Part shown: one piece after another, positions 1 to 53,531 of the stretch
Layout of the letters: every line of letters begins with the position of its first letter
How positions within the stretch are numbered: the stretch's first letter is position 1
Source of the DNA: a virus
Reading direction: 5' to 3' (one strand)
Length of the DNA: 53,531 nucleotides
UHGV virus genome: UHGV-0350075
Program-made: the position numbers and the translations under genes
The notes under the pieces: model-generated
What the model was told of the DNA's origin: nothing
What the model saw: the letters and a program-made list of their open reading frames with translations, nothing else
Database searches by the model: none

Positions 1-466
1 GATACCCCGCCGCGCGTAATAGTGATTCGTTGTCAAACTTCACATCAAGCCTATTTGAAAGGCTACCATTTAGCGTTATCCCGCTGGCGGCGATCAAGTC
101 GCCTGGTATTGATGTTTTCTTGCAGCCGCAATTTAACGGCATATCAAAAACAGCTTGTTTCTTTCTTTGTTCTTCCTCACGCTCCGCTAATATCTGTTCT
201 GCCTTAAGCGCGTTATAAGCAATAAGGTCTATAAGAGTATCGAGCGGGTCGCTACCATTGCTTAAAATGGCCTCTAATCGCCCCTCCTTGAGACAAATTA
301 GTAGATCCCATACATCAAGCGGGGTTAGATTTGTCCCCTTCTTAGCGTTGTAAATAGTGGCTATTTTTGGCGCTGATTTTTCTTCTTTTCGATCGTATCC
401 GTTTTGTTCCCCTCTTGCCTCAATAGTTTCAGCCGCAAGTCTTAGCAATTCAGCCGCTTTACTCAT
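1..466 (-). CDS. hypothetical protein, partial (3' end beyond window)
   Basis: Own translation from ATG 466-464 (MSKAAELLRLAAETIEARGEQ...) appears open to position 1; start overlaps dam stop; absent from track (no in-window stop). Confidence 0.4.
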   Translation of the reverse strand, partial: MSKAAELLRLAAETIEARGEQNGYDRKEEKSAPKIATIYNAKKGTNLTPLDVWDLLICLKEGRLEAILSNGSDPLDTLIDLIAYNALKAEQILAEREEEQRKKQAVFDMPLNCGCKKTSIPGDLIAASGITLNGSLSNRLDVKFDNESLLRAAGY

Positions 467-998
467 TTTCTGCACCTCTTGCATATAGCTCTTTACGTGT
501 TATCTGCGTGAAAATACATTCATGTCTGCACCGTGGATGCCAGATCAAAAACAAGCTACCCTTATTGTTTCCGCTTGCTGGTTTCCCTGTCGCAGCATTG
601 ATAAACGCCAGCCGCCCGCGCGTGATTAATCGGCATTCGTTTGCCGTCTCCACCCCGTTCATAAACCAGTTAACAGAGATGTCGGCGGGCAACAACATTA
701 CACAGCCAATATGATTTCGGTGATGTTCCATTGCTGCCTTATCAACGAATGGCCCCGGATTCGAATATGGTGGATTAAGCCAGACATACTCACCAGGCAT
801 TGCCACCGCTCCCCACGGATAATGCAACGTGTCCATTTCTTCTGTTATATATCGCGGGATTAATGCGTTTGCCTTGTTTGCCGCCACGTCCGCGACGAAT
901 TCGAATTCACGATCCATTCCTCTAAAAACTGGTTTTGGCGTTTGCCATAAGTCCTTTATTTCTTTTGGCGTATGGCTTCCGCCGTAATCATTTTTCAT
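459..998 (-). CDS. dam: DNA N6-adenine methyltransferase (phage orphan Dam-like)
   Basis: Track ORF 179 aa; NPPY motif (WLNPPYSNP) typical of amino-MTase motif IV. Confidence 0.75.
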   Translation of the reverse strand: MKNDYGGSHTPKEIKDLWQTPKPVFRGMDREFEFVADVAANKANALIPRYITEEMDTLHYPWGAVAMPGEYVWLNPPYSNPGPFVDKAAMEHHRNHIGCVMLLPADISVNWFMNGVETANECRLITRGRLAFINAATGKPASGNNKGSLFLIWHPRCRHECIFTQITRKELYARGAENE

Positions 999-1007
999 TA
1001 CGCCCCC

Positions 1008-1241
1008 TTAGAAATAATCCTGATCTGCTCCCCAGCGGTTATTTAGATACCCCACCAACCACACAAAACGCTCAATGCTAATTAGCGGGGCGACCTTGCG
1101 ATAATGCTTGTCGAGTATCAGCCGCGTGGCTTTATCGCTGTATCCGTTCTTTTCTACCTCCGCTTTGCAGGCAGAAAGCGCCGCGCGTGCGGCAGTTTTT
1201 ACGGCGTTGAATTGCGGCTCTGACAGGTTGAATAAAGCCAT
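1008..1241 (-). CDS. hypothetical protein
   Basis: Track ORF 77 aa, co-oriented in tightly packed leftward operon. Confidence 0.45.
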   Translation of the reverse strand: MALFNLSEPQFNAVKTAARAALSACKAEVEKNGYSDKATRLILDKHYRKVAPLISIERFVWLVGYLNNRWGADQDYF

Positions 1242-1243
1242 AA

Positions 1244-1495
1244 TTAAAAAGGATCATCCCAATCTGGCGCGGCAGTCCAGCAAAACCCGATAAATGCACT
1301 AACCGTTAATAAAGCGCGCCCTGCGGCAAGGATCTCGCCTATTTCGTTAAATTCAGGCAGTGACCACGTAATAAACATTGCCCCCAGCATAATAACAACG
1401 ATAACAGCCATGAACGCCAGGAAAACAAAAAGCGTAGCTAAAAGCCACGCTCCCAACCAGTTAAAAAAGCTCTTAATCATTTTAAACGTCCTCAA
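1244..1495 (-). CDS. small membrane protein (2 predicted TM helices)
   Basis: Track ORF 83 aa; long hydrophobic stretches; 3-nt gap to downstream gene. Confidence 0.5.
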   Translation of the reverse strand: MRTFKMIKSFFNWLGAWLLATLFVFLAFMAVIVVIMLGAMFITWSLPEFNEIGEILAAGRALLTVSAFIGFCWTAAPDWDDPF

Positions 1496-1685
1496 TCACC
1501 CCATCTTTTACACGCTCTTTAATATCCCATACGTGAGGCTTGCATATCTCCTGATAATAGTGATCCGGCCTGCTTCCGAAATACCATTTACCATTCATGT
1601 AAAAGTAAACTCCAGAAAAATTACCAGGTGCGGCCTTTGTTGCTTCCTCTGGAATTTTCCATTCTTTGTAATGTTTAAACCGCAT
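1482..1685 (-). CDS. hypothetical protein
   Basis: Track ORF 67 aa; overlaps neighbours by a few nt (operon packing). Confidence 0.45.
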   Translation of the reverse strand: MRFKHYKEWKIPEEATKAAPGNFSGVYFYMNGKWYFGSRPDHYYQEICKPHVWDIKERVKDGVIEDV

Positions 1686-1869
1686 GTAACGACACCTCCC
1701 TGATAAGTTTGCTCAATTCAACATCTGGTAGCCTGCGAAAATGCTGCACACCATCTACAAAGCGCACACAATAAACATCGCCTATATTGTTGTAGTAATA
1801 ACAGCCACTAAAACCAATCCCTGCCAATTTAGCATTATCAGGCAATGTATAGCCGCCAACCTTTTTCAT
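1675..1869 (-). CDS. hypothetical protein
   Basis: Track ORF 64 aa; ATG 1869. Confidence 0.45.
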   Translation of the reverse strand: MKKVGGYTLPDNAKLAGIGFSGCYYYNNIGDVYCVRFVDGVQHFRRLPDVELSKLIREVSLHAV

Positions 1870-1872
1870 AGA

Positions 1873-1965
1873 TCACCTCATATGGTATTCAATAAACCAC
1901 CTGATAAACAGGCATAAGGCAATAAAACCCCAGCAACAGCACATATAAAACAATGTATCGTCCAT
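1873..1965 (-). CDS. hydrophobic microprotein (30 aa, MDDTLFYMCCCWGFIALCLFIRWFIEYHMR)
   Basis: Own translation; ATG 1965 two nt after upstream stop (TAATTATGGACGA, same junction as array ORF at 43253); below track 60-aa cutoff. Confidence 0.35.
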   Translation of the reverse strand: MDDTLFYMCCCWGFIALCLFIRWFIEYHMR

Positions 1966-1967
1966 AA

Positions 1968-2186
1968 TTAAGCCTCAATAACACCGTAATCAAACGTGCC
2001 TAAATACCGTTCTATACTTACAACCTCAATACCATCAATGCACCGTTTCCACACAGACACCTGGCTTTCATTTTCTCTGAAGTGCATATTAGAAAGCACT
2101 TCATCGGCTGGATAGCTTTTCCCGGCGACGTAGGCATCATGTCCCACGCCACCTTCTATGCAATAAAGCATCAATTCGCGTGCCAT
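1968..2186 (-). CDS. hypothetical protein
   Basis: Track ORF 72 aa. Confidence 0.45.
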   Translation of the reverse strand: MARELMLYCIEGGVGHDAYVAGKSYPADEVLSNMHFRENESQVSVWKRCIDGIEVVSIERYLGTFDYGVIEA

Positions 2187-2266
2187 CTTGTTTCCCTCCG
2201 TACCGTAAACCTTTTGATTTCAGTTTACAAAACGGATTCGCGATCACAGTACAAAATGTATAGCTA

Positions 2267-2282
2267 TGTGATCGCAATCACA
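2267..2282. promoter_or_regulatory. CRP-like palindrome TGTGATCGCAATCACA
   Basis: Perfect TGTGA-N6-TCACA in intergenic 2187..2285, next to GTTTACAAAACGG and GTACAAAATGTA motif copies. Confidence 0.4.
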
Positions 2283-2285
2283 ATA

Positions 2286-2906
2286 TTAATGAAGTACGCG
2301 CTTTTCAGGTTCAGGCATTGGCTGTGACATTTTTCGTGCTTCATTAAGCATAGATATAGCCGCCTGCACGCCTAAATCATTTGCACGCATGTTAATACCA
2401 ACCATTTCGCCATAAAACAACGGCATGATCGCCATTACGTCTTCCTCGTTGTGCCCTTCATCAATGCACTTCTGTAACGCTTTGGCCTCAAATATTTTCT
2501 TCATTACGCCGCGCACAGAATAAAGTGCAGCGCTACCCATATGGTTTTCGTCTAACGGGAAGATAACAGCACTGCCGAACGCCAGCGGATCAAGCTCTTC
2601 CGGCACTGGCACGCGACCATATTCTTCTTCCATGCGTTTCACAAAAGTGAGGCAGAAGACATAACGAGCTACAGCCGTTTTTTCTTCATTATCCAAAGAC
2701 ACATAGTCGCGCATCGATGCTTCCATCACAATATCAGCAACCTGTAACGCCAGATTCAAATCAGCGTCATATTTGCCAGCTTCCATATCTTTCAATACTT
2801 CGTGATAATCTTTAATTTCAACTTCATGAAAACTTGCGTCTTCAGTGTAGCGAGTGATTAACATGCCTTCGCTGCCGAGTGAATAAGCCGTTTTGATGTC
2901 TTTCAT
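2286..2906 (-). CDS. hypothetical protein
   Basis: Track ORF 206 aa; no motif recognised. Confidence 0.55.
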   Translation of the reverse strand: MKDIKTAYSLGSEGMLITRYTEDASFHEVEIKDYHEVLKDMEAGKYDADLNLALQVADIVMEASMRDYVSLDNEEKTAVARYVFCLTFVKRMEEEYGRVPVPEELDPLAFGSAVIFPLDENHMGSAALYSVRGVMKKIFEAKALQKCIDEGHNEEDVMAIMPLFYGEMVGINMRANDLGVQAAISMLNEARKMSQPMPEPEKRVLH

Positions 2907-2919
2907 GATATTTATCCTT

Positions 2920-3252
2920 TTATAGTGGGTGATGCCATTTCATTTCAGTTTCTGAATTAAACGGGTTTCCTTCGCTTGAAAGGAATAAATCACGCTCCCG
3001 TTTCAGTTCTTCCGGGCTTATTTCTATTTCATCAATCTGACCGAACGATCCCGGCATCATTCGTTTTAAATCAGATAGCGGACGCATAAGGCCGCAACCG
3101 CGTAACAGCATATCGACCGCGAATTGTCTACGTCCGGCGGCGTCATTAAAGCGCCGCGCCCAGGGCACAACCACGATCCGGCGTTCGAATTTGATAAATA
3201 GTGATAGTTTGTTTGTTTCGCTATCATATGCTTTATGGAATTTAATTTTCAT
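2920..3252 (-). CDS. hypothetical protein
   Basis: Track ORF 110 aa. Confidence 0.5.
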   Translation of the reverse strand: MKIKFHKAYDSETNKLSLFIKFERRIVVVPWARRFNDAAGRRQFAVDMLLRGCGLMRPLSDLKRMMPGSFGQIDEIEISPEELKRERDLFLSSEGNPFNSETEMKWHHPL

Positions 3253-3433
3253 TTAACACCTCGACGTATTGCTCAAGATGCCATTTACCAACTTCATCCA
3301 TGTTTTCGTCGTATATAATGACCTCTCCGCCTTGCCTGAATCTGAAAGCAGTGGCTGTAAATTCACGGCCCCACCACGCCTTTAAGCGCTCCCCACCTTT
3401 CAGGTGTTTAACCTTTACTTCTTTTATAGCCAT
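3242..3433 (-). CDS. hypothetical protein
   Basis: Track ORF 63 aa, overlapping neighbours. Confidence 0.4.
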   Translation of the reverse strand: MAIKEVKVKHLKGGERLKAWWGREFTATAFRFRQGGEVIIYDENMDEVGKWHLEQYVEVLNEN

Positions 3434-3696
3434 ACGCCGAACATCCCATTCAGTCCGGCGAACAATTTCCGCCAGTGGTCTTCAACATAAGCCCGGAACG
3501 GCTTAACGCGAACATTGCGGGCCTTCAGTTCAATCTTGTCGAAGAAACGCGGCTCTATAATTGTTCCGTCCAGATATTTAACCAGGATCGGGCGCTCAAG
3601 ATCGTTATATGTCTTGTTCAGCACAACCAGACCAGGGTCTTTACGGTATTCCGGGAGCACAACAAGATCACCCGTTTTGATATTCATGAATGGCAT
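3424..3696 (-). CDS. hypothetical protein
   Basis: Track ORF 3424..3699 begins on GTG; ATG at 3696 (MPFMNIK...) preferred, overlapping upstream stop (TGATG). Confidence 0.45.
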   Translation of the reverse strand: MPFMNIKTGDLVVLPEYRKDPGLVVLNKTYNDLERPILVKYLDGTIIEPRFFDKIELKARNVRVKPFRAYVEDHWRKLFAGLNGMFGVWL

Positions 3697-3812
3697 CACA
3701 TCACCCCGCCGATATAGCTAATAATTGCCGCAGTCGCGCCAGCTATTACCACCATGAAGACGAAAGCGACCACACAGAAAACAGCCTTGACAGTATTTTT
3801 GTCGACTCGCAT
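3696..3812 (-). CDS. hydrophobic microprotein (38 aa, MRVDKNTVKAVFCVVAFVFMVVIAGATAAIISYIGGVM)
   Basis: Own translation; SD-like TGAGGT upstream; fills gap between annotated genes. Confidence 0.35.
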   Translation of the reverse strand: MRVDKNTVKAVFCVVAFVFMVVIAGATAAIISYIGGVM

Positions 3813-3819
3813 ATAAACC

Positions 3820-3927
3820 TCACATGTCAGTAATCAGCTTAACAATCGCCACAGTGATATAGAGTGACGCACTAAGGTAAACAGCCGCCACAGCAACGGC
3901 GGCGGATAACATTGCAATCTTTTTCAT
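3820..3927 (-). CDS. hydrophobic microprotein (35 aa, MKKIAMLSAAVAVAAVYLSASLYITVAIVKLITDM)
   Basis: Own translation; ATG 3927 overlaps stop of 3924..4148 (ATGA); GGAGGGTGG SD. Confidence 0.35.
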   Translation of the reverse strand: MKKIAMLSAAVAVAAVYLSASLYITVAIVKLITDM

Positions 3928-4148
3928 TTGCCACCCTCCGCAATGAACTTATCAAGCCATTTGTTATTAGCCAGCCGTTCGGCATCTTCGCCGAATGATT
4001 TACGTTCGCTTAATTCCTGTCGAGTAGGGAAAGGCCATTTATCAACCCAGCCCGCAGACGTCTCGAATTCGTACAGCCCGCCGCCGAAAGTGATAAGCTC
4101 ATCAGCGCCGTCAGGAATTTCTCCGTCAACTTCTTTATCTTCGATCAT
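3924..4148 (-). CDS. hypothetical protein
   Basis: Track ORF 74 aa. Confidence 0.45.
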   Translation of the reverse strand: MIEDKEVDGEIPDGADELITFGGGLYEFETSAGWVDKWPFPTRQELSERKSFGEDAERLANNKWLDKFIAEGGK

Positions 4149-4162
4149 GATTTAATACCTCA

Positions 4163-4447
4163 TTAATCGTTAATAACCTGACCCATACGCCCGCGATATT
4201 TGCGCATACGTGGATCGACATATTCAGGCCAATGCATATCATCAGCTTTCTGTAGTGGGTAAAAACTTGCCTGCCAGTTGTCGAACCATATTTGCTTTGC
4301 GTACAGGTCACTAAATCTTTTCGCCATTCGATCCGCTGCCGTGCCGCATAAAAAAAGCCCGCGATCGATTTGATCACGGGCTTCTCTTAAAACTTGCTCT
4401 TTTGTTCGCGGCGGCGGCGGTGCTTTTAAATAATCACCCATCGCCAA
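4163..4447 (-). CDS. hypothetical protein
   Basis: Track ORF 94 aa; sits beside erf/ssb like P22 recombination accessory genes. Confidence 0.45.
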   Translation of the reverse strand: MAMGDYLKAPPPPRTKEQVLREARDQIDRGLFLCGTAADRMAKRFSDLYAKQIWFDNWQASFYPLQKADDMHWPEYVDPRMRKYRGRMGQVIND

Positions 4448-4456
4448 CCTATTGAA

Positions 4457-4873
4457 TCAGAACGGAATATCATCGTCGAAGTCCATCGGCGGCGGATTAT
4501 TCACGTTATTATTTTGAGGCGGTGGCGCTTTCTGCTGCTGGCCTTGCTGCTGGCCTTGTTGGTTAACGTTCATGAATTCAAATTCGTTAACCGCCACTTC
4601 TACCGCCGTCCCCTTCGTGCCGTCGTTCCGGTCATATTGCCGAACATCCAGGCGACCGCTTACCACTATTTTTCCACCCTTGCGGATATGCGGCGCTAAT
4701 TTTTCCGCACGCTCACCAAATACCAGGCAAGTGACCCACATTGTCCGCTTATTATCGCCGTAGCCATTCGTTACAGCTAACGGAAAACTACCAATCGCTT
4801 TCCCGTTTTGTGTGTAGCGAACCTCCATATCATTACCGATATTCCCGCCCAGCGTGATTGAATTTAAACTCAT
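4457..4873 (-). CDS. ssb: single-stranded DNA-binding protein
   Basis: 138 aa; Gln/Gly-rich linker and acidic C-terminal tail ...DFDDDIPF characteristic of SSB. Confidence 0.85.
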   Translation of the reverse strand: MSLNSITLGGNIGNDMEVRYTQNGKAIGSFPLAVTNGYGDNKRTMWVTCLVFGERAEKLAPHIRKGGKIVVSGRLDVRQYDRNDGTKGTAVEVAVNEFEFMNVNQQGQQQGQQQKAPPPQNNNVNNPPPMDFDDDIPF

Positions 4874-5514
4874 TAACCCATCTCCCCGTTAAGCTCTGCT
4901 ACCCGGATGTCATAAACATCTTTTGCCTTGATTCGATGCTCCGATCCTTCCGGTAGTAATTTCCAGCATTTGCCAAATATTTCACGCAGCTTGTTAGCGT
5001 CCTGCGCTTTCGCTGCTGCATCACAGAAACGTGCTAATACTTCATCAGGATTTGGCGGCGCTTTATTCTGCTGCGGTTGTTGTTTTGGTGGGTTTTTCTG
5101 TTGTCGCGGCTGCTGGCCTGTCTGCTTCGCGTAAGCATCAGTATCAGGATCGCGAGCATCATCTATACAGAATAAACCGTTCAAAGCATATTTACGCGCG
5201 TAACTTGATGTTGCTCCTGTTAGCTGGCTGGCGTCCATACCCTTCTTGCTTTCTTCCTCCCTGGCATAAGCAGTTACCGCTATTACGTCTTCACCGTCGC
5301 TTAGCGTCGCCGTTGCTTTCACATAATAGCGATTGCCGATCAGGACAATTTCATCACTAACAGTCAGCGTGATATTTTGAAGCAGTGGTTTAACCGCCTC
5401 TAAAATATCCTCCGCCGACCTGTAATTATATCCACCAAAATTATTACGCTGATTTTTCGGCGCGTTCAGCGTTTGCTGAATCGTCCATAGCTTTTTATGT
5501 AACTCTGTTTTCAC
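4873..5514 (-). CDS. erf: ERF-family single-strand annealing protein
   Basis: 213 aa; N-terminal half matches P22 Erf as I recall it (LNAPKNQ, YRSAEDILEAVKPLL, GNRYYVKATAT, GATSSYARKYALNGLF). Confidence 0.8.
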   Translation of the reverse strand: MKTELHKKLWTIQQTLNAPKNQRNNFGGYNYRSAEDILEAVKPLLQNITLTVSDEIVLIGNRYYVKATATLSDGEDVIAVTAYAREEESKKGMDASQLTGATSSYARKYALNGLFCIDDARDPDTDAYAKQTGQQPRQQKNPPKQQPQQNKAPPNPDEVLARFCDAAAKAQDANKLREIFGKCWKLLPEGSEHRIKAKDVYDIRVAELNGEMG

Positions 5515-5663
5515 TATTTAATCTCCCGTGCTGTTAACACTATGTATAAGGCTTTATTCGCGGCGCTCCACATTTCGGCATCGTGAAGCATTTCCGCTAC
5601 TGCCAGTTTGAATTGAAGCGCCTGAATAACCATAATGTCATCTCCGGATGTTTACATTTTGTA

Positions 5664-5954
5664 TTAATGATAGCGGACTTTATCCAGGGGTTTTTCCCCT
5701 AAATGTCGTGGTTGCGTTGCGTGGTAGTAGCTGCCGCTTTCATTTTCCGTATACCATTTTACTGATCCTTTGCGACGTTCTTTAATGCTATTTGGTTTGC
5801 ATCTTTCCTCGTTTGCAAATCGAATAGCTTTATCCACATTGTCTGTTTTATTGATTGCAGGTGATGATTTTCTTTCGTTTTCTCTTTTTATCCTTCTGCG
5901 TTCCCTGGCATTCATTTTGCTATCACATTTACCATATATAATTGTAACGCTCAT
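5664..5954 (-). CDS. N-like transcription antiterminator (P22 gp24-like)
   Basis: 96 aa; arginine-rich motif NARERRRIKRENERK near N-terminus; first gene left of repressor. Confidence 0.5.
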   Translation of the reverse strand: MSVTIIYGKCDSKMNARERRRIKRENERKSSPAINKTDNVDKAIRFANEERCKPNSIKERRKGSVKWYTENESGSYYHATQPRHLGEKPLDKVRYH

Positions 5955-6010
5955 AATCTGATCTCCGTATATCCTTGATGATACTTAATAAAAAATCATC
6001 TTCGTTAATT

Positions 6011-6048
6011 GCCGCACTTCCAGCGGCTGACCAGATTGTTAATGAGCG
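6011..6048 (-). promoter_or_regulatory. candidate nutL (boxA CGCTCATTAA + boxB hairpin GCCGCTGGAAGTGCGGC)
   Basis: Read on reverse strand upstream of N-like gene; boxA-like decamer followed 11 nt later by 5-bp stem hairpin. Confidence 0.35.
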
Positions 6049-6422
6049 GCTTAACATCTTTCAACTAATCCCGCAATCATCGCCGTTCCCTGCGTGACCT
6101 TGCTCACTCCAAGCAAGCTGACTCGTCGCCTTGCGTGCGGTTTCGTGGGGGATGTAACGCTTTAAACACCCCATGCGCCTTGTTATCAGTGCCGCTTTCG
6201 GTCCCCAATCGGGGAGTTACTCCACGGTTGACAAGGTGTTAAGCCTGATTTTTAAAGTGCCAGGAAGTTGCTTTTGTTACCTGCGCCCTTCCTTTGACTC
6301 GCAATATACGCCCCGTAAAACATCGAGTCAATCCATTTTGTATACTTTTTTAAAATATTTTATATGTCATTGATATTTAAATAATAAATAACGTTTTCTG
6401 TTTACGTTTTGGTGTTTTCCAG

Positions 6423-6448
6423 GCAAAGAAAAGCCGCCATTCGGCGGC
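6423..6448 (-). terminator. intrinsic terminator downstream of repressor gene
   Basis: GCCGCC-attc-GGCGGC hairpin followed on reverse strand by TTTTCTTT, 7 nt after cI stop. Confidence 0.5.
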
Positions 6449-6454
6449 TAATGT

Positions 6455-7102
6455 TTATGGCAGGTTTACGATCTTCGCATCAACCACCACGCCTATAATT
6501 TTTGATTCTGGATTCATAGGGATTGGCGGATACAGCGGATTGAGCGAACGTAAAAGCCTTTGACCTCCATCAATAATCAACTGTTTAAACGTCGGTATCT
6601 GCCCTTCCTCAAGCTGGGCTATAACCAGTTTGCCGTCAATAGCTGGCGCGTGCGGGTCAACAAGTATCATCGTCCCCGCCGGGATGCTTAACCCCTGCGG
6701 CGCGTTCATTGATTCACCTTTGGCAACCAGCCAGTAACTATCATCTGAACAAATAACGCTAGTCGTAACGTGTGGTAATGCTGATCGCCTTGTGTCATCC
6801 ATATTGTTTACTGTGTCCTTCCAGTCAATAACCGGGTAACTACCTAAATCACGCGGCGGTGCGGCCTGAAGTGTATTAGAAACAGAATCATCAATGACCA
6901 TACCATCATGTGTAACAGTGAACTGACGACGCCCAAGCGCCCGCATAATCCGCGCAATATCTTCAAGATTTGGCTCGCGGCGACCGTTAAGCCAGTGTGA
7001 CAGGCCGCCTTTAGTTATCCCCATGAGATCTGCGAGTGAATCCTGACTCATGCCCTGCGCCCGCATGAGCTGCTTTGCTAAGTCATACCATTTTGTTTTC
7101 AT
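6455..7102 (-). CDS. cI: CI-type prophage repressor (HTH + LexA-like S24 peptidase domain)
   Basis: 215 aa; N-terminal HTH, C-terminal GESM...K autocleavage-type motifs; divergent from rightward operon. Confidence 0.85.
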   Translation of the reverse strand: MKTKWYDLAKQLMRAQGMSQDSLADLMGITKGGLSHWLNGRREPNLEDIARIMRALGRRQFTVTHDGMVIDDSVSNTLQAAPPRDLGSYPVIDWKDTVNNMDDTRRSALPHVTTSVICSDDSYWLVAKGESMNAPQGLSIPAGTMILVDPHAPAIDGKLVIAQLEEGQIPTFKQLIIDGGQRLLRSLNPLYPPIPMNPESKIIGVVVDAKIVNLP

Positions 7103-7187
7103 GTCGCTACCCTATAACCTCAAAAAGTTTGATGCAAGTCACAAAACGTGTATTTTAAGCCTTGATCTTAAAATTCCATTTTGTAAA

Positions 7188-7226
7188 CTTGCAGACAAGG
7201 TAAGGCCATACTTGCAAAGACGCAAG
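7188..7226. promoter_or_regulatory. candidate operator palindromes (CTTGcagaCAAG; CTTGCaaagacGCAAG)
   Basis: Two inverted repeats with CTTGC half-sites in the 306-bp region between repressor and first rightward gene. Confidence 0.3.
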
Positions 7227-7266
7227 GAAAAAGATAACGGAAGGCACAAAAAGGCACTTACCTTAA

Positions 7267-7298
7267 GCTCTTTAAAAATCCGGTGTCGCTGCGAAGCG
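7267..7298 (+). promoter_or_regulatory. candidate nutR (boxA GCTCTTTAA + hairpin CGCTgcgaAGCG)
   Basis: boxA-like motif then GNRA-loop hairpin on forward strand upstream of first rightward gene. Confidence 0.3.
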
Positions 7299-7408
7299 AA
7301 AAACAAATATCACGCAACGGCGGGATCTGTTGAGCGGTCAGTCACTGCTATCTAATGCTAATGGGATGCCCGCCCGCGCGTTCACTCTAACCATAGGAGA
7401 AAAACAAG

Positions 7409-7663
7409 ATGAGTATGCACATGATGAATGAAGCATGGAACGTAAAACTTAACAGCCCGATCCAAAAACTTGTCTTAATTGCGTTTGCAGAAAAGGCAGA
7501 CAATAAAGGCCGCGCACATGCTTCACGCGAAGAGATCGCAAAAGTGTGCGAACTGCCACTGCATACTACTGTTGACGCATTAAATTCATTGATCCGCAAA
7601 GGATTCATTAAACGCGCTGACGAATACGGCGACATTTATGACATTGCATTGCCGGAGGAATGA
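7409..7663 (+). CDS. winged-HTH DNA-binding protein (HTH_36-like); first gene of rightward early operon
   Basis: 84 aa; AGGAGA SD 8 nt upstream; pattern KLVLIAFAEKADNKG...EEIAKVCELPLHTTVDALNSLIRKGFI. Confidence 0.55.
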   Translation: MSMHMMNEAWNVKLNSPIQKLVLIAFAEKADNKGRAHASREEIAKVCELPLHTTVDALNSLIRKGFIKRADEYGDIYDIALPEE

Positions 7664-7666
7664 TCT

Positions 7667-8719
7667 ATGAAGTGGTTTAAGCATGATAGCGATGCGAACC
7701 GCGATGAAAAACTTCAAAACGTTTTATTAGATTATGGCCTGGAAGGGTACGGGCTTTATTGGTATTGCCTAGAACTAATAACTTATGACGTAGATCAGCA
7801 CAATCTAACTTTTGACCTACGACATGACGCAAGAATAATTGCGCGAAACGTCGGATCTACTGAAAAACGTATAGAAGAAATGATGAAATACTTCATCGAA
7901 ATTGGTTTGTTTGAATGTTCTCAAGGTCACATAACTTGTTTAAAGTTATTGAAAAGGCTGGACCAATCAATGACTTCTAAAAGCGCTTACAGGGCCGCCA
8001 TAAACACAGCGAAGGAGCAATTAAAATTAGAAAAGTTAATCAATCCAACACAAAAAGGTCATGATAGGGTCATGACCGGGTCAGGAAAGGGTCATGAATT
8101 AGAATTAGAAGTAGAAAAAGAAAGAGAAAAAGATATATACACTTCGTGTATTGTCGAAAATGAACAAAAAATGGTCAATCAGGATGGCGTAAACGAAGCG
8201 GCATTGCGTTGCCTTGCCTTCTACAACGACAAGGCAGGATGCAAATGTCGTGATGCTAAGCCATTCGTAGAACTACTGACAGAAACAAAAACACGTAAAG
8301 CGTATACGGAGGATGAGATCACATTAGTGATTGAGTGGGCTTTAACCCAATGGCGTAGCCGTGGTGGAGTACCTAAGCCTATCAACATTTGCCGGGTAAC
8401 TAAGTTTGATGGGTATTTGGCTGATGCTGAACAATGGCGCAAGCTATCAGCTACTGTAAACGCTGCCGACGTGGTGGAAGCATTTAACAGCACGTTTGAC
8501 GGCCTGTTACCACCTGCCGAACTGGATCGGGATCTTGAACGCAAGATCTATGCGTTCACTGACTACCTGAAAGACAAAAGCATTAACGGCTTTGTCGCCT
8601 ACTTCGAAACGTTCAAAAACACGGCTTCAGATTTTTACTTCGGCAATGGCTTCACTGCGACACTTGATTTTCTGCTTAAACCAAAAACGCTACGTGATAC
8701 GCGCGCTGGCGTTCTTTGA
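7667..8719 (+). CDS. replication initiation / replisome organizer protein (DUF4373-like N-terminus)
   Basis: 350 aa; N-terminus MKWFKHDSDANRDEKL...YGLEGYGLYWYCLELI matches phage replisome-organizer N-domain pattern; precedes helicase. Confidence 0.55.
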   Translation: MKWFKHDSDANRDEKLQNVLLDYGLEGYGLYWYCLELITYDVDQHNLTFDLRHDARIIARNVGSTEKRIEEMMKYFIEIGLFECSQGHITCLKLLKRLDQSMTSKSAYRAAINTAKEQLKLEKLINPTQKGHDRVMTGSGKGHELELEVEKEREKDIYTSCIVENEQKMVNQDGVNEAALRCLAFYNDKAGCKCRDAKPFVELLTETKTRKAYTEDEITLVIEWALTQWRSRGGVPKPINICRVTKFDGYLADAEQWRKLSATVNAADVVEAFNSTFDGLLPPAELDRDLERKIYAFTDYLKDKSINGFVAYFETFKNTASDFYFGNGFTATLDFLLKPKTLRDTRAGVL

Positions 8720-8851
8720 CCAATCACGATCCGCAAAAATCCAAAATTACCCACAAAACAACCTCATCAGCGAGCTAAATCGCATGGGGGCTACACTTGC
8801 TTACCTTTTTGCGATTAGCTTGTTATGGAGCGTTTCAGAGAGGATTTAGCT

Positions 8852-8953
8852 ATGAACGGTAAACGCATGTTCGCCCTGGCTTTCGCGATCGCGATGGCTA
8901 TCGCTGTTAACGTCGCCTTGTTCGGCGGCTTATATCTACTAGTTAATCCATAA
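8852..8953 (+). CDS. hydrophobic microprotein (33 aa, MNGKRMFALAFAIAMAIAVNVALFGGLYLLVNP)
   Basis: Own translation; GAGG SD; preceded by 21-aa hydrophobic ORF 8784..8849 with TAGCTATG junction. Confidence 0.3.
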   Translation: MNGKRMFALAFAIAMAIAVNVALFGGLYLLVNP

Positions 8954-9114
8954 CTACCCTTCTACCTTAAAAATCGAAAATTAGCCACCTGATTGCGCTT
9001 CTGGCGCAAAAAAGACACTGCACCCTTACAAGTGGGTTACGCGGTGGGTTTTTGCGTTGTAGCGCGTTTTACGGAAAATAAATATACATTCTGTAAACCG
9101 GAGGAATTAACGTT

Positions 9115-10233
9115 ATGTCACAAAGAAAGATCAGCGATGAACAGTTAATCGCTGAACATAATAACGGTCTGACGTATAAACAGATCGCAGAAAAATATGG
9201 CATGGCAAAACGCAACGTCGAACGCCTGGGCGCACGGTTGGCGAAACGCGGTTTAATATCCACGCGCCGCGCACCGGGTTTTGGCGTCAATGCTGAGTCA
9301 TTGCTCGTCGATAAGGATGGCAATGTGATTATGCGCTGGATTAAAACAGCCCGTGACCGCGATGAAATGGAAATGCTAATGCAATCGGCTTGTGATGCTT
9401 TCACGGAAGAGATACCACGCGCGGAGGCCGTGCCAGTGCCGGAAATTGATTTTCAAAAAAGCCTGGCCCTTTATCCGGTATTCGATCTGCATATCGGGGC
9501 GCTTGCTCATAAAGCTGAATGCGGTGAGAGCTACGACACCGGGATCGCTGAACGCGTGCTAAATGACTTCTTCGACTACGCGGTAGGCGCTGCGCCAATG
9601 TCTGAAAAGGCTGTTTTGCTTCTCGGCGGTGATGTGCTTCACACTGACGGCCTGTTACCAGTGACGCCATCAAGTAATCACGTTTTAGATTGTGATTCAC
9701 GCTACGCAAAACTGGTTTATGTGGCGATCCGGTCGGTCCGGCGTGCGGTCGGGAAGATGTTACTAAATCATAAGGATGTCGAGATCCAGGTATTATCCGG
9801 TAATCACGACCAATCAGGTATGATCTGGCTACGTGCTGCGCTGGCGGCTTTTTACGAAGATGAACCGCGTGTGACGGTTGATGTGTCACCTGCTATCGTC
9901 CATCACACACAGTACGGCAAAACATTTCTTGCTTACCACCACGGGCACACTATCAAAAAGCCAGAAAATTTACTTTCTGCCTGCGTTTCTGACTGGCGGG
10001 AGGATTTCGGCAAGTCGTCGTCTGTTTACGCTCATTGTGGACACTGGCATCACCAACGGCTGATTGAATCATCGTTGGGCGTTGTTGAGTACCACGGCAC
10101 GTTAGCTGGCAAAGACGCTTATTCAACGAATGGCGGCTGGCGGTCGCGGCGGCTGGCTGCGGTAATAATTTACAGTCCTGATCATGGGGAAATCGGGCGC
10201 TTTGTTTATTACCCTGAATATTCCATTTTGTAA
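9115..10233 (+). CDS. HTH domain fused to calcineurin-like metallophosphoesterase domain
   Basis: 372 aa; N-terminal HTH (LTYKQIAEKYGMAKRNVERL); motifs DLHIG, GGDVLHTDG, GNHD, HHGH, GHWHH in phosphoesterase order. Confidence 0.6.
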   Translation: MSQRKISDEQLIAEHNNGLTYKQIAEKYGMAKRNVERLGARLAKRGLISTRRAPGFGVNAESLLVDKDGNVIMRWIKTARDRDEMEMLMQSACDAFTEEIPRAEAVPVPEIDFQKSLALYPVFDLHIGALAHKAECGESYDTGIAERVLNDFFDYAVGAAPMSEKAVLLLGGDVLHTDGLLPVTPSSNHVLDCDSRYAKLVYVAIRSVRRAVGKMLLNHKDVEIQVLSGNHDQSGMIWLRAALAAFYEDEPRVTVDVSPAIVHHTQYGKTFLAYHHGHTIKKPENLLSACVSDWREDFGKSSSVYAHCGHWHHQRLIESSLGVVEYHGTLAGKDAYSTNGGWRSRRLAAVIIYSPDHGEIGRFVYYPEYSIL

Positions 10234-10251
10234 ACCGGAGGCGATGCCATA

Positions 10252-11673
10252 ATGATAACCGAACAAGTAAACTCATTGCGGCAAGAAAGAGAATCAGCGG
10301 TTATCGGTGGCCTGCTGTTAGGTGGGCTTACTCCTAACGCGCAAGATGTTCTCGCTACGCTTGATCCTGAAGTGTTCACTATTCCGCTGTATAAGCGGGC
10401 TTTTGAAATTATCCGGGCGCAAGCCAGAAACAGAAATCTTATCGACGCCTTGCTGGTTGGTGATGAGATTGGCAACGAAAATTTTGTACCGCTGATGCAA
10501 ACGGCGCGATCGTGTCCTTCTGCTGCCAATCTGAAAGGATATGCGCGACTACTACAGGAAGAACACCAGCGGCGGCAAATGCTGGAACTAATGGAAGACA
10601 TTCGCTACAAACTGGAAACGGGGACGCTTGAAGTCGTCAGGGAGACGATGAAAGATTTTGATTCACGGTATTCAAAATTAAAGGTAACAAAAGATCAAAT
10701 TATCCCGGTGCTGTTGCGCGATGCGGTCCAGGAATACACGGAAGTGTTAAGTAAACGCATGGAGTGTGGCGTGAACTCTGACAACATCAAAACAGGGATT
10801 GACCCACTCGACGAAATGTTAGGCGGCATTAACGCTACTGATCTGGTGCTTATCGCCGGACGCCCAGGGTCTGGTAAATCGGCGTTGGCGTTGGCAATTG
10901 CCCGCGCGGCGGCTGAACGTCCATACCCTGGCGGCGAAGGTCAGCGGGTCGGCGTTTTGCTGTTCACGCTTGAAATGTCGCTCGATCAGATGACTGAACG
11001 TGCTATCGCTGGCGCTGGGAACTTATCAACGGATTGCCTACGTAATCCGGTAAAACTGGATGACGAAGGTTGGGCGCACGTCGCCCAGGGAATGAGTGCC
11101 CTTGCCGATCTCGATGTGTGGATTGTTGACGCATCGCAGTTAACGGTCGAGGAAATACGCGCCACCGTCGAACGGATGAAACAGGACCATCCTAACCTGG
11201 GGATGGTAATGATTGACTACATCGGGTTAATGAAGCTGGCTAAGGCCGAACGTCATGATCTCGCCGTAGGGCAATTGTCGTGGTCATTGAAAATGATGGC
11301 GAAAGAGTTGCGCGTGCCAGTGGCGGCGCTGGCGCAATTATCCCGCCGCGTTGAGGAACGACCGAACAAGCGCCCGAACAATTCTGATCTGCGTGATTCC
11401 GGTAATCTTGAACAGGACGCAGACCGGATCATCATGGTCTACCGCGACGGCTACTACAACGAACAATCGGTTGCCCGCGAATATATGGAGATCATCGTTT
11501 CAAAAAACCGTCACGGGAAAACGGGGACTGTTTACCAGCGGTTTGACGATAACGGCAACATCATCCCATGCGACCAGGCCCGCGCGGCGTCCGCTTGCAT
11601 TCAGTCAATGCAACAACGTCCGGCGGCAAGTCGATTCTCCACACGAAACAGCCAGAACAACGCATCTTTTTAA
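10252..11673 (+). CDS. dnaB: DnaB-family replicative DNA helicase
   Basis: 473 aa; Walker A GRPGSGKS, FTLEMS, IDYIGLM; GGAGG SD. Confidence 0.85.
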   Translation: MITEQVNSLRQERESAVIGGLLLGGLTPNAQDVLATLDPEVFTIPLYKRAFEIIRAQARNRNLIDALLVGDEIGNENFVPLMQTARSCPSAANLKGYARLLQEEHQRRQMLELMEDIRYKLETGTLEVVRETMKDFDSRYSKLKVTKDQIIPVLLRDAVQEYTEVLSKRMECGVNSDNIKTGIDPLDEMLGGINATDLVLIAGRPGSGKSALALAIARAAAERPYPGGEGQRVGVLLFTLEMSLDQMTERAIAGAGNLSTDCLRNPVKLDDEGWAHVAQGMSALADLDVWIVDASQLTVEEIRATVERMKQDHPNLGMVMIDYIGLMKLAKAERHDLAVGQLSWSLKMMAKELRVPVAALAQLSRRVEERPNKRPNNSDLRDSGNLEQDADRIIMVYRDGYYNEQSVAREYMEIIVSKNRHGKTGTVYQRFDDNGNIIPCDQARAASACIQSMQQRPAASRFSTRNSQNNASF

Positions 11674-11752
11674 TTAACTTGAGCAAACGGCTTACCGGAA
11701 AGTTGACCGCTTTCTGGTGGCTGTTTTCGCGCTTAAAACGAGGCGAAAAACA

Positions 11753-12310
11753 ATGAGCATTGAACTTGAAGCAAAAATTATCAATATCCTTGAACTTGAT
11801 GGCATCGCAACAATGCACCAGCTACGCCAGAAAACAGGATTATCAGCGGAATACGACGAAGCCGGATGCTTGCCGGAAACAGTTAAACACCTGATCGACA
11901 CTAATCTGGTTGAGCGGGTGTATACATATTTTGGCCCGCGCCGCCGCTTGCTGGGCTATCGAATTAAATATTTATACGAACAACGACGCGAGCGTGTAGC
12001 CGCGTTATTTACTGGCTACAACGTTAGAAAGCGAATGAGAGATATTAGCGCGGAAACTGGCATTCCGTGGAATTACCTTTCGCGCACGCTGCGTTTAATG
12101 GTGCTGGATGAAACGCTTTGCATAGATACCAATAAACACGGCCTTAATTTTTACTCACTGTTTAAACCTGGTCGCTTTGGTCACGCTAATGATCTCGCGT
12201 TTGATTTTGACAGCCGCCTGAACGAATACCGGAAAAATAACGGCCTGCTACCGGATAAACCAGTATTTGAGATCGAAAAACTTAACGGGGAAACGGGGTT
12301 AGAATTATGA
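11753..12310 (+). CDS. hypothetical protein
   Basis: Track ORF 11717..12310 trimmed to ATG 11753 (MSIELEAK...) with GAGG SD. Confidence 0.5.
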   Translation: MSIELEAKIINILELDGIATMHQLRQKTGLSAEYDEAGCLPETVKHLIDTNLVERVYTYFGPRRRLLGYRIKYLYEQRRERVAALFTGYNVRKRMRDISAETGIPWNYLSRTLRLMVLDETLCIDTNKHGLNFYSLFKPGRFGHANDLAFDFDSRLNEYRKNNGLLPDKPVFEIEKLNGETGLEL

Positions 12311-12513
12311 GACGAGTAATCTTTTATTCAGTTGAAACGTTTGTTGATGATACGCGTGTCTATTATCCGTGGGAAGTATACGACGCAATGGTGTATACAC
12401 CGCCACTGATGCGGAAATATAAACACGTAAAATTTAACCGTGTTTTCGTGCCAATGCGCGATGCATTGCGGGCGCTGCGCGGGGAATTAAGAAACACAAT
12501 GCGGATTGTGTAA
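12307..12513 (+). CDS. hypothetical protein
   Basis: Track ORF 68 aa; start overlaps upstream stop. Confidence 0.45.
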   Translation: MRRVIFYSVETFVDDTRVYYPWEVYDAMVYTPPLMRKYKHVKFNRVFVPMRDALRALRGELRNTMRIV

Positions 12514-12523
12514 GGGGGGAATT

Positions 12524-12751
12524 ATGAACAAGGAATTGGAGTTGACCGTGGAGGATTTAAGCACGATCGCGGAATACATGCGCGGCGATGATCCTGATAA
12601 ACCTGTTACGGTTGATATGAAATATTTAAAAGGCGCTTTTATGACTTCTTCAAAATTGATTAGTCTTGATGCAATTATAAAGGCGCGCTGGGAAAGTTGG
12701 CAGGAATACAAAGCGAAAAATAAGGCGAAAAGAAATAATGCGGCAAATTAG
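12524..12751 (+). CDS. hypothetical protein
   Basis: Track ORF trimmed to ATG 12524 (MNKELELT...) after AAGGGGGGA SD. Confidence 0.45.
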   Translation: MNKELELTVEDLSTIAEYMRGDDPDKPVTVDMKYLKGAFMTSSKLISLDAIIKARWESWQEYKAKNKAKRNNAAN

Positions 12752-13169
12752 ATTTGAGATAGTCAACGACGCCGTGAAAGAAAATGCTATCAGGCAGATA
12801 AGAGAGATCCAGCCTGATAGCAAAAGCCCGCTGATAATCACCATCCAGGAGAAAACCCGCTCGCTAAGCCAAAATGCGTTGCTTTGGGCGCTATTGACCG
12901 ACATTAGCGATCAGGTTAATTGGTACGGTAAAAAGCTGTCGCCGGAAGACTGGAAAGCGGTATTCACTGCCGGACTTAAGAAATATGGCGTAGTCCCTAA
13001 CCTAGATAAATCAGGCTTCGTTGTATTGGGAACGTCTACAAGTCGAATGAGTAAATCAGAATTCAGCGAACTAATCGAATTGATCTACTCGTTCGGTGCT
13101 GAACATGATGTTCAATGGTCGGGTGATACGAAATTAAACGAGGAATTTATAAAACGCTGGGGGCAATGA
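12738..13169 (+). CDS. ninB: NinB/Orf-family recombination protein
   Basis: 143 aa; close match to lambda NinB as recalled (ITIQEKTRSLSQNALLWALL, GFVVLGTSTSRMSKSEFSELIELI). Confidence 0.8.
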   Translation: MRQIRFEIVNDAVKENAIRQIREIQPDSKSPLIITIQEKTRSLSQNALLWALLTDISDQVNWYGKKLSPEDWKAVFTAGLKKYGVVPNLDKSGFVVLGTSTSRMSKSEFSELIELIYSFGAEHDVQWSGDTKLNEEFIKRWGQ

Positions 13170-13345
13170 TGGTTAGTTATTACATGGCCAAATCAACGGG
13201 GATTTTGTACAAAATAGAACGCCATACGGTGTACTACTTCAATAATCAAGCCCATGAATGGCGGGAATGTTTTTCTAAGTTTAAATCTGAAATAGAAAAC
13301 AACCCTGAATATTACATTAAGGTTGACAATGTAACGGTGGCGTAA
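13166..13345 (+). CDS. hypothetical protein (59 aa)
   Basis: Own translation; ATG overlaps ninB stop (ATGATGG); ends TAATATG at next start; below track cutoff. Confidence 0.35.
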   Translation: MMVSYYMAKSTGILYKIERHTVYYFNNQAHEWRECFSKFKSEIENNPEYYIKVDNVTVA

Positions 13346-13346
13346 T

Positions 13347-13997
13347 ATGACGAAGAAAACCCCTTTTGCAATAGGCGCAATGTTCCACCGCTTCCGTGGT
13401 GATATTCAGCCTTTTGAAGTAACCACGTTTTCAAGTTATTACGATTTTGGGACGGAGTATTACGCCGGATCTAAGGTAGGCGGTGAATCTTATACGCTGA
13501 TGGCTAATACGTGGCGCTTTGTGCGTTACTCTGAAAAGGATGATGACGGTATGAATAAAGAAAGTGAAATCATTGATGAATTAATCGAAGATGAGCGCCA
13601 TGATTGCGATGCGCCGGAAGTTACGGAATGGAAACCAGGAGAAAAGCCGCCGTGCGGCGTGTGGCTTGATTGTATTGGATTAGCAAGTGATAGAGTGATT
13701 GATGTCGTTAAGTTTTTCTACCTGGGCGATAAGTGGTCTATTGCTCACAGTAAGTTAGAAACGGGTATAGAAACACCGATTGCATGGAAACAATACTCAT
13801 ACCGCATTCACATTGACCCGAAAGAAAAAGCAATGACACGAATTGCGTTTGCGCTGGCTGTTGAGGTTATTGGTGAAGATGCGGCAAAAGAGATTAACTT
13901 TAACCGCGACAACGAATTTTCGCGCGATTGGCGCAATATGGCAAAAGCCATTATTAATGGCGATATTCCTTTTACTAATTACAATGGTGATGAGTAA
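13347..13997 (+). CDS. hypothetical protein
   Basis: Track ORF 216 aa; no motif recognised. Confidence 0.5.
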   Translation: MTKKTPFAIGAMFHRFRGDIQPFEVTTFSSYYDFGTEYYAGSKVGGESYTLMANTWRFVRYSEKDDDGMNKESEIIDELIEDERHDCDAPEVTEWKPGEKPPCGVWLDCIGLASDRVIDVVKFFYLGDKWSIAHSKLETGIETPIAWKQYSYRIHIDPKEKAMTRIAFALAVEVIGEDAAKEINFNRDNEFSRDWRNMAKAIINGDIPFTNYNGDE

Positions 13998-14215
13998 TGG
14001 ATAAGATCGGGACAATACTTATTAACCGTGAGCAAGTGCAAAAAATGTTAGGCGGGCTTAGCAAGTCCGCCTTTTTTAAGCTCGTTAAAAAATGGAAAGA
14101 AGCGGGAACTCCTTTCCCTGAACCTGTAAAGGGGATGCCAGCATTAAAGCGCGGGGGATCTCTTTACCGTTATCAGGACGTTATTTCATTTTGTAAATCG
14201 ATGGGCTTCATGTAG
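13997..14215 (+). CDS. putative excisionase-like HTH DNA-binding protein
   Basis: 72 aa; Xis/AlpA-like pattern (INREQVQKMLGGLSKSAFFKLVKK...); convergent with int, 3' ends overlap. Confidence 0.4.
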   Translation: MDKIGTILINREQVQKMLGGLSKSAFFKLVKKWKEAGTPFPEPVKGMPALKRGGSLYRYQDVISFCKSMGFM

Positions 14216-15372
14216 TAATCAGCCAGTTTATTCATCGCCTCGATTTGTTCCCTCACGTAATCATATTGATCATAGATAGCCATCATCCCCGCCAGTTTAT
14301 GACCCAAAACCTTTTCGGCTACGTGCGGCGCAACGCCAAGCGCTGAAAGGTTTGTCCTTACAGTGCGGCGTAGATCGTGACACGACCACGACTCGCCGCC
14401 CATCCTTAGCATCAAATCCCTTGCGGCTGTTTTCGGCACGCTCCTGTCTACCGCTTCATCCCTTCCAGAAAGCACTGGAACGAAGATAAAATTAAAGCCG
14501 TGCAAATCCATAGCTTCACGCAATAAACCTACGCTAACGTCGGATAAACCGCGCTTAAACTCATTTCTGTTCTTACTCAATGCACCCGGCACGGTCCACA
14601 CGCAGTTATCAAGATCGAAATGTTCGCGCCTTGCGTTTGTTAGTTCGCTTGTTCTGCATCCGGTGAATATAATCAGCTTCATCAATATCTGATTTAGCCG
14701 CGCCATTTTTGAACTGTCTATAATGCTGATTAGATGGTGAATCTCTTGTATTGATAAGACGCGTTTCCTTTGCGCCGGGTTTTTGCCTACGTCTTTCACG
14801 CGTAGCAATGATATGTCGTCACGCTCCACGCGGCGGCGTCGCATGGCATATTTTATCACCGCCTTCATCCTGTTTAAGACTATCCCTGCCTGAACGGGCG
14901 CGCCACCATTAGCTACCTTTCTAAAAATCCCCTCCCACATTATGGAGTCCATATCATCGACGATATAGCTACCGCATGGTCTGACAATGTGCTTACTTAG
15001 CATCGCCTCGACTTGCTTATAGTTGACCATGTTTCTTGCCTGCGGTGATTCCATGTACTCCATAACAATATCTTCAATCGTTGCCCGTGTCGTAACGCGG
15101 GACAAGTTCATTCTTTTTACGATCGATGGATCTCGCCCTGAGTTTAAGACTTCCTTATGCTCCGCCACCGCCGCGCGGGCTTCTTTGAGTGTTATTTCTC
15201 CGTAAGTGCCAATCTTCATCCGTCGCGGCTTGCCGTTGAATCGGTAGCGATACTGAAAAGATATAACGCCGTGCGGGCTTATCCTGGCAGACAATCCGCC
15301 CGCGTCCGGGACTTCTTTCGGGCCGTCATATGGCTTGCCGTGGATGTTTCGTAATTTGGTATCTGTAAGCAT
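14173..15372 (-). CDS. int: tyrosine integrase (P4-like family)
   Basis: Track ORF trimmed to ATG 15372 (MLTDTKLRN...); C-terminal HDLRRT and conserved Tyr region; upstream extension runs through an att repeat. Confidence 0.85.
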   Translation of the reverse strand: MLTDTKLRNIHGKPYDGPKEVPDAGGLSARISPHGVISFQYRYRFNGKPRRMKIGTYGEITLKEARAAVAEHKEVLNSGRDPSIVKRMNLSRVTTRATIEDIVMEYMESPQARNMVNYKQVEAMLSKHIVRPCGSYIVDDMDSIMWEGIFRKVANGGAPVQAGIVLNRMKAVIKYAMRRRRVERDDISLLRVKDVGKNPAQRKRVLSIQEIHHLISIIDSSKMARLNQILMKLIIFTGCRTSELTNARREHFDLDNCVWTVPGALSKNRNEFKRGLSDVSVGLLREAMDLHGFNFIFVPVLSGRDEAVDRSVPKTAARDLMLRMGGESWSCHDLRRTVRTNLSALGVAPHVAEKVLGHKLAGMMAIYDQYDYVREQIEAMNKLADYYMKPIDLQNEITS

Positions 15373-15374
15373 AA

Positions 15375-15396
15375 TTTGGTCACTATTTGGTACACA
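15375..15396. repeat. direct repeat copy 1 (TTTGGTCACTATTTGGTACACA)
   Basis: Identical 22-mer recurs at 15607..15628; candidate integrase arm-type site. Confidence 0.5.
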
Positions 15397-15606
15397 CATT
15401 TTACGCATGGATAGTATCACGATAGAAAACGATATGACACGATAGAATAAATATTTCTTTTAAAATCAAGGTGAAGTGGTGACGATGTGACACGATGTGA
15501 AATGATAGAAATGGCGTTATCCGCTTATCTTTTGAATGGATAACTTAATGAAAAATTCATTTGTATTCAGTGTGTTATGTTTTGTTTTTGTTTTTGATTT
15601 ATCATT

Positions 15607-15628
15607 TTGGTCACTATTTGGTACACAA
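15607..15628. repeat. direct repeat copy 2 (TTTGGTCACTATTTGGTACACA)
   Basis: Identical to 15375..15396. Confidence 0.5.
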
Positions 15629-15632
15629 AAAG

Positions 15633-15660
15633 AAACGAGGCGTTAGCCTCGTTTCGCGCG
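15633..15660 (-). terminator. intrinsic terminator after tail-fibre gene
   Basis: ACGAGGC-gtta-GCCTCGT hairpin followed on reverse strand by TTTCTTTTTGTGT. Confidence 0.5.
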
Positions 15661-15684
15661 GCGATGTTCTTCGCACATCACCTC

Positions 15685-18600
15685 TTATTTTTCGCTTCCG
15701 GTCAACTGCCGGACAAGCGCTTCAAGTTTAGTGATCCGCTCATCCATGACGGCAATGTTAGCGCGTAAGCTGGCGTTTTCTTCCTCCAGTTCGGTGACGC
15801 GGTTATCTGTTTCGCGTGCCACCTGGACAAGTAAACCAGTCACTGCCGCATAATCAACGTTTAGGTAACGCGTTTCTTCGCGTAGCTCGTTGCCGTCAAT
15901 GGTCGGGCCTTGTAATGCTTCACCGTAATGAGTAAACGATCCCACTGCTTCCGGTAGCGCCTCCATGACCTCCTGAGCGATAACGCCAGCGTAAGGCAGG
16001 CCATTTTCCTTAAGCGTGTAGGTGTACCCGTTCATTTTACGGATTGCTTCAGTAGCATCGCCTATAACCTGAATGTTGTCCTTCAGGTCGCGGTCTGAAG
16101 ACTGGTTTACTGTTACGCAGTTTACAGCCCCGTTAACCTGAAAATGACATGAATCATCCGTGTTTTGCTGCGCGTAAAAAATCCATGAAAGTGACGCGTT
16201 TGTGTCTGGATCTTTTATCTTGCACTCAAATACAGTTGGGCGGCTTTCTGCACCCCACAAATAAAGCTCACCATTTCTTACCGCTGAATTTGCGACGGCT
16301 AAAGTTACTTTTCTTGTGTAAGTATCAGAGAAAAACTCCGTCGATTTAAATTGTTGGTATCCAGTCCACCTTTGCGAAGATGCGTTAAGCGTAGCAAGTT
16401 GACACCAGCCTTTATCTACTCCGCCCTCAAAACTTCTGGCGTAGAATTTTGAATTACGTCCGACGAATTGGGTGGCGTAGTTACCGCTAAAGCCAACATG
16501 AAAGCCGCCATAAACTACATTATTTTCCGGTGTATTTGTTTGACCAGCAATAGGTTTAAACTTGCTTACGTTGTCTGATTGTTGTGCGTTCCAGTCTTGA
16601 TCTGTATATGTTGCAACTCCGTTAGCTGGCTGTATAGTTCCGTTTGATTTGATAACCTGATAAGAATCACCATATTTATTGCGGTATGTATCAGTGCAAT
16701 AAAACCCTGTTGCACTCGATGTGAAATCAAGTAAGTTATTGCTAATGCCGTAAGTGTCTAAATCAATACCATCAGAGGAATTAGTGATACCCCATTTATA
16801 AGTCGGGCTATCTGCTGTGTTAGTTGGCTTCCAGTCTGCTGTAGGTATTGTTACAGTACATCCAACCGTAACAGCGATGCGAATGGGGAAGGCATCACCG
16901 CGAACATAGATCGCGTTATGCGGATACTGCCCTTTATCAGTACCGCGAACGCAAAGTATCGCGTTTTCATTGTTTGCGTAACAGAAATAATGACCAAATA
17001 CAGCCGCACCCATATCTGACCAGCCACCATCACGTAACCATAAATGAATTGCGTTACAGTTAGGATCTCCACTGCCAGATATTGACTTAGTTCTCATTGC
17101 AACTTCAACAAGGAAATCGCCGTTATAGTGTGAAGGATGGCTGACAATTACAGGGTAATATTTACCAGCTTCAGCACCAGTAGGGGCGTTGTAATCAACC
17201 CAATGCGCAATACCTGCAAACGGGATTTGCATATTGGTTTTAGTTTGTTCAAGGTTTGTAGGTACTGCAATTGCATTGACTTTCAGGTTAGGTACTTCTA
17301 TTTCATCCCTTGCATAGTTGTAGCTCATTGAATAGCTTGTATTCGTACCGTCATATCCGTCTTTCTGAATACGCCAGTTACCACCATCAAAGATAAGGCT
17401 ATAGTAAGGTGTATTTGATGGCCGATCCGTTTCGTTGAATCTGATGGTAGGATGAGCGCTTGATATTTCTACGGGGTAATTAAAATTAGCTGTTAATCTT
17501 ACACGCCTACCTATAAAATCACCGCTATTTAAAGAAAAGTCGCCGTCTTCGCTTAATCCTGCGTATTGGTTTTTATCTCCACTCTGTAGGTGAATTGTGG
17601 CCCATGATTTACCATCGCCACGGAATTCTGAATAAAAACGCGCTCGCGCTCTTTGTGCGCCTGATGCATCATTAAGAATGCTTTGTAAAATACCGCCTGC
17701 CGTGGTTGCGACATCTGACGACCTAACAAGGTTAAGGTTTGTAAATTGCGGGCTATCAGTAAAATCAAGAGACTGAAATTTCTTCCATGCGGTCCACTCC
17801 CAACCAGAAGAGGAAGACTGAATGATGTGCTGGCGCATATAAAATGTACCAGTCGTGGCATTGTAAGGGAAATAAAGCTGCGTGCATCCTGCGTTACCGT
17901 TCGCATTATTTCTAATAACAAGCAATGCTCCCGCACTTGATACAGGATAACCGCGCGCAGTCGTGGCATTTACGTTTAACCCCTGGTAATAAAAACCGGA
18001 ATACTCGCCAGTAAGCGTATTAATATCTGTGGAACCTAGATCTGATTTTTTCTCATACATAACCTCAAGGTTTGTGCGTGCTTGTCCTGCGTTACCGCCA
18101 CCAGTGCCACCATAATTTAATCCCAATGGAAGCGGGCCTGATTCAGTTCTAGCTCCCCATGCTGCGTTACTTATGAATAGATAATTAGTTGATTCGCCAG
18201 CGTAAAGCTGCGTTTCAACTGTGTAGTTATAAAGCCTTGATACTTCGTCTTTTCTTACGTGCCTTGTCCATTGCGGTCCTATGCTGCTCGACCAACGATA
18301 GGTATACAGGGATCTTGTATTCCATCCCTGGAATATACCCGTATATGTAGGAGAACCATCGCAACCGCTAATAAAGCCTGTTAAGTACGCTTCACCTGAA
18401 GCAATGGACGGAAAACCAGTTGCCGATTCACGAATACGCATAAAGCCAATATAACCGGATGGATTGCCTGAAATGTCAGGACAATCGCGCGGCGATGCGC
18501 CAAGACCGATATTGTCGCCTACAATACCTTGCGCCTGGTTGCGATAGTTAAGCGCGGCGGCGGCGGATTGCGCCGCATTTGTCTCGCTGGTAGCTGCCGC

Positions 18601-19140
18601 CGTTTTACTGTTGCTTGCTGATGTTTCGCTGGCTTTTGCTGCATCCTGTGACGCTTTCGCTGCGGTGGCTGAGTTTGCTGCCGCTGTTTTTGATGCCGCT
18701 GCCGCGTTTTTATCTGATTCAGTTTTTTGAGCGTTGGCGGTTGATTGCGCTGTTTCTGCGCGAATGTCGGCAAGAAGCTGATCCATCTGACCATCTCCGC
18801 CGAAATCTTCCCACCACTCGACGGCGGCGGCGATCTCTGTTTCCTGGCCCTGATAGTAACGCAGTGTTTCGGCTACGTCCTGAGCAAGCCCATCAACTGA
18901 GATCGAGTCAGATAGCAGAATGCTAAATTTTGTCCCGGCAGGGATGGCAGGATTAGCCGCTGGCGTTACTGATAATTCAGTACCGCTCTTAATTTCGGTG
19001 ATAGTGAAAATCTGTACCGGATTTCCAATGGCAATGAGCGTGCACCCTACACGGATGAGAGAAAGCGGCGCGGAAAAGTTTGTTCCCGTACCTGTAACAG
19101 TATTGCCGCTAACGGCAATTGTTCCCGTTGTATAAATCAT
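15685..19140 (-). CDS. side tail fibre protein with C-terminal intramolecular chaperone (S74-like) domain
   Basis: 1151 aa; lambda Stf-like Ala/Ser/Thr-rich N-terminal repeats; C-terminus SDRDLKDNI plus coiled coil as in endosialidase chaperone domains. Confidence 0.8.
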   Translation of the reverse strand: MIYTTGTIAVSGNTVTGTGTNFSAPLSLIRVGCTLIAIGNPVQIFTITEIKSGTELSVTPAANPAIPAGTKFSILLSDSISVDGLAQDVAETLRYYQGQETEIAAAVEWWEDFGGDGQMDQLLADIRAETAQSTANAQKTESDKNAAAASKTAAANSATAAKASQDAAKASETSASNSKTAAATSETNAAQSAAAALNYRNQAQGIVGDNIGLGASPRDCPDISGNPSGYIGFMRIRESATGFPSIASGEAYLTGFISGCDGSPTYTGIFQGWNTRSLYTYRWSSSIGPQWTRHVRKDEVSRLYNYTVETQLYAGESTNYLFISNAAWGARTESGPLPLGLNYGGTGGGNAGQARTNLEVMYEKKSDLGSTDINTLTGEYSGFYYQGLNVNATTARGYPVSSAGALLVIRNNANGNAGCTQLYFPYNATTGTFYMRQHIIQSSSSGWEWTAWKKFQSLDFTDSPQFTNLNLVRSSDVATTAGGILQSILNDASGAQRARARFYSEFRGDGKSWATIHLQSGDKNQYAGLSEDGDFSLNSGDFIGRRVRLTANFNYPVEISSAHPTIRFNETDRPSNTPYYSLIFDGGNWRIQKDGYDGTNTSYSMSYNYARDEIEVPNLKVNAIAVPTNLEQTKTNMQIPFAGIAHWVDYNAPTGAEAGKYYPVIVSHPSHYNGDFLVEVAMRTKSISGSGDPNCNAIHLWLRDGGWSDMGAAVFGHYFCYANNENAILCVRGTDKGQYPHNAIYVRGDAFPIRIAVTVGCTVTIPTADWKPTNTADSPTYKWGITNSSDGIDLDTYGISNNLLDFTSSATGFYCTDTYRNKYGDSYQVIKSNGTIQPANGVATYTDQDWNAQQSDNVSKFKPIAGQTNTPENNVVYGGFHVGFSGNYATQFVGRNSKFYARSFEGGVDKGWCQLATLNASSQRWTGYQQFKSTEFFSDTYTRKVTLAVANSAVRNGELYLWGAESRPTVFECKIKDPDTNASLSWIFYAQQNTDDSCHFQVNGAVNCVTVNQSSDRDLKDNIQVIGDATEAIRKMNGYTYTLKENGLPYAGVIAQEVMEALPEAVGSFTHYGEALQGPTIDGNELREETRYLNVDYAAVTGLLVQVARETDNRVTELEEENASLRANIAVMDERITKLEALVRQLTGSEK

Positions 19141-19185
19141 CGCAATGACTCCATTATGTTAATTAACGGAATAATTCTACCATTT

Positions 19186-19201
19186 TGTGATCTGCGTTAC
19201 A
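19186..19201. promoter_or_regulatory. CRP-like site TGTGATCTGCGTTACA
   Basis: 8/10 match to TGTGA-N6-TCACA, 45 nt upstream of tail-fibre start; part of CCATTTTGTGATCTGCGT motif shared with 26624 and 31524. Confidence 0.35.
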
Positions 19202-19299
19202 TTTTTGACGTATACAAAATGTATTTATTGATTTATGTCAATGTTGCGTAAATGCGGTTTATGGATACTACAAACAACGAAACAACGGAGGGTAAGACA

Positions 19300-19539
19300 A
19301 TGAAAGGCTTTAAAAATATCGCTATCGCTGCAATGGTTGCTGGTCTGGTTGGTTGTGCTGATATGCCGAAACGTGAATGCACGGCAATTTATCAAACTGG
19401 CGGTAATGAATATGTGGTTGCAGTCTTCGGTGTAGCGGACGCTGGCGGTCACAAAATGGTTAAGGCCGGGTATCCGTTTAACTTCCAGTGGGTAAGCGTT
19501 GATCACTTTAAGAAAACAGATTGCCCGGAATTGAATTAA
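19300..19539 (+). CDS. lipoprotein (moron; possibly Cor-like exclusion protein)
   Basis: Track ORF trimmed to ATG 19300 after GGAGGG SD; signal peptide with lipobox LVGC; opposite strand to surrounding tail genes. Confidence 0.55.
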   Translation: MKGFKNIAIAAMVAGLVGCADMPKRECTAIYQTGGNEYVVAVFGVADAGGHKMVKAGYPFNFQWVSVDHFKKTDCPELN

Positions 19540-20168
19540 TCATAGGCATTGGTTTTAATGGCGGTGATAGCGTTCCCGTGGTTGATGTAGCCAGTAGGAT
19601 TAAATACGCCGCCAGCCGTAACACCGTAGATTCTTGTGTTGCTGCCGTTATAATATGCGGCAGCATAAATTGATGCTGAACCTTGCCCAACCACCGCGCC
19701 TAACAATTGAGGACAAATTGCGTACGATCCTGAAAGTGTCTGATCTATATTTATACCTCCACTATTACCTGGTGAACCGACTGTAACAATGTCTGTTAAT
19801 ATTCTTGATTCATTAGTTAACACCAGTTCCCCTGAAGCGTTCCAGATAGCCATCCCCCATTTAGGGAGCGAAGGCGGGAAAATAGAAAACACATATACAG
19901 TAGCAGTATATGTATTGTTAGTATCCCTACCAAAAGCGCAAAGTATCTGTCCAGAGTTAGCCCTGCTAACGCTTGCTGTGACACCGCCTATACTTGTTTT
20001 TACAAATACCATTACAGGCTTGTTTGTTGGGACTGTAATGTATCTTGATGTGTTTTGCGTTGGTGGACAAGAAATAGCTTGCCTTGTGTATAGACACATA
20101 GGCGTCGCTTCCGGTGTAACGAAAATATTCCCGTTACTTAATCTCAAATAAGCTCCGAATGTTGCCAT
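19536..20168 (-). CDS. hypothetical tail-associated protein
   Basis: Track ORF 210 aa downstream of J; Gly/Ser/Thr-rich. Confidence 0.5.
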   Translation of the reverse strand: MATFGAYLRLSNGNIFVTPEATPMCLYTRQAISCPPTQNTSRYITVPTNKPVMVFVKTSIGGVTASVSRANSGQILCAFGRDTNNTYTATVYVFSIFPPSLPKWGMAIWNASGELVLTNESRILTDIVTVGSPGNSGGINIDQTLSGSYAICPQLLGAVVGQGSASIYAAAYYNGSNTRIYGVTAGGVFNPTGYINHGNAITAIKTNAYD

Positions 20169-20512
20169 TAAGCCGCCTCCGCAAATATAACAATTTCACA
20201 CTGTGATGCGGGCCATATATTGGCCCCTACTGTATTACCTGCCGATGAAATTGATACAGTTCCGCCAGAAATTGTAATCCTTCTACGCGTCGTTGATAAC
20301 GTACCATAATCAAGCGTCATGCCGTATGATAATTTGCATCCGGTAGGAACGGTAAAGCTATATGTACCTGATACTTGTCCTGAGGATAGTGAAATATAAC
20401 CAACAACTACTGACGGTTTGATTCCGTAGTTATTTGGATTTCCGTTAGCATCCCAGGTGGCTATGCCGAAAGTAGACATAATACCCCTCCTTAACAGACT
20501 AATACCGAGCAA
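20168..20512 (-). CDS. hypothetical tail-associated protein
   Basis: Track ORF 114 aa immediately downstream of J. Confidence 0.5.
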   Translation of the reverse strand: MLGISLLRRGIMSTFGIATWDANGNPNNYGIKPSVVVGYISLSSGQVSGTYSFTVPTGCKLSYGMTLDYGTLSTTRRRITISGGTVSISSAGNTVGANIWPASQCEIVIFAEAA

Positions 20513-20527
20513 GTTGGCATCTTAATT

Positions 20528-23500
20528 CTACCATGATCCAGTAATTCGACCAATTTGTACGCGCAACCTACCGTTTCCATCCCTAACGGAAATTGTTGTA
20601 TTTGTTAGTTTCATCGCGCCCTCACCACTTACAGAACCGTAGTTTTCAAATGTGCCTGATTTATCCAGCTTCCAGCCTGTGCTATTGGAAACATAGTTGT
20701 TTGATTGAATGTATGAACCAATTTTTGCATTAGTGATTGACGCGTCTTTAATAAACGCTTCACGCACATATATTGCACCATTTGTGACATAGAATGGAGA
20801 CTGATATGTTCCGTTTGCCGCAGTCATTAACACGAAGCGGTCAACAAGGAAAATACACTGCGATTGAACGTTAGTACCGCTACCAGTCAGGCCAAGTGAC
20901 ATACCTGTTGCGTATTTTTTGCCGTTGTTGTCGGTGGCAATCTTGATTGACCATGACGCATCAACGTTACCTTTGAAGTCAGTTAACGCTTTCGATGTCG
21001 TCTCGATCGCCGTGGTGTTCCCGTTAACTGTTACTGTAAGCTGATCAATTTTGGTTGATAATGCCTCGTCCGCAGTTGTCATGGTCTGCGACCATTCCGT
21101 GATGCTTGAGTTTACAGCTTCGAAAGACGCTGAGATCTGGCTGAATTTTTCCGCGCTTGATGCTTCATGCGTAGAAAGTGCTGTTGATACTTCAGATACT
21201 TTCGAATTAATCGTACTGGTAAGCGATGAGTTAAGGCTAATTATTGCGTCTGTGCGTGCCTTTGTCTCATCTGCAATAGCTTTGTCGATACGGGTCACAT
21301 TGCTTGTAACCTTGCTATCAAGCGTGCTGATGCTTGCATTCACTCCGCTGATAGCTTCAGTTCTTGCGCTCGTCTCATCTGCGATGGCTTTATCAAGACG
21401 AGAAACACTTGCATCTGTTTTGTTTTCAAGGCTGCTTATTGAGGCATTTACTCCGCTTATTGCTTCCGTTCTTGCCTGCGTTTCGTCAGCAATTGCTTTA
21501 TCTATACGCGTAATGTTGCTCGTTACTTTAGAATCAAGCGTGCTGATGCTGGCGTTCACTCCGCTAATTGCTTGAGCACGCGCGGCGGACTCATCAGCTA
21601 TTGCCTGATCAAGACGATTAACGCTGGCTGTTGTGCTGCTTTCCAGTGTGCTTATGCTGGCGTTAACATTGCTAATGGCTTCAGTTCTTGCCTGTGTTTC
21701 GTTTGCAATAGCTTTATCTACTCGCGCTATCTCGCCTTTGATGTTTGAGTCCATCGTGTTCATCTCTGCGGTGATAGTTTCAAGCGCTTCTGCTGTTGCC
21801 TGTTTTTCGTCAGCAATAACATTGTCTATACGGTCGATTTGCGCTTTAGTCTCACTGCGCCCTTTCTTGTATTGAGCGGTAAGAGTGACGCGCGTATTAG
21901 TTTGAGCAAGCGAATTATTGATGAGCGCAAGCGATGCGTTTTGTAGGCTTGCTTTTGTCTGTGCCAGTTCGTTATCGACGTTTTCGCTTGATACCTCTAA
22001 TGAGTCTATTCTTATCTCATGTTTGCCTATTTCATCGGCGTTTTCTTCGACTTTTTTATAAAGGTCTTCAGTGTCTTTTTTAAGCGCGTCTGTGTCTGTT
22101 TTAAGGTCATCTGTAGCTGTTTTAAGGTCGTCTGTAGCTGTTTTAAGGTCTTCAGTTGCACTTTCGATAATGTCAGTGCGATCCCCAAGATCCTTAATGT
22201 CGCTTACCATTTCCTTAAATTGTTCTGAATTCATCACGTCTTTGGTGACGTAATCGCTAATTTCATCAAAATTTTCTGTCGGCTTACCTGATGCTTCAAC
22301 GAAGTCTGACACGCCAAAAGCATTACGTGTACGCACATAAACGTAATAAGTATGGCCCGTGTTCATTCCGCCGAACGTCCACTGATACCCGCGCCCGGTA
22401 AACTGTGCCGCCGTGGTTATTTTTGCCGGATCTGTGATCTGGTTTTCCCCTGCATAGTAGAATTCATACGCTGTATCAGTGGTTAGCGTTGTCTTACTTA
22501 TCGGGTATACGGTCGCCTGGAATACACCTGGTACCCAGTTAACACCTATTGGCGCGGCTGGCGCACCAATAACAAGGTCAACGATACTTTCGGCACCCTT
22601 CATGCCAGTATCATTTCTTCCGCGAACCCCTAAAGAATACACGCCAGCGTCAATGCCATAAAAATCATAACTGTATTTCGTTGTTTCATAGCTTTTAACC
22701 ACCGCACCATCTGCATTATATATGCGGATCTCAAAGGTCATACGATGTGTTGTTGTCTGTGTTTCCCATGTGGCGCGGCATTGAACCGTTTCAGATCCAA
22801 TGTTTACCACCTTCAGATTTTCAATGTTCGGCACGCGGAAATGATTAAGCGTATCATTGTTGACCTCAAAGATTGCGCCTTCATCGACTATCGCTTGTTT
22901 GTTAGGGTCGTGCTGTGCGGCCTCGATGGTGTATACGCTGTTATTTTCGGTTTCTGCTACGCTGGTGATCCGACACAAAACAGGTTTTGCCGCTTCAGTG
23001 GATACAGCGAAAACAGTCCCGTTACGTATCCATGCCGGGGACGCCGCTAAGGTGATCTCATTTCCATTTACCCCGGTGATCTGGTGTTTCTTAAATTTGC
23101 CATCACTATCAAGCAAACTAATGGTATCGCCTGCGGTGATGTATTCCGAATCAACCTTATCGACCGTTATCACCTTGCCATTGTTCGCCACGATACGACC
23201 GCCTAAACGAGCGCCTGCGCGGTTATTGTCGAGGATCTCGATAATATCCCCTGGCGTAAAGTGAATCGCGTCACGTGCCATTTTAAACGTGAATTTTGAC
23301 GGCTCGCGTTTTGCTGTTTCTATCAGCCACTTGCCCGCGCGGTATGCTTGCCCGCGTGATGTGCACCCGAACGCCTCTAACGTGGTTTCGTTGTAACCAT
23401 CACGGGCGATCAGTTCATCATCTGCTACATACTCTTTTGATTGCTCCCAGCCGTTTCCCGGGTCAGTCCATGATACGATAACGGCGTTGTAGCATTCTGC

Positions 23501-24679
23501 GCGGGCGATACTTGAACGAGTAAACGCGCCATCAACGACATTTGCATTTGTAATGGTGGCGATCGGGTCTTGTGGTGCATCAATCATCACGGTAAGGCGT
23601 TGCCCGTCCCATAACGCGATACCCCTGAACATCCCGGCGATATTGTCCAGTAAGTCGCGGGCGCTCATTTGCTCTGTGATGTAGGCGTTAAGCGTCATGC
23701 GAGGCTCAAGGCCGCCGTAGCCATCATCAACCAACTGGTCGCAGTATTGAGAAAGCGTATATAATGCGCCGTCGTCAACGTCAATATAGCCAGCGTGACG
23801 AGCAAGGCCGAAACGCTCGTTTTTAACCAGATAGCGGAAGATCCATGCTGGGTTATTGGTGTACGCCTGTTTGAAGCCGCCAAGCCACAAACCGGAATAA
23901 GTGCGCTTTTCCGGGTCGTAGTTATCAGGAATATCAACAATCAGCCCGCGAAGGTGATAGGTGCGGGTAGGCGTGTCAGCGTACTGATCATGGTCAATTA
24001 CCGCGCCAGCTACAGCGGTGTGAGGATAAGACAAATTATCGTCGATTATTTCGCTGTAGCTACTCCATCGCGTATCATTCTGCAACAGATCGCTTGTGCT
24101 ATCAGCGGTTACACGGCGAACGCGAATATCAAACGGTTTTTCATCTGGTGCATTGATAATATGCGCTTCAAGATATTCTCCGCTGATCTTACCTGGGCCT
24201 ATAGTAACGTCTTTAACAAGCGTCCACGTAGAAGAAGACGAAGGCTTCACGTCAATCATCATCATAACCGATGTGTTATGTTGATTGCTTTGCTCGTCAG
24301 ATTGTACAAGTGAATCGACGCCGATATTCAGGCGAACGCGGTTTACGTTAGGATCGGAAACGGTCCTGATTATTGGTGTATCGTGTTTAACCTGTGCGTT
24401 AACAATAACGGTTGATTCAATGGCGTTAAAACCGTTAATCGGTGATTGATCTATCGTACCATTGCGCCACGCTACGCTAATACCGGGGATGCTGGTATTG
24501 CCGTTCGCGTCAGTTACAGGGGTGTCATTAAGCATTACGCTGTTTAATGGCGCATTGGTATTAACAGGACCATAAATCGGACCTTCTGAAATAATGTCGA
24601 GTACACGATAAAACTGTTTGTGATATAGATTATCGTTAATTAAAGTTGGTGTTTTTGCTTTGCCGCCGCCGCTACTCAT
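20528..24679 (-). CDS. J: host-specificity / central tail fibre protein (lambda J-like) with extended repeat-rich C-terminus
   Basis: 1383 aa; N-terminal ~900 aa collinear with lambda J as recalled (DIISEGPIYGPV, YHLRG, PAWIFRYL, SQYCDQ, GGLEPRMTLNAY); C-terminus differs. Confidence 0.85.
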   Translation of the reverse strand: MSSGGGKAKTPTLINDNLYHKQFYRVLDIISEGPIYGPVNTNAPLNSVMLNDTPVTDANGNTSIPGISVAWRNGTIDQSPINGFNAIESTVIVNAQVKHDTPIIRTVSDPNVNRVRLNIGVDSLVQSDEQSNQHNTSVMMMIDVKPSSSSTWTLVKDVTIGPGKISGEYLEAHIINAPDEKPFDIRVRRVTADSTSDLLQNDTRWSSYSEIIDDNLSYPHTAVAGAVIDHDQYADTPTRTYHLRGLIVDIPDNYDPEKRTYSGLWLGGFKQAYTNNPAWIFRYLVKNERFGLARHAGYIDVDDGALYTLSQYCDQLVDDGYGGLEPRMTLNAYITEQMSARDLLDNIAGMFRGIALWDGQRLTVMIDAPQDPIATITNANVVDGAFTRSSIARAECYNAVIVSWTDPGNGWEQSKEYVADDELIARDGYNETTLEAFGCTSRGQAYRAGKWLIETAKREPSKFTFKMARDAIHFTPGDIIEILDNNRAGARLGGRIVANNGKVITVDKVDSEYITAGDTISLLDSDGKFKKHQITGVNGNEITLAASPAWIRNGTVFAVSTEAAKPVLCRITSVAETENNSVYTIEAAQHDPNKQAIVDEGAIFEVNNDTLNHFRVPNIENLKVVNIGSETVQCRATWETQTTTHRMTFEIRIYNADGAVVKSYETTKYSYDFYGIDAGVYSLGVRGRNDTGMKGAESIVDLVIGAPAAPIGVNWVPGVFQATVYPISKTTLTTDTAYEFYYAGENQITDPAKITTAAQFTGRGYQWTFGGMNTGHTYYVYVRTRNAFGVSDFVEASGKPTENFDEISDYVTKDVMNSEQFKEMVSDIKDLGDRTDIIESATEDLKTATDDLKTATDDLKTDTDALKKDTEDLYKKVEENADEIGKHEIRIDSLEVSSENVDNELAQTKASLQNASLALINNSLAQTNTRVTLTAQYKKGRSETKAQIDRIDNVIADEKQATAEALETITAEMNTMDSNIKGEIARVDKAIANETQARTEAISNVNASISTLESSTTASVNRLDQAIADESAARAQAISGVNASISTLDSKVTSNITRIDKAIADETQARTEAISGVNASISSLENKTDASVSRLDKAIADETSARTEAISGVNASISTLDSKVTSNVTRIDKAIADETKARTDAIISLNSSLTSTINSKVSEVSTALSTHEASSAEKFSQISASFEAVNSSITEWSQTMTTADEALSTKIDQLTVTVNGNTTAIETTSKALTDFKGNVDASWSIKIATDNNGKKYATGMSLGLTGSGTNVQSQCIFLVDRFVLMTAANGTYQSPFYVTNGAIYVREAFIKDASITNAKIGSYIQSNNYVSNSTGWKLDKSGTFENYGSVSGEGAMKLTNTTISVRDGNGRLRVQIGRITGSW
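21240..22150 (-). repeat. coding tandem repeats in J 3' region (~108-bp units x5; 21-bp units x3 at 22088..22150)
   Basis: Repeated units RIDKAIADETQARTEAISGVNASISTLDSKVTSN and DLKTATD seen in protein and DNA; forward-strand shadow ORFs arise here. Confidence 0.6.
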
Positions 24680-24693
24680 GGTTATTTCTCCTG

Positions 24694-25224
24694 TTAACTT
24701 ACAACGTCTAAGGCGTCTTTATTGTTTGTTGTGTCTATGCCTAACGATCCGACGTTTGAACCTACTTTCATTTCACCCAATAAAATTGGCACTGGTCTAC
24801 CCTGGCCCACCCTGTTTTCTATGCTGGTGTAACTGTTGTTTGTTATGGTGTTATCCTGTGCGCTTTCTGATGATGTTTTCACCTTCATGTTGCGAGACAT
24901 GAAAATAGAAAATGCGACACTAACAACTGATATTCCGATCATAATCCAACCGACCACACCGATCCCTGCAATACCACCTTCCACTATTGGCGCAATAATT
25001 ACCGTAGTCCCATCTGGATATTTGCTATTAACCGCAGCGGGCGCGGTCTTTTCGTCGTAATCTTTCCCGGAAATTCGTAAACGCAAAGGTGTATTTAAAA
25101 ACGCCTTCTTGAATTCCTGATTCTGCGCGGTCAACAAGCGAAGTCCTTGCGCTGGCGTTTCAACGTTTAAACACACTTTGCTGTAATATCTTCGAAGATT
25201 GCCCGTAAATCTAAATTTGAGCAT
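24694..25224 (-). CDS. I: tail assembly protein (lambda I-like)
   Basis: 176 aa; position between K and J; C-terminal hydrophobic segment as in lambda I. Confidence 0.6.
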   Translation of the reverse strand: MLKFRFTGNLRRYYSKVCLNVETPAQGLRLLTAQNQEFKKAFLNTPLRLRISGKDYDEKTAPAAVNSKYPDGTTVIIAPIVEGGIAGIGVVGWIMIGISVVSVAFSIFMSRNMKVKTSSESAQDNTITNNSYTSIENRVGQGRPVPILLGEMKVGSNVGSLGIDTTNNKDALDVVS

Positions 25225-25898
25225 TTATCAGATCTCCATATTGAATGCGTTTGTCGAACATAAGCGGGCCGCATTTGCTCGCGGCGGCTTAGCAGTCCGG
25301 CATTGTCATGATGCAAAACAGTGTTATCGCCCAGGTAAATCATCGCGTGGCATGGGTCCGCGCCTTTAAACGGCTGCCGGATAATTACATCTCCAGGCTG
25401 TATGCTTTTAGCGTCAACCTGGAAAAACCCGTTTAGAGGCAAGTTTTTTAAATACAGGTTTTCACCACGCAACCACCACCCATCAAGGCGCTCGAAGTCA
25501 GGCAGATCCACGCCGCAAAGGTGATAGGCGTCGCGGAAAAGCGCGTAGCAGTCTGTTTTCCCGTGTTCAAATTTTCTGCCTAACAGGTGCGCTACCGGAC
25601 GGAATTTCCTGATCCTTCCGCCTGAATACAAAAGCCAGGGTAGTCCTGAAATAACCTGCTGTTGTCGATCCCGTGCCGACAATACCGGAATATCATCAAC
25701 GTGAGAGTGAAAAACGGCGGTTATAACGCCCAATTCGTCAGCTTTGATGTAATCGTCCGGCGAAATTTTGAAGCTGTTGTAGGGCGTTTCAGACACGTTA
25801 GCGCACGGGTAAAAATATTCGTTATCTATTACCAGTCCGCAAACTTCTTCAAACGGATGCGCGGCGGCATAACGCAACATTTTGTCTTCCATTACCAT
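25167..25898 (-). CDS. K: tail assembly protein (lambda K-like; JAB/MPN + NlpC/P60-like)
   Basis: Track ORF trimmed to ATG 25898; JAMM-like HSHVD motif; follows L stop by 3 nt. Confidence 0.65.
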   Translation of the reverse strand: MVMEDKMLRYAAAHPFEEVCGLVIDNEYFYPCANVSETPYNSFKISPDDYIKADELGVITAVFHSHVDDIPVLSARDRQQQVISGLPWLLYSGGRIRKFRPVAHLLGRKFEHGKTDCYALFRDAYHLCGVDLPDFERLDGWWLRGENLYLKNLPLNGFFQVDAKSIQPGDVIIRQPFKGADPCHAMIYLGDNTVLHHDNAGLLSRREQMRPAYVRQTHSIWRSDKCSNLDLRAIFEDITAKCV

Positions 25899-25900
25899 GA

Positions 25901-26605
25901 TTAACCTACCTTGCTGGAACCAGGGAAACAGGAAATCGGTAACGGATTTGGACGCGGGAAACGCAAACGACAACCGCTTAGACGGTGGCTGCATCTGTCG
26001 GCTTTAGGATCGCTTGTCGGCTCGTCTTTATCGTTTGCTACTGGTCCGCCAGCGTACATACACCCGTCGCCTCTGTATTGCCACTGGCAAACGTCAGCAA
26101 GGATGGTGCGCCCAGGGATAACGGCCTTATCAGCATCAATTGGCGTTGACAGCTCATATTGCACCTGATCCGCTGTTTCCTCGCTCATGGCCTCCACGAC
26201 GTAAAAAGATACAGCCTCAATAGATGGATCTGCATCTGGATTGCCGTTTGGGAAGTTAACGGCGTCCAGGTATTTTACTTCCACCTGGCGGCGCGTAACC
26301 TTCATTCCTCGCAGGTCGTTGAAGTCGTTATTCATCCCTGTGATTAGCCCGCCGATATTGGCTACAACCATTTGAGGCCGCGAATAAACGCCCTCGTTTT
26401 TCATTTCGAAGCCAGTAGCCTCGATCGGGTAGCTGTTGTAAGTTAATCCCTTCCAGATAACCGGGCCGTAATAGCCATTCGCGCCGGAATGGAAGCGGAT
26501 AACCTCGCCACCCAGGGGCGACAAGTCCAGTTCGAACAAGTCAATCACCGCGCCCACACCAGCGTCCACGGAATCAATAATCATCTCTGTAGGTATATTG
26601 CGCAT
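25901..26605 (-). CDS. L: minor tail protein (lambda L-like)
   Basis: Track ORF starts on GTG 26638 inside a regulatory palindrome; ATG 26605 with AGAAGGTGAG SD preferred; CxWxYRGxxC motif (CQWQYRGDGC) as in lambda L. Confidence 0.75.
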   Translation of the reverse strand: MRNIPTEMIIDSVDAGVGAVIDLFELDLSPLGGEVIRFHSGANGYYGPVIWKGLTYNSYPIEATGFEMKNEGVYSRPQMVVANIGGLITGMNNDFNDLRGMKVTRRQVEVKYLDAVNFPNGNPDADPSIEAVSFYVVEAMSEETADQVQYELSTPIDADKAVIPGRTILADVCQWQYRGDGCMYAGGPVANDKDEPTSDPKADRCSHRLSGCRLRFPRPNPLPISCFPGSSKVG

Positions 26606-26623
26606 TTTCTCACCTTCTGATTT

Positions 26624-26639
26624 TGTGATCTGCGTCACG
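26624..26639. promoter_or_regulatory. CRP-like site TGTGATCTGCGTCACG
   Basis: 9/10 match to TGTGA-N6-TCACA, immediately upstream of L SD. Confidence 0.4.
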
Positions 26640-26734
26640 CTAAATCATACCAAAATGGATTGATCGCGGTTTATACAATATGTATATTTTACTCAAACGG
26701 AAGCACAGTTAACAAAATGGCGCGGAGGTGTGAG

Positions 26735-26890
26735 ATGGCTGATAAGGTGTGGAGGTTGAAGGTATTCCTGTCAGGTGGCAGGGAAATGACTGTAGCTCTG
26801 TATAAAGACGAAGGCGAGGCACTGACTGACGCGCTATTACTCGCTGAAGACGAACGCGTTTTGGGGTACAGAATCGAACCTGTCAAATGA
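26735..26890 (+). CDS. hypothetical protein (moron islet A)
   Basis: Track ORF trimmed to ATG 26735 after GGAGGTG SD; opposite strand to tail operon. Confidence 0.4.
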   Translation: MADKVWRLKVFLSGGREMTVALYKDEGEALTDALLLAEDERVLGYRIEPVK

Positions 26891-26902
26891 GAGGTTAACG
26901 AA

Positions 26903-27250
26903 ATGCAAAAATATAGTCTTGATGTGTGGTTAAGTGGTTGCAAGGAGTGTTTCGGATTATTTGATAGCGAAGAGGCAGCTTTGGAAGAAGGAAGGATTCT
27001 TGAATGTAGTTTAGGCCATCCAGTGAAATATGCCGCTAATCCGGTGCAGATAATTGATGAGGTGGAAAACATGAATCCGAAAGATATTAACTTTAACGTC
27101 AATGTTGAATTTGCAGACTCTATGGATCAGGCTTGCCCTGGTGAAATCCACGCAAAAGGCTTCCCGGCTGACGATCCTGAAGCAAAACGCGAATACGAAA
27201 ATGCTGCTAAAGACTTCTGTATCGATAATTTAAGTTGCTTTGATAAATAG
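26903..27250 (+). CDS. hypothetical Cys-rich protein (moron islet A)
   Basis: Track ORF 115 aa; GAGAGG SD. Confidence 0.45.
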   Translation: MQKYSLDVWLSGCKECFGLFDSEEAALEEGRILECSLGHPVKYAANPVQIIDEVENMNPKDINFNVNVEFADSMDQACPGEIHAKGFPADDPEAKREYENAAKDFCIDNLSCFDK

Positions 27251-27258
27251 GCGGCAAC

Positions 27259-27507
27259 ATGGGGCGGCGCAATCACGGTGATTATGTGTACACGTTGAAA
27301 CAGGCCGCCCGCCTCATCGGTTATCATGAACACGAATTTATTGATTTGCTGATTGAGCGCGGGATACTGTATCAGGTCTGCTTAACGCTGTACCCGAAAG
27401 CGAAATACCTACAGGAAAAGTTATTCATCATCATGACGGATGAAAACCAGGTGAATCATTCATTCGTCACTGATAAGGGATTGACATACCTGAAGGGGGC
27501 GTTATGA
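27259..27507 (+). CDS. putative HTH DNA-binding protein (moron islet A)
   Basis: 82 aa; HTH-like YTLKQAARLIGYHEHEFIDLLIERGIL. Confidence 0.4.
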   Translation: MGRRNHGDYVYTLKQAARLIGYHEHEFIDLLIERGILYQVCLTLYPKAKYLQEKLFIIMTDENQVNHSFVTDKGLTYLKGAL

Positions 27508-27584
27508 GATGTGCGAAAATTACGTTATGGAAGTGATTATTATCATCATTGGATTGTTATGTATTCTGCTATCGACACTATAAA

Positions 27585-27601
27585 CCCCGCTTCGCGCGGG
27601 G
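27585..27601. terminator. bidirectional hairpin terminator
   Basis: CCCCGC-ttcgc-GCGGGG with T-rich flanks on both strands, between convergent islet A and reverse-strand gene. Confidence 0.4.
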
Positions 27602-27607
27602 TCGTGT

Positions 27608-27808
27608 TTATACGCCATCAAGCAAAAATAATACTTCCCTACCCTCTCTCGATCTGCATCCGACATACCCGTCACCAACATCATGAAGATACCAGATCTC
27701 GCCATTGTCTGCCTTTACAGTAAGATCTTTAATTTCATAGTCGTCAAACAATGTAAAAGCGCCAGTGCGGTCCACTACACAAATACCATACATATTAACC
27801 TCCATCAT
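27608..27808 (-). CDS. hypothetical protein
   Basis: Track ORF 66 aa; start overlaps M stop (ATGA). Confidence 0.45.
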   Translation of the reverse strand: MMEVNMYGICVVDRTGAFTLFDDYEIKDLTVKADNGEIWYLHDVGDGYVGCRSREGREVLFLLDGV

Positions 27809-28158
27809 CTGACGACTTGCTCAAATGTTGCGTTTAGCGTGTACAAAGACCCGTCTTTAGTCATGCTCCATCGGCGGCAAACAAAAAGCCTTTGCACGTT
27901 ATCCATCGACGGCGACCAGTAAAAAGCCTCGACCGCGCCGCGCGCCCTCAAGAATGCTTCCGCCTGGATTGCTACGTTTTCACCATCACCACATCCGGCG
28001 CTACTGCCTTTAAATACCAGGGTGTAGCTATCAAGCAATGGATTGATGCCTTTTACCTGTCTTTGCTCATAACCATCGCCCAGCTTAACAACGGATACGT
28101 CCGGCTCCCTGGTCACGCTGTAGCTTCGTTGTGGCGTCCACCTGAACACTTCCGGCAT
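27805..28158 (-). CDS. M: minor tail protein (lambda M-like)
   Basis: 117 aa; FRWTP...VKLGDGYEQRQ resembles lambda M N-terminus (FRWKV...VRFGDGYSQRA). Confidence 0.7.
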   Translation of the reverse strand: MPEVFRWTPQRSYSVTREPDVSVVKLGDGYEQRQVKGINPLLDSYTLVFKGSSAGCGDGENVAIQAEAFLRARGAVEAFYWSPSMDNVQRLFVCRRWSMTKDGSLYTLNATFEQVVR

Positions 28159-28190
28159 AAAACCCCCATAAGTTACATTTTGTATATATA

Positions 28191-28215
28191 TTTACGCGCT
28201 TCTACGCGAAAAATG
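28191..28215. promoter_or_regulatory. conserved 25-bp box TTTACGCGCTTCTACGCGAAAAATG
   Basis: 22/25 identical to box at 40378..40402 upstream of portal; lies upstream of M. Confidence 0.4.
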
Positions 28216-28326
28216 AGATCTTCATCACAATGATTATAGCTAGTTTACAAAATGGCTTCACATAGTACGCAACAAGATGTATATAGAAAGCAAGAAGAAA
28301 AGCAGTACCAACGAAGGAGGCCCAAA

Positions 28327-28482
28327 ATGAAACGCTATGTAGTGGTAATGCTAAACAACGCATTCGAACAAGTGGAAATAGCAATCGTTAAGGGTTTCGA
28401 CGACGCATTCAAATACGGTCAATTCATGATGAATGCAAAAGAAGATGAATACCGGGACTTCTTCCTGAAGGCACTTAACTAA
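28327..28482 (+). CDS. hypothetical protein (moron islet B)
   Basis: Track ORF trimmed to ATG 28327 after AGGAGG SD; candidate sigma70 promoter TTCACA-17-TATATA upstream. Confidence 0.45.
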   Translation: MKRYVVVMLNNAFEQVEIAIVKGFDDAFKYGQFMMNAKEDEYRDFFLKALN

Positions 28483-28499
28483 GGATGATGGGGTGAGTT

Positions 28500-28754
28500 A
28501 TGAAACTGGTAGCGATTGACAAAAATCTGAAAGCACAGAAAAACGCGCCGGGACATGTAGTCAAAAAAGCAAAGGAACTTTTGAACGCGTTTTTAAACAA
28601 GAATGCGTCACCCAAAAAATTGAAAGACGGTTACGGCTACGCCTTCCGCGCCAATTTAGACTGGCGAGTCTATAGCCAGGATCTGAAAGAGTGGGTGATT
28701 GTTGAACACCATAAATTCAATGAATTGTCTGGCGTTCGCGGTTGCCATAAGTGA
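28500..28754 (+). CDS. hypothetical protein (moron islet B)
   Basis: Track ORF 84 aa; basic; 17 nt after previous gene. Confidence 0.45.
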   Translation: MKLVAIDKNLKAQKNAPGHVVKKAKELLNAFLNKNASPKKLKDGYGYAFRANLDWRVYSQDLKEWVIVEHHKFNELSGVRGCHK

Positions 28755-28872
28755 GGTGGGTATGGAGGACGATAAATTCACCTGGAGGGAGATCTGGAAT
28801 ATTTGGTTGGTGATGTTTTCTCGCAGCTATATAGCCAGAAACGGAAGATTGTAATTTGCGGAGGAAAACAAA

Positions 28873-29043
28873 ATGAAAAATCCGGCAAATAAAAGCAACG
28901 TAAAACGCATAGCATGGGTGCTAAAATATATGGATAGCAAAGGGGATACATATACATGCCCATTTTCCAGGTATACTGATGCGGTATTTGCCAGAAGTGT
29001 ACACGGAGGGAAAATTGAAAGAGGATATACAAGATTTGAGTAA
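28873..29043 (+). CDS. hypothetical protein (56 aa, moron islet B)
   Basis: Own translation MKNPANKSNVKRIAWVLKYMDSKGD...; GGAGGAAAACAAA upstream. Confidence 0.3.
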   Translation: MKNPANKSNVKRIAWVLKYMDSKGDTYTCPFSRYTDAVFARSVHGGKIERGYTRFE

Positions 29044-29081
29044 ATTTATTCACGAAATCAATAACATAATGAAGGTTTATA

Positions 29082-29261
29082 ATGATTATTCATGAGACTG
29101 AAGAATGCAGAAGGATTGATCTTAGTGTTGAAGATGACGGAAGATTATGGATCGTGAGCGACTGCGAGATGATTGTAATAGACAAAAAGCAAGCTGACGA
29201 ACTGATAAGAGCATTACAGCTTTATGCAAACGGCGAATTTAAAAATGATGAAATTGAATAA
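29082..29261 (+). CDS. hypothetical acidic protein (59 aa, moron islet B)
   Basis: Own translation MIIHETEECRRIDLSVEDDGRLWIV...; ends 5 nt before terminator. Confidence 0.3.
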   Translation: MIIHETEECRRIDLSVEDDGRLWIVSDCEMIVIDKKQADELIRALQLYANGEFKNDEIE

Positions 29262-29266
29262 AAATA

Positions 29267-29295
29267 GCCCCGGCATTGTGCCGGGGTTTTGTTTA
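29267..29295. terminator. bidirectional intrinsic terminator
   Basis: GCCCCGGC-attgt-GCCGGGG then TTTTGTTTATTT; between convergent islet B and tape-measure gene. Confidence 0.55.
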
Positions 29296-31506
29296 TTTCC
29301 TGCGAGGTTGCAACATTCCGCCAGGTCTGGATGATTCGCGGTGCATCAGGCCCATGCAGATCCTTTCCATGTCCTGTTGTAGCTTTTTGGCATCCTCATC
29401 GCTCCATCCATTTTGTGGGTAAACACTAATCGGCGCGTTTATGCTAACGCTACCACCACCAGCACCGCCAATGTCGCGATTTGGTATTACCCTGCCGTTG
29501 TCACCCGGAATCATGTACTGACTCCCATTGCTCGCCTGAAAGATCTCCGGTTTACCGTGTTCGCCGACCTTATAGAGGCTGCCCGCAGCCACCGCACCGC
29601 CGTTATAACGAGCGCCAGCCAAGCCAAGCGCTTTTGCTCCAGCCACACCAGTGGCAAGACTCGTACCCCCCACGGTCGCCGCGCCGCCCATCGTGGCAAC
29701 GTTTGCCAGGTATGCAGGAGTAGCCCACGCAGATCCCAAAGCGGTAGCCTCTGCCAATGCTTTAGCTGTTGCGGCTGCGCTGGCGGCCTCACCTATCAAT
29801 TGCTGCTTGACCCATTCAGCCCCCATTTGAACAAGCGTACCGATAACGGAGGAAAGGATTGTATTGCCAATGTTAGCCAGCGCCTGTTGCCAGCTTTGAG
29901 TGCCGTTAACCAGGCCGACGAGCGCATTTGTTGCAGAACCGCTCATTGCATCAACGGCATCACCTAACAGTTGGTTGCTCATTGACTGCGCCTTATATCG
30001 CTCCCATTCAAGGGTGAGCATTTCCTGTGCGTGCGCCCTTTCTTGCTCCCTCATATATTGTTCGGTAGCGCCCAAATCGGTAAGCATTTGCTTGCGAACG
30101 GTCCATTCATTTTGCGCCTGCTGTATTGGGTCTAGTTCACCGCGCTTCTGATCCAGTGATGGAATCATTTTGTCCCATTTTTCTTGCAGCCTATTGATCG
30201 GGTCGTTAATTTCCGCCAGAGTTTCGCGCAATTCATCACCAATTCCCTTCATTGCACCTTTGTATTCAAGCATGGTTATTTTCCCGGCTTTAAAGGCTGC
30301 ATCTATGGCTTTTTGTGATTCAAGCGCTTTGCGCATTGCTGCTGAATCTTCGTTATATGTATCTGAAATGCGCACACCCTGTTCCGCAAGGCGCTCGGCT
30401 TCTGATTTGCCGGATTTTTTACCTTTCCTGCCTTTGCCCTTACCAGGAGGTTGAGGCTTAAATGTTATGTGACTTACACCAGCTTGCCCCGTGGGGAGAG
30501 TAGAAACAAATGGCTGTTCTCCATCGCCAAACCATCCAACCTGTTTCGCTTGAGCGCGGAACAAACTAAGCCCAGGCACTATACCCTCAAACGCCCCAGC
30601 CAATAGCCACAATTTGTCAGTTAATGACGTGCTGTCGCTCGCCAGGGACTTAAACCAGCCGGATAATATTTGGACCTCACTAGAGATAGCTTGTATACCA
30701 GTAACCACCAAATCGGACACGCCAAGCGTTTGGTTTAGCGTGTCGATTAGCAGATCGAAGTTGTTTTTTAGCTCGTTAAATGCCTGATCTGTTGTTGTTG
30801 GCAGCTTTGCGAAGTCCTTCTCTATGTCTTCTGCGCCAGCAAGAATTGCGTTGGTAACGTCCTCGGCTGTTAACTTACCATCAAGCATTCTTGCGCGAAG
30901 TTCGCCCATCGAGATTCCCATTTGTTTGGCTACGCGCCGCCACACCTCTGGCATATTTTCAAGCACAGAATTGTATTCTTCCGCGCGAACAATGCCGCCC
31001 GTCAGTGACTGCCCTAACTGGCGAAGTGCGTTTGACATTTCATCTGAGGAGCTACCGCCGATACGCCCTATTTTTTGAAGCGAGTCGGTAAGCTGCAATA
31101 CCTGCTGACTTGTCGCGCTGGTATCCTGAAGGCTGGCCTTTAGGCTTTCCCACAGCTTCCCGGTGCTTTGAACGCTCATCCCTGTACGATTCGATATCTG
31201 AATAATCCCGTCAAAATTCGATTTTGCGTCAGCAATGCCACTCGATAATCGCGTCACCCTGGCGCGTAGCAGATTCACGTTATCTGCGATCTCCAGGAAT
31301 TTTTTTGCAGCCATGACCATCATTCCAATGTTCACGGCTTTGGATAAATTACTTATCGTGGTGTTAAGTGACTGAACTGATTTATCTGTGCGTTTAGCGC
31401 CTTGCTCGATTTTATCAAGCGAGTCCTCCGCCTTGCGTTGAGCTACGAGTAACCGTTCGGTTTTTGCGTCAACGGTATACTCAATCGTGCCTACATTTGT
31501 GGTCAT
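29293..31506 (-). CDS. tail tape measure protein
   Basis: 737 aa; helical/coiled-coil, Gly/Ala-rich C-terminal part; between chaperone-position gene and M. Confidence 0.8.
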   Translation of the reverse strand: MTTNVGTIEYTVDAKTERLLVAQRKAEDSLDKIEQGAKRTDKSVQSLNTTISNLSKAVNIGMMVMAAKKFLEIADNVNLLRARVTRLSSGIADAKSNFDGIIQISNRTGMSVQSTGKLWESLKASLQDTSATSQQVLQLTDSLQKIGRIGGSSSDEMSNALRQLGQSLTGGIVRAEEYNSVLENMPEVWRRVAKQMGISMGELRARMLDGKLTAEDVTNAILAGAEDIEKDFAKLPTTTDQAFNELKNNFDLLIDTLNQTLGVSDLVVTGIQAISSEVQILSGWFKSLASDSTSLTDKLWLLAGAFEGIVPGLSLFRAQAKQVGWFGDGEQPFVSTLPTGQAGVSHITFKPQPPGKGKGRKGKKSGKSEAERLAEQGVRISDTYNEDSAAMRKALESQKAIDAAFKAGKITMLEYKGAMKGIGDELRETLAEINDPINRLQEKWDKMIPSLDQKRGELDPIQQAQNEWTVRKQMLTDLGATEQYMREQERAHAQEMLTLEWERYKAQSMSNQLLGDAVDAMSGSATNALVGLVNGTQSWQQALANIGNTILSSVIGTLVQMGAEWVKQQLIGEAASAAATAKALAEATALGSAWATPAYLANVATMGGAATVGGTSLATGVAGAKALGLAGARYNGGAVAAGSLYKVGEHGKPEIFQASNGSQYMIPGDNGRVIPNRDIGGAGGGSVSINAPISVYPQNGWSDEDAKKLQQDMERICMGLMHRESSRPGGMLQPRRK

Positions 31507-31523
31507 GATTGTTACTCCACTTT

Positions 31524-31539
31524 TGTGATCTGTGTATCT
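31524..31539. promoter_or_regulatory. CRP-like half-palindrome TGTGATCTGTGTATCT
   Basis: Left half TGTGATCT conserved, 18 nt upstream of tape-measure start; CCATTTTGTATAAAG copy at 31572. Confidence 0.3.
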
Positions 31540-31764
31540 ATTTTATACAAATTGTCTTTACTATAACGACTCCATTTTGTATAAAGAGGCTAAAGGAAAG
31601 GGATAGAGTAAAGGGATTTAAAATGACCGGATAAACCGGAGGAAGTAAAAGAGGACAAGAAAATGAAAAACGCAAACTATCGTCCCAACGAACATGAACG
31701 CTATGCGGACTTCATAGAAGAAATGTTAAAAGCACTTAAAAACAAAAATTAATCGAGGCGGGTT

Positions 31765-32262
31765 ATGAAACTGTTAGTAAAAGTTGCGGTAGCTGCGGTC
31801 ATGGCGGTATTCGCGGCCAATGCAAATGCAAGTAATGAAGTTAGCAAGATGTGCGACGCTATTTATCCAGCCTACGAAAAAGCATATACAATGGCAAATG
31901 TAAACTTCTTTTCAATTGGTAGGCACGGCGTTAACTGGGAGTATTTCATCTTAAATGAAGATAGCAGGACCAAAAAAGGTGACGCTGAAATGATAAAAGC
32001 GCACGGTGAAAGTTTCGCTTTCGTGATGGCTGCTGCTGAAAACAAACAAAATGATAATGAATTTAAAAACTTTGTCGCTGGACTTGCCATCATGGCTGCT
32101 GAACGGGCGATAAAAGATCACGACAATAACGCTTATGCCGCTGCCGACGGGATGGCGTTAGATAGGGTAAGAATTGACTTCAAAAACATGTGCGTCAAAG
32201 AAGGTGCTAACATGTATAAAAAAGCAATAGATAAACACCACGAATATTCTATAGGTTATTAA
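31765..32262 (+). CDS. secreted/periplasmic protein of unknown function (moron)
   Basis: 165 aa; signal peptide MKLLVKVAVAAVMAVFAANANA; opposite strand; followed by terminator. Confidence 0.55.
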   Translation: MKLLVKVAVAAVMAVFAANANASNEVSKMCDAIYPAYEKAYTMANVNFFSIGRHGVNWEYFILNEDSRTKKGDAEMIKAHGESFAFVMAAAENKQNDNEFKNFVAGLAIMAAERAIKDHDNNAYAAADGMALDRVRIDFKNMCVKEGANMYKKAIDKHHEYSIGY

Positions 32263-32265
32263 AAA

Positions 32266-32292
32266 GGCCCGGATCTACCGGGCTTTTTCTTG
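32266..32292. terminator. intrinsic terminator after secreted-protein moron
   Basis: GCCCGG-atcta-CCGGGC followed by TTTTTCTT. Confidence 0.5.
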
Positions 32293-32961
32293 CTCGCGAT
32301 TTTTCATTCTTTTTAGTATCTCCATAGCACCATTCATTCCATCGTCATAAGCCTTTTTATCCAGCAATACATTTGGGCGTTTTTGTTTGTTTCTTGCTTC
32401 TGGCGGCGTTTTAGCGCGTACAGCGGCCCTATATCCGGTCATTGTCATATTCCACGCTTCTGATTCTGATAACCCCAGGTGAGCTACGGCAGAATAAACG
32501 AATTCCAGCACGTTAAAAGTCGGCTTATATTCCCCTTCCCGGATCTCTCCGGCGTCTTCTTCTGGCCCGTCACCGATTAAACCGTGATACATGCAATGTT
32601 GCGCCAGCGTGATAACGTCACTGGTCGGCATCAGTCCGGGTTTTAGTCGCAATTTGCCGGAAGGAGTAAACCTACATTCACCCAATAACGGGCCTATTTC
32701 GTCTTCTGAGCAACATTTCAGGATGTGTATTGACGTTTGCACTATCTCACCATAACACCGCGCCAGAATGCGATTGCGTAGGTCTGGATCTGCTGGCAAT
32801 CGTGATGGATATTTGCCACCGTGGATGGTTGCGAAGTATTCGACCAGTTCTCTGTCACTGCCGATCTTAGCCATTGCAGCGAAACAGGGATTAAACACAT
32901 ACCGCCTGCCGTCTACCACCGCCGCAAATTGTCCTGTTCGAACATGAATCATAGTTTTCAC
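32275..32961 (-). CDS. putative tail assembly chaperone (by position)
   Basis: 228 aa between major tail and tape-measure genes; no diagnostic motif recognised. Confidence 0.4.
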   Translation of the reverse strand: MKTMIHVRTGQFAAVVDGRRYVFNPCFAAMAKIGSDRELVEYFATIHGGKYPSRLPADPDLRNRILARCYGEIVQTSIHILKCCSEDEIGPLLGECRFTPSGKLRLKPGLMPTSDVITLAQHCMYHGLIGDGPEEDAGEIREGEYKPTFNVLEFVYSAVAHLGLSESEAWNMTMTGYRAAVRAKTPPEARNKQKRPNVLLDKKAYDDGMNGAMEILKRMKNREQEKAR

Positions 32962-33005
32962 CCTAAAAGAAAGGGGCCAACGGCCCCGATTATTAATATT
33001 GATTA

Positions 33006-33482
33006 TTATGCTGCTGGGATGTCGCCAACCGTCACCTTACCAGCGCTTGAGCACTCAATAGACCAGGTGGAGACATCATCGTTCGGGTCTTCCTCTTTAA
33101 AGGAAGTGCAAAGGAATGGACCTTCAGTTACATCAACCGGAGAAACAAGTTTAAGCCACACATAAGGCTGAGATCCGGTTGTTTCACCAGGGTTAATAAC
33201 GTGACGCTTCAGTTCTTTCTGATTATGGATTGCTTCAGTACGCGATACACCATCGCCGGAGAAAGAAACAGATTTGTAAGTAACCATTGATTCTTTTGTG
33301 TAGTCTGCTGATTTATCAGCGGTGGCGTCTGCGGTTTCCCATTCGACTGAGAGCGTTTTGCCGCGCATCATTCCTAACGCTTTGTAGTCGTCATCTAACG
33401 GCTTCGCGTTAGGACAAGCGATAGCGAAGAATACAGCCACGTCGCGGCCCAAAAACGCGCCCTTTTCGCAAGTCTGAGACAT
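33006..33482 (-). CDS. major tail (tube) protein
   Basis: 158 aa; position upstream of chaperone and tape measure. Confidence 0.5.
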   Translation of the reverse strand: MSQTCEKGAFLGRDVAVFFAIACPNAKPLDDDYKALGMMRGKTLSVEWETADATADKSADYTKESMVTYKSVSFSGDGVSRTEAIHNQKELKRHVINPGETTGSQPYVWLKLVSPVDVTEGPFLCTSFKEEDPNDDVSTWSIECSSAGKVTVGDIPAA

Positions 33483-33494
33483 GTTTATTACCTC

Positions 33495-33881
33495 TTATCT
33501 GGATATGATGGTTTGAAAAGCTACGGTGAAAATAAAGCGCCCTTCTCTTGTCTGCATTGCAGGAATAGCGCCAACTGGCTTCATATGTGTAATTTTATCA
33601 GTTTTATATTCTGTTAACATACTTTGACGGATGGCGTCGGCAAGGTCTTCCACTTCACTGATATTTGCATCATTACGCGCCGAAATAACCAGGATGCGGA
33701 AATAATCACGGGTTATTGCTTCCTCACCAGCCGCGCCGCCGTTTTGCTGGATGACAATGTATCTGTCGTTATTTGAATTGGATCGCTCATTCCAGAAACG
33801 GGCCTGCAAAATATAGCCTTCATCGTACCCGTGGGATTTAATCCAATCCCTTATTTCGTCGTATACTTCGCTGCGTTTCAT
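33495..33881 (-). CDS. tail terminator-like protein (by position)
   Basis: 128 aa between gp10-like gene and major tail gene. Confidence 0.4.
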   Translation of the reverse strand: MKRSEVYDEIRDWIKSHGYDEGYILQARFWNERSNSNNDRYIVIQQNGGAAGEEAITRDYFRILVISARNDANISEVEDLADAIRQSMLTEYKTDKITHMKPVGAIPAMQTREGRFIFTVAFQTIISR

Positions 33882-34318
33882 GTTTTGTAACCTTCTACAA
33901 TCTCTTTATAAATATCGTCAGCGTTGTTTGGATCTTCGAATGCCTTGCGCAAAAATTCCGGCTCCGCGTTTGGGTCCCAATATTTACCTTTTCCAGTACC
34001 GCCGCCGAATTCAACCCCTTCGCTAGTCTTGCCGAAATGTTCGCGCGGCTGTCCTTTTAATTTACCTGGCATATTGTGCACCCATTCAGCATACCGGGCC
34101 GTATATCCCAGCCGTAACTGCATACCCTCCGCCGTGCTACCTATATACTGAAATTGGCTGTTAATTAAAAAACCCGTATCAACGGGGGTCATGTTCGCCG
34201 CGAAGCCACCAGCCAGCATCCCTACTCGCCATAACACCTCATGAGTTTTCTTATCTGTGATTTCCTTTAGCTCCTGCTTTAATCGCTCCCTGACACGTTT
34301 AACACCCTTGATAGGCAT
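33878..34318 (-). CDS. tail completion protein (HK97 gp10-like)
   Basis: 146 aa; family-like pattern and position. Confidence 0.45.
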   Translation of the reverse strand: MPIKGVKRVRERLKQELKEITDKKTHEVLWRVGMLAGGFAANMTPVDTGFLINSQFQYIGSTAEGMQLRLGYTARYAEWVHNMPGKLKGQPREHFGKTSEGVEFGGGTGKGKYWDPNAEPEFLRKAFEDPNNADDIYKEIVEGYKT

Positions 34319-34320
34319 GA

Positions 34321-34689
34321 TTAACCCCCTGTCACGATCTTATAATCCGGCGTGTCGTTAAACATGCTCATATCCCATTCAACGATTCCGGTTATAACGT
34401 TCGCACCTGCCGCCAGCGGGTCTGAAATATCAGTGGTGTCGCCAGTGGCAATCATCCAGCCTTTTTCCGGGCGCTGCACTGGCTGCATATTGTGAAGCAG
34501 TTCGGTAAATACAGTTATTGTATTGCTAACCTCATTGCCGTTTGTGTCTGTTGCAGTGCCGTCTGTGCGCTCCCATGCGCAGTTAATCAGGTATGGTGCA
34601 CCGTATACATCGGAGTTTGTCCAGTCGTCATGCGTTACGGGGTAAATGGTGGCTAATGCCTTGTAACTGAATCGCGCAATCTTACTCAT
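34321..34689 (-). CDS. head closure / head-tail connector protein (by position)
   Basis: 122 aa; synteny. Confidence 0.4.
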   Translation of the reverse strand: MSKIARFSYKALATIYPVTHDDWTNSDVYGAPYLINCAWERTDGTATDTNGNEVSNTITVFTELLHNMQPVQRPEKGWMIATGDTTDISDPLAAGANVITGIVEWDMSMFNDTPDYKIVTGG

Positions 34690-34867
34690 AACCGTAACTC
34701 CAGCTAATGACCTTTGGATGAGTTTTCGCCACGCGCGGGCAAAGAATTACCCATTCACCAGCATCATTGAGATAGGCGGCGACCTGTCGCCCTGTGTCAG
34801 TCTTCACCCATACGCGGGTAAACGGCTTCGGCATTAGTGGTTTTGGTAACGTTAGGTCGTTCCACAT
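34682..34867 (-). CDS. hypothetical protein
   Basis: Track ORF 61 aa, overlapping both neighbours. Confidence 0.4.
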   Translation of the reverse strand: MWNDLTLPKPLMPKPFTRVWVKTDTGRQVAAYLNDAGEWVILCPRVAKTHPKVISWSYGYE

Positions 34868-34869
34868 GG

Positions 34870-35256
34870 TTACATCCTCCCACTCTTACCTATCCATAGT
34901 CCGGCATGTGCGGTGGCTTCAGGATCTGCGGGAATCAGTTCGGCTGTGCAATTATGCCTGTCAATCGAGCGTAGCAACGAGCAAGCCGCCTTCCATTTTT
35001 TATTGAAATCAACATAGCGGTAAGACTGGCTTGCACCGTTCGGACCTGTGTGTGAGGAAACGTATTTATTCGCCTGTGTGAGTCCTAATAGCCCGATCAG
35101 ATAAAGCTGAATTAATGTTGCAGTGGAGGCCGGATAGTTAGCATCAAGGCATTCATTAACGCTATTTGCCTGTTCCACCAGCAAAGATAAGATAATGTCT
35201 GGCAGGTCAATACCCTGGCTTTCAAGATATTCCCGCGCCTGTTCTGTAGTGACCAT
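34870..35256 (-). CDS. head-tail adaptor protein (by position)
   Basis: Track ORF 34870..35292 trimmed to ATG 35256 because the upstream extension runs into a terminator hairpin. Confidence 0.4.
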   Translation of the reverse strand: MVTTEQAREYLESQGIDLPDIILSLLVEQANSVNECLDANYPASTATLIQLYLIGLLGLTQANKYVSSHTGPNGASQSYRYVDFNKKWKAACSLLRSIDRHNCTAELIPADPEATAHAGLWIGKSGRM

Positions 35257-35272
35257 TTTGTTTGCTCCACAT

Positions 35273-35302
35273 ACAAAAAAAATCCCCGGCATCGCGCCGG
35301 GG
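35273..35302 (-). terminator. intrinsic terminator/attenuator after major capsid gene
   Basis: CCCCGGC-atcgc-GCCGGGG followed on reverse strand by ATTTTTTTTGT, 20 nt after capsid stop. Confidence 0.55.
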
Positions 35303-35321
35303 AGTTACAGGAAATACAAAA

Positions 35322-36374
35322 TTATTTGTGACCGTAAACGACACCGGAACGGCCCAGCATGTCGCAGGTGATTTGTAAACCTTCGGCAGACATGATTTTG
35401 AAGTTGTAGTTATCGGTAGGCATGGTGCGCGGCAGAGGCACTACGCCAGTAGTCATACCAACCAGCGGGGTAATGACGTTGCGGCGGCGTTGATAGGCAA
35501 TGAACTCGTTGCCTTTCAGTGCATAGGTCTGACGGATTTCTTTAACCGGAATGAACGGTTTAACGATATTCAGAACACTGCCTACGACAGTCCCGTTTGC
35601 AATGTGCGGCGCTGCCAGGTTAGCCATAATTTCAGGTGACACCCACATGAGATCATACTGGTCAACGCGGTTGTTGCGGGCCATAACACCGAATGCACCA
35701 GTGGTGAAGAATTTGATGAGAGCATCGAATCCGTCAGTGGTGAGATCTTCGGAGGTCATGACTAGTTGCTGGGTATTGCGGTGATTTTTAATACCCTGGC
35801 CAGGTTTACCGTTGACGTTGATTTTTGCGTTACCGTTAAGGTAATAATCAACGCGGGCCTTGTTGAATTTTTGCAGTTTCAGGCGCTGGCTATCCAGTGC
35901 AAGGTCAATACCAACAGTTTTCAGACCTTCGGAATGACGCCAGCTGACACCGTAACCCGCTGCGAACATCGGGATCGGGTCGCCATCGCTGCCATATTCA
36001 GTGTGATCGAAGCCATGCGGGGCTTGACCATCGATACTAACGACAACTTCATCGTTAATATCACCGGATACACTGTACATTTTCTCGGTTTTACCGATTG
36101 GCAATACGGTTTGCACAGCCATCAAATCGTTTACGATTTCAATACCAGTCTCTTCGGTGCTCATTTCGATAATCTGGTTATCGACAGCTTTCCAGAACTC
36201 CTGATCGAAGCCGCCAACGGCATTACATGCCAGGATGTCAGCGGTCATGTTTGCCATATTTGCGGCAATAAGAGCGCCGTCCTGATCATTGAACATGTTG
36301 CGCTGCGCCCACAGGTGATCCCACTGAGCACGAATGCGGCTGTTGGTAGCAAGGTTGTGTTTATTAAACAACAT
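35322..36374 (-). CDS. major capsid protein
   Basis: 350 aa; after scaffold and decoration genes, before terminator; forward-strand overlapping ORFs judged shadows. Confidence 0.7.
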   Translation of the reverse strand: MLFNKHNLATNSRIRAQWDHLWAQRNMFNDQDGALIAANMANMTADILACNAVGGFDQEFWKAVDNQIIEMSTEETGIEIVNDLMAVQTVLPIGKTEKMYSVSGDINDEVVVSIDGQAPHGFDHTEYGSDGDPIPMFAAGYGVSWRHSEGLKTVGIDLALDSQRLKLQKFNKARVDYYLNGNAKINVNGKPGQGIKNHRNTQQLVMTSEDLTTDGFDALIKFFTTGAFGVMARNNRVDQYDLMWVSPEIMANLAAPHIANGTVVGSVLNIVKPFIPVKEIRQTYALKGNEFIAYQRRRNVITPLVGMTTGVVPLPRTMPTDNYNFKIMSAEGLQITCDMLGRSGVVYGHK

Positions 36375-36393
36375 AGTTTTTCACCTCTTATTA

Positions 36394-36804
36394 TTATGCA
36401 ACGCGGACACGTACAAAATCAGCCGCTTCAAGGGTTACAGCTTCCTGGCAGAAAGCGAAAACCGGATCGGCAGAGTCACCAGTTGCCGCTACTTTAAAGC
36501 CATCAGCACCAATGGTGATACCAGCGTCTTTGGTGTAAGTGCCTTCAGGAAGCAGGATTGCGAATTCGCGGGCTTCTTCTGCGTAGTCAGCGACCACGGA
36601 ATGACCAGCCGGAATTGCATCTTCAATACCCAGGCCTTCATGGTATGCTGGATTAACAACATAAATACGGCCTACGGTATCGGTGGCGGCAACGAATTTA
36701 CCAGCCGTCATTTTTACCGGGGTGCCTGGTTTAAGCTCTGCGGCAGATACTGCGGTTTCGGTAATAGATTTACCGTCAATATTCACACGACGAAAACGGG
36801 CCAT
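36394..36804 (-). CDS. head decoration protein (DUF2190-like)
   Basis: 136 aa just upstream of capsid gene; Gly/Ala-rich beta-type composition. Confidence 0.5.
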   Translation of the reverse strand: MARFRRVNIDGKSITETAVSAAELKPGTPVKMTAGKFVAATDTVGRIYVVNPAYHEGLGIEDAIPAGHSVVADYAEEAREFAILLPEGTYTKDAGITIGADGFKVAATGDSADPVFAFCQEAVTLEAADFVRVRVA

Positions 36805-36814
36805 AATTCACCTC

Positions 36815-38125
36815 TTATGCGAAATAGTTGTTAATGTCAGGGGTAGCAGGTTTATTTCCACCAGCGGCTGAGTTTGCTGCCATTGGTGCTGCTTTACCCA
36901 GGGATTTAAACATTGCTTCTAACGCTTCACCGCTTAATGCGTTAGCAACAATTTCGCCGTGTACTTTCGCAACTGCGGCGCGTTTTTCTGCTACTTCTTT
37001 ATTTGCGTTTGCTGCGATCTCTTCTTTAATCGCTTTCTGATTGGTCTGTAATTCTTCAACGCTTGCCTGCACTGGTTTTAATGCCTCTGCTACTGCATTA
37101 GCGATATTAGCGGCTAAGCCTTCGTTAATTTCTTTTACCAGTTCGGCGCGTTCTTCTTTGGTCAAAGGCATGGGATCGTCCTCCGATTTATTGGCCTTAA
37201 TTTTTTCATTCAGGGAGAAAAGATTAGAAAGGTGTTCAGCGAACTGCGTAAACCAGGATTTACTTTCCTCGTTGGTTGCAAGCTCGCCATTATTGAGAAT
37301 AATTTTATCAGCCTGTTTTTCATATGCGCAAACTTGAGCACTTTCAGTATTAGTGGCGATCGTCACTTCTTTATCAGTGAAGTCCACCACATACACATAA
37401 TCGGCGTCAGGGAATAATTCCCGCGCGGCGTCGGTTAATTGTTTCTCAAGTGTGCGGTAGCTGTTTTCTTTCATTGCCACCGCCATTAACGGTTTCGCCT
37501 GGTCAGTATTAACCATCAGGCCAACGCCTTGCTCTGGTGAAGCGGCTGGCGGCTCATGCAGCAAAATAGCGTCATGGTCGATAGACATGATTTTCACCAC
37601 ATGGTCGGCCCCCTGGGCTTTCATCTCTTCAGTAGCTGGCATGCGTTGACGATATACAGCGACGGATGACCAGATCGGATCTTTGCTTTCTCCTTTCTCC
37701 AGTGCTTCCAGTCTGCTTAATAATTCGCGGCCTTGCTCTGAATGGCTGGCGGTTTCCACATCCACCCATTTTTCCACATAAACACGGTTGCCGCGTAATT
37801 CAACGTTTCTATTCCACGCTCCACAAAAACCCGTGTTTAATCCTTCCGGGCTAAATGCGGAAACAAATTTACCGTCCACGGTAGGATGACCCAGCGGGGC
37901 AAGCGTACCCTCCAGTGACTGGTAATTAGCGATAATTTCAGCTTCCGGGTAATATTCCCGATTCATTACGATGTTAAATGGTAGTGTATATGACGGGACA
38001 ACGATATGCTCGCGACCGTTATATGTTTCACGGCGTATGGTATTAGCGGTTAATTTGGTATTAACCTGAATCAGTTCTTTACTCACGGTTTTACTCCCAA
38101 TCTTCGCCATATTTAGCGTGCGCAA
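36815..38125 (-). CDS. capsid scaffolding protein (possibly protease-scaffold fusion)
   Basis: 436 aa; C-terminal Ala/Glu/Lys-rich coiled coil typical of scaffolds; between morphogenesis and decoration genes. Confidence 0.45.
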   Translation of the reverse strand: MRTLNMAKIGSKTVSKELIQVNTKLTANTIRRETYNGREHIVVPSYTLPFNIVMNREYYPEAEIIANYQSLEGTLAPLGHPTVDGKFVSAFSPEGLNTGFCGAWNRNVELRGNRVYVEKWVDVETASHSEQGRELLSRLEALEKGESKDPIWSSVAVYRQRMPATEEMKAQGADHVVKIMSIDHDAILLHEPPAASPEQGVGLMVNTDQAKPLMAVAMKENSYRTLEKQLTDAARELFPDADYVYVVDFTDKEVTIATNTESAQVCAYEKQADKIILNNGELATNEESKSWFTQFAEHLSNLFSLNEKIKANKSEDDPMPLTKEERAELVKEINEGLAANIANAVAEALKPVQASVEELQTNQKAIKEEIAANANKEVAEKRAAVAKVHGEIVANALSGEALEAMFKSLGKAAPMAANSAAGGNKPATPDINNYFA

Positions 38126-38987
38126 CTTTATAGTTTTCTTGCGCTCGATCTAATATTCTTTCGTTTAATATGTTACCGTCTTCGTCAACTAATACGGTAA
38201 TCGTGCTACATTTGCAGTTAATTGAATTTGGGGATCTGCTCCACCATTCGCGCTGCTCATCTATGGTGTATGTTTTCCCGTGCCGCTGCGCGTGCGATAG
38301 CCTGGTAGTCGGTGACAATGCCGAAATGTGCATTTGCATGGTGCGCAGATTAAGCTCTTCTGTCGCCGCTTCTGCCTCATCCATACGCGCTGTGCGTAAC
38401 GCTGTGCATATTTCAGTTCGGGCAATACGTTTGCACCTGTATAGCGGCAATTGCGTTTCCTGCTGCAATGTGCGCGCTATTTCCAGTGGATTTAAACCAC
38501 GGGCCATCCCTTCGGTTAATCGCCGGGCCATATCCTTCTTGATCTGTGCTGTTAGCCCGCGCATTTCCTCAAATACACGGGTACGAACAAGGGCAAGGCG
38601 CGTGCGGTAAGTCGTACTTGATAGCACGGCGGATACATCAGGATAAGCGCTTGAGTAAGTAACAGACTGGTTGGCAAGGTTGGCGTATTCCTGCGCGGTC
38701 CCTCGCTGATATGCAACCTTCACGTACTCCTGCCAAAACCAAAAACTTTCCGGGTCGGTTAGCTCGAATATCTCATCAATCATGTCGCTGGCGTCCTCCA
38801 GCATGTCGTGCAATTCATCCATGTAAATCTGGAAGGTGTATTTTTTATTAACAGCCAGGCTATATTGTATTCTGTCCAGTATGGCGATATATGGATCGGC
38901 TATTTTCTTCAGGCAGGATTTGAAACGCTTAATAGCCCCCGACCGTAACTTACCTGTCATGGTCGGGTCTTCGGTGTTAGATGGCAT
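38091..38987 (-). CDS. head morphogenesis protein (SPP1 gp7 / Mu F-like)
   Basis: Track ORF trimmed to ATG 38987; family-like pattern; directly after portal. Confidence 0.6.
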   Translation of the reverse strand: MPSNTEDPTMTGKLRSGAIKRFKSCLKKIADPYIAILDRIQYSLAVNKKYTFQIYMDELHDMLEDASDMIDEIFELTDPESFWFWQEYVKVAYQRGTAQEYANLANQSVTYSSAYPDVSAVLSSTTYRTRLALVRTRVFEEMRGLTAQIKKDMARRLTEGMARGLNPLEIARTLQQETQLPLYRCKRIARTEICTALRTARMDEAEAATEELNLRTMQMHISALSPTTRLSHAQRHGKTYTIDEQREWWSRSPNSINCKCSTITVLVDEDGNILNERILDRAQENYKVAHAKYGEDWE

Positions 38988-40377
38988 TATCGCGGAGGGC
39001 GGAATCTTTTTGATTATTCTCTTTACTTTCATCTTCATCTTTATCGTCCTCGTCTTCCACTTCTACTTCCTGCGTTGGCCCCTCATATCCGGCAGCTTCG
39101 CGGATCTCATCACCGCTGAATACCTGCTCACCAGTAGCAAGACATGCCTGATTGATTTGCGCCATCTTGTGTGCCGCTTCCAGTAGTTCGGCTTTGGTCA
39201 TAGCGTTAAGGTCATCCCATAGCACTGATATGTCGCGTGGCTCACTGGTAAGGCGTAGATCTGCCAGTTTGCGGAATAGTTCTTCAAGCTCGCCTCCGAT
39301 TTCCTGGCGGCGGGTCATGCATCGGTTATTGAAATAGCGGAGATCTTCAGTTGATGCTCGTTCACCCTGTTGATTCCCAACTAGGATACGCGTTGGAATG
39401 TCGATACCAGCGGCGGCGGTTTGCAGGTTTACATCATAGGTTGCGGACGGGTCAGATACGGCAGTTACCAGCGGGCTTACTGTTGCGCCCTGTAACGCCA
39501 TCATCACATCATTACCTTTATTCATTTCCGCTGCGGCTTCATTGAATTTTTCGCGTAACTCTGTGACGTCGCAGTCATACGTTGCAGCCAGTGAGCGGAA
39601 GTCAATTTCTTTGTCGAATGAGATGGCAAGCTGGCGTGCGGCGTTCTTCAGGAATGACTCACCACTACCACCTTCCACTTTCTCCAGCGAAACGAAAGCG
39701 TTATAGGATGGCTCAAGGAAAGCGATAGCATCATCAGAATAGTCACCAAAGATAAATATCCGGTCTGGATGTATTTTCCTTGCGATGGTCTTGCTGTTGA
39801 TGCGTTCTTTGTATTCCCACCATGTCGGCAGACCGTAGTTATCGCTATCCGGGTTTTCATCGAAGTCCTTTGGTGTTAGTGCGCCAGCCCATACAGGAGT
39901 GAATTTAGCGATGCCTACCCCTTTTGTTACTGGACGATCCCACGGCTGGTTATCTTTGACGTGAATCAATAGTCCGGCATAACGACCAACCAGGCGACGG
40001 CGATCGCATTCAGCAATAACACGCCAGAATCGGTTATCGAATTGTTTCTTTATTTCTCTTTCCCAGGGTGTTTCCGTTTCCGCTTTCTCGTCTTCAGTGC
40101 CTTCTATCAGCACCGGGCTATCGCGCCAGCATGTGGTGATAATTTTTTCAATGGCCCCGTGAGCAATACCACCGCGACGATACAGCTTATATAGATCAGT
40201 ATAGGTAAGCTCTTCTTTGAATCCGTATTCACTCCACGCGGCGTTACGTTTAGCATCGATCCCCATAGTGAATGGGTTAGCGGCTGCATAGCGGGCAAAG
40301 GCCGCCTGGCGTTGTGACAAGGCAGCATTAACCGCCAATTCTAAATTGGATGGCATAATGTTTACTCCTGAATACAT
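38977..40377 (-). CDS. portal protein
   Basis: 466 aa after terL; acidic C-terminus; size and synteny. Confidence 0.7.
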   Translation of the reverse strand: MYSGVNIMPSNLELAVNAALSQRQAAFARYAAANPFTMGIDAKRNAAWSEYGFKEELTYTDLYKLYRRGGIAHGAIEKIITTCWRDSPVLIEGTEDEKAETETPWEREIKKQFDNRFWRVIAECDRRRLVGRYAGLLIHVKDNQPWDRPVTKGVGIAKFTPVWAGALTPKDFDENPDSDNYGLPTWWEYKERINSKTIARKIHPDRIFIFGDYSDDAIAFLEPSYNAFVSLEKVEGGSGESFLKNAARQLAISFDKEIDFRSLAATYDCDVTELREKFNEAAAEMNKGNDVMMALQGATVSPLVTAVSDPSATYDVNLQTAAAGIDIPTRILVGNQQGERASTEDLRYFNNRCMTRRQEIGGELEELFRKLADLRLTSEPRDISVLWDDLNAMTKAELLEAAHKMAQINQACLATGEQVFSGDEIREAAGYEGPTQEVEVEDEDDKDEDESKENNQKDSALRDNAI

Positions 40378-40402
40378 GTTTACGCGTTGCTACGCGAAAA
40401 AT
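40378..40402. promoter_or_regulatory. conserved 25-bp box GTTTACGCGTTGCTACGCGAAAAAT
   Basis: Immediately upstream of portal start; near-identical to box at 28191..28215. Confidence 0.4.
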
Positions 40403-40434
40403 AGAAAAACTTGTGGGGGATTGTGGGATGGTTT

Positions 40435-41919
40435 TTAAAATCCGCGCAGGCGCTTCGGTAACATGAGGCCCATAGCCTGTGGCTGGCTTAGTTCGGTGAT
40501 ACCCCACACCATTGCATCCATACGGTCAGGGGATTTCTTAGCGGTAGCTGGCACGTATTCCATCATTTGATTTTCCAGCGTGTACAGCTCACCAGTGTGG
40601 GCCACCCTTCCTTGTGCATACAGTGCAGATATTGGTTCGGCACGGGCGAATTTACCCTTGCTTGCGTGCACCTTAACAATGCGGCCTTTGAATCCGGCGT
40701 TACGTAGCGTGGCCTCTGCCATTTCGCCGCCCTGGTTGGTTTCGATAACTATCGCGTCAGCTTCATGGATGTTATAAGCGTTCATTGATGCTTGCGCCCA
40801 GTCGTTAGGAGACATGCGGCCTGAGTAGTCACCGTCTACAGAATACTGAGCGTACTTGCCGCCACCATAAGCGGAACATGCTACGATCCCGGTTTCGTCC
40901 GATTCTTCCGATGATGTTGTCGCCGGGTCAATGGCTATCACGGTGCGGATCTTGTCCTGCGTTATCTGCATCCGGTGCGCTGCGGTTATCATCGCTTCAG
41001 TCCACAATGCACCCTCTTCGTCGAATTTACGCGGGCGCTGCATGTACTGGGCCTCAAATGACCGCCTGTGTGCTTTCAGTCCAGCTTCATGGGCGTCATT
41101 GTGCTTTTTAGGCCATAGCCAGCCGTCTGGCAGGTTGTGAGGAATAGGGATTGCGAACTCGTTTTCAGGGTACAAATCCCGGTAGTCAACGCTGTTGTCG
41201 ATCTTCACTGGCAAGTTCAGGTGATGCCATTTCTCACCACTCCCACCGCGTAGCAGGTAGCCGGACAAATCATCGTAGTGGATGCGCTGCATGATGACGA
41301 TAACAGGCGTCGTTTGCACTGCCAGACGTGAAGCAAGCGTGTCGTTATAGTTAGTGTTTACCTGCTTTCTCACCACGTCAGAGTAAGCGTCGGCGGGCTT
41401 TAATGGGTCGTCGATGATTAACGCACCGTTAAATCCTGGTTCCATATACCCCGCACGGAACCCAGTAACCTGGCCAAGCGATGACGTTGCATACACGCCG
41501 CCACCGTATTCAGTCCACCACATCGATTTACTGTTTGCATCGTTGCGGATCTTCATGGGCCACATTGCCTGATACTCAGGCGTACAGATCATGTTTCTTA
41601 CAGTTGAGGAGTTGAGTAGCGCCAGGTTGTTGGAATAGGAAACGTGAAGGAATCGTGTGCGGGGATTTATTGCGAGGGACCGCGCCATCATGTTGATAGT
41701 GGCGATCATGGTTTTGCCGTACCCTGGGGGGATGTTGATGATGAGTCGGGTTATCTCACCATTGACAACGCGTTGCAGTGCGTCGCGGATAGCTAAATGA
41801 TGGCCTGAGATTAACATCTTCGTTCCGTTCGCTTGCTTATAGAAGTAGCGATTGAAAAACAGGCCATCGTTTTCACATTTGGACTGAATAACTCGTTCTT
41901 TGATTGTCAACATAATCAC
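40435..41919 (-). CDS. terL: terminase large subunit
   Basis: 494 aa; Walker A-like PPGYGKTM; overlaps terS stop (ATGA). Confidence 0.85.
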   Translation of the reverse strand: MIMLTIKERVIQSKCENDGLFFNRYFYKQANGTKMLISGHHLAIRDALQRVVNGEITRLIINIPPGYGKTMIATINMMARSLAINPRTRFLHVSYSNNLALLNSSTVRNMICTPEYQAMWPMKIRNDANSKSMWWTEYGGGVYATSSLGQVTGFRAGYMEPGFNGALIIDDPLKPADAYSDVVRKQVNTNYNDTLASRLAVQTTPVIVIMQRIHYDDLSGYLLRGGSGEKWHHLNLPVKIDNSVDYRDLYPENEFAIPIPHNLPDGWLWPKKHNDAHEAGLKAHRRSFEAQYMQRPRKFDEEGALWTEAMITAAHRMQITQDKIRTVIAIDPATTSSEESDETGIVACSAYGGGKYAQYSVDGDYSGRMSPNDWAQASMNAYNIHEADAIVIETNQGGEMAEATLRNAGFKGRIVKVHASKGKFARAEPISALYAQGRVAHTGELYTLENQMMEYVPATAKKSPDRMDAMVWGITELSQPQAMGLMLPKRLRGF

Positions 41920-42401
41920 ACCTCATCTTCTACTTCCTGAACGATGCGGGCGATCTCTTCTTTTGTGACTTCTACCTGTACGGGCGCTTCTTCCCTGTTG
42001 CCTACGATTTCCTGCGTAACGCGTTCGCCATACTTACGCGGTTGCAGTTTTGCCAATAGCCATTTACGCGTTTCAATCATCAGTTGATGGCGGCGGCATT
42101 CGTCTTTATCGATGTTCTCCGCTGCATCGGCTATATCGATGATCTCATCAGCCAATACCTCAAAACCGATCTCCTTCGCGCGCATGTACATGTCCGAGAA
42201 CTCTGGCACGTCTCTGAACCATTTGAGGATTGTTGAACGCGCAGGCATATCAGGCATCTTCGAAATCTTGTTAATACTATGACCGTCCGCCACCAGCTCG
42301 CAGATTTCTAATGCCTTTTCTTCGGTATAACCATGCGGACGGCCCGTCTTTTTGGCTGCTGGCTTTTTGTCTTCAGCATTTGCCTTTTTAGTGCGGGCCA
42401 T
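41916..42401 (-). CDS. terS: terminase small subunit
   Basis: 161 aa; basic N-terminus with HTH; immediately upstream of terL. Confidence 0.7.
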   Translation of the reverse strand: MARTKKANAEDKKPAAKKTGRPHGYTEEKALEICELVADGHSINKISKMPDMPARSTILKWFRDVPEFSDMYMRAKEIGFEVLADEIIDIADAAENIDKDECRRHQLMIETRKWLLAKLQPRKYGERVTQEIVGNREEAPVQVEVTKEEIARIVQEVEDEV

Positions 42402-42411
42402 ATTTCACCTC

Positions 42412-42495
42412 TTAATATTTGTTGATGATATATACGCAAGCCACAAAACTTGCGCAGTATGTTAATACTTCAAGCCAGTCGAATAGCTCTTTCAT
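42412..42495 (-). CDS. hydrophobic microprotein (27 aa, MKELFDWLEVLTYCASFVACVYIINKY); array member 11
   Basis: Own translation; GAAGGG SD; 10 nt after previous array ORF. Confidence 0.4.
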   Translation of the reverse strand: MKELFDWLEVLTYCASFVACVYIINKY

Positions 42496-42505
42496 TGTTT
42501 ACCCT

Positions 42506-42577
42506 TCACATAATAGAAAGCGCCCATGTAATAAGGACGATAGCCAAAACCATATAGATAAAATCTGACTCTCTCAT
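42506..42577 (-). CDS. hydrophobic microprotein (23 aa, MRESDFIYMVLAIVLITWALSIM); array member 10
   Basis: Own translation; AAGGTGA SD. Confidence 0.4.
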   Translation of the reverse strand: MRESDFIYMVLAIVLITWALSIM

Positions 42578-42591
42578 ATTGTTCACCTTGT

Positions 42592-42660
42592 TTATGCGAA
42601 GAAAACAATAACAACTAACAGCGAACTTATCGCTATGATTAAGAAATCACTGTCAGACAT
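42592..42660 (-). CDS. hydrophobic microprotein (22 aa, MSDSDFLIIAISSLLVVIVFFA); array member 9
   Basis: Own translation; GGGGTGA SD; start overlaps upstream stop. Confidence 0.4.
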   Translation of the reverse strand: MSDSDFLIIAISSLLVVIVFFA

Positions 42661-42727
42661 TGATAATCACCCCTACGATAATTAACGCGGCGATGCATAC
42701 GAATAATACGGCTTCGATAACATCCAT
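42653..42727 (-). CDS. hydrophobic microprotein (24 aa, MDVIEAVLFVCIAALIIVGVIINV); array member 8
   Basis: Own translation; AGGTGAG SD. Confidence 0.4.
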   Translation of the reverse strand: MDVIEAVLFVCIAALIIVGVIINV

Positions 42728-42735
42728 TCGCTCAC

Positions 42736-42804
42736 CTATTGAGTCAGCGAGGTCATGGTGAGAACAATCGCAACAATCAGGAAAAAGAAATCAAGCCATT
42801 TCAT
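42736..42804 (-). CDS. hydrophobic microprotein (22 aa, MKWLDFFFLIVAIVLTMTSLTQ); array member 7
   Basis: Own translation; GGGAG SD; ATGA overlap with upstream ORF. Confidence 0.4.
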   Translation of the reverse strand: MKWLDFFFLIVAIVLTMTSLTQ

Positions 42805-42881
42805 TTTTTAAACTCCCGATAAACATCTACGGCAATGACTACAACTACAGCCACCAGCAATAGCATTTCGTATGCGTTCAT
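42801..42881 (-). CDS. hydrophobic microprotein (26 aa, MNAYEMLLLVAVVVVIAVDVYREFKK); array member 6
   Basis: Own translation; ATGA overlap with upstream ORF. Confidence 0.4.
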   Translation of the reverse strand: MNAYEMLLLVAVVVVIAVDVYREFKK

Positions 42882-42976
42882 TTGATGCTACCCATAACAA
42901 GGCCGATGATGATAATTATGGCGACAATGCCTAACATCATGCCGCACATAATCGCCAGTAATTCGAATATATCCAT
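42878..42976 (-). CDS. hydrophobic microprotein (32 aa, MDIFELLAIMCGMMLGIVAIIIIIGLVMGSIK); array member 5
   Basis: In-frame ATG inside track ORF 42878..43081 (whose TTG start is judged spurious); GGTGA SD. Confidence 0.4.
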   Translation of the reverse strand: MDIFELLAIMCGMMLGIVAIIIIIGLVMGSIK

Positions 42977-42984
42977 GCCGTCAC

Positions 42985-43059
42985 CTATACAACATTCTTC
43001 CACCAGAAATAGATAATGACGGCGACCAACGACCACCAGATGAGATCGTAAATATTCAT
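42985..43059 (-). CDS. hydrophobic microprotein (24 aa, MNIYDLIWWSLVAVIIYFWWKNVV); array member 4
   Basis: Own translation; GAAGGT SD. Confidence 0.4.
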   Translation of the reverse strand: MNIYDLIWWSLVAVIIYFWWKNVV

Positions 43060-43070
43060 GGTGAATACCT

Positions 43071-43145
43071 TCAGCTTTCAATGAATATCATGATCGCCAG
43101 CCATACAGCGACGCAGGCAGAAAGGATAATGAGCGGGTCAATCAT
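43071..43145 (-). CDS. hydrophobic microprotein (24 aa, MIDPLIILSACVAVWLAIMIFIES); array member 3
   Basis: Own translation; GGTGA SD; alternative in-frame ATG at 43157. Confidence 0.4.
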   Translation of the reverse strand: MIDPLIILSACVAVWLAIMIFIES

Positions 43146-43157
43146 ATTGTCACCCAT

Positions 43158-43253
43158 CTAATATTTGCTCTTTACGGTTATCAGCACGGCGATAACAAAG
43201 CCAACCAGAAATATAGATATGCCTATTAATCCGGCGATGGTGCTGTCGTCCAT
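43158..43253 (-). CDS. hydrophobic microprotein (31 aa, MDDSTIAGLIGISIFLVGFVIAVLITVKSKY); array member 2
   Basis: Own translation; TGATTATGGACGA junction with upstream ORF. Confidence 0.4.
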   Translation of the reverse strand: MDDSTIAGLIGISIFLVGFVIAVLITVKSKY

Positions 43254-43255
43254 AA

Positions 43256-43339
43256 TCAACCTACGGGCCATTTTGGGGAAAACATTACAATCGCAGTTCC
43301 AGCCGCGCCGATAAATACACCTAGCAGGAAAGTAAACAT
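43256..43339 (-). CDS. hydrophobic microprotein (27 aa, MFTFLLGVFIGAAGTAIVMFSPKWPVG); array member 1
   Basis: Own translation; GGGGGTGA SD; starts 2 nt after stop of 43342..43884. Confidence 0.4.
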   Translation of the reverse strand: MFTFLLGVFIGAAGTAIVMFSPKWPVG

Positions 43340-43341
43340 AA

Positions 43342-43884
43342 TCACCCCCGTTTAAAGCTCATAACGCGCGGTACAAGCGCTTCTTTTGCTTTCGGCTTAC
43401 GTTTGCCTTTCTTCGCGGTTTTTTCTTCTTCCTTCGGCTGTTCTGCCTGTTCTAATGCCTGCTCAACGACTTCAGCCGCCTGCATTGCCGCTACCTGTGC
43501 TTCGTTTGATTCTGCCAGGATAGGGAAAAATGCATCAAAGATGCGGCCCACCATGTAAGCGTAAGTCTCATTCGCCGGATGAGATGGATCAGTGGTAGCC
43601 ACGACGCCTACATCGCTTAAAACGTGAAATGTAGTGTGCGCCGCTTCATGGACCAGTGTTCCTAACTCATTGTCGAATACTGCGATCACGTAGAAGTTAC
43701 CGCCTTTCTCACCAGTGCAAGTAAGCGTCAATCCTCCTGCCAGTTCGAAATCAGGTTCGATCGGAATTCCTGCCTTTTCGCAAAATTCATAAAACATCTC
43801 GCGAGTCGGGCAGAAGAAAACTGTTGTATGCTCAAAGAGCGGGACTTTGAATTGAGGCAACTTAATGCCTTTACCCTTAGCCAT
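43342..43884 (-). CDS. HExxH-motif protein (putative zinc metallopeptidase) with Lys-rich C-terminus
   Basis: 180 aa; single HExxH (TLVHEAAHTTFHV); first gene of operon with microprotein array and terminase. Confidence 0.5.
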   Translation of the reverse strand: MAKGKGIKLPQFKVPLFEHTTVFFCPTREMFYEFCEKAGIPIEPDFELAGGLTLTCTGEKGGNFYVIAVFDNELGTLVHEAAHTTFHVLSDVGVVATTDPSHPANETYAYMVGRIFDAFFPILAESNEAQVAAMQAAEVVEQALEQAEQPKEEEKTAKKGKRKPKAKEALVPRVMSFKRG

Positions 43885-44162
43885 CAGAATATTCCTCTAT
43901 CCTGAAAAATATAACCCCCGCAAAACTCGACACCGCAGGGAGTGAAAACAGCTATAAAACACTGAAAACGGCGCTTAATCAGTACCGTTTCCAGAATTTT
44001 ATAAAATTGGTGAATGGCGCTTTCTTCTGCCCAGGTAGCGCCGACCTGTTAATGGGATGGATGATCCGGCATTACGTGTTTTCGACTATTCCGCCGTCGC
44101 TCGCGGGAAGGATTGACCCGGTTATGGCTGGCTGGCGGAAACGGCGACACGTCCACGCGCTG

Positions 44163-44633
44163 TTATTCTTTGCGTAAGCACTGCGTTTTGATGTAGTCCT
44201 GTAATCCGGCGATCTTCGCGTCTTTCTCTTTTAGTTGTTCTCTGAGGGATAGATAAGCCGATTCAGCGTCTGGAGTGAGTCTACAGGTGGCTCCATCAAT
44301 GCGGCTGGCGGTTCCGGTATTGTCGAGCAATCGCACTGGTTCGGCGTTGACGTGCAACCTGATAGCACCGCTATCAATGCCAGCGCGAAGATCGGCAATG
44401 TCAGATCTGATAGCTTTAATCTCATCGTGATACCTCTTATCAAGTTTTGACAGTTCGGCGTTTCGCTCCTTCATCTGCTGAATGGTATTACTTGCTGTTT
44501 TTAGTGCGCCTTGCGTCACCGTGACTTCTTGCTGTAACCTTGCTGCCTCCCCCTGGTAATAACATGTAACGGCAGTTAGTCCGGCAATAATGCAAACAAC
44601 AACGGCAATAATTAACGCCTTTACCTTGTCCAT
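44163..44633 (-). CDS. i-spanin (Rz-like)
   Basis: 156 aa; N-terminal TM anchor then coiled coil; start overlaps endolysin 3' end; contains embedded o-spanin. Confidence 0.7.
44231..44425 (-). CDS. o-spanin (Rz1-like lipoprotein) embedded in Rz in another frame
   Basis: Track ORF 44231..44443 trimmed to MRLKL...; lipobox LSGC then Pro-rich short mature peptide. Confidence 0.55.
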   Translation of the reverse strand: MRLKLSDLTLPIFALALIAVLSGCTSTPNQCDCSTIPEPPAALMEPPVDSLQTLNRLIYPSENN

Positions 44634-45112
44634 GTTTCACCCCATTCGCAAACGGCATATTCAACATCACGGCGGTTAATTAACCCTTGCCACTGTTTAC
44701 CACCAGCGTAGATCCAGCGTTTAAGCTGTGCGCACGCCTCTGATTTCTTGCCGTCATTGAGTAGTTTTAATAAGGTTGATGTTTTGAAATTGGTTGCGCC
44801 TACGTTATAGGCGAATGAATAAAGCGCCGCGCGGGTAAAATCTGATATTTCGACTTTAATATATGGGTCAATCGCTTTTGCGGTTTTGTGGAGATCTTTA
44901 CTTAACAAAGCATCGCATTCTGATTGCGTGTAAGTCTTACCTAACATAATGTCTTTTCCGGTATGACCATAACATACAGTCCATACACCGATAACATCAC
45001 GATAGGGATCGTACTCCACGCCCTCTAATGGTTTAACCATCACAGCCGCAATAGCGATCGCCCCACCAGCCGCCGCAGCAATAATCTTATTCTTCAGCGA
45101 TTGGCTAATCAT
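44621..45112 (-). CDS. SAR endolysin (lysozyme-like)
   Basis: Track lists 44621..45193 as '+', but only the reverse strand translates to this protein (checked by hand; TTG at 45193); ATG 45112 gives Gly/Ala-rich SAR segment then E-8aa-D-5aa-T catalytic triad. Confidence 0.8.
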
Positions 45113-45113
45113 G

Positions 45114-45314
45114 TTACTTATTCCCCATTCGCGCGTCGTGTTCCTCTTGCGCTCGCTTATTCTCCTGTGATTTGAAGTAATAATTGACGGCAAATGTGCC
45201 TACGGTTGATAAGATACCCACAAAGACGGCAATGTCATTGATGGTTATCGCGCCGAAAAAAGCAGTTACGGCCCCAGTCACATACGCGCACGCCTCCCGT
45301 ATTCTGTCGAACAT
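45114..45314 (-). CDS. class II holin (pinholin-like)
   Basis: 66 aa; two TM segments plus charged C-terminus; stop 1 nt before endolysin start. Confidence 0.75.
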
Positions 45315-45329
45315 AGATTTACCTCCAAC

Positions 45330-45357
45330 AAAGCAAAAACCCGGCGCGGTGCCGGGT
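45330..45357 (-). terminator. intrinsic terminator 20 nt upstream of holin (tR'-like, candidate Q target)
   Basis: CCCGGC-accgc-GCCGGG followed on reverse strand by TTTTTGCTTTGTT, then GGAGG SD and holin ATG. Confidence 0.55.
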
Positions 45358-45419
45358 AATTACAATTTCGCATTGTTAGGAAATATTTTAATCTATTTGT
45401 TTTTTATGCGCGATTATGG

Positions 45420-45617
45420 TTACAAATCACCAACCTTGCGCCAGTATCCGTGATTAACCATCGTGATAACTTCTTTCGCTGTCATAGGTAAAAATGGCTC
45501 ATGCCACCGATCAAGACTACCAAGACGCATCAAAACGTGCTCACCTTCGAGGCGGTAATAAGCTCGCGTAGCCAATGACTGATAAACGCCATCATATTCA
45601 TGGTCGCTATTTCCCAT
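45420..45617 (-). CDS. hypothetical protein
   Basis: Track ORF 65 aa. Confidence 0.4.
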   Translation of the reverse strand: MGNSDHEYDGVYQSLATRAYYRLEGEHVLMRLGSLDRWHEPFLPMTAKEVITMVNHGYWRKVGDL

Positions 45618-45873
45618 TTTTACGCTCCTTAATGGCTCGCCTGATTTGCTCTGCCGTAGCGTCGAAGAAAGCGATAAACACAGTCACAGGCCAAAAAGGA
45701 ATCTCAAGTCCACCAGGTTCAGCACCGCTAAACTTAATAAAACATGACATCAGGATCGCGCCAGCGATATAAAGCAAAACAGTCACAGCAATAAGGCATT
45801 CAATCATCTTCACCCCCAAGATCGTGATAAATATCGTTAGGGTCTTCTCCATGTTCCTCGCAAAAACGCTCAA
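45607..45873 (-). CDS. small membrane protein
   Basis: Track ORF 88 aa; two hydrophobic segments; true start may be internal (MIECL...). Confidence 0.45.
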   Translation of the reverse strand: MSVFARNMEKTLTIFITILGVKMIECLIAVTVLLYIAGAILMSCFIKFSGAEPGGLEIPFWPVTVFIAFFDATAEQIRRAIKERKNGK

Positions 45874-45931
45874 ATAGCGCCCAATTTTCAGAAAGAAACA
45901 TGATTAATAAATTTTTATACCACTCTTCCAT

Positions 45932-46180
45932 TTAATCATCCTCATCGTCTTCATGTTCAGCCAGGAACTCATCAACTACGCGGTAAGTAACTGGCGGGAT
46001 GTATTCGAAATCATCAGAATCAAGATCAAGCGTCCTGCTGTCGCCATCGTCATCAATCGTATTCATCCCTAACTCACCGAAAGGGCCGTACCCAATGTGG
46101 CCCAGGTATTCGCTTCCAGTAGTAAAGCCAGGATATTCACCTTTACAACGTATTTTGTAAGGTCTATTTGATGCGCTCAA
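45932..46180 (-). CDS. hypothetical acidic protein
   Basis: Track ORF 82 aa; DDEDD C-terminus. Confidence 0.45.
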   Translation of the reverse strand: MSASNRPYKIRCKGEYPGFTTGSEYLGHIGYGPFGELGMNTIDDDGDSRTLDLDSDDFEYIPPVTYRVVDEFLAEHEDDEDD

Positions 46181-46487
46181 TTTTAATTCCCCCTTCTTCT
46201 CCTTCAGTCATTTTATATTCTGCCACTAGTTCAGCTCCAACCAATCCCACATCAGCATTAGCTATGCCAGGGAACTCCAGATAGGCAAAAATAAGGCTTT
46301 TAATTCTATTCAGGTCTTCAAGATGGTCTGCATTAAAAGGCGGTTCAGATACGTGAAAGCATTTAACGTGCGCATCGTCTTCAGTAGCTACACGGAAACA
46401 TACGCCACGTTCACCTGCGAATGGTCCAATTTCTTTATCTTCTGGAAAATTGCCACGAAAAACCTTAACGCTGATAAATTTAGACAT
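46164..46487 (-). CDS. hypothetical protein
   Basis: Track ORF 107 aa. Confidence 0.5.
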   Translation of the reverse strand: MSKFISVKVFRGNFPEDKEIGPFAGERGVCFRVATEDDAHVKCFHVSEPPFNADHLEDLNRIKSLIFAYLEFPGIANADVGLVGAELVAEYKMTEGEEGGIKIERIK

Positions 46488-46510
46488 TTATTATTCCCCT
46501 TCGTAATAAA

Positions 46511-46840
46511 TTAAAACTCCGCACCAGGTAAGCTACGCGCTTTATTTACCGCATCGTGCTTTAACGATAAACCAGCGTAATAATTCATAATCCCCATATT
46601 ACCTACTGGTATTTCATCATTTTCTGCCTTTATTCTTAACAACTGGTTTTTAGTGAAGATCCTGTCTCCATCAGTGATATATAACCAGTCGCCGCGCTTA
46701 CCAACAACAACATGAGATCTGCCTAAACTGTCTTTAAATTCATAATTGCAGAAAACATCATCGTTAGGGACTTCAACAAAACAGCACGCAATAAATTTAG
46801 CGCTTTTCATAATTACACCCTTCTGATTTGATGGGGCCAT
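46511..46840 (-). CDS. hypothetical protein
   Basis: Track ORF 109 aa. Confidence 0.5.
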   Translation of the reverse strand: MAPSNQKGVIMKSAKFIACCFVEVPNDDVFCNYEFKDSLGRSHVVVGKRGDWLYITDGDRIFTKNQLLRIKAENDEIPVGNMGIMNYYAGLSLKHDAVNKARSLPGAEF

Positions 46841-46853
46841 CCGGCCCCGTGTT

Positions 46854-46994
46854 TTATTCTTCTTCGTCTCCCTTGAATCCTAAACACTCCGCGTATTCGT
46901 CAATGCTTAATGCTTCTTCACCTGGTGCCAGCAATTCAAAGTAGCGGGCATATAACTCAAAAACCCATGCCGGATATTTAGCGTTAGCGCTCAT
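46854..46994 (-). CDS. hypothetical acidic protein (46 aa)
   Basis: Own translation MSANAKYPAWVFELYARYFELLAPGEE...; GGAGGGGAGG SD; first ORF after regulatory gap. Confidence 0.35.
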   Translation of the reverse strand: MSANAKYPAWVFELYARYFELLAPGEEALSIDEYAECLGFKGDEEE

Positions 46995-47073
46995 CTTCTT
47001 GCCTCCCCTCCGCCTTTCCGTGGCTTATATATAACAAAATGGCACTGTCGAAACAATGCCATTTCGTATACAT

Positions 47074-47089
47074 TGTGATACAGATCACA
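47074..47089. promoter_or_regulatory. CRP-like palindrome TGTGATACAGATCACA
   Basis: Perfect TGTGA-N6-TCACA in 114-bp gap 46995..47108; flanked by ACAAAATGGCA and TGCCATTT. Confidence 0.45.
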
Positions 47090-47108
47090 TTTATGGTTGT
47101 CCAACGCC

Positions 47109-47315
47109 TCACCACTTAACAAAACGCGCGATCGGTTCCGTACCAAACTGACTGGTAACGTGTCCACGCGCGTAGCAATCCCAATAGCGCCACGCGTCGC
47201 CGTGGTCGTCTTTAATGTATTGGGTGTTAAGTTTATCACCAGTCAGGTGATCTACGGTATATATTCCGCCAACCTCAAAGCATGATGATTTTGATTCAGT
47301 GCATCTGACGAACAT
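47109..47315 (-). CDS. hypothetical protein
   Basis: Track ORF 68 aa. Confidence 0.45.
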   Translation of the reverse strand: MFVRCTESKSSCFEVGGIYTVDHLTGDKLNTQYIKDDHGDAWRYWDCYARGHVTSQFGTEPIARFVKW

Positions 47316-47566
47316 TAGAAAACCCCTTTATAATCGACCGTGTATTTTGCTATCAGTTTCCAGTCGCAATAATTTTCCATGTCGCGCGGTTGCCAGCCTT
47401 TCATGCCTACCGCACTTCGCGCAGCGTGACGGCGATAATCGTCATTAAGATCGGCAATACACCACGGTTGAAGGAAGAACATATAATTCGCTTCGTTAAC
47501 CAGAATAGCCATCATCCGTCCAGTGGCCTTATCTTTCGCCCTGAAATAACTTACCTTGATTTTCAT
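47315..47566 (-). CDS. hypothetical protein
   Basis: Track ORF 83 aa. Confidence 0.45.
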   Translation of the reverse strand: MKIKVSYFRAKDKATGRMMAILVNEANYMFFLQPWCIADLNDDYRRHAARSAVGMKGWQPRDMENYCDWKLIAKYTVDYKGVF

Positions 47567-47777
47567 TTTTAATTACCTCGATCAGCATTTCTTCTTCCAG
47601 GTTAGCCGGACGTTTACGGAATATCCCGGCAAAAACCAGATCATCGAGTAGGTCTTTACGCTTAAATAACCACTCCTTCATTATCACCCCGTCGTCACTG
47701 CGATATACGACGCCGTTTTTCAAAAAATAAAAAGTGTGGGTATTTGTCTGAAGGTATAGATCTTCGTAAACGTCCAT
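47529..47777 (-). CDS. hypothetical protein
   Basis: Track ORF 82 aa. Confidence 0.45.
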   Translation of the reverse strand: MDVYEDLYLQTNTHTFYFLKNGVVYRSDDGVIMKEWLFKRKDLLDDLVFAGIFRKRPANLEEEMLIEVIKNENQGKLFQGER

Positions 47778-47781
47778 GATA

Positions 47782-48009
47782 TTAACCCTCGACTACTTGC
47801 AGCCCGCGCCCCTTGTCGCCCACGAAGTCGCCCAGGCTGAACGTATACGACCACGCCGGATTGATATAATTATCATCAGCACCGTGAGCAATAAGGTCTT
47901 TACCCAAAATGACGCAGGTCACATCATCAGAGTGAACAACGCCTACCGTTTCCCCTACTACGCGTTTTAATGACGGGTATCCGTGATCGTGTAAGAATTT
48001 AACTTTCAT
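47782..48009 (-). CDS. hypothetical protein
   Basis: Track ORF 75 aa. Confidence 0.45.
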   Translation of the reverse strand: MKVKFLHDHGYPSLKRVVGETVGVVHSDDVTCVILGKDLIAHGADDNYINPAWSYTFSLGDFVGDKGRGLQVVEG

Positions 48010-48284
48010 TCCTCTGTCTCCCAGCGGTCTATGCTGATTAAAAAGTCACGGATAGCGTGTCGCTCGTCGCGCGTCGGCTTGCGCTTCCGGTAAATCCTGA
48101 AATCGAACCATGCTTTTTCCTGCTCAAAATCCAGGTCGTAAGCAAGTGCCTCAATGTATCCGCATTCGTGATACTGGTACGCCACGCCAGCACGAACAAA
48201 AAAGCGGGTTTTATCCCGCTTGTGTTCATAGATACGCATATCCACCTCGTTAAGCAGTTGTGTAGCTATCCACCAGCTTTTCAT
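48006..48284 (-). CDS. hypothetical protein
   Basis: Track ORF 92 aa. Confidence 0.45.
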   Translation of the reverse strand: MKSWWIATQLLNEVDMRIYEHKRDKTRFFVRAGVAYQYHECGYIEALAYDLDFEQEKAWFDFRIYRKRKPTRDERHAIRDFLISIDRWETEE

Positions 48285-48480
48285 CTTTCATTCTGGCAAG
48301 CTGTGCGATGTTCATCGTGTAGCCGCCATCAGCGAAAAGCAATTCCGCCGCCGCGCGACGAAAAGCAATATCATCATGGTTACGTGTCCATGTAGCGATC
48401 ACAACGCGTTTCCCGTTAGTGGCGAACATAGACAATTCATTATCAACAACGTCGATAGCCTGCCAGATTTTTAATTCCAT
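48250..48480 (-). CDS. hypothetical protein
   Basis: Track ORF 76 aa. Confidence 0.45.
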   Translation of the reverse strand: MELKIWQAIDVVDNELSMFATNGKRVVIATWTRNHDDIAFRRAAAELLFADGGYTMNIAQLARMKDEKLVDSYTTA

Positions 48481-48836
48481 GATTTATCCCCGTAGATCTT
48501 GAATAGTTCGCGCTCTTCCTGGTCTTCAACTATCCCTATATGCAGATCACGCAGGCGGCGCATTGTGCGGAATCGTGGCCTGAACTCCTGACTGCGTTTA
48601 ATGTATTTGCCGCCAATTGAATAAATATGACCGTATGAGTACCATCTATTGCCTACCCATATTTCATATTCTTTGCCTTCGTAATTGAATTTTATCGTTA
48701 GCTCGCAGACTTCAACTATTAACCCTTTATCAATAATGTCATTGAGCATTTCGTCCCATTCTTTGAGGAATGGTTGTTGATAAAAACCAAAAAGCGTATT
48801 TACAGCGTGGCAAAGGTAATCAATGATTATTTGCAT
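48471..48836 (-). CDS. hypothetical protein
   Basis: Track ORF 121 aa. Confidence 0.5.
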   Translation of the reverse strand: MQIIIDYLCHAVNTLFGFYQQPFLKEWDEMLNDIIDKGLIVEVCELTIKFNYEGKEYEIWVGNRWYSYGHIYSIGGKYIKRSQEFRPRFRTMRRLRDLHIGIVEDQEERELFKIYGDKSWN

Positions 48837-48840
48837 ATTG

Positions 48841-49047
48841 TCACCACATCATATAGTAAACGTTATCATATGCTAATTCGTCTGCGTCTCTTTGACAGTC
48901 GATTGTTGCATCATCTTCGTGCCATTCTTTAGCAAATAAACGCGCCCATTTACGACGCTCACGTTTATTGTGCCGCAGGTCACTAAAAACCATTAAAGCC
49001 TTGTCGTAAGCTCTTACCATGCGTTTCATTCTACTTTTCATCTTCAC
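48841..49047 (-). CDS. hypothetical basic protein
   Basis: Track ORF 68 aa. Confidence 0.45.
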   Translation of the reverse strand: MKMKSRMKRMVRAYDKALMVFSDLRHNKRERRKWARLFAKEWHEDDATIDCQRDADELAYDNVYYMMW

Positions 49048-49246
49048 CCTTCCTTAATTCCTTAATTTCAATATTGCGTAACCGGACGTCGCACGGCGTT
49101 TCAGATTTACCAGTAAGCGCCAGCGCCAGGTTTTCAGGTGTCGTGCAAAGGATTATCTCTTTACCTGTGCTAAATTTAATTTCTATGCGGATCTCGTTTT
49201 CGTCACCGCACAATACACGGTTAATTGACAGGCCAGCTTTTTTCAT
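49031..49246 (-). CDS. hypothetical protein
   Basis: Track ORF 71 aa. Confidence 0.45.
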   Translation of the reverse strand: MKKAGLSINRVLCGDENEIRIEIKFSTGKEIILCTTPENLALALTGKSETPCDVRLRNIEIKELRKGEDEK

Positions 49247-49587
49247 TGCTCACCCCACCTTAACATCCAATTCACATCACATTTAATTGCGAATACCTTC
49301 ACCGGATCAGGACCGAATAATGGATGTGTGATAGTTTTAACTTCATAGCCAAAATAAGGAAGGTTAATAATCCTGTGTTTTTCGTGGTTGGCAGGATATC
49401 CCCATTTAATAATCAGGCGTTCATATTCCCGCCCTTCCAGACGTTTACGCCAATAGTCATTATAAAGCCGGTATTCCTCCACCTTCTTTCCAGTCCATAT
49501 GGCGTGGAAATATTCCCCTTTCAGATTCAAATGCAGGTCTTTACTTGCCATCGCTATGATCCTGTAAACAGTCGTTATAGCCTTCAA
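49243..49587 (-). CDS. ASCH/DUF3850-like domain protein
   Basis: 114 aa; pattern HLNLKGEYFHAIWTGKKVEEYRLYNDYW resembles ASCH-like fold proteins; true start may be MASKDL. Confidence 0.45.
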   Translation of the reverse strand: MKAITTVYRIIAMASKDLHLNLKGEYFHAIWTGKKVEEYRLYNDYWRKRLEGREYERLIIKWGYPANHEKHRIINLPYFGYEVKTITHPLFGPDPVKVFAIKCDVNWMLRWGEQ

Positions 49588-49819
49588 TGTATCCGGTTAA
49601 TCCGGTGTTACTCACTGACCATTCAGCAGAACGGCGCTTGATGGCTTCGTCCATCGTCATAACATCGACCGGATCTCTTAAGCCTATATATTTCCGCAAT
49701 TCCGTAATTATCACCGCCCTTAATTGTTGTGTATTTGAGTACGCCCTAGCCTTATCAGTTATTCCGTTTACAAGATTCCTAAATTCATGTTCTTTTAATT
49801 TAGGTTTCATCATCGTCAC
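49541..49819 (-). CDS. hypothetical protein
   Basis: Track ORF 92 aa. Confidence 0.45.
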   Translation of the reverse strand: MTMMKPKLKEHEFRNLVNGITDKARAYSNTQQLRAVIITELRKYIGLRDPVDVMTMDEAIKRRSAEWSVSNTGLTGYIEGYNDCLQDHSDGK

Positions 49820-50000
49820 CCCGTTTGTAAATTTTGACTGGCTTAATTGGGATGGCTGGTAATTCTCCTTCGTTTAACGCGCTCGCCATACCCAATATTA
49901 AGCGTGCTTCAGTACCAGTGACTTTCTTACACCATGCGCCGCCTGTTTTATCTTGAAATAAGATAACAGCAAACTGATCGTTTATTTCCAGCTTACCCAT
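49800..50000 (-). CDS. hypothetical protein
   Basis: Track ORF 66 aa directly downstream of Q. Confidence 0.45.
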   Translation of the reverse strand: MGKLEINDQFAVILFQDKTGGAWCKKVTGTEARLILGMASALNEGELPAIPIKPVKIYKRGDDDET

Positions 50001-50722
50001 TATTCACCCCGTGTCACTCGTTTAATCTCACTTTCCGCGCGGGCCTCTTCTTTGAATAGCTCCGCTATGGCGTCTTCATAGAAAACCCGGTATTTCTTCC
50101 ACCATGTTGATCTGCTTACCGGAAAAACAAGCTGATTAACCGCCTGCCGGACAAGATCTACAGGGAAACGTGAGTACCCGCGCCCGCCGCAATGCTGGCA
50201 CGTTTTAAACACTGGCATTTCCGCCGCTTCGCTGGCTGCTTTATCCGGTATTTCGCCGCGCCCCTTGCATTGTTTACAATGATTGCGAACCTTTCCATGC
50301 CCCTTGCATTTTTTGCAAAGGTGTTTTTCTCCGTAGTCGTCAAACGTAAATTTATATCCGCCGCACTCCATACAAGTTTTTTCCGTCGCGGCGCTTTGGC
50401 AATAATCCCGAAACGCGAAAACGGCAACAAGAATAATGAGATCATTGCGTTGTGCCTCGTTCAGTTCCATGACGTATTCATAATCTTTTGCCATAGCTCT
50501 TAAACGCTCTGTAAGCAAAACTACGGCCCTGTGTTTTTCGGCTTGTGATAGTTCCATCTTTCCCAAAAAAGCGCTATATCCAAGCTCTACGCGCGATTGC
50601 GCCATACCCGCAGCGGTTAGCGCATCCGTCGTATTAAGAGCGTCCGGGGACGTGCCCCGGCTTTCGTCAGATAATCGCGGTGATTTAGGAAAGTGGAATT
50701 TTAGAATGGATTCTAAATTCAT
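50000..50722 (-). CDS. Q: late-gene antiterminator Q (lambda Q-like)
   Basis: 240 aa; N-terminus MNLESILKFHFPKSPRLSD...AAGMAQS matches lambda Q as recalled; Cys-rich zinc-binding region. Confidence 0.8.
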   Translation of the reverse strand: MNLESILKFHFPKSPRLSDESRGTSPDALNTTDALTAAGMAQSRVELGYSAFLGKMELSQAEKHRAVVLLTERLRAMAKDYEYVMELNEAQRNDLIILVAVFAFRDYCQSAATEKTCMECGGYKFTFDDYGEKHLCKKCKGHGKVRNHCKQCKGRGEIPDKAASEAAEMPVFKTCQHCGGRGYSRFPVDLVRQAVNQLVFPVSRSTWWKKYRVFYEDAIAELFKEEARAESEIKRVTRGE

Positions 50723-50904
50723 TATTTGCCCTCATAACGTGCCGCCAGCCGTTTACGATCAGAAATGGATTGCACCAGCTTTCTTTCGAACTCTTTCAGC
50801 GCAAGTAATTCGCGCATGTGGAAAGCCTGGATTTGTCGGACCGTCTCTAAATCACGCTCGTCGCGCTGAATATCTATTTGCAGATCTTTAACTTCGTTTT
50901 TCAT
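50722..50904 (-). CDS. hypothetical coiled-coil protein
   Basis: Track ORF 60 aa between rusA and Q. Confidence 0.45.
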   Translation of the reverse strand: MKNEVKDLQIDIQRDERDLETVRQIQAFHMRELLALKEFERKLVQSISDRKRLAARYEGK

Positions 50905-51308
50905 TGCTCACCCCACATATTAGTCGCGTATTCGTCAATATCCGGTAGTAGGTCGCCGCGTTCGCGGATCTTAATAAACAAGCGTCCGCCTTTTACCTTC
51001 CGGCAGCGAACAATTTTTATTGAGTCGATTTGCCCGTCATCCTTCCAGAATCCGGCATAAGTAAGGCTGTCAAAAAGGCATTTAGGGATATTATCCAGAT
51101 CTCTGATCCGGTTATCCGGCGGCGCGGCGTAAATGGCAATTGCCAGTCGGCAAGGTAGGTTAATATTTAAATTTAATAGCTCGATGATGTCTCTTACTTG
51201 TTCCCTGTATTCCTTCCCCACTTTGCTGATATAGTGAAAACCGCGCGAATGTCGGTAATAGCGATTATTCGATGGCGGGTAAGGCAGGCTAAAAGAATAT
51301 TCATTCAT
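50901..51308 (-). CDS. rusA: Holliday junction resolvase RusA
   Basis: 135 aa; close to E. coli RusA as recalled (PPSNNRYYRH, RDLDN, FDSLTYAGFWKDD, KGGRL). Confidence 0.85.
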   Translation of the reverse strand: MNEYSFSLPYPPSNNRYYRHSRGFHYISKVGKEYREQVRDIIELLNLNINLPCRLAIAIYAAPPDNRIRDLDNIPKCLFDSLTYAGFWKDDGQIDSIKIVRCRKVKGGRLFIKIRERGDLLPDIDEYATNMWGEQ

Positions 51309-51910
51309 GCTGCCTTTCTCCTTAAGGCGTCCAATTTAGCCTGATAGATGTTTATTAGCTCCTTACATTCTGCAATCGTCCATTTATGCGTATCATTGTT
51401 GTTCTCCAGAGCTACCACCCTGGCGAGGCCAATTTTTCGAATCAGCGCCGGGCGATACCCTCCGATGTTGCCGTCTAGTGTCTGGTTGCAGTGCCTACAT
51501 TGCTTATGGCAATTATCCTCGTTGAAGCGAAGGTGTCCGGCGGCGGCTACCGTCCTGTAATGACCTGCATCCCACCCGCATTGCTCACCGTAGTAAGTCC
51601 CGCAAGATATACACGGCAAGCGCGCGTCACGTTCGCGAATATAGGCGTTAAATACATTTTGAACTTGTTTGATCCAATAACTACGCGGATTTAACTGTTT
51701 ACGCTTCCGGTTGCGTTCTTCCCTCTGGCTATCACGGCGTTTCTTCCGCTCCATAGCCTTCATAGCCTTCTCACGGTCGCGGCATAGCTGGTCAAACTTC
51801 AGTTCTTCCAGACATTCATCGCTGCACCACGTTTGATTGTGATATTTAGGCTCAAAAAAAACGCCGCAGCATTTGCAACGGCGTCTTATGGGTTTTTTAG
51901 GGTTTTGCAT
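51305..51910 (-). CDS. ninG: NinG/Rap recombination protein
   Basis: Track ORF (GTG 52000) trimmed to ATG 51910; RRRCK..C, PRSYWIKQ, LPCISCGT, WDAGHYRT, LRFNE, HKQC as in lambda NinG. Confidence 0.8.
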   Translation of the reverse strand: MQNPKKPIRRRCKCCGVFFEPKYHNQTWCSDECLEELKFDQLCRDREKAMKAMERKKRRDSQREERNRKRKQLNPRSYWIKQVQNVFNAYIRERDARLPCISCGTYYGEQCGWDAGHYRTVAAAGHLRFNEDNCHKQCRHCNQTLDGNIGGYRPALIRKIGLARVVALENNNDTHKWTIAECKELINIYQAKLDALRRKAA

Positions 51911-51924
51911 AAAAACCACCCCGA

Positions 51925-52101
51925 TTATTTTTGATTCTCTGTTTCGTTCAGCCTTTCGGCGTGTCCGGCCCTTAGCCAATGTTCTAAGCATTCGTTGCAC
52001 TCGTTACAGCCTCCTTTCTTCGTGCTGCATACATTGCACATTGCACGCATAACGCTTTCTCGTTCATAGTCGTCATGCCATTGGTAATTATCAAAAGGCA
52101 T
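51925..52101 (-). CDS. NinF-like small zinc-ribbon protein (58 aa)
   Basis: Own translation MPFDNYQWHDDYERESVMRAMCNVCSTKKGGCNECNEC...; 15 nt upstream of ninG, same size and position as lambda NinF. Confidence 0.4.
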   Translation of the reverse strand: MPFDNYQWHDDYERESVMRAMCNVCSTKKGGCNECNECLEHWLRAGHAERLNETENQK

Positions 52102-52222
52102 AATGCTCTCTCCTTTTCAGGTGATTTCTACGCATTTCAGCGCTGCCGGATTTTTAAAGAGCATTTTGTTTGCTTGAAGTATACAAAATGGATACGTGCT
52201 AACAAGGTGTAAAGCGCCATTA

Positions 52223-52238
52223 TGTGACATTCATCACA
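52223..52238. promoter_or_regulatory. CRP-like palindrome TGTGACATTCATCACA
   Basis: Perfect TGTGA-N6-TCACA in 159-bp gap 52102..52260; flanked by GTATACAAAATGG and GCCATTTTGTAAAC. Confidence 0.45.
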
Positions 52239-52260
52239 CAATGACGCCATTTTGTAAACT

Positions 52261-53025
52261 TCAGTCCGGCAAAACGCGGTTGAGCGTAGTACGATTGATG
52301 GCCCGGTCGTTAGCCAGGAATACAGCACGGGCGAAGCCACGCGGCGTTAGTGAGCGGATCATCTTTGTTCGCTTTGATTTTCCGCCTAACTTCGCGTGCT
52401 GCTTACTATCTTCCCATTCATCTGGCATCGGCACAGGACGGAATAGAGGCTGCTTAAATCCATTCCCGCACCAAATACAAGTTTTCTTCGTGTAGGCGTC
52501 GCGGTCGGCAATGTATTCCGGGAAAGCGGGATGCTTATCATCTTCCGGCAGGTAGCCACCGTAAGCGCACGGATTGAAGATGAAATCCGGTTTACGCCAT
52601 AACGTTGACAATGCGCCTACCGGATTTTCCACCATCCACGGGACGTTATACATACTCGCCAGCGTTTCTACTAACTTTGCGTTATACGCTGCCTTCTGCT
52701 GAAAGTAAGGATCTTTCTTCCGCTTATCAGCGAACCAACGAGCGCCGGACACAGCAAGATCATCACACGGAGGAAATCCCAGGATAATGTCAGGATCTGG
52801 ATATACAGACAATTCAGGGGAGAACATTACCAGAAAATGGCTATCAATCCAGACGTTAACATATTCAATATTTGGATGAATTATTTTTACCCCGTCATAA
52901 TCACCGTGATTAGCGCCGTCATAGTTGAAGCAATAACATTTATAACCAGCGTCCGCCCAATCTTTAACAGCGTACCCGCTGCCGTCATACAGCGACCACA
53001 CCACCCAATTTCTAAGCCCGCTCAT
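52261..53025 (-). CDS. putative methyltransferase-like protein (degenerate cytosine-C5 MTase-like motifs)
   Basis: 254 aa; motif I-like WSLYDGSGYA, motif IV-like GFPPCDD (PC dipeptide), motif VI-like ENPVG; no sizeable target-recognition domain. Confidence 0.35.
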   Translation of the reverse strand: MSGLRNWVVWSLYDGSGYAVKDWADAGYKCYCFNYDGANHGDYDGVKIIHPNIEYVNVWIDSHFLVMFSPELSVYPDPDIILGFPPCDDLAVSGARWFADKRKKDPYFQQKAAYNAKLVETLASMYNVPWMVENPVGALSTLWRKPDFIFNPCAYGGYLPEDDKHPAFPEYIADRDAYTKKTCIWCGNGFKQPLFRPVPMPDEWEDSKQHAKLGGKSKRTKMIRSLTPRGFARAVFLANDRAINRTTLNRVLPD

Positions 53026-53525
53026 TTTCTACCCTCAAACGTGAAATAGCGGCGCATGATGATAGTAATCACCGTTACCGCTGCCATTTTTGAGATGAAT
53101 TGCATAGCTGATATTTCCGGCATAAATGCCATAAACGATAGCGTCGGGAAAATTAACGCATCACCTATGGCGGACGCTATATTTGCAGGCCAACGTTTAG
53201 AATCAAAGTCACCAGGCAAAACCCGGTAAACGCCGCCAGAAATAAGCGCACCGGAAACAACCGCGACAAATGACGCGATCGCCACCATTCCGGCGTCGTA
53301 ATTTATCAGCACAGTGATTGCGCCAGCGGCGGCGCATGTTGTAGCCGACCATTTCAGGCCGCCGTCATATAACAGGAAGTCACGGATCATCATATTGACA
53401 CACACGGCGGCTACCGTGGTGATCGGAATTACCCACGGGCCGCAATGGTTAACAATAAGATTTATGATCACGAAAACGGCGACATAAACGCAGGCTAATA
53501 ACCTGTCAATTGTCACCCTTTCCAT
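53022..53525 (-). CDS. integral membrane protein (possibly YhhQ/queuosine-precursor transporter-like)
   Basis: 167 aa, about 5 TM segments; C-terminal ASAIGDALIFPTLSFMAF resembles YhhQ-family signature; start 6 nt from window edge. Confidence 0.35.
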   Translation of the reverse strand: MERVTIDRLLACVYVAVFVIINLIVNHCGPWVIPITTVAAVCVNMMIRDFLLYDGGLKWSATTCAAAGAITVLINYDAGMVAIASFVAVVSGALISGGVYRVLPGDFDSKRWPANIASAIGDALIFPTLSFMAFMPEISAMQFISKMAAVTVITIIMRRYFTFEGRK

Positions 53526-53531
53526 TTTTAT

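Follow-up and report, generated by a model that had tools for sequence, protein, structure and literature searches.

Early operons of a temperate coliphage carry four small open reading frames that probably encode single-helix membrane peptides

It is probable, as judged from comparison with related phages, that four of the five short open reading frames (ORFs) pointed out in a first-pass annotation of a phage genome, smORFs A, B, C, and E, are separate genes that code for membrane peptides with a single helix, that the fifth, ORF D, arose by chance, and that the four genes are not paralogous to each other or to an array of similar ORFs in the late region. The window, by which we mean the whole stretch of 53,531 nucleotides that was analysed (UHGV virus genome UHGV-0350075), has 86-95% DNA identity to mEp515, mEp010, mEp554, mEp044, mEp021, mEp013, and MagusPhagus, which places it among the temperate coliphages known as the mEpimmI (mEp021) group (described in PMC11893012). 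All five ORFs were found at the positions and on the strands claimed for them (Table 1), and their hydrophobicity was borne out by best 17-residue Kyte-Doolittle windows of 1.7-2.9. SmORFs A, B, and C are in the minus-strand early operon, alongside the N-like gp17, erf, and ssb, while smORF E is in the plus-strand replication operon, and these early operons are divergent. The claim that both early operons carry hydrophobic small ORFs thus holds for A, B, and C on the minus strand and E on the plus strand, all of which are conserved and under selection, but not for D.

Table 1. Positions of the small ORFs and of related features in the window
Feature	Position	Strand	Description
smORF A	1873-1965	minus	30 aa; peptide MDDTLFYMCCCWGFIALCLFIRWFIEYHMR
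smORF B	3696-3812	minus	38 aa; peptide MRVDKNTVKAVFCVVAFVFMVVIAGATAAIISYIGGVM
smORF C	3820-3927	minus	35 aa; peptide MKKIAMLSAAVAVAAVYLSASLYITVAIVKLITDM
ORF D	8784-8849	plus	21 aa; peptide MGATLAYLFAISLLWSVSERI
smORF E	8852-8953	plus	33 aa; peptide MNGKRMFALAFAIAMAIAVNVALFGGLYLLVNP
Terminator-like GC hairpin	3884-3903	minus	GCCGCCGTTGCTGTGGCGGC, then TGTTTACCTT; in the Ala-rich 5' half of smORF C; from a pattern scan
Untranslated leader of E	8720-8851	plus	Between the replication gene and E; contains ORF D, A-tracts, and E's Shine-Dalgarno sequence
Junction at smORF A start	1958-1970	minus	TAATTATGGACGA
Junction at array ORF r2 start	43246-43258	minus	TGATTATGGACGA; r2 is 43158-43253, MDDSTIAG...
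Late-region array (comparator)	42412-43345	minus	11 tandem ORFs of 22-32 aa, one hydrophobic helix each

Shine-Dalgarno sequences and stop-start coupling had been claimed for all five ORFs, and this is correct for A, B, C, and E but not for D, which has no Shine-Dalgarno sequence. SmORF A lies between a 72-aa gene and a 64-aa gene; its ATG follows GAGG by 7 nt, its junction with the preceding 72-aa gene reads TAAttATG, and its last codons, AGGTGA, provide the Shine-Dalgarno sequence for the gene that follows. The start of smORF C overlaps the stop of the upstream 74-aa gene as ATGA, smORF B begins 8 nt past the stop of C (the junction is TGAGGtttatATG), and B in turn ends in a TGATG overlap with the start of a 90-aa gene downstream. 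SmORF E is the first gene past the replication-initiator gene and its ATG follows GAGAGGA by 7 nt. Since A, B, C, and E are inside early operons, have their own Shine-Dalgarno sequences and are linked to their neighbours by stops and starts, they are expected to be synthesized with the early and delayed-early genes, that is, after loss of the CI-like repressor and when the N-like Gp17 antiterminator would be active. The neighbouring genes are without known function and therefore the context gives no functional clue.

The chance of an open frame of 30-38 codons in such a gap is about 0.16-0.24 per frame, which is not unlikely, and therefore evidence from a single sequence is insufficient and it is the comparative evidence that decides for four of the five ORFs. 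Conservation in relatives was found for A, B, C, and E and was lacking only for D. SmORF A is intact and syntenic in all 48 loci in which it was read, among them 10 of the first 18 loci, read directly (the flank anchor failed in the rest), and all 37 IMG/VR contigs; its 24 distinct DNA versions give 15 peptides with a pN/pS of 0.14-0.26, and M8, C11, G13, A16, L19, F20, R22, W23, I25, and E26 are invariant. An ORF in an alternative frame that overlaps A (1889-1993) is broken in relatives. SmORF C is intact at 56 of 56 phage and prophage loci, with 21 invariant columns and a pN/pS of 0.22-0.23. SmORF B is also intact at 56 of 56 loci, at 38-40 aa, but its constraint is the weakest among the four (pN/pS 0.42-0.44, with 30 peptide variants in 34 distinct DNA versions). 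SmORF E is intact in all 24 relatives in which the ORF was read (15 of the first 18 relatives and 9 IMG/VR contigs); the region is absent from MagusPhagus, whose record stops short, and from KKa019, and the 86% DNA match in RM9245 is outside the ORF count. The pN/pS of E is 0.11 and an identical peptide is encoded by six different DNA sequences. An ATG upstream of E, at 8825, is not present in relatives. Variable sites at the three codon positions number 17/13/33 in C (chi-square p=0.005) and 8/5/22 in E (p=0.0009), so that the third-position excess is significant in these two; it is marginal in A (p=0.08) and B (p=0.17). The sense frame alone stays open in all versions of A, B, C, and E. Sense frames shifted in register, along with two antisense frames out of three, have ratios of about 0.8-10 and contain stops; the remaining antisense frame, whose third positions coincide with those of the sense frame, has a low ratio too, as expected. 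For B, no antisense frame is open across all DNA versions. Published mass spectrometry of mEp021 covers virion proteins only (PMC11893012).

ORF D is a chance ORF inside the conserved leader of E. It was considered as a conserved gene and rejected: in relatives there are 1-nt indels at its ATG and codon 15 changes from TGG to TAG, it has no Shine-Dalgarno sequence, and it is specific to the lineage of the window. Its peptide does not occur in a collection of 15 billion proteins. The DNA of the leader is conserved across relatives but with indels that are not multiples of three. No sigma-70-like promoter was found in the leader, and its consensus fold has almost no covariation.

Each of the four conserved ORFs has one hydrophobic stretch of about 17-23 residues and charged tails, the layout of a single-pass membrane peptide; the best 17-residue Kyte-Doolittle windows are 2.35 for A, 2.90 for B, 2.14 for C, and 2.45 for E. 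SmORF A has an acidic N-tail (MDD), a single hydrophobic helix, and a basic C-tail (RWFIEYHMR). SmORF B has a basic N-tail (MRVDKNTVK) followed by one hydrophobic helix, C has an MKK N-tail and one helix with the conserved core SLYITVAI(I/V)KLI, and in E an MNGKR N-tail precedes a single helix that contains a GG pair and, halfway along, an invariant Asn, and the peptide ends in NP. Each product, at 30-38 residues, would thus consist of little besides a single transmembrane helix and its short charged tail. By the positive-inside rule, A is predicted to have its N-terminus outside and its C-terminus inside, and B, C, and E to have the N-terminus inside.

Could conservation of these stretches reflect cis-acting nucleic-acid signals such as terminators, leader structures, and Shine-Dalgarno sequences, with the open frames being incidental? 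In favour of this, C contains the terminator-like hairpin, and in the mEp021 record TERM_2 is annotated within the C orthologue. Other such sites are present in A (a weaker one, at 1914-1898) and in E (8912-8929), and the D region is an example of well-conserved non-coding DNA in this very genome. However, the hairpin in C is shifted in position in the other allele of C, its fold is no better than that of shuffled sequences (z=-0.39), and no structure is predicted for the half of C that is conserved best. Moreover, variation is concentrated on third positions, and the frame is never broken by indels in A, B, C, and E, unlike in the D leader with its 1-nt indels. We therefore regard cis-acting signals as a very unlikely explanation for the four ORFs, although part of the conservation of C could be at the RNA level, given the overlapping hairpin.

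An alternative in which the frames are translated but the peptides are functionless is that translation itself matters, the ORFs being spacers that carry ribosomes as protection from Rho-dependent polarity and deliver them to the next gene. In keeping with this are the stop/start overlaps at A and at both ends of the C-B pair, the placing of the following gene's Shine-Dalgarno sequence inside the last codons of A, and the loose amino-acid constraint on B. Spacers, however, would not account for a pN/pS of 0.11-0.26 in E, C, and A, where many residues are invariant, among them polar ones within the helix (Asn20 in E; Arg22, Trp23, and Glu26 in A; Lys30 in C), and length and single-helix layout survive between alleles that are 60% identical in DNA. 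Thus, we consider it unlikely that the peptides are dispensable by-products of coupling.

Returning to the reading that the peptides themselves are selected, the likeliest role for A, B, C, and E, by analogy, is that of small modulators in the inner membrane, produced at an early stage of the lytic cycle. They would insert in the inner membrane and may act by binding larger host or phage membrane proteins, as other bacterial and phage peptides of similar size do, with host takeover, control of the envelope or of division, and exclusion of other phages as possible roles. The E. coli peptides YohP, AcrZ, MgrB, and KdpF, where their action is known, bind larger membrane proteins or perturb the membrane. 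T4 Imm and Sp, HK97 gp15, and SPO1 gp56 are membrane-anchored proteins of roughly 60-200 aa, expressed early or from the prophage, that act on host envelope machinery and prevent superinfection or interfere with host functions; they are larger than the peptides described here and unrelated to them in sequence, so that this comparison is a lead only. Fremin, Bhatt, and Kyrpides, in a study cited in PMC11323111, reportedly predicted small phage gene families on a large scale in 2022, comprising short ORFs without assigned function; ours are likewise short phage ORFs but have no PHROG match. Members of the YohP/AcrZ/MgrB/KdpF class (PMC12648545, PMC7549839) are like A, B, C, and E in being under 50 aa, with one transmembrane helix, short charged tails, and no catalytic domain, whereas ours are phage-encoded, predicted to be expressed early, and without sequence relation to that class. 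Exclusion in the mEpimmI group has so far been assigned to an Lpp lipoprotein (PMC11893012). A holin, antiholin, or spanin identity was rejected because A, B, C, and E belong to the early operons and are outside the lysis cassette, whose genes are near 44.2-45.1 kb of the window (see also the mEp021 annotation), and have no PHROG match.

Comparison of relatives indicates that B and C, 8 nt apart, are one cassette with two strongly diverged alleles that are inherited together without exception. DNA identity between the alleles is 58-72% over B and C (58-66% for B between the allele of the window and the other one, with the ORF and its layout nevertheless kept), as against 74-98%, mostly 84-96%, across four flanking genes. 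Both genes are of type I at 12 loci and of type II at 44 loci, and there is no mixed locus. The 8-nt spacing alone already predicts this co-segregation. A more far-reaching interpretation, to which we give a low probability, is that B and C form a two-peptide membrane module in which the helices cooperate and the alleles are specificity types, within a wider 'membrane microproteome' of mEpimmI phages. Such a module would be, for example, a heterodimer directed at some membrane protein of the host or of a phage that is itself variable, or an effector accompanied by a matching immunity peptide. If this were true, the allele types of B and C would be comparable to exclusion or immunity systems, and mEpimmI phages would devote about 15 genes in three transcription units to peptides of at most 40 residues with one membrane helix.

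The co-segregation of the B and C alleles also bears on whether the peptides are membrane-damaging toxins like those of type I systems (Hok-, TisB-, or Ldr-like) that kill or arrest the host, with B and C as a possible toxin/immunity pair. Peptide size and single-helix layout would fit, and overexpression of ipe, which belongs to the same operon, leads to cell death and haemolysis (PMC11893012). On the other hand, no Pfam or NCBIfam model of a type I toxin family (Hok, Ldr, TisB, Ibs, ShoB, etc.) was matched at E<=0.1-1. A, B, C, and E are coupled within long operons, have no promoter-like site facing them and no long leader, and so do not resemble stand-alone type I toxin loci. We find a toxin function quite unlikely.

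The statement that the ORFs sit in gaps between annotated genes proved to depend on the annotator. It is right for the 11 RefSeq (PGAP) prophage records that were read, in which the stretches of A, B, C, and E are empty except for a 40-aa version of B in two, and wrong for Phanotate and the MagusPhagus annotation, in which all four are called as hypothetical proteins. The exact peptides have been called independently as hypothetical proteins on 152-429 public contigs and are confined to the mEpimmI phage group. None of the five peptides matched a family in profile searches of Pfam-A, PHROGs v4, and NCBIfam 20. The four genes look unannotated because the peptides in the window are all shorter than 40 aa, and the PGAP records that were read call B orthologues only at 40 aa; RefSeq does not accept ab initio calls below this length, which is also why the Entero67K hydrophobic intergenic smORFs of Enterobacteriaceae were missed (PMC11188072). 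Those conserved smORFs (15-70 codons) likewise come from gaps that lack annotation, evolve under purifying selection, are hydrophobic for the most part, and have no known domain, whereas A, B, C, and E are in phage early operons, show tight translational coupling, and occur in one phage group only. A, B, C, and E are thus an ordinary case of under-annotation and not a dispersed gene family.

Such a family had been suggested in the first-pass annotation from the junctions at 1965 and 43253. These are nearly identical as claimed, the 13-mers differing at one base and being the only two matches in the window, and peptides A and r2 both start with MDD. Duplication and dispersal of one microprotein family that carried the 5' junction along, and that would include the dispersed ORFs and the late array, is nevertheless extremely unlikely and, on the alignments, largely refuted already. 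The in-register junction identity of A and r2 is the highest of 120 pairs (12 of 17 positions), but the next-best pairs have 11 of 17 and therefore 12 is no outlier. Pairwise alignment of the microproteins and their 5' junctions gave no support for common ancestry: in hhalign profile-profile comparison A-r2 scores 2.4%, A-B 2.5%, and every other dispersed pair lower, and the Smith-Waterman score of A-r2 against shuffled peptides (z=3.3, p=0.013) is uncorrected among 120 pairs, with a null that ignores the common polar-hydrophobic-polar layout. Neither junction nor MDD is inherited, since the r2 orthologue in mEp044 starts with MDSY behind taatgttATGGACTCT and A orthologues begin with MDE, MGD, MDA, or MSANE. 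A and most array peptides have in common an N-tail that is acidic and a C-tail that is basic or polar. In B, C, and E the charges are arranged the other way round. Within the array, r7 and r10 do look paralogous (hhalign 91%, z=6.4). The 'TRATTATGGACGA / MDD' start in A and r2 is a coincidence, helped by the common acidic N-tail layout. The late array is like A, B, C, and E in size class and single-helix layout, and shares the acidic-N/basic-C pattern with A, but it has no detectable homology to the dispersed ORFs. The array belongs to a different transcription unit, with the lysis genes on one side and the small terminase gene on the other, and is flanked by a 180-aa gene and the latter. It has from 5 to 12 modules depending on the relative, whereas each of A, B, C, and E is a core gene fixed at one copy.

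The first 10 kb of the window is 86-95% identical in DNA to seven Escherichia phages (mEp515, mEp010, mEp554, mEp044, mEp021, mEp013 and MagusPhagus), and related prophages are found in 35 E. coli chromosomes. These are mEpimmI phages, Nus-dependent temperate siphoviruses that were described as a group only recently; their repressor is CI-like, their antiterminator, Gp17, is N-like, and human faecal samples are reported to contain them commonly (PMC11893012). The leftward early operon, on the minus strand, contains gp17, erf and ssb along with many small genes, and the rightward one, on the plus strand, carries the replication genes. The five small ORFs that the first-pass annotation had placed in these operons, here called A to E, are all present where it had put them, and the hydrophobic character that it ascribed to them was found in all five peptides. 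It had also been claimed that all of them have Shine-Dalgarno sequences and are coupled to their neighbours. This holds for A, B, C and E, each of which has a GAGG-type Shine-Dalgarno sequence 5-7 nt ahead of the ATG and is linked to the adjoining genes through overlaps (ATGA or TGATG) or gaps of 2-8 nt, but not for D, which has no Shine-Dalgarno sequence.

Positions of the features in the window, with the selection statistics of the four conserved small ORFs
Feature	Position	Strand	Product (aa)	pN/pS	Variable sites at codon positions 1/2/3	Chi-square p
ORF A	1873-1965	-	30	0.26	17/10/23	0.08
ORF B	3696-3812	-	38	0.42	22/21/33	0.17
ORF C	3820-3927	-	35	0.23	17/13/33	0.005
ORF D	8784-8849	+	21			
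ORF E	8852-8953	+	33	0.11	8/5/22	0.0009
Alternative-frame ORF over A	1889-1993					
Antisense ORF over B	3690-3833	+	47			
Region of the A fusion	1675-1965					
Junction 13-mer of A	1958-1970					
Junction 13-mer of array ORF r2	43246-43258					
Late-region array	42412-43345	-				
GC hairpin in C	3884-3903	-				
Leader of E	8720-8851	+				
CAAAA tracts in leader of E	8735-8765					
Variable slot after E	8954-9114					
Repressor gene	6455-7102	-				
Hydrophobic protein named FtsK in relatives	1244-1480	-	78			
Conserved gap between 72-aa and 206-aa genes	2187-2285	-				

Relatives were compared at 18 syntenic loci from phage and E. coli records and then at 37 more from IMG/VR. B and C are open, with an ATG, in 56 of 56 loci including the window, and A is intact in all 48 loci where it was readable, again with the window counted. 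For E, the ORF was read in 15 of the 18 first loci and in nine IMG/VR contigs and was intact in all of them, a count that leaves out MagusPhagus and KKa019, which do not have the region, and RM9245, which has a DNA match of 86% with the ORF unread. The selection statistics of the four frames are in the table; the control frames, which were shifted sense frames and antisense frames not sharing third positions, gave ratios of about 0.8-10 and had many stops. The identical E peptide is encoded by six different DNA sequences. B is the least constrained of the four, its 34 DNA versions giving 30 peptide variants, and its frame, its length of 38-40 aa and its layout are kept across alleles with a DNA identity of only about 60%. 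These data show that A, B, C and E are four conserved coding frames. The comparison of related genomes upheld four of the five ORFs and went against D, and the original observation as a whole is partly confirmed. Two overlapping candidates were also considered and rejected: an antisense gene over B, whose frame is interrupted by stops in 13 of 34 distinct DNA versions, and an alternative-frame hydrophobic ORF over A, which is truncated in several relatives.

D was not retained as a gene, since in relatives its ATG has 1-nt indels and its codon 15 is TAG. Since the D region is still well conserved in DNA, D is part of a conserved leader of E that is untranslated and non-coding. The consensus fold of this leader has essentially no covariation that would support a structured RNA, and no promoter was assigned there when one was looked for. 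The leader contains CAAAA tracts repeated about 10-12 nt apart, and a CCTTT stretch in it might base-pair with E's Shine-Dalgarno sequence. The slot after E is variable between relatives; up to the 372-aa gene it holds an antirepressor, BRO, KilAC, Rha or zinc-ribbon gene of 0.5-1.5 kb in relatives, and it is empty in the window and in strain 09-00049.

The description of the ORFs as lying in gaps between annotated genes is correct for mEp021 and most PGAP records but not for the Phanotate-based records and the MagusPhagus record, in which A, B, C and E are called as hypothetical proteins. All four are uncalled in the mEp021 reference record and missing from 11 RefSeq (PGAP) prophage records, the exception being a 40-aa B orthologue in 2 of the 11. 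RefSeq has a floor of 40 aa for ab initio calls (PMC11188072), which would explain the PGAP gaps, and it is because they have fewer than 40 codons that the four core genes are almost always absent from the PGAP prophage records examined and absent from the mEp021 reference record. The exact peptides are predicted proteins on 152-429 public contigs, and the published core-genome analysis is silent on all four. The practical value of these findings is in annotation.

None of the peptides matched Pfam, PHROG or NCBIfam models. In tblastn searches A matched the seven mEpimmI phage records and nothing else, and the relatives of C and E in IMG/VR are all on contigs whose lengths, mostly 47-57 kb, are consistent with whole or partial mEpimmI-group genomes. 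C and E had no match in the GTDB set of one genome per species, in scans that rely on exact short patterns. E gave no tblastn match in the phage collection, close relatives included, for which low-complexity masking is the likely cause. With A as the query, phmmer had no hits among 1.84 billion cluster representatives, a result that carries no weight because an unrelated 64-aa protein stands for the 90% cluster of A. In a few Logan contigs (protein P0015) the A peptide runs on, through an added Trp-Gly, into a variant of the 64-aa gene downstream of it, making a fused product of 96 aa, and it is through this fusion that the 30-aa peptide was chained into that cluster. The E. coli RM9245 prophage has a diverged A orthologue, MDAEMIFMACCCGIVAVGLFLRWVIEKYL, and, adjoining it at 6858-6956 of the prophage locus, an extra 32-aa single-helix ORF, MWLIDLILACWLIVLVGFVGYFAWEEGKHNGR, that is absent from the others.

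The first-pass annotation had suggested that one microprotein family was duplicated and dispersed over both early operons and the late-region array, which has 11 tandem ORFs of 22-32 aa. Peptide, profile and orthologue comparisons did not support this. When scored by Smith-Waterman against shuffled peptides, A and the array ORF r2 gave z=3.3 and p=0.013, uncorrected among 120 pairs and with a shuffle null that ignores the polar-hydrophobic-polar layout common to the peptides. In profile-profile comparison A-r2 reached 2.4% and A-B 2.5%, every other dispersed pair being lower, and the sole convincing pair, r7-r10 (91%, hhalign), is inside the array. The two near-identical junction 13-mers at the starts of A and r2 are real and have no further match in the window, but their similarity is not inherited. 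The r2 orthologue in mEp044 has an MDSY start and a different junction, and the A orthologues start with MDE, MGD, MDA or MSANE; the A-r2 junctions agree at 12 of 17 non-ATG positions, and the two pairs that come next agree at 11 of 17. A and most array peptides combine an acidic N-tail with a basic C-tail, a layout that is reversed in B, C and E and is simply the pattern expected for an N-terminus outside the membrane.

The array itself, made of tiny single-helix ORFs, is modular, with 5 modules in mEp021, 8 in mEp044, about 10 in mEp554, 11 in the window and 12 in MagusPhagus, and single modules, for example MNIYDLIWWSLVAVIIYFWWKNVV, are conserved nearly letter for letter. It lies between the small terminase gene and a 180-aa gene that is downstream of the lysis genes, and its modules r7 and r10 look paralogous. 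MagusPhagus has at 492-635 of its array locus, ahead of the last module, an extra member that the window does not have, a 47-aa ORF, MFEFIDLLMFLVCSGVLIIALMLCVYVIVMITALIYKEAKQRFKGKQ.

B and C of the window lineage share 58-72% DNA identity with the common allele, as compared with 74-98%, mostly 84-96%, for the four genes that flank them. Among the 56 loci, 12 are type I for both genes and 44 are type II for both, with no exceptions to co-segregation. This could be plain linkage because the two genes are 8 nt apart; a co-adapted peptide pair would also show this pattern. Should B-C prove to be a specificity module, it would offer a compact model for the recognition of a membrane target by two tiny helices. 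A terminator-like GC hairpin followed by a U-containing tail lies in the 5' half of C, which is Ala-rich, and TERM_2 is annotated at the matching place in the mEp021 record. Terminators t1, t2 and t5 have been shown experimentally (PMC11893012), of which t2 may or may not be this hairpin. As a check on an RNA explanation the hairpin was compared with shuffles and is no more stable than they are. Since it also shifts position between alleles, we treat it only as a lead that may matter for regulation.

Each of the four peptides has one hydrophobic helix and its gene has its own ribosome-binding site and is coupled to early-operon neighbours. They would be expressed early or delayed-early under the control of CI and Gp17, would probably insert into the inner membrane and may act by binding larger membrane proteins. 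The most likely role is that of small membrane modulators as a general class, and host takeover, control of the envelope or of division, and exclusion, in no order of preference, are what they may serve. The four genes are new orphans of a familiar type, the small hydrophobic proteins of phages and bacteria that length thresholds cause to be overlooked. As four orphan families they join a growing list of phage single-helix peptides, and they do not overturn current understanding.

The neighbouring genes are likewise without assigned function. A 78-aa hydrophobic protein is named 'cell division protein FtsK' by PGAP in relatives, which looks like a spurious transfer because the protein has no Pfam match. 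A highly conserved gap of 100 nt separates the 72-aa and 206-aa genes, and the small CDSs called there by Phanotate in mEp010 and mEp554 are probably spurious. The gap contains a 9-bp inverted repeat, GCGATCACA-N18-TGTGATCGC, followed by a second hairpin (GTAAAC...GTTTAC) directly 5' of the Shine-Dalgarno sequence, and it could serve as an operator together with an internal promoter, or else as an RNA element.

Follow-up and report, generated by a model that had tools for sequence, protein, structure and literature searches.

CRP-type palindromes upstream of promoter-like motifs in a temperate coliphage of the mEpimmI group: candidate sites for host cAMP-CRP

Palindromes in the window and their match to the CRP consensus

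The window, by which we mean the whole 53,531-nt stretch of DNA analyzed here, belongs to a temperate coliphage of the mEpimmI group, with mEp021, mEp010, and MagusPhagus among its relatives. In the human gut, mEpimmI phages are as frequent as lambdoid phages. The hosts on which the relatives were isolated are E. coli, in which CRP is present. Perfect copies of the palindrome TGTGA-N6-TCACA are located at 2267..2282 (site A), 47074..47089 (site C), and 52223..52238 (site B), against 0.06 expected in the window; none of 100 shuffled sequences contained three or more, and the excess over shuffles is >50-fold, which confirms what a sequence-only reading of this DNA had reported for these three. 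With up to one mismatch allowed, nine sites are found in the window against 1.22 expected, and the shorter GTGA-N6-TCAC occurs seven times against 0.61. The one-mismatch sites begin at 26624 (E), 19186 (F), 7128 (G), and 28214 (H); two further ones, at 9628 and 41905, are intragenic, have low scores, and are in line with chance expectation.

The sequence-only reading had listed six sites, including a near-perfect trio at 19186, 26624, and 31524. The first two are borne out, each with one mismatch, whereas the third (site D) was over-called, as it carries three mismatches and is better described as a half-site, TGTGATCT; the list also missed two intergenic, conserved one-mismatch sites, at 7128..7143 and 28214..28229. 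The full 22-bp motif N3-TGTGA-N6-TCACA-N3 is matched perfectly by A, B, and C and with one mismatch by E, F, G, and H, while D fails it. With D counted as a half-site, the phage has ~8 candidate CRP-type sites.

The scoring with a CRP matrix that had been proposed earlier picked out the same set. The matrix is approximate, being rebuilt from individual CRP sites, one of which (gal) was mis-registered. On it, C, E, B, F, G, H, and A are precisely the seven top-scoring matches of the whole 53.5 kb, with scores of 14.6–18.9 (the lac site scores 15.0 on the same matrix). Scores of at least 14 on this approximate matrix are reached by seven sites, against 0.30 expected in the window; site D scores 10.1.

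Promoter-like motifs at fixed distances from the palindromes

Each site is accompanied by a predicted promoter in which the motif CCATTTTG, present in 14 copies against 0.9 expected, directly adjoins a −10-like hexamer. A palindrome is found at 8 of 21 instances of the motif, always on its upstream side, and the site-to-motif spacings (20, 39–40, 42–43, or 50 nt) are fixed for each site. A neutral sigma-70 scan called only promoter B and the plus-strand promoter at E, and made no call for the other six of the eight, including those at C, D, G, and H and that at A, which was missed because of its poor −35.

Three of the sites lie in the N-to-Q-to-lysis region. Site A (TGTGATCGCAATCACA) is situated between gp25-like and gp26-like early genes, and its predicted promoter core, CCGTTTTG followed by the −10-like TAAACT, is on the minus strand at 2222..2235; the end of the site and the end of the motif are 39 nt apart in all 46 relatives. 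The arms of A in relatives are mostly C/A/TGTGA..TCACA, and the matrix score is 14.6 here and at least 12 in 43% of relatives. Site B (TGTGACATTCATCACA) separates a cytosine methyltransferase gene from the NinF/NinG-Q block. Predicted promoter B, on the minus strand at 52178..52205, has TTGTTA, 16 nt, and TATACT with CCATTTTG in the spacer, at 39 nt from the palindrome in 47 of 48 relatives. Directly downstream on the same strand, at 52130..52163, are a nutR2-like boxA (TGCTCTTTAA) and a boxB hairpin, the position of nutR2 being that given in PMC11893012. Across 26 distinct relatives with 15 different spacers, the arms of B (T/CGTGA..TCACA) are invariant, and the matrix score is at least 14.9 in all. 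Site C (TGTGATACAGATCACA; minus strand, AAATGTGATCTGTATCACAATG) has the highest matrix score in the window, 18.9. On the minus strand at 47028..47033 a −10-like TATATA (TATAAA in some relatives) follows CCATTTTGT, with TTGTTT 17 nt upstream; in each of 32 orthologues the motif is 39 nt from the site. One half of C, AAATGTGATCT, is conserved among relatives; its partner arm reads TCACA, TCGCA, or CCGCA. The module is not found in mEp021.

Site G (7128..7143; TTTGATGCAAGTCACA) is intergenic, between the repressor gene and a cro-like gene, and has a matrix score of 16.0. At 40 nt from it, on the plus strand at 7162..7189, is a predicted early promoter (TTGATC, 16 nt, TAAACT, CCATTTTG in the spacer), after which comes a nutL-like boxA (7267..7278). 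The nut sites downstream of promoters B and G are what real promoters would show (PMC11893012). We considered G as a CI/Cro-type operator and rejected the idea, since the immunity region has one TGTGA-type site only, ~60 nt upstream of the early −10, and the repeated palindromes of the region, at 7188..7199 and 7211..7226, are of the CTTG(C)..(G)CAAG type. A Q-binding element (qut) was likewise rejected: the TAAAAT promoter-like sequence and t5-like terminator upstream of the holin gene (45390..45335) are without such a palindrome, and three sites are either upstream of Q or distant from it.

The remaining four sites are in the late region. Site D (31524..31539, plus strand; TGTGATCTGTGTATCT) retains the conserved half-site beside a degenerate second arm; it is absent even from the two-mismatch list and has a median matrix score of 12.1 in relatives. 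The predicted plus-strand promoter at 31557..31585 (TTTACT, 17 nt, TATAAA, CCATTTTG in the spacer) is 40 nt from D in 26 of 26 relatives, and faces a reverse-oriented accessory gene at about 31676..32262. Site E (26624..26639; TGTGATCTGCGTCACG, minus strand CGTGACGCAGATCACA) keeps its arms unchanged in 23 of 24 distinct relatives, across 12 different spacers, and has a matrix score of at least 12.4 in all. It has predicted promoters on both strands: on the plus strand, at 26660..26688, TTGATC, 17 nt, and TATATT face an accessory-gene island, the distance from E being 43 nt in 30 relatives and 42 nt in 15; on the minus strand, at 26644..26658, a core of CCATTTTGG followed by TATGAT is upstream of tail gene L, such that E would cover about +1..+16. 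At site F (19186..19201; TGTGATCTGCGTTACA; score 16.1 here and at least 12 in 83% of relatives), conservation holds for the TGTGATCT half, and the opposite arm reads TTACA or TTGCA. Its predicted plus-strand promoter core, ACAAAATG followed by TATTTA at 19214..19227, is 20 nt away in 35 of 35 relatives, and the gene downstream is a Cor-like superinfection-exclusion gene (phrog_1119). Site H (28214..28229; TGAGATCTTCATCACA) is intergenic; on its minus strand the TGTGA arm is mostly conserved, while the other is TCTCA, TCTTA, or TATCA, with 14 different spacers, and the score is 15.9 here and at least 12 in only 29% of relatives. The plus-strand core predicted for H, ACAAGATG followed by TATATA at 28272..28285, is 50 nt from the site in 44 of 44 relatives, and also faces an accessory-gene island.

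The sequence-only reading was right about the overlap with the CCATTTTGTGATCTGCGT variant of the motif and about the distances from the late-region sites to start codons: the ATG of the tail-fibre gene (19140) is 45 nt from its site, that of L (26605) 18 nt, and that of the tape-measure gene (31506) 17 nt. But its conclusion that the sites are too close for class I or II activation does not hold, because these distances were taken to minus-strand tail genes; measured to the plus-strand promoter-like motifs, they are 20, 40, and 42–43 nt. The late-region sites fit predicted opposite-strand promoters of reverse-oriented accessory (“moron”) genes, rather than of the tail genes. The lesson is that when a regulatory site is located near a gene start, promoters on the opposite strand should be checked too.

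With the hexamer placed at −12..−7, the palindromes would be centered at about −40.5 (F), about −60, i.e., −59.5 or −60.5 (A, B, C, D, G), about −63, i.e., −62.5 or −63.5 (E), and about −70.5 (H). Spacings of 20, 39–40, and 50 nt are whole helical turns apart, with H one turn farther out than the 39–40 nt group and F two turns nearer. Class I and II CRP promoters of E. coli are exemplified by lac P1, with the site at −61.5, and galP1, with the site at −41.5. Apart from E, which is off phase, the estimated phage centers come to within ~1 bp of canonical class I or II positions (−41.5, −61.5, −71.5), those near −60 being 1–2 bp short. Our reference for the CRP motif and the −61.5 and −41.5 positions is PMC10199772.

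Conservation of the sites and identity of the binder

The palindromes were compared across ~46 related phages, whose closeness (85–100% identity) means that they are not independent samples. Within this set, the GTGA/TCAC core has an entropy of 0.18, against 0.78 for the central 4 nt (p = 1.6e-8) and 0.42 for the flanks (p = 6.5e-4). A conserved core around a variable center marks the palindromes as probable protein-binding sites. The first base of the arm is variable (T/C/A), as in CRP logos, and, again like the CRP consensus, the match reaches past the pentamers (AAATGTGATCT and AGATCACA). By site, the core-conservation signal is strong at B and E and partial at A, C, F, and H; A and H have weak matrix scores in most relatives. 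The signal is uninformative at G, which is invariant including its spacer and overlaps an ACTTGCA operator-like repeat. At B and C, conserved arms with a variable center would be expected equally of an RNA stem-loop, as B is a hairpin stem and C adjoins a hairpin. The flanks of the modules are mosaic across relatives, yet the sites persist.

We looked for a CRP/FNR homologue in the window and found none (best E-value in tblastn with E. coli CRP, 2.8). Searches of candidate early proteins against Pfam, PHROGs, and PDB were negative for a cNMP-binding domain or Crp-type HTH, and AF2 models of two of these proteins were of poor quality. Because the sites are the top matrix matches, have conserved contact tetramers with a variable center, and occur in a phage that has no CRP/FNR homologue, their description as CRP-type predicted regulatory sites is supported. 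That they are host cAMP-CRP sites built into phage sigma-70 promoters is a reading to which we give roughly an even chance.

A different binder, either a dimeric regulator encoded by the phage or a non-CRP host factor, may instead read GTGA-N6-TCAC and co-operate with a reader of CCATTTTG, the match to CRP being mimicry or coincidence. In IMG/VR, the composite of palindrome, ~31 nt, and CCATTTTGTA is restricted to this phage group (37 of 40 matches, the other three looking like chance), the abundance of CCATTTTG points to a phage-specific transcription signal, and the phage encodes several uncharacterized early proteins as well as HTH proteins. We nevertheless regard such a binder as unlikely: the searches described above gave neither a CRP/FNR-like protein nor another obvious candidate, the consensus match extends past the pentamers, and site G is at an early promoter that has to work before any phage protein has been made.

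The sequence-only reading had also suggested that the palindromes are operators or overlap leader RNA. They might then serve mainly minus-strand promoters (tail restart, repressor gene), with the bound protein blocking initiation or early elongation. Sites D, E, H, and G do lie at about +1..+20 of conserved minus-strand hexamers (TATAAA, TATGAT, TATAAT, and TAAAAT), and there is a precedent in phage T1, whose promoters are repressed by CRP. However, the distance from the minus-strand hexamer to TCACA varies (14, 16, or 19 nt), whereas that to the opposite-strand motif is invariant; at F it is the plus-strand “−10” that is conserved and not the minus-strand one; and no comparable downstream relationship exists for A, B, and C. 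As the main function this seems to us quite improbable, while as a second effect of the bound protein the overlap is a possibility.

The hairpins at B and C raise the question of whether the palindromes act as RNA stem-loops (intrinsic terminators, or processing sites where gene blocks meet) rather than as protein-binding DNA. Site B is the core of an extended inverted repeat with a 16-bp stem (52213..52248, minus strand; −22.8 kcal/mol, z −6.9), which corresponds to the predicted terminator TERM_4 (t4) of mEp021, annotated at 20087..20120; for the full intergenic region around B, folding gives z −5.2. Site C is followed, 7 nt downstream, by a 15-bp hairpin (47034..47067, minus strand; −23.5 kcal/mol, z −5.6) whose 3′ arm is the CCATTTTGT motif, and which is the ARNold-predicted terminator T7 in the mEp044 annotation; in 22 relatives it has zero broken pairs and all changes are wobble-compatible. 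Thus, in the GenBank annotations, B is the t4 stem and the neighbor of C is T7. Both are software predictions only, t4 being listed as predicted, not demonstrated (PMC11893012), and they leave the other six sites and the fixed spacing to −10-like hexamers unexplained. Against an RNA function, the palindromes other than B form stems of 5–6 bp that are no more stable than those of shuffled sequences (z −0.4 to −2.0), and F, H, and D are unable to pair. In relatives, 95.7% of cells in the B hairpin are paired, but compensatory changes are absent, and 13 of 26 sequences have lost the U-A pair at position 1 of the arm. The arms hold one sequence, beyond mere complementarity, and the B stem lacks a proper U-tract, being followed by only 3–5 T, and is not called by a terminator scan. 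We consider this reading very unlikely.

Lastly, chance matches or a duplicated promoter module, with sites that have no function of their own, could be entertained given that the relatives are closely related and that D, E, and F have TTTTGTGATCTG(C/T)GT in common, which could mean a shared origin, but the excess over shuffles, cores that are more conserved than flanks around centers that are less so, and the persistence of the sites amid mosaic flanks make this extremely improbable.

A working model of host control and its implications

Under the host cAMP-CRP reading, the promoters would form one family, with a CCATTTTG core, then a −10 hexamer, and a CRP site upstream. In A, B, C, D, and G, the site would be 39–40 nt upstream of the core, placing its center near −60, while F would occupy the class II position, near −40.5. 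CRP-cAMP would activate the early promoter for the cro-like and replication genes, three internal promoters of the long N-to-Q-to-lysis operon, one of which would feed nutR2 and Q, and four promoters of reverse-oriented accessory genes in the tail region, including the Cor exclusion gene. Where promoters are back-to-back with minus-strand ones (that of the repressor gene and the putative restart promoters of the tape-measure, M, and L genes), the same bound CRP would lie over about +1..+20 of the latter, with possible dampening. A restart promoter at the tail-fibre junction is doubtful, because the minus-strand −10 is not conserved there.

This arrangement resembles class I and II CRP promoters of E. 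coli in having the same 22-bp motif, with contacted positions conserved and a free center, helical-turn spacings, and, at several of the phage promoters, a weak −35. It differs in the CCATTTTG spacer motif, in centers estimated to be 1–2 bp short (with 26624 off phase), and in being known from sequence alone. In phage T1, cAMP-CRP directly controls the promoters pir, dam, and recE, which it was shown experimentally to repress (Laganenka et al., 2019; PMC6737242). In both cases, host CRP acting on coliphage promoters would tie phage development to sugar supply; here, however, it is a geometry of activation that we infer, at ~8 promoters of an unrelated family of temperate siphophages.

Moron genes with their own promoters include cor of phi80, N15, and HK022, and bor and lom of lambda. 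The accessory genes described here are likewise reverse-oriented or independently transcribed late-region cargo, with a promoter for each unit, and one of them is Cor-like. Unlike known morons, the four accessory-gene islands seem to be built on a single promoter design that includes a CRP-type site upstream; we found no report of this for the phage group in the literature searched. Neither did we find a promoter map for the group in its 2025 description (PMC11893012), the 2023 mEp021 antitermination paper being outside our search; the present analysis offers a first working one.

The sites suggest that the phage may sense the metabolic state of its host through them. In a more ambitious version, for which we see only a slim prospect, a phage-wide cAMP-sensing circuit would toggle ~8 back-to-back promoter pairs through one host regulator. 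The early lytic promoter, a Q booster, and the accessory islands would be switched on while the repressor-gene and tail restart promoters were damped, so that the choice between lysis and lysogeny, exclusion, and late timing would track the carbon status of the host. The alternative would be a phage protein that has taken on the DNA specificity of CRP. If CRP does bind these sites, host cAMP would govern the early promoter, the lysogenic-conversion genes, and the expression of Q in a prevalent and little-studied family of gut coliphages, providing a testable link from diet or carbon supply to prophage behavior and superinfection exclusion.

Palindromes in the window and in related phages

The window belongs to a temperate siphophage of the mEpimmI group (described in PMC11893012). 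The Escherichia phages mEp010, mEp044, mEp021, and MagusPhagus, relatives whose hosts are E. coli, match it with 86–97% identity over long stretches, and the window runs in the opposite orientation to mEp021. One long minus-strand operon starts from the N-like gp17 gene (5664..5954, −), continues through the recombination genes, methylases, NinG, Q (50000..50722, −; Pfam Antiterm), lysis, head, and tail genes, and extends to ~14200, passing across the window ends. The gene for a CI-like repressor (6455..7102) is on the minus strand, the cro-like and replication genes are on the plus strand, starting at 7409, and the minus-strand genes of the tail region are broken up by small plus-strand accessory-gene islands.

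The sequence-only reading had listed six palindromes of the type bound by the host cAMP receptor protein (CRP), TGTGA-N6-TCACA (motif from PMC10199772), and the observation is far above chance and largely real. Perfect copies are indeed found at 2267 (site A), 52223 (site B), and 47074 (site C), against 0.06 expected, and no shuffle gave three. The sites at 19186 (F) and 26624 (E) are near-perfect, as described, with one mismatch apiece; that at 31524 (D), which had been placed in the same class, has three mismatches (TGTGATCTGTGTATCT) and is a half-site only. When up to one mismatch is allowed, the window holds nine palindromes (1.2 expected), including two intergenic sites that had been overlooked, at 7128 (G) and 28214 (H), and two intragenic ones that resemble the chance background. 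Positions 9628, 41905, 23260, and 6093 were dropped as intragenic or low-scoring.

The palindromes were then scored with a CRP weight matrix built from 17 E. coli sites, with gal mis-registered, which makes all scores approximate. By this approximate measure, the seven best positions in the window are C, E, B, F, G, H, and A, with scores of 14.6–18.9 (lac, 15.0), so that seven sites reach at least 14 where 0.30 are expected; site D scores 10.1. The eighth position, AACCGTGAGCAAGTGCAAAAAA at 14027..14042 (13.6, equally approximate), is close to where the replication operon ends and the integrase region begins. A further GTGA-N6-TCAC, GTGACCTTGCTCAC at 6094..6107, is located between the repressor and N-like genes and scores 10.1; on the operon strand, mEp021 has the same sequence down to the spacer, at position 12165.

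From IMG/VR, we gathered ~46 contigs of related phages, in the regions of NinG, Q, and the tail gene L, and aligned each junction. The sites are kept in these relatives, unevenly from site to site. At site B, the arms T/CGTGA..TCACA are constant in 26 distinct sequences with 15 spacer forms, and at site E, CGTGA..TCACA is kept in 23 of 24 sequences with 12 spacers. With seven sites pooled, mean entropy is 0.18 in the GTGA/TCAC columns, 0.78 in the central four bases (Mann–Whitney p=1.6e-8), and 0.42 in the flanks (p=6.5e-4). Judged from these alignments, the conserved arms and varying centre have the pattern of a protein-binding palindrome. The loosest base is arm position 1 (T/C/A); CRP logos are likewise loosest at the first arm base. 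On the approximate matrix, the score is strong in all relatives at B, E, and G, and is kept strong in 83% of relatives at F, 77% at C, 53% at D, 43% at A, and 29% at H. One arm of site C drifts to TCGCA or CCGCA. The conservation of site G is uninformative, since its spacer is invariant too and it overlaps an operator-like ACTTGCA repeat. The promoter/hairpin module around site C (46995..47108) is mosaic in comparison with L082-L127 and L002: relatives differ wholly in what precedes the palindrome and in what follows the −10, and mEp021 is without the module altogether.

A promoter-like motif at fixed distance

The motif CCATTTTGT occurs 14 times in the window (0.9 expected), with copies at, among other positions, 6333, 7176, 10223, 28255, 31572, 47042, 52191, and 52247. 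Directly 3′ of it there is nearly always a −10-like hexamer (TATACT, TAAACT, TATAAA, TATATA, TATATT, or TATTTA). The motif is usually oriented towards the next gene and looks like a phage-specific promoter signature; its CCATTTTG part may be read by a protein. At site B, the motif precedes nutR2 (boxA TGCTCTTTAA; PMC11893012), a boxA/boxB-like element at 52130..52163 (−), and at site G it precedes the nutL-like boxA of a boxA/boxB element at 7267..7300 (+); with nut sites downstream, both have the appearance expected of real early promoters. A neutral sigma-70 scan called promoter B (TTGTTA-16-TATACT) and a plus-strand promoter at E (TTGATC-17-TATATT), and left the remaining six of the eight inferred promoters uncalled.

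The distance from palindrome to motif end is constant across relatives, site by site. It is 39 nt at A (46/46 relatives), B (47/48), and C (32/32), 40 nt at D (26/26) and G, 50 nt at H (44/44), 20 nt at F (35/35), and 43 or 42 nt at E. Assuming that the hexamer occupies −12..−7, the palindromes would be centred at about −59.5/−60.5, −70.5, −40.5, and −63, whole helical turns apart if E is excepted; all but E fall within 1–2 bp of the canonical CRP positions, which are −61.5 and −71.5 for class I and −41.5 for class II (PMC10199772). The promoter-like motif has 21 instances, and a CRP-like site is found upstream of these eight only; the others score <4.

At D, E, F, and H, the fixed-distance motif is on the plus strand and faces reverse-oriented accessory genes, namely a Cor superinfection-exclusion gene (phrog_1119) at F and small genes of unknown function at the other three sites. 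The earlier objection had been that sites in the late region lie too near the starts of the tail genes; it falls away when the sites are assigned to the opposite strand. At F, the plus-strand −10 is conserved and the minus-strand "−10" is not. Owing to the back-to-back arrangement of the promoters, sites D, E, and H also cover about +1..+20 of minus-strand −10-like hexamers that are conserved, and site G does so for the likely repressor-gene promoter (TAAAAT, 7157..7152). Purely by inference, one site might possibly play a double role, with one promoter activated and the other damped.

Immunity region and late promoter

Just downstream of the early −10 are two palindromes, CTTGCAGACAAG and CTTGCAAAGACGCAAG (7188..7199 and 7211..7226, +), and a third ACTTGCA copy is inside site G (7133..7139); the CI-like repressor may have its operators in these three sequences. 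A nutR1-like element (about 6000..6050, −) precedes the N-like gene and is itself preceded by a canonical TTGACT-17-TATATT promoter (about 6320..6290, −). A perfect CCATTTTGTATACT (6333..6346, +), with no CRP-like site upstream, is antisense to the repressor gene: it points at the 3′ end of that gene and into the hairpin behind it, a terminator at about 6420..6445. A short transcript of about 90 nt, an antisense or small RNA, could be made from it. Just upstream of the holin gene, the segment 45335..45390 (−) contains a TAAAAT hexamer followed by a strong hairpin, CCCGGCACCGCGCCGGG, and TTTTT. It corresponds to t5 of mEp021 and is likely to be a Q-dependent late promoter with a terminator; neither a CRP-like site nor the CCATTTTG motif is present there.

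Identity of the binder

CRP-dependent promoters are the best-supported reading, to which we would give an even chance, and host CRP is the simplest candidate for the binder. The match to CRP sites runs past the pentamers (AAATGTGATCT at C and in D relatives; AGATCACA at D, E, and F), the relatives grow on E. coli, the promoter at site G must fire ahead of any phage protein synthesis, and no CRP/FNR homologue is found in the window. In coliphage T1, CRP acts directly on promoters (PMC6737242). We found no report of CRP sites in the mEpimmI group in the literature searched, a search outside which the 2023 paper on mEp021 antitermination fell.

Most of the eight palindromes, namely A, C, D, E, F, and H, contain GATC (as TGTGATC or GATCACA), and the phage encodes a Dam-type N6-adenine methyltransferase (459..998, −). 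Methylation state could affect binding. The ideal CRP consensus also includes GATC, and its presence may therefore mean nothing.

A phage-encoded protein may bind the palindromes instead of CRP, given that the composite of palindrome and CCATTTTG is confined to the mEpimmI group and several early phage proteins are uncharacterised. A composite-pattern scan of IMG/VR gave nothing informative beyond this group. The two candidates, a 206-aa protein encoded beside site A and a 197-aa MarR-like protein, had no Pfam or PDB match; in PHROGs, the former matches only a family of unknown function and the latter weakly matches a MarR-type regulator family. Single-sequence AlphaFold models of both were unusable (pLDDT 41–42).

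A hairpin role, in RNA or DNA, may coexist with protein binding at B and C, or explain the conservation there. Site B is the core of a hairpin with a 16-bp stem (−22.8 kcal/mol, z −6.9) that coincides exactly with TERM_4/t4, a predicted terminator in mEp021, and site C is 7 nt upstream of a 15-bp hairpin (47034..47067, −; −23.5 kcal/mol) that is annotated as a terminator in mEp044, has the CCATTTTGT motif as its 3′ arm, and in 22 relatives shows no broken pair and only wobble-compatible changes. Several observations speak against an explanation by RNA alone: covariation tests of both hairpins revealed no compensatory change, whichever direction was considered, half of the sequences break one pair in B, site B is without a good U-tract, and the other six palindromes have no significant stem, or no stem at all. 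A neutral terminator scan called none of the hairpins.

The whole B junction (52165..52270, −) folds into nested hairpins, with inverted copies of the CCATTTTGTA motif as the outer arms, and pairing of such copies gives long hairpins of −37 (52165..52270) and −23.5 kcal/mol (47034..47067), with z about −5. At both junctions, the plus-strand CCATTTTGTA copy is directed at a minus-strand gene from its 3′ side, with no gene of its own to drive, so that the motif pair may act there as a hairpin or symmetric binding site, rather than as two promoters. At site A (2242..2275, −), the right arm GCGATCACA can pair with another perfect inverted partner of 9 bp, TGTGATCGC, located 22 nt downstream. Relatives conserve this partner, which provides the region with an alternative hairpin (about −22 kcal/mol).

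The CI-like repressor and Q were rejected as binders, the former since the repeated palindromes of the immunity region differ in type and the latter since no such site is present at the likely late promoter upstream of holin.

If the reading of these sites as CRP-dependent promoters is true, it would provide a promoter map that can be tested, as well as a metabolic input, for a family of gut phages that is prevalent and little studied, and for that reason we consider the result to be of moderate interest.

Follow-up and report, generated by a model that had tools for sequence, protein, structure and literature searches.

An asymmetric 13-base element repeated between the genes of a temperate coliphage: a possible shared promoter core

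The window, that is, the whole stretch of 53,531 nucleotides analysed here, is the full genome of a temperate coliphage belonging to the mEpimmI group (mEp021, MagusPhagus), and it carries about 20 intergenic repeats of a 13-base sequence that are real and kept in relatives. We give roughly even odds (about 0.5) to the reading that this motif is a shared promoter core, made of the proximal spacer and the -10 hexamer, to which one regulator probably docks as well. In the searchable literature we found nothing that describes the motif.

CATTTTGTR occurs 15 times versus 2.0 ± 1.4 expected from dinucleotide shuffles, none of 100 shuffles reaching 15, and CCATTTTGTAAAC, with up to two mismatches allowed, gives 16 matches versus 2.3 expected. 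The commonest 8-mer and 9-mer in the window are CATTTTGT and CCATTTTGT, respectively, with about a quarter of the 24 CATTTTGT matches being plain ATG start contexts. Two start-codon contexts (...ACAAAATGG), at 7089 and 35254, had been taken for in-gene copies at 7086 and 35263; CATTTTGT is present in both, but they are not members of the family. The over-represented intergenic family proposed by the sequence-only reading is nevertheless borne out by the enrichment over shuffles and by positions kept in related phages, and each coordinate it listed holds a copy or a recognisable variant, although a few positions (31520, 7086, 35263) were somewhat off.

In the author-annotated genome of mEp021, 17 of 22 copies lie outside genes (P=5e-12), and 11 copies have a gene start 17-221 nt downstream. 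Copies hold their positions in 44 viral contigs, and the two motif-bearing regions that were tested were found again in 28 and 35 E. coli genomes; the conservation of position across related phages on which the original claim was staked is thus present. Pairs of copies are kept ahead of differing moron cargoes and differing replication modules, and relatives lose homology to one another immediately upstream of the helicase copy and immediately past the moron copies. Such breaks would suit a module-boundary "linker" kept by inter-phage recombination, and the several CATTTTGT matches that are ...ACAAAATG start codons would suit a by-product of A-rich start contexts and base composition. We hold this to be the least probable of the explanations considered, since the enrichment survives dinucleotide shuffles, the 13-mer persists where the sequences around it do not, and the fixed spacings to TTG and to palindromes described below would be left unexplained. 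In co-directional intergenic regions copy orientation is split only 6 to 4 and is therefore not evidence; that five copies (5654, 6333, 14186, 47059, 52247) face away from any gene speaks against the promoter reading.

The repeated unit, (T)CCATTTTGTA(A/T)AC(T), is 13-14 nt long and asymmetric, and information content falls to background on both sides of it. Strongly conserved positions in it, C5 and T13 among them, are not mutually complementary, and the element is therefore intrinsically asymmetric. It had been suggested that two half-sites form a palindrome for a dimeric protein; no copy carries the full CCATTTTGTATACAAAATGG and no fixed-distance partner for the unit was found, so the proposed 20-bp palindrome does not exist. 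Most likely the motif marks the core of many promoters of the phage itself, and not a palindrome bound by a dimeric protein. Against this, only about half of the copies have the T at -7.

Four otherwise dissimilar regions share one layout: a CRP-consensus palindrome, 17-18 nt, TTGNNN, 8 variable nt, CCATTTTG and TAWACT. Their features are as follows.
7176..7189, plus strand: P7176 motif CCATTTTGTAAAC, read with its hexamer as CCATTTTG-TAAACT, candidate core of the early rightward promoter
7128..7143, no strand: CRP-like palindrome TTTGATGCAAGTCACA, centre 48 nt upstream of the P7176 hexamer
7136-7150, minus strand: weak reverse copy CACGTTTTGTGAC, overlapping that palindrome and facing the repressor gene
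52178..52191, minus strand: P52179 motif and hexamer CCATTTTG-TATACT, -35 TTGTTA 16 nt upstream
52151-52163: nutR2 boxA TGCTCTTTAAAAA, beginning 14 nt past the P52179 hexamer
52223..52238, no strand: perfect CRP-consensus palindrome TGTGA-N6-TCACA, centre 47 nt upstream of the P52179 hexamer
52247..52259, plus strand: copy CCATTTTGTAAAC, facing away from P52179, just past the methyltransferase stop codon
47029..47042, minus strand: P47031 motif CCATTTTG-TTATAT, -35 TTGTTT 8 nt upstream of the motif start
47059..47071, plus strand: reverse-facing copy CCATTTCGTATAC, exactly 16 nt from the 47029..47042 copy and adjoining the P47031 -35
47074..47089, no strand: perfect CRP-consensus palindrome, 18/22 matches to AAATGTGATCTAGATCACATTT, centre 47 nt upstream of the P47031 hexamer
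2222..2235, minus strand: P2223 motif CCGTTTTG-TAAACT, 36 nt upstream of gene 1968..2186
2247-2259, minus strand: second copy near P2223, ACATTTTGTACTG
2267..2282, no strand: perfect CRP-consensus palindrome, centre 47 nt upstream of the P2223 hexamer

The palindrome centres thus lie 47, 47, 47 and 48 nt upstream of the hexamers, and across 47 genomes and loci only distances of 23/24 and 47/48 occur; relative to the -35, we take the distance to be within 1 bp of lac P1 geometry. Footprints across relatives show sequence kept at the -35 TTG, in the proximal spacer and in the hexamer, with variation in the palindrome centre and in the 8 bases of the distal spacer. At P7176, whose -35 TTGATC (7162-7167) is followed by a 16-nt spacer, 26 sequence variants keep TTGAYC and CCATTNTGTAAACTT, and the 8 nt between vary freely. 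At P52179, TTGT and (G)TATCCATTTTGTATACT are nearly invariant and TATACT fully so in 32 variants, the distal spacer being free, and conservation stops exactly at the final T of TATACT. The half-sites of the palindrome at 52223..52238 are largely kept, its centre is free and the first T of its left half varies. The same palindrome forms the top of a 16-bp RNA hairpin (52213-52248, minus strand; -25.7 kcal/mol, z = -4.0) that is predicted to be terminator t4, and therefore the "CRP site" there may be partly terminator. The outward-facing copy at 52247, whose reverse complement adjoins a weak promoter-like site (GCGTCA-17-CATAAT), is less strictly conserved than its partner at 52179. The gene downstream of P47031 starts at about 46993.

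From this geometry one may propose a phage-specific family of sigma-70-type promoters to which the core would belong, its 3' part TAWACT serving as the -10 hexamer and its 5' part CCATTTTG as the proximal spacer, at about -20 to -13. We infer that transcription starts at the copies, that the palindromes bind CRP and that one factor contacts CCATTTTG. To our knowledge sigma-70 has no use for the CCATTTTG half; if one factor contacts this invariant half, be it a regulator of the phage or RNA polymerase in an unusual way, the phage could control all these promoters together. The promoters would head most transcription units, though not those of the strong N-gene and Q-dependent late promoters. 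Among them would be the promoter of the early rightward operon (replication) and, inside the long leftward operon, three more, each with a CRP-consensus site upstream at a class-I-like distance, one of the three feeding the extra nut site nutR2. Nut sites lie downstream in two of the four layout regions, the nutL boxA being at 7267, about 80 nt downstream of P7176. Such sites have been described for mEp021 (PMC11893012), and an internal promoter at P52179 would explain why the group needs a third one. Downstream of the P2223 equivalent lies ipe, a gene for which expression in lysogens has been reported (PMC11893012); this fits an internal promoter that is not silenced by the repressor.

The frequency with which the motif is fused to or adjoins CRP-consensus sites, together with the variants CCATTTTGTGATC (19180) and CCATTATGTGAC (52217) that merge the two, may instead suggest that it binds a host protein, either a nucleoid-associated or global regulator or through a CRP half-site-like element (TTTTGTAA versus AAATGTGA). 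The motif presumably resembles OmpR, Fis and LacI-family half-sites in part, but we know of no E. coli consensus that fits it without a gap or a critical-base mismatch. It was, moreover, absent from the three lambdoid-like contigs checked and not multi-copy in the other viral contigs searched, and we regard a host protein as quite improbable.

Against a promoter core, most copies have no -35, and a consensus scan scores only P52179 as a promoter (listed as TTGTTA-16-TATACT). In 21 variants of P2223, CCGTTTTGT is invariant and the hexamer varies (TAAACT, TGAACT, TAAGCC, TAAGAA and others); a pure -10 element would show the opposite. Greater constraint on the 5' half than on the hexamer, and a full 13-mer kept even in copies facing no gene, would be accounted for if the motif were a protein-binding site, namely a stoperator-like operator of the lambda-CI-like repressor or of another phage regulator; bound there, such a protein would keep all lytic transcription units of the prophage silent or blocked. 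The motif's overlap with the -10 would then be of the same kind as that of lambda OR1 with pR; the conserved block of P52179, GTATCCATTTTGTATAC, is 17 bp at about -24 to -8, the stretch that OR1 and OL1 presumably occupy in lambda. The immunity region, where this idea finds further evidence, and the stretch up to the integrase gene hold the following features.
6333..6345, plus strand: copy CCATTTTGTATAC, 5' end 1 nt from the -35 of the N-like gene's promoter, in opposite orientation
6331..6303, minus strand: strong leftward promoter of the N-like gene, TTGACT-17-TATATT
5654..5666, plus strand: copy ACATTTTGTATTA at the stop codon of the N-like gene
8057-8097: four iterons GGGTCATGA of an O-like replication initiator
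14186..14198, plus strand: weak copy TCATTTTGTAAAT where 13997..14215 and the integrase gene overlap at their 3' ends, probably non-functional

In the immunity region five copies of at least 14 bits lie within 1.5 kb, all on one strand, and TCCATTTTGTA is the only element of at least 9 nt common to both early-promoter regions that the repressor must control. At the 6333 copy CATTTTGTATAC is invariant in 35 variants. Four helix-turn-helix proteins had been put forward as binders, of which the repressor (6455..7102) is still a candidate; a 38%-identical CI of other phages adjoins three TATGTATAC repeats. The other three were dropped: 7409..7663 is the winged-helix N-terminal part of the O-like initiator, whose iterons bear no relation to the motif, 9115..10233 encodes a repair exonuclease and 27259..27507 a KilAC anti-repressor fragment. 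Both domains of the repressor resemble lambda CI (3bdn, E=1e-19), and for such a protein one would expect a dyad operator, which the asymmetric motif is not. Nor are there two to three adjacent sites at 20-24 bp spacing; at the N-gene promoter the copy sits at about -37 to -49, upstream of the -35, where it would be badly placed to repress; copies run both with and against transcription; and copies stand ahead of morons and of ipe, genes whose expression in lysogens is expected or reported. In its pure form an operator also does not predict the fixed 47/48-nt palindrome distance, and we consider the operator, the main rival of the promoter core, unlikely.

The tail region returns the argument to the promoter core.
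19180..19222: face-to-face pair, CCATTTTGTGATC (plus strand, 19180) and ACATTTTGTATAC (minus strand, 19210-19222), between a tail-fibre gene (start 19140, minus strand) and a lipoprotein moron (19252, plus strand)
26708-26720 and 26646-26658, minus strand: copies CCATTTTGTTAAC and CCATTTTGGTATG, upstream of a minor-tail gene (start 26605)
28175..28255: face-to-face pair, ACATTTTGTATAT (28175-28187, plus strand) pointing to a ParE-like toxin module and CCATTTTGTAAAC (28243-28255, minus strand) pointing to a minor-tail gene (start 28158)
31543..31584: back-to-back pair, ACAATTTGTATAA (31543-31555, minus strand, degenerate) pointing to the tape-measure gene and CCATTTTGTATAA (31572-31584, plus strand) pointing to a moron
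32267-32283, 29268-29286, 27584-27602 and 15632-15655: terminator-like hairpins

At two of these sites the earlier positions can be made more exact: 26651 falls in the CCATTTTGG variant at 26646-26658, with a further reverse copy at 26708, and 31520 has only a CACTTTTGTGATC variant, the actual reverse copy being the degenerate one at 31543-31555. The 19180..19222 pair is kept in mEp021 despite differing flanks, and the relatives' equivalent of the 31543..31584 pair, TTATACAAAATGG-N16-CCATTTTGTATAA, stands ahead of at least four different moron cargoes. In the tail region a terminator-like hairpin lies upstream of every minus-strand copy and another closes the gene block that the copy heads, and a moron lies downstream of every plus-strand copy. 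The copies may therefore include a restart promoter for each tail sub-operon past a terminator, and promoters of the opposite-strand morons. The motif had been placed upstream of most late-gene blocks; since no copy lies ahead of the head, terminase and lysis genes (32.3-46.9 kb), this holds for the tail sub-operons only.

A sub-class of copies is probably not made of promoters, being fused to a shared ribosome-binding-site cassette. The GGAGG noted directly after two of them is indeed there.
9086..9098, plus strand: ACATTCTGTAAAC, fused to the Shine-Dalgarno (GTAAACCGGAGG) of gene 9115..10233
10223..10235, plus strand: CCATTTTGTAAAC, fused to the Shine-Dalgarno of the helicase gene 10252..11673

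A start 7 nt past the hexamer would land behind the Shine-Dalgarno in both. The CATTTTG half of the 9086 copy is lost in relatives, and at least three different genes are found upstream of the 10223 copy, which is kept behind all of them. The opposite strand of 5654..5666, AAAATGTAAACATCCGGAG, is also such a cassette. With TGTAAAC adjoining a Shine-Dalgarno at 9086, 10223 and near 5640 (minus strand), and with GUAAAC past the 2223 copy pairing with GUUUAC, where A-to-G changes in relatives keep G.U pairs, the motif might act in RNA as a translation-initiation or processing element of polycistronic transcripts. This appears very improbable: many copies lie upstream of any plausible same-strand transcript or in inverted pairs, their distances to start codons (16 to 220 nt) share no common value, no Rfam family matches, and the geometry of CRP site and -35 belongs to the DNA level.

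Among known systems, the promoter core resembles lambda pR/OR1 and pL/OL1 in that a block at about -24 to -8, including part of the -10 hexamer, is common to several promoters of one temperate coliphage, and this phage has a CI-like repressor, an N-like antiterminator with nut sites and a Q-like protein. However, lambda operators are dyad-symmetric and occur in triplets at two promoters only, whereas the element here is asymmetric, mostly in single copies or variable pairs, and present in about 20 copies that include the tail region and morons. The stoperators of mycobacteriophage L5 and other cluster A phages (gp71 sites) are likewise 13-bp, asymmetric and found throughout a temperate phage genome in about 20-30 copies in short intergenic regions, one of them overlapping an early lytic promoter; but L5 sites have one orientation relative to transcription, mixed here, and the L5 repressor is a small non-CI protein, while the candidate here is lambda-CI-like with an S24 domain. 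Class I CRP promoters of the lac P1 type share TGTGA-N6-TCACA centred 25-26 nt upstream of the -35, a weak or partial -35 and a centre free to vary in relatives. Unlike them, four putative ones occur in one phage, all with the same extra 8-bp spacer element, and one palindrome doubles as a terminator hairpin. The P1 Lpa-dependent late and T4 MotA-dependent middle promoters are likewise many and dispersed, without a good -35, and combine a -10-like hexamer with a conserved phage-specific element close upstream; the element here differs in adjoining the hexamer, in not being an inverted repeat and in occurring also in the early rightward promoter, with no activator gene identified.

The genome (53.5 kb, complete) is that of a temperate, Nus-dependent and non-lambdoid coliphage of the mEpimmI group, which was recently proposed as a family and is common in the human gut. 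Its identity to Escherichia phage MagusPhagus is 96-99.8%, and to mEp021, mEp010, mEp013, mEp044, mEp515 and mEp554 86-89%. Its layout follows from the ORF list, from family searches and from the way MagusPhagus and mEp021 are annotated:

5664..5954, minus strand: N-like antiterminator
6455..7102, minus strand: lambda-CI-like repressor, with the likeness covering both domains
7409 to about 14215, rightward: replication operon
50000..50722, in the leftward direction: Q-like protein

Transcription is leftward over a very long stretch, from the N-like gene through the window ends, and takes in methyltransferases, NinG, the Q-like protein, the genes for lysis, head, tail and tail fibre, and the integrase gene. 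Several morons (opposite-strand cargo genes) interrupt the tail region, including a lipoprotein and a ParE-like toxin module; the toxin (28500..28754) is accompanied by a small upstream ORF (region 28252-28754), and a KilAC anti-repressor fragment at 27259-27507 is also part of the moron cargo. The paper defining the group describes three nut sites and a few terminators, and does not mention promoters, operators, CRP or a repeated motif (PMC11893012).

The motif that recurs between these genes is real, and it is most likely a cis-element of transcription initiation. Its over-representation, claimed by the sequence-only reading, holds against dinucleotide shuffles: CATTTTGTR occurs 15 times where 2.0 are expected. 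The 13-mer, allowing two mismatches at most, occurs 16 times (2.3 expected), and the commonest 8-mer and 9-mer of the genome are CATTTTGT and CCATTTTGT. About a quarter of the raw 8-mer matches are merely A-rich start-codon contexts. A matrix scan of the window returned 17 copies of at least 16 bits, and no good copy in the head, terminase and lysis block at 32.3-46.9 kb. When 20 copies are aligned, a compact, asymmetric unit emerges, (T)CCATTTTGTA(A/T)AC(T), with information at background on either side of these 13-14 positions; we treat it as a 5' half, CCATTTTG, and a 3' hexamer, TAWACT. Pair counts over the same 20 copies reveal no partner at a fixed distance. Both the information profile and the pair counts speak against the 20-bp palindrome of two half-sites that had been proposed for a dimeric protein, and this palindrome is never realised; in copies containing GTATAC, AAAATGG does not come next.

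Most copies are intergenic in mEp021, whose annotation is the authors' own and which is 87.6% coding: 17 of 22 matches fall outside genes (P=5e-12), and for 11 matches a co-oriented gene starts 17-221 nt downstream. We dropped orientation bias as evidence for promoters, since between co-directional genes six copies are co-oriented with transcription and four opposed by our own count, and in divergent intergenic regions either orientation faces a gene. The copies at 5654, 6333, 47059 and 52247 have no gene in their direction, yet the whole 13-mer is kept.

The expectation that copies would hold their positions in related phages was borne out around the repressor gene, where they occupy the same places in 44 viral contigs. 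Exactly 35 complete E. coli genomes contain the repressor gene, the same number contain the region of the putative promoter P52179, and 28 contain a tail-junction motif pair. Whichever of at least three different genes lies upstream, the copy before the helicase gene persists, and the tape-measure junction retains its pair ahead of at least four different moron cargoes. A recombination linker, joining exchangeable modules, or an artefact of composition is a lesser rival. Relatives found by cI and the N-like protein among viral contigs, and by cI and two motif regions among E. coli genomes, form one cohesive homoimmune group only, and those reached via the portal protein are more distant and mosaic. 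Matches to the motif pairs in viral contigs outside the group were terminator hairpins or chance occurrences in AT-rich genomes.

We put at about 0.5 the probability that the motif is a shared promoter core, comprising the proximal spacer and the -10, for most transcription units. The argument rests on four otherwise dissimilar regions, the putative promoters P7176(+), P52179(-), P47031(-) and P2223(-), which have one layout in common: a CRP-consensus palindrome, 17-18 nt, TTGNNN, 8 nt, CCATTTTG, TAWACT. From palindrome centre to hexamer the distances are 47, 47, 47 and 48 nt, and over all relatives only 23/24 and 47/48 are seen. The footprints of P52179 (32 variants) and P7176 (26 variants) have the pattern expected for a promoter. 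The TTG of the -35 is kept, as are the proximal spacer and the hexamer, and the palindrome half-sites are largely conserved apart from a variable first T in the left half. The palindrome centre and eight distal spacer bases are free; at P52179 conservation ends directly after the final T of TATACT. A conserved -35-like hexamer lies 16-18 nt upstream at P7176, P52179, P47031 and the copy at 31572, and at P2223 in relatives; most remaining copies have none. In the hexamer T(-12) and A(-11) are found in 17 of 20 copies, and T(-7) in just 10. It is constant in the P7176 and P52179 classes, and in the P2223 class it drifts with CCGTTTTGT invariant. Two other frames were tried and rejected. Read as a -35 element (TTGTAA/TTGTAT), the motif has a -10-like hexamer 17-18 nt downstream only at 26708 and 6333 by eye, and in an extended -10 frame (TGn + AWACTT) the TATAC copies would put T at -11.

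Palindromes of the form TGTGA-N6-TCACA with at most one mismatch number 9 against 1.2 expected (three perfect, six with one mismatch), and the following seven adjoin motif copies:

2267-2282: perfect CRP-consensus palindrome
47074-47089: perfect CRP-consensus palindrome
52223-52238: perfect CRP-consensus palindrome
7128-7143: palindrome with one mismatch
19186-19201: palindrome with one mismatch
26624-26639: palindrome with one mismatch
28214-28229: palindrome with one mismatch

The centre of the CRP-like site lies 25-26 nt before the -35, which relative to the -35 is within 1 bp of the lac P1 position. Counted from the predicted start it would be between -59.5 and -61.5, according to where transcription begins; a class I site is expected near -61.5 (or -71.5 and so on) with the helix face unchanged. 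This arrangement suggests that cAMP-CRP may feed into the early and middle transcription of the phage; four of the motif promoters would be CRP-assisted, and two of them would feed nut sites. The boxA sequences found here are as follows:

7267-7283, plus strand: boxA of nutL, (T)GCTCTTTAAAAATCCGG
52147-52163, minus strand: boxA of nutR2, TGCTCTTTAAAAATCCGG
6244-6260, minus strand: boxA of nutR1, a related sequence, GCACTTTAAAAATCAGG

They agree with the published positions of nutL, nutR1 and nutR2, and our comparison of the boxA sequences agrees with the reported near-identity of nutL and nutR2 (PMC11893012). NutR2 starts 14 nt past the P52179 hexamer, and nutL about 80 nt past that of P7176. 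Transcripts from the putative P52179 would never carry nutR1 and would thus need a further nut site, so we infer that an internal promoter just upstream of nutR2 would account for the third one. An RNA hairpin (52213-52248, minus strand; 16 bp with three G.U pairs, sense strand only, -25.7 kcal/mol, z = -4.0) has the palindrome at 52223 as its top. A short U run follows the hairpin, which lies directly upstream of the putative internal promoter and nutR2 and is probably the terminator t4 predicted for mEp021.

Within the tail region, each minus-strand copy comes after a terminator-like hairpin and before a gene block that ends in another, and each plus-strand copy precedes a moron. The hairpins are:

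32267-32283: terminator-like hairpin
29268-29286: terminator-like hairpin, bidirectional
27584-27602: terminator-like hairpin
15632-15655: terminator-like hairpin

Three tail junctions have their two elements face to face, which would separate the predicted starts by between a few and 40 bp. Two copies stand back to back, exactly 16 nt apart, both at the tape-measure junction and at 47030-47071. In these pairs, and at the strong leftward promoter of the N-like gene, the -35 is separated by 1-2 nt from a reverse-oriented copy, which stands where an activator or UP-element contact would lie.

6303-6331, minus strand: promoter of the N-like gene, near-consensus TTGACT-17-TATATT

Around this promoter is an imperfect palindrome of 38 bp (TTGACTCG...CGAGTCAA), and relatives do not conserve its left arm. 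On the minus strand AC(G/A)CAGATCACAAAA is a third repeated element; it occurs at 19186-19200, 26620-26636 and 31521-31536, in the leaders of three tail genes (starts 19140, 26605 and 31506) between motif copy and Shine-Dalgarno sequence. After the copy at 2223, a hairpin GUAAAC-N12-GUUUAC (2204-2227, minus strand), in which A-to-G changes of relatives keep G.U pairing, hints at RNA structure in the leader of gene 1968..2186. The late-promoter candidate before the holin gene (45315-45420, with a terminator at 45339-45357) contains no good motif copy. A Q-binding element (QBE) would be present once, downstream of Q where a promoter precedes the lysis genes, with a terminator after it. We rejected this identity for the motif, which is multi-copy and absent from the late-promoter candidate.

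Some copies belong to a different context. Those at 9086 and 10223 are fused to a Shine-Dalgarno sequence, so a transcription start there would be useless, and in relatives only TGTAAACCGGAGG is kept of the 9086-type copy. A cassette TGTAAAC(..)CGGAGG-N10-ATG is common to three genes (9092-9117, 10229-10254 and about 5633-5660 on the minus strand) and is conserved in relatives even with a different upstream gene. We read these two copies, together with the similar sequence near 5640 on the minus strand, as a ribosome-binding-site cassette. That the motif at large is an element acting in RNA is a lesser rival, and no Rfam family matches it. The cassette copies, the scarcity of -35s, T(-7) in only half of the copies, the drift at P2223, the copies without a gene and the hairpin at 52223 together say that the 5' half CCATTTTG is under strong selection of its own. 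Since sigma-70 is not known to read this position, some factor probably contacts it, and the promoter core would probably double as the site of one putative regulator. A host factor as reader of the motif is another lesser rival; the sites of sigma-32, sigma-54 and sigma-S are not known to match it without gaps or critical mismatches, and nor are those of OmpR, Fis, IHF, PhoP, CpxR and ArcA or the half-sites of LacI/GalR and LexA.

The main rival, which we consider unlikely, is that the motif is purely an operator or stoperator-like site of the repressor. That protein is lambda-CI-like over both domains, TCCATTTTGTA is the sole element of at least 9 nt common to both early-promoter regions, and the conserved 17-bp block of P52179 lies where OR1 lies in lambda. 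However, the element is asymmetric: the 14-17 bp dyad of a lambda-type CI/Cro operator is not seen, the conserved positions are not mutually complementary, and in a 17-bp frame the P52179 copy alone reaches six of eight symmetric pairs (3-5 in the others). Nor are there two or three adjacent sites per early promoter; each has one strong copy, with weak copies 40 and 71 bp away. Further against an operator, the copy at the N-gene promoter is on the upstream side of the -35, and copies precede the morons and ipe, for which expression in lysogens is expected or reported; ipe is the reported cause of haemolysis by mEp021 lysogens.

Among other binders, the 84-aa HTH protein (7409..7663) had been put forward, and it turns out to be the N-terminal domain of an O-like initiator with iterons of its own (GGGTCATGA, four copies, 8057-8097) that are unrelated to the motif. 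The initiator appears split into this winged-helix ORF and one of 350 aa, and the likely origin (8057-8110), four 11-bp iterons and then an AT-rich repeat, lies inside gene 7667..8719. A weak MarR-like protein (11717..12310) and Q are formally possible candidates; no cro-like gene was seen in the window. ACTTGCA occurs three times between repressor and replication genes (7189(+), 7211(+) and 7133-7139(-)), forming small dyads (CTTGCagaCAAG, CTTGCaaagacGCAAG) just downstream of P7176, and the repeats at 7189-7229 are alternative candidate repressor operators. In three viral contigs from unrelated phages with a 38%-identical CI (L049-L051), three same-orientation copies of TATGTATAC lie between cI and a divergent gene, with one further repeat about 2.5 kb away; this is a conventional operator layout on a GTATAC-containing site.

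The transcription map of the group has so far been limited to three nut sites and a few terminators, and the motif supplies a testable one, which would show what units have their own promoter and why there is a third nut site. It bears on the expression of tail genes where terminators and opposite-strand morons intervene, and its layout suggests that host carbon status, through cAMP-CRP, may enter early and middle phage transcription. If the CCATTTTG half is a regulator site, there would be genome-wide control via a single asymmetric site in a lambda-CI-type coliphage. One may go further and speculate, in a reading that we hold to be rather improbable, that one 13-bp element at -20 to -7 of about fifteen promoters, and reversed beside other -35s, docks a single regulator that switches all of the genome on or off at once. 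Such a system would be stoperator-like and wired to cAMP-CRP via four class-I-positioned sites, in an enterobacterial temperate phage using N and Q; the regulator could be the lambda-CI-like repressor in an unorthodox non-dyad mode, or a small phage protein.

As a phage-specific promoter or operator consensus the motif is of a known kind; in the searchable literature we found it nowhere described, a full-text search with its sequence giving nothing relevant. With the L5-type stoperators it shares a 13-bp asymmetric site present in many copies in short intergenic regions, but there the sites have a single orientation relative to transcription, whereas here, between co-directional genes, six are co-oriented and four opposed. 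The likeness to class I CRP promoters lies in the CRP consensus, which is matched at the motif regions of this phage.

Follow-up and report, generated by a model that had tools for sequence, protein, structure and literature searches.

A helix-turn-helix metallophosphoesterase in the replication module of an mEpimmI-group coliphage is an ordinary member of the abundant phage T1 gp16 family

The classic phage exonuclease required for host DNA breakdown is T4 gp46/47, a homologue of Mre11/Rad50. Bxb1 gp47 and L5 gp54 are metallophosphoesterases (MPEs) that have weak exonuclease activity and are needed for phage DNA replication (PMC11795197), and A10ZJ24 gp48, a gp47 homologue with phosphodiesterase activity, damages the DNA of the host, while replication of phage DNA in M. 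tuberculosis depends on it (PMC12287305). [quoted passage not shown]

The window that we analysed, the whole 53,531-nucleotide virus genome UHGV-0350075, is that of Escherichia phage MagusPhagus, a member of the mEp021/mEpimmI group. Its plus strand carries at 9115–10233 (stop codon counted in) an ATG-started open reading frame for a 372-aa protein, with a GGAGG Shine-Dalgarno sequence 8–12 nt 5' of the ATG. MagusPhagus (PP925836.1) has a protein of 100% identity, XNS39334.1, already labelled "DNA repair exonuclease". A preliminary description had placed the gene between a replication initiator and DnaB, and so it lies: the 5' neighbour in the same operon encodes a 350-aa initiator of Lin1244_N/O-like type (7667–8719, +), and the gene for a DnaB-family replicative helicase (10252–11673, +) begins 18 nt past the MPE stop. 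A consensus scan for a promoter or terminator belonging to the MPE gene itself gave nothing above shuffle expectation, and the window has neither tRNA genes nor Rfam matches. Small antisense and overlapping ORFs inside the 9115–10233 interval are unsupported, and we took them as noise.

Two features just upstream deserve mention. The initiator seems to be split, an 84-aa HTH_36 protein (7409–7663) being followed 4 nt on by the 350-aa Lin1244_N/O-like protein; the former aligns with the N-terminal ends of several PHROGs labelled "replication initiation". Between initiator and MPE gene lies a 42-aa ORF (8825–8953, +), hydrophobic in its C-terminal half (MFALAFAIAMAIAVNVALFGGLYLLV) and possibly encoding a small membrane protein; the annotations of MagusPhagus and mEp010 give different small ORFs for this region.

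The replication region shares 86–88% DNA identity with mEp021, mEp010, mEp013, mEp044, mEp515 and mEp554. These phages form the Nus-dependent, non-lambdoid temperate "mEpimmI" group (PMC11893012), whose genome paper does not discuss the MPE gene. To speak of a lambdoid module, as was done initially, is therefore inaccurate in the strict sense. The gene order beyond the replication genes is consistent with the "non-lambdoid" description of the group and differs from that of lambda: the tyrosine integrase gene (14173–15420, −) comes directly after the nin-like region (NinB, 12738–13169) and adjoins the large tail-fibre gene (15685–19140, −). The module had also been called atypical, which is fair with respect to the usual initiator–helicase modules, where no such gene is found, but not within the lineage, since the MPE gene sits between the O-like gene and dnaB in seven of seven sequenced relatives.

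The C-terminal part of the protein (residues 114–372; 9454–10230, +) is a calcineurin-like MPE core. It has the beta-sandwich fold of these enzymes and the complete superfamily pattern DxH, GD, GNH[DE], H and GHxH, that is, seven metal ligands plus the catalytic histidine. All five motifs, on the plus strand, are as first described: motif I, D124-L-H126, of DxHxG type, with predicted metal ligands (9484–9492); motif II, G172-D173-V-L-H176, GDxxH in its Mre11/SbcD form, in which D173 is the predicted bridging ligand (9628–9642); motif III, G229-N230-H231-D232, with N230 predicted to bind metal and H231 to be the catalytic histidine (9799–9810); motif IV, H275-H276-G277-H278, which aligns with the "HGH" of the Bxb1 gp47 family (9937–9948); and motif V, G309-H310-W-H312-H313 (10039–10053). 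Among 54 representatives at 30–57% identity, D124, H126, G172, D173, N230, H231, H276, G277, G309 and H312 are invariant (54/54), and H176, D232, H278 and H310 are at least 90% conserved; in a set of 150 representatives, each motif is present in 139–145. At the level of sequence, conservation of the full ligand set and of the catalytic histidine confirms the predicted active site. Two conserved, unmodelled loops flank it (residues 178–194, followed by the invariant R196, and 329–344) and probably bind substrate.

Standard domain models nearly miss this core. The window protein does not match Pfam Metallophos or Metallophos_2 even at E≤1, just 11–12 of the 54 relatives have a Metallophos-type match at E<0.01, and no MPE, nuclease or SbcD/Mre11 model of NCBIfam matches the window protein. 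PDB sequence searches with phmmer and with full-length profiles returned nothing significant. The family to which the protein belongs, PHROG 704, is by these profile comparisons a divergent MPE clade. Comparison with known MPE folds gave closely spaced values, of 12.7 for both MJ0936 and Mre11 (3qg5), 12.4 for the Pol-delta B subunit and PolD DP1, and 12.3 for LpxH and SbcD. When a core-only profile was run against the PDB, Mre11/SbcD came out on top, at E=0.06–0.27, which is below significance. The motifs nonetheless align with the catalytic residues of T. maritima Mre11, a check that the preliminary description had proposed: "tDlHlGmlaW" of the HTH-MPE family with "sDWHLGvtsW" of Mre11 at motif I, "lGDflHyD" with "tGDLLHs" at motif II, "GNHDe" with "GNHDw" at motif III and "GHlHh" with "GHIHs" at motif V.

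The resemblance to Mre11/SbcD, including T4 gp47 and T5 D13, stops at the catalytic core. The HTH-MPE protein lacks a sequence-recognisable capping domain of Mre11 type, and it has a fused N-terminal helix-turn-helix (HTH) instead of a Rad50/SbcC partner; no gene for a Rad50/SbcC-like ATPase lies beside the MPE gene in the window or recurs near it in 153 loci. Compared with PolD DP1 and the eukaryotic polymerase B-subunits, it is devoid of an OB-fold domain and has no DP2-like polymerase to work with, T1-like and mEpimmI phages encoding no DNA polymerase at all. The gp47-type proteins (Bxb1 gp47, L5 gp54, A10ZJ24 gp48) belong to PHROG 221; they are 255 aa long, have no HTH and begin motif I at residue 10. 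The window protein does not match PHROG 221, and gp47 matches PHROG 221 and not 704. When the PHROG 221 profile was aligned to the HTH-MPE core with hhalign, probability was 77% (E=2e-5), covering motifs III–V only. The two are different families of one superfamily that plausibly have a role class in common. Bxb1 gp47 moonlights as a directionality factor for a serine integrase, whereas the integrase of the window phage is a tyrosine recombinase. As a side note, product names in the Bxb1 RefSeq entry (NC_002656; our locus L010) appear shifted or mis-transferred over Bxb1p45–p49: the recombination directionality factor (RDF) label is on gp46, with "sigma-K factor" on gp45 and "phosphofructokinase" on gp49, while the RDF of the literature is gp47, the metallophosphoesterase.

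The N-terminal part begins with a three-helix HTH resembling sigma-70 region 4 and LuxR/GerE (residues 8–44; 9136–9246, +). Its helices cover residues 8–16, 21–28 and 32–44 and were modelled by AF2 with pLDDT 82–87. Pfam gives only weak, sub-threshold HTH matches for the window protein (residues 11–55); relatives match Sigma70_r4_2 (1.5e-9), GerE (2.4e-8), HTH_1 and HTH_23. A linker module follows (residues 56–113; 9280–9453, +), made up of a beta-hairpin (58–78, in which G69 and W75 are conserved), a helix (79–97) and a variable stretch. The N-terminal profile was matched by 126 of 150 family representatives (about 84%), and in about 136 of the 150 at least 100 residues precede the MPE core, so that fusion of HTH and MPE is the norm in the family.

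Indeed, nothing supports the view that the protein or its architecture is new or unusual. The window protein matches PHROG 704, "DNA repair exonuclease", at E=5e-138 (residues 4–368 against profile positions 2–387 of 390). By tblastn, homologues turn up in 2,044 of the 50,697 phage records searched (about 4% of sequenced phages), on hosts that include Escherichia, Klebsiella, Salmonella, Vibrio, Rhodobacter and Thermus; an exhaustive HMMER search, with clustering at 50% identity, yielded 4,338 representatives, 909 of them at E≤1e-30. T1 gp16 (ST16) is 57% identical to the window protein and shares with it the HTH+MPE architecture and the invariant motifs. Other members are found in Drexlerviridae, Webervirus, Dhillonvirus (HK578 gp59), Jerseyvirus and Era103 (gp26), so that the family spans virulent and temperate phages and all three tail types. 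The window gene is an ordinary member of a catalogued, abundant phage family, and what sets it apart from the T1 gp16 group is its genomic position only, which in the mEpimmI lineage is between the genes for an O-like initiator and DnaB. Records name these proteins "DNA repair exonuclease" or "putative phosphoesterase". The former name was transferred by remote homology; we found no experimental study of any PHROG 704 member in the literature.

How tightly is the family bound to replication genes? We gathered 80 IMG/VR loci and 68 loci from bacterial genomes (mostly proteobacterial prophages), plus annotated phage records, the IMG/VR loci having been found with a narrower alignment than the most diverse one, and called ORFs and clustered neighbours over 153 loci (93 phage or IMG/VR, 60 bacterial-genome). 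Of the 93 phage/IMG-VR loci, 18 have DnaB within three genes, and practically all of these 18 belong to the mEpimmI lineage. The 60 bacterial-genome loci gave a single DnaB match, ten genes off, and no case of adjacency. The position in the replication module is specific to the mEpimmI lineage. A role as helicase loader was considered and rejected, because HNH genes interrupt the MPE–dnaB pair in close relatives and because adjacency to DnaB is absent elsewhere.

The most widespread functional neighbour across the family is a dNMP kinase (PHROG 139, E=9e-49), found on the same strand in 27 of the 153 loci. These loci belong to Klebsiella T1-like phages, a Jersey/Dhillon-like group, SP6-like Era103 and a relative, Yersinia phage vB_YenM_531 and six alpha- and beta-proteobacterial prophages. 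In 18 loci a stand-alone HAD 3'-phosphatase of PNKP type (PF25109, PHROG 415) lies between the MPE and kinase genes. The result is a recurrent same-strand array of HTH-MPE, HAD 3'-phosphatase (about 160 aa) and dNMP kinase (about 190 aa), as in Era103 (L011, 3998–7200), vB_YenM_531 (L012, 3989–6281) and many IMG/VR loci such as L035–L052 and L060–L068. In Era103 the trio is flanked by a 5'-3' exonuclease/endonuclease VII on one side and a DNA ligase on the other; in T1 the phosphatase and kinase genes (ST64 and ST62) are split by an HNH gene and lie 34 kb from the MPE gene. The label "polynucleotide kinase" on the ~160-aa proteins is misleading, since they consist of the phosphatase domain only. 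Clostridium thermocellum Pnkp, an RNA end-healing enzyme, combines a kinase with an MPE. A split version of such an enzyme can be discarded for the array, whose small member is a HAD 3'-phosphatase and whose P-loop member matches dNMP kinase, not polynucleotide kinase. The linkage of MPE, kinase and phosphatase, judged from raw neighbour counts, is suggestive. The window phage has neither a dNMP kinase gene nor a PNKP-type phosphatase gene.

Of the three functions offered in the preliminary description, a replication-linked nuclease is best supported, by the Mre11/SbcD-type motifs and fold and by the precedent of Bxb1 gp47 and L5 gp54. We consider it somewhat better than an even bet (a probability of about 0.55) that the protein is a DNA-acting nuclease supporting phage DNA replication or nucleotide supply. 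We infer the identity of the metal, DNA as the substrate, the polarity of the exonuclease and the role in vivo as follows. The HTH and the beta-hairpin/helix module with G69 and W75 would anchor the protein on DNA or on a partner specific to the phage; in place of an absent Rad50/SbcC, the fused HTH would take over the DNA-binding role of the partner. The core, a binuclear Mn2+-type MPE of the Mre11/SbcD/PolD-DP1 kind, would hydrolyse DNA phosphodiester bonds, with D124, H126, D173, N230, H276, H310 and H312 as metal ligands and H231 stabilising the transition state. Its activity may be that of a 3'-5' exonuclease, a single-stranded DNA endonuclease or both, releasing 5'-dNMPs. Co-transcribed with the O-like initiator and DnaB in the early rightward operon, the enzyme would support lytic DNA replication, the likeliest route being the processing of DNA ends or intermediates, the degradation of DNA for the nucleotide pool, or both. 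This would put it in the role class of L5 gp54, Bxb1 gp47, A10ZJ24 gp48 and T4 gp47. In many other phages, its product might feed the adjacent 3'-phosphatase and dNMP kinase. It is tempting to extend this to the T1 gp16-type family at large, though here we are distinctly tentative: its members might be nucleases that degrade DNA to 5'-dNMPs for reuse, among them the enzyme behind the host-chromosome degradation of T1 and TLS, forming in many phages a three-gene salvage cassette with the 3'-phosphatase and the dNMP kinase, and acting in kinase-less phages such as the window phage as Rad50-independent, Mre11-like enzymes required for replication.

Outside the mEpimmI lineage the gene is often found in quite different company, and one could envision a nuclease acting late, which works with the packaging machinery or clears DNA structures before packaging. 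In Paraburkholderia prophages the MPE gene lies 1–3 genes 5' of TerS-TerL-portal. A lysis cassette adjoins it in HK578, RcPescado, T1-like phages, a Vibrio phage and one further contig (L006); in T1-like phages Dam and small genes come before the gene and an HNH gene and the lysis cassette after it, and in HK578 the gene comes after the lysis genes, at the right end of the genome. The commonest immediate neighbour, on the downstream side, is an HNH endonuclease, in 9 of 24 lineages, 7 within three genes. However, these HNH genes are of homing type (HNH_3) and come and go among close relatives, the dNMP kinase/phosphatase linkage does not fit packaging, and in the lineage of the window the MPE gene belongs to the early replication operon, with terminase far off. 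A late function is improbable in our estimation. Elsewhere, in Jerseyvirus, tail genes surround an island in which the gene has a Rha/ANT gene as its neighbour. An HNH gene 3' of the MPE gene is also seen in T1 and in a Vibrio phage.

About equally improbable is that the protein hydrolyses a small molecule, either a second messenger (as a countermeasure to CBASS, Pycsar, type III CRISPR or Thoeris) or another nucleotide, with the HTH regulating or localising it. This is the anti-defence function suggested at the outset, and positive evidence did not turn up: no PADLOC model matched, apart from an HTH at chance level (E=0.025). The known phage signal-degrading enzymes cited in the papers that we consulted have other folds, and none of the PHROG 704 family was found among them. 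Moreover, an HTH of DNA-binding type is kept fused in about 84% of members, and motifs I and II have the Mre11/SbcD form.

Less probable still is a regulatory role, the third of the initial proposals and likewise without positive evidence, or a scaffolding one: the protein would be a "trigger enzyme", that is an HTH transcription factor with an enzyme domain sensing or consuming a ligand, or else an adaptor that, like a polymerase B-subunit, bridges the helicase and the host replisome. The eukaryotic B-subunits have lost the catalytic residues, which the HTH-MPE family keeps; the gene is not consistently found beside a regulatory region with a promoter, and no partner conserved across lineages was found for it.

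Lambdoid nin regions carry a protein phosphatase of NinI type. NinI, like the HTH-MPE, is a calcineurin-like protein from the early region of a temperate coliphage, but we strongly disfavour a Ser/Thr/Tyr phosphatase of this sort, as NinI is from another MPE clade (PPP), has no HTH and ranks low in structural comparison, and the PPP motifs GDxHG, GDxVDRG and GNHE are not found in the window protein.

An exact 13-bp direct repeat, TGTAAACCGGAGG, consisting of a TAA stop codon and a Shine-Dalgarno sequence, brackets the MPE gene. Copy 1 (9092–9104, +) ends 10 nt before the MPE ATG; copy 2 (10229–10241, +) takes in the stop codon of the MPE gene along with the Shine-Dalgarno of DnaB, and its end is likewise 10 nt from the ATG, here that of DnaB. 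These are two copies in the window against 0.08 expected by chance. The DnaB-proximal copy is kept in relatives, even where an HNH gene has been inserted, and the upstream copy in some only. The repeat could be the dnaB ribosome-binding region, duplicated upon insertion of the cassette, or a shared signal for translational coupling. Several relatives have an additional gene, either one for a zinc-ribbon protein 5' of the MPE gene or one for an HNH homing endonuclease between it and dnaB. The latter, an HNH_3 gene placed exactly between the two, is seen in E. coli prophages, mEp021, mEp010 and mEp515 (L005, 8115–8660; L008, 5040–5543; L009, 3489–4079) and is missing from the window phage.

In two E. 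coli prophage proteins (P0107 and P0115; L005, 7001–8122), residues 1–100 are 92–93% identical to the window protein while the core is 45–46% identical; HGD replaces HGH in motif IV, and an HNH gene lies directly 3'. The recombination joint of such chimeras is the linker module. This pattern looks like domain-level replacement, possibly by homing-associated co-conversion. In the family, N-domains diverge faster (40–60% identity) than cores (63–78%), which together with the chimeras points to a modular design and suggests that the N-module provides lineage-specific targeting and the catalytic module is interchangeable.

Taken alone, the window gene matters little, for it is already deposited and labelled. 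The family matters more, being very abundant and having an intact active site. If its members are self-sufficient Mre11-like nucleases, they would explain nucleotide supply or the processing of replication intermediates in phages that, like T1, have no polymerase of their own, and they would make available for study a compact nuclease tethered by its HTH. That the gene is repeatedly linked to those for a dNMP kinase and a PNKP-type phosphatase provides a concrete and testable lead.
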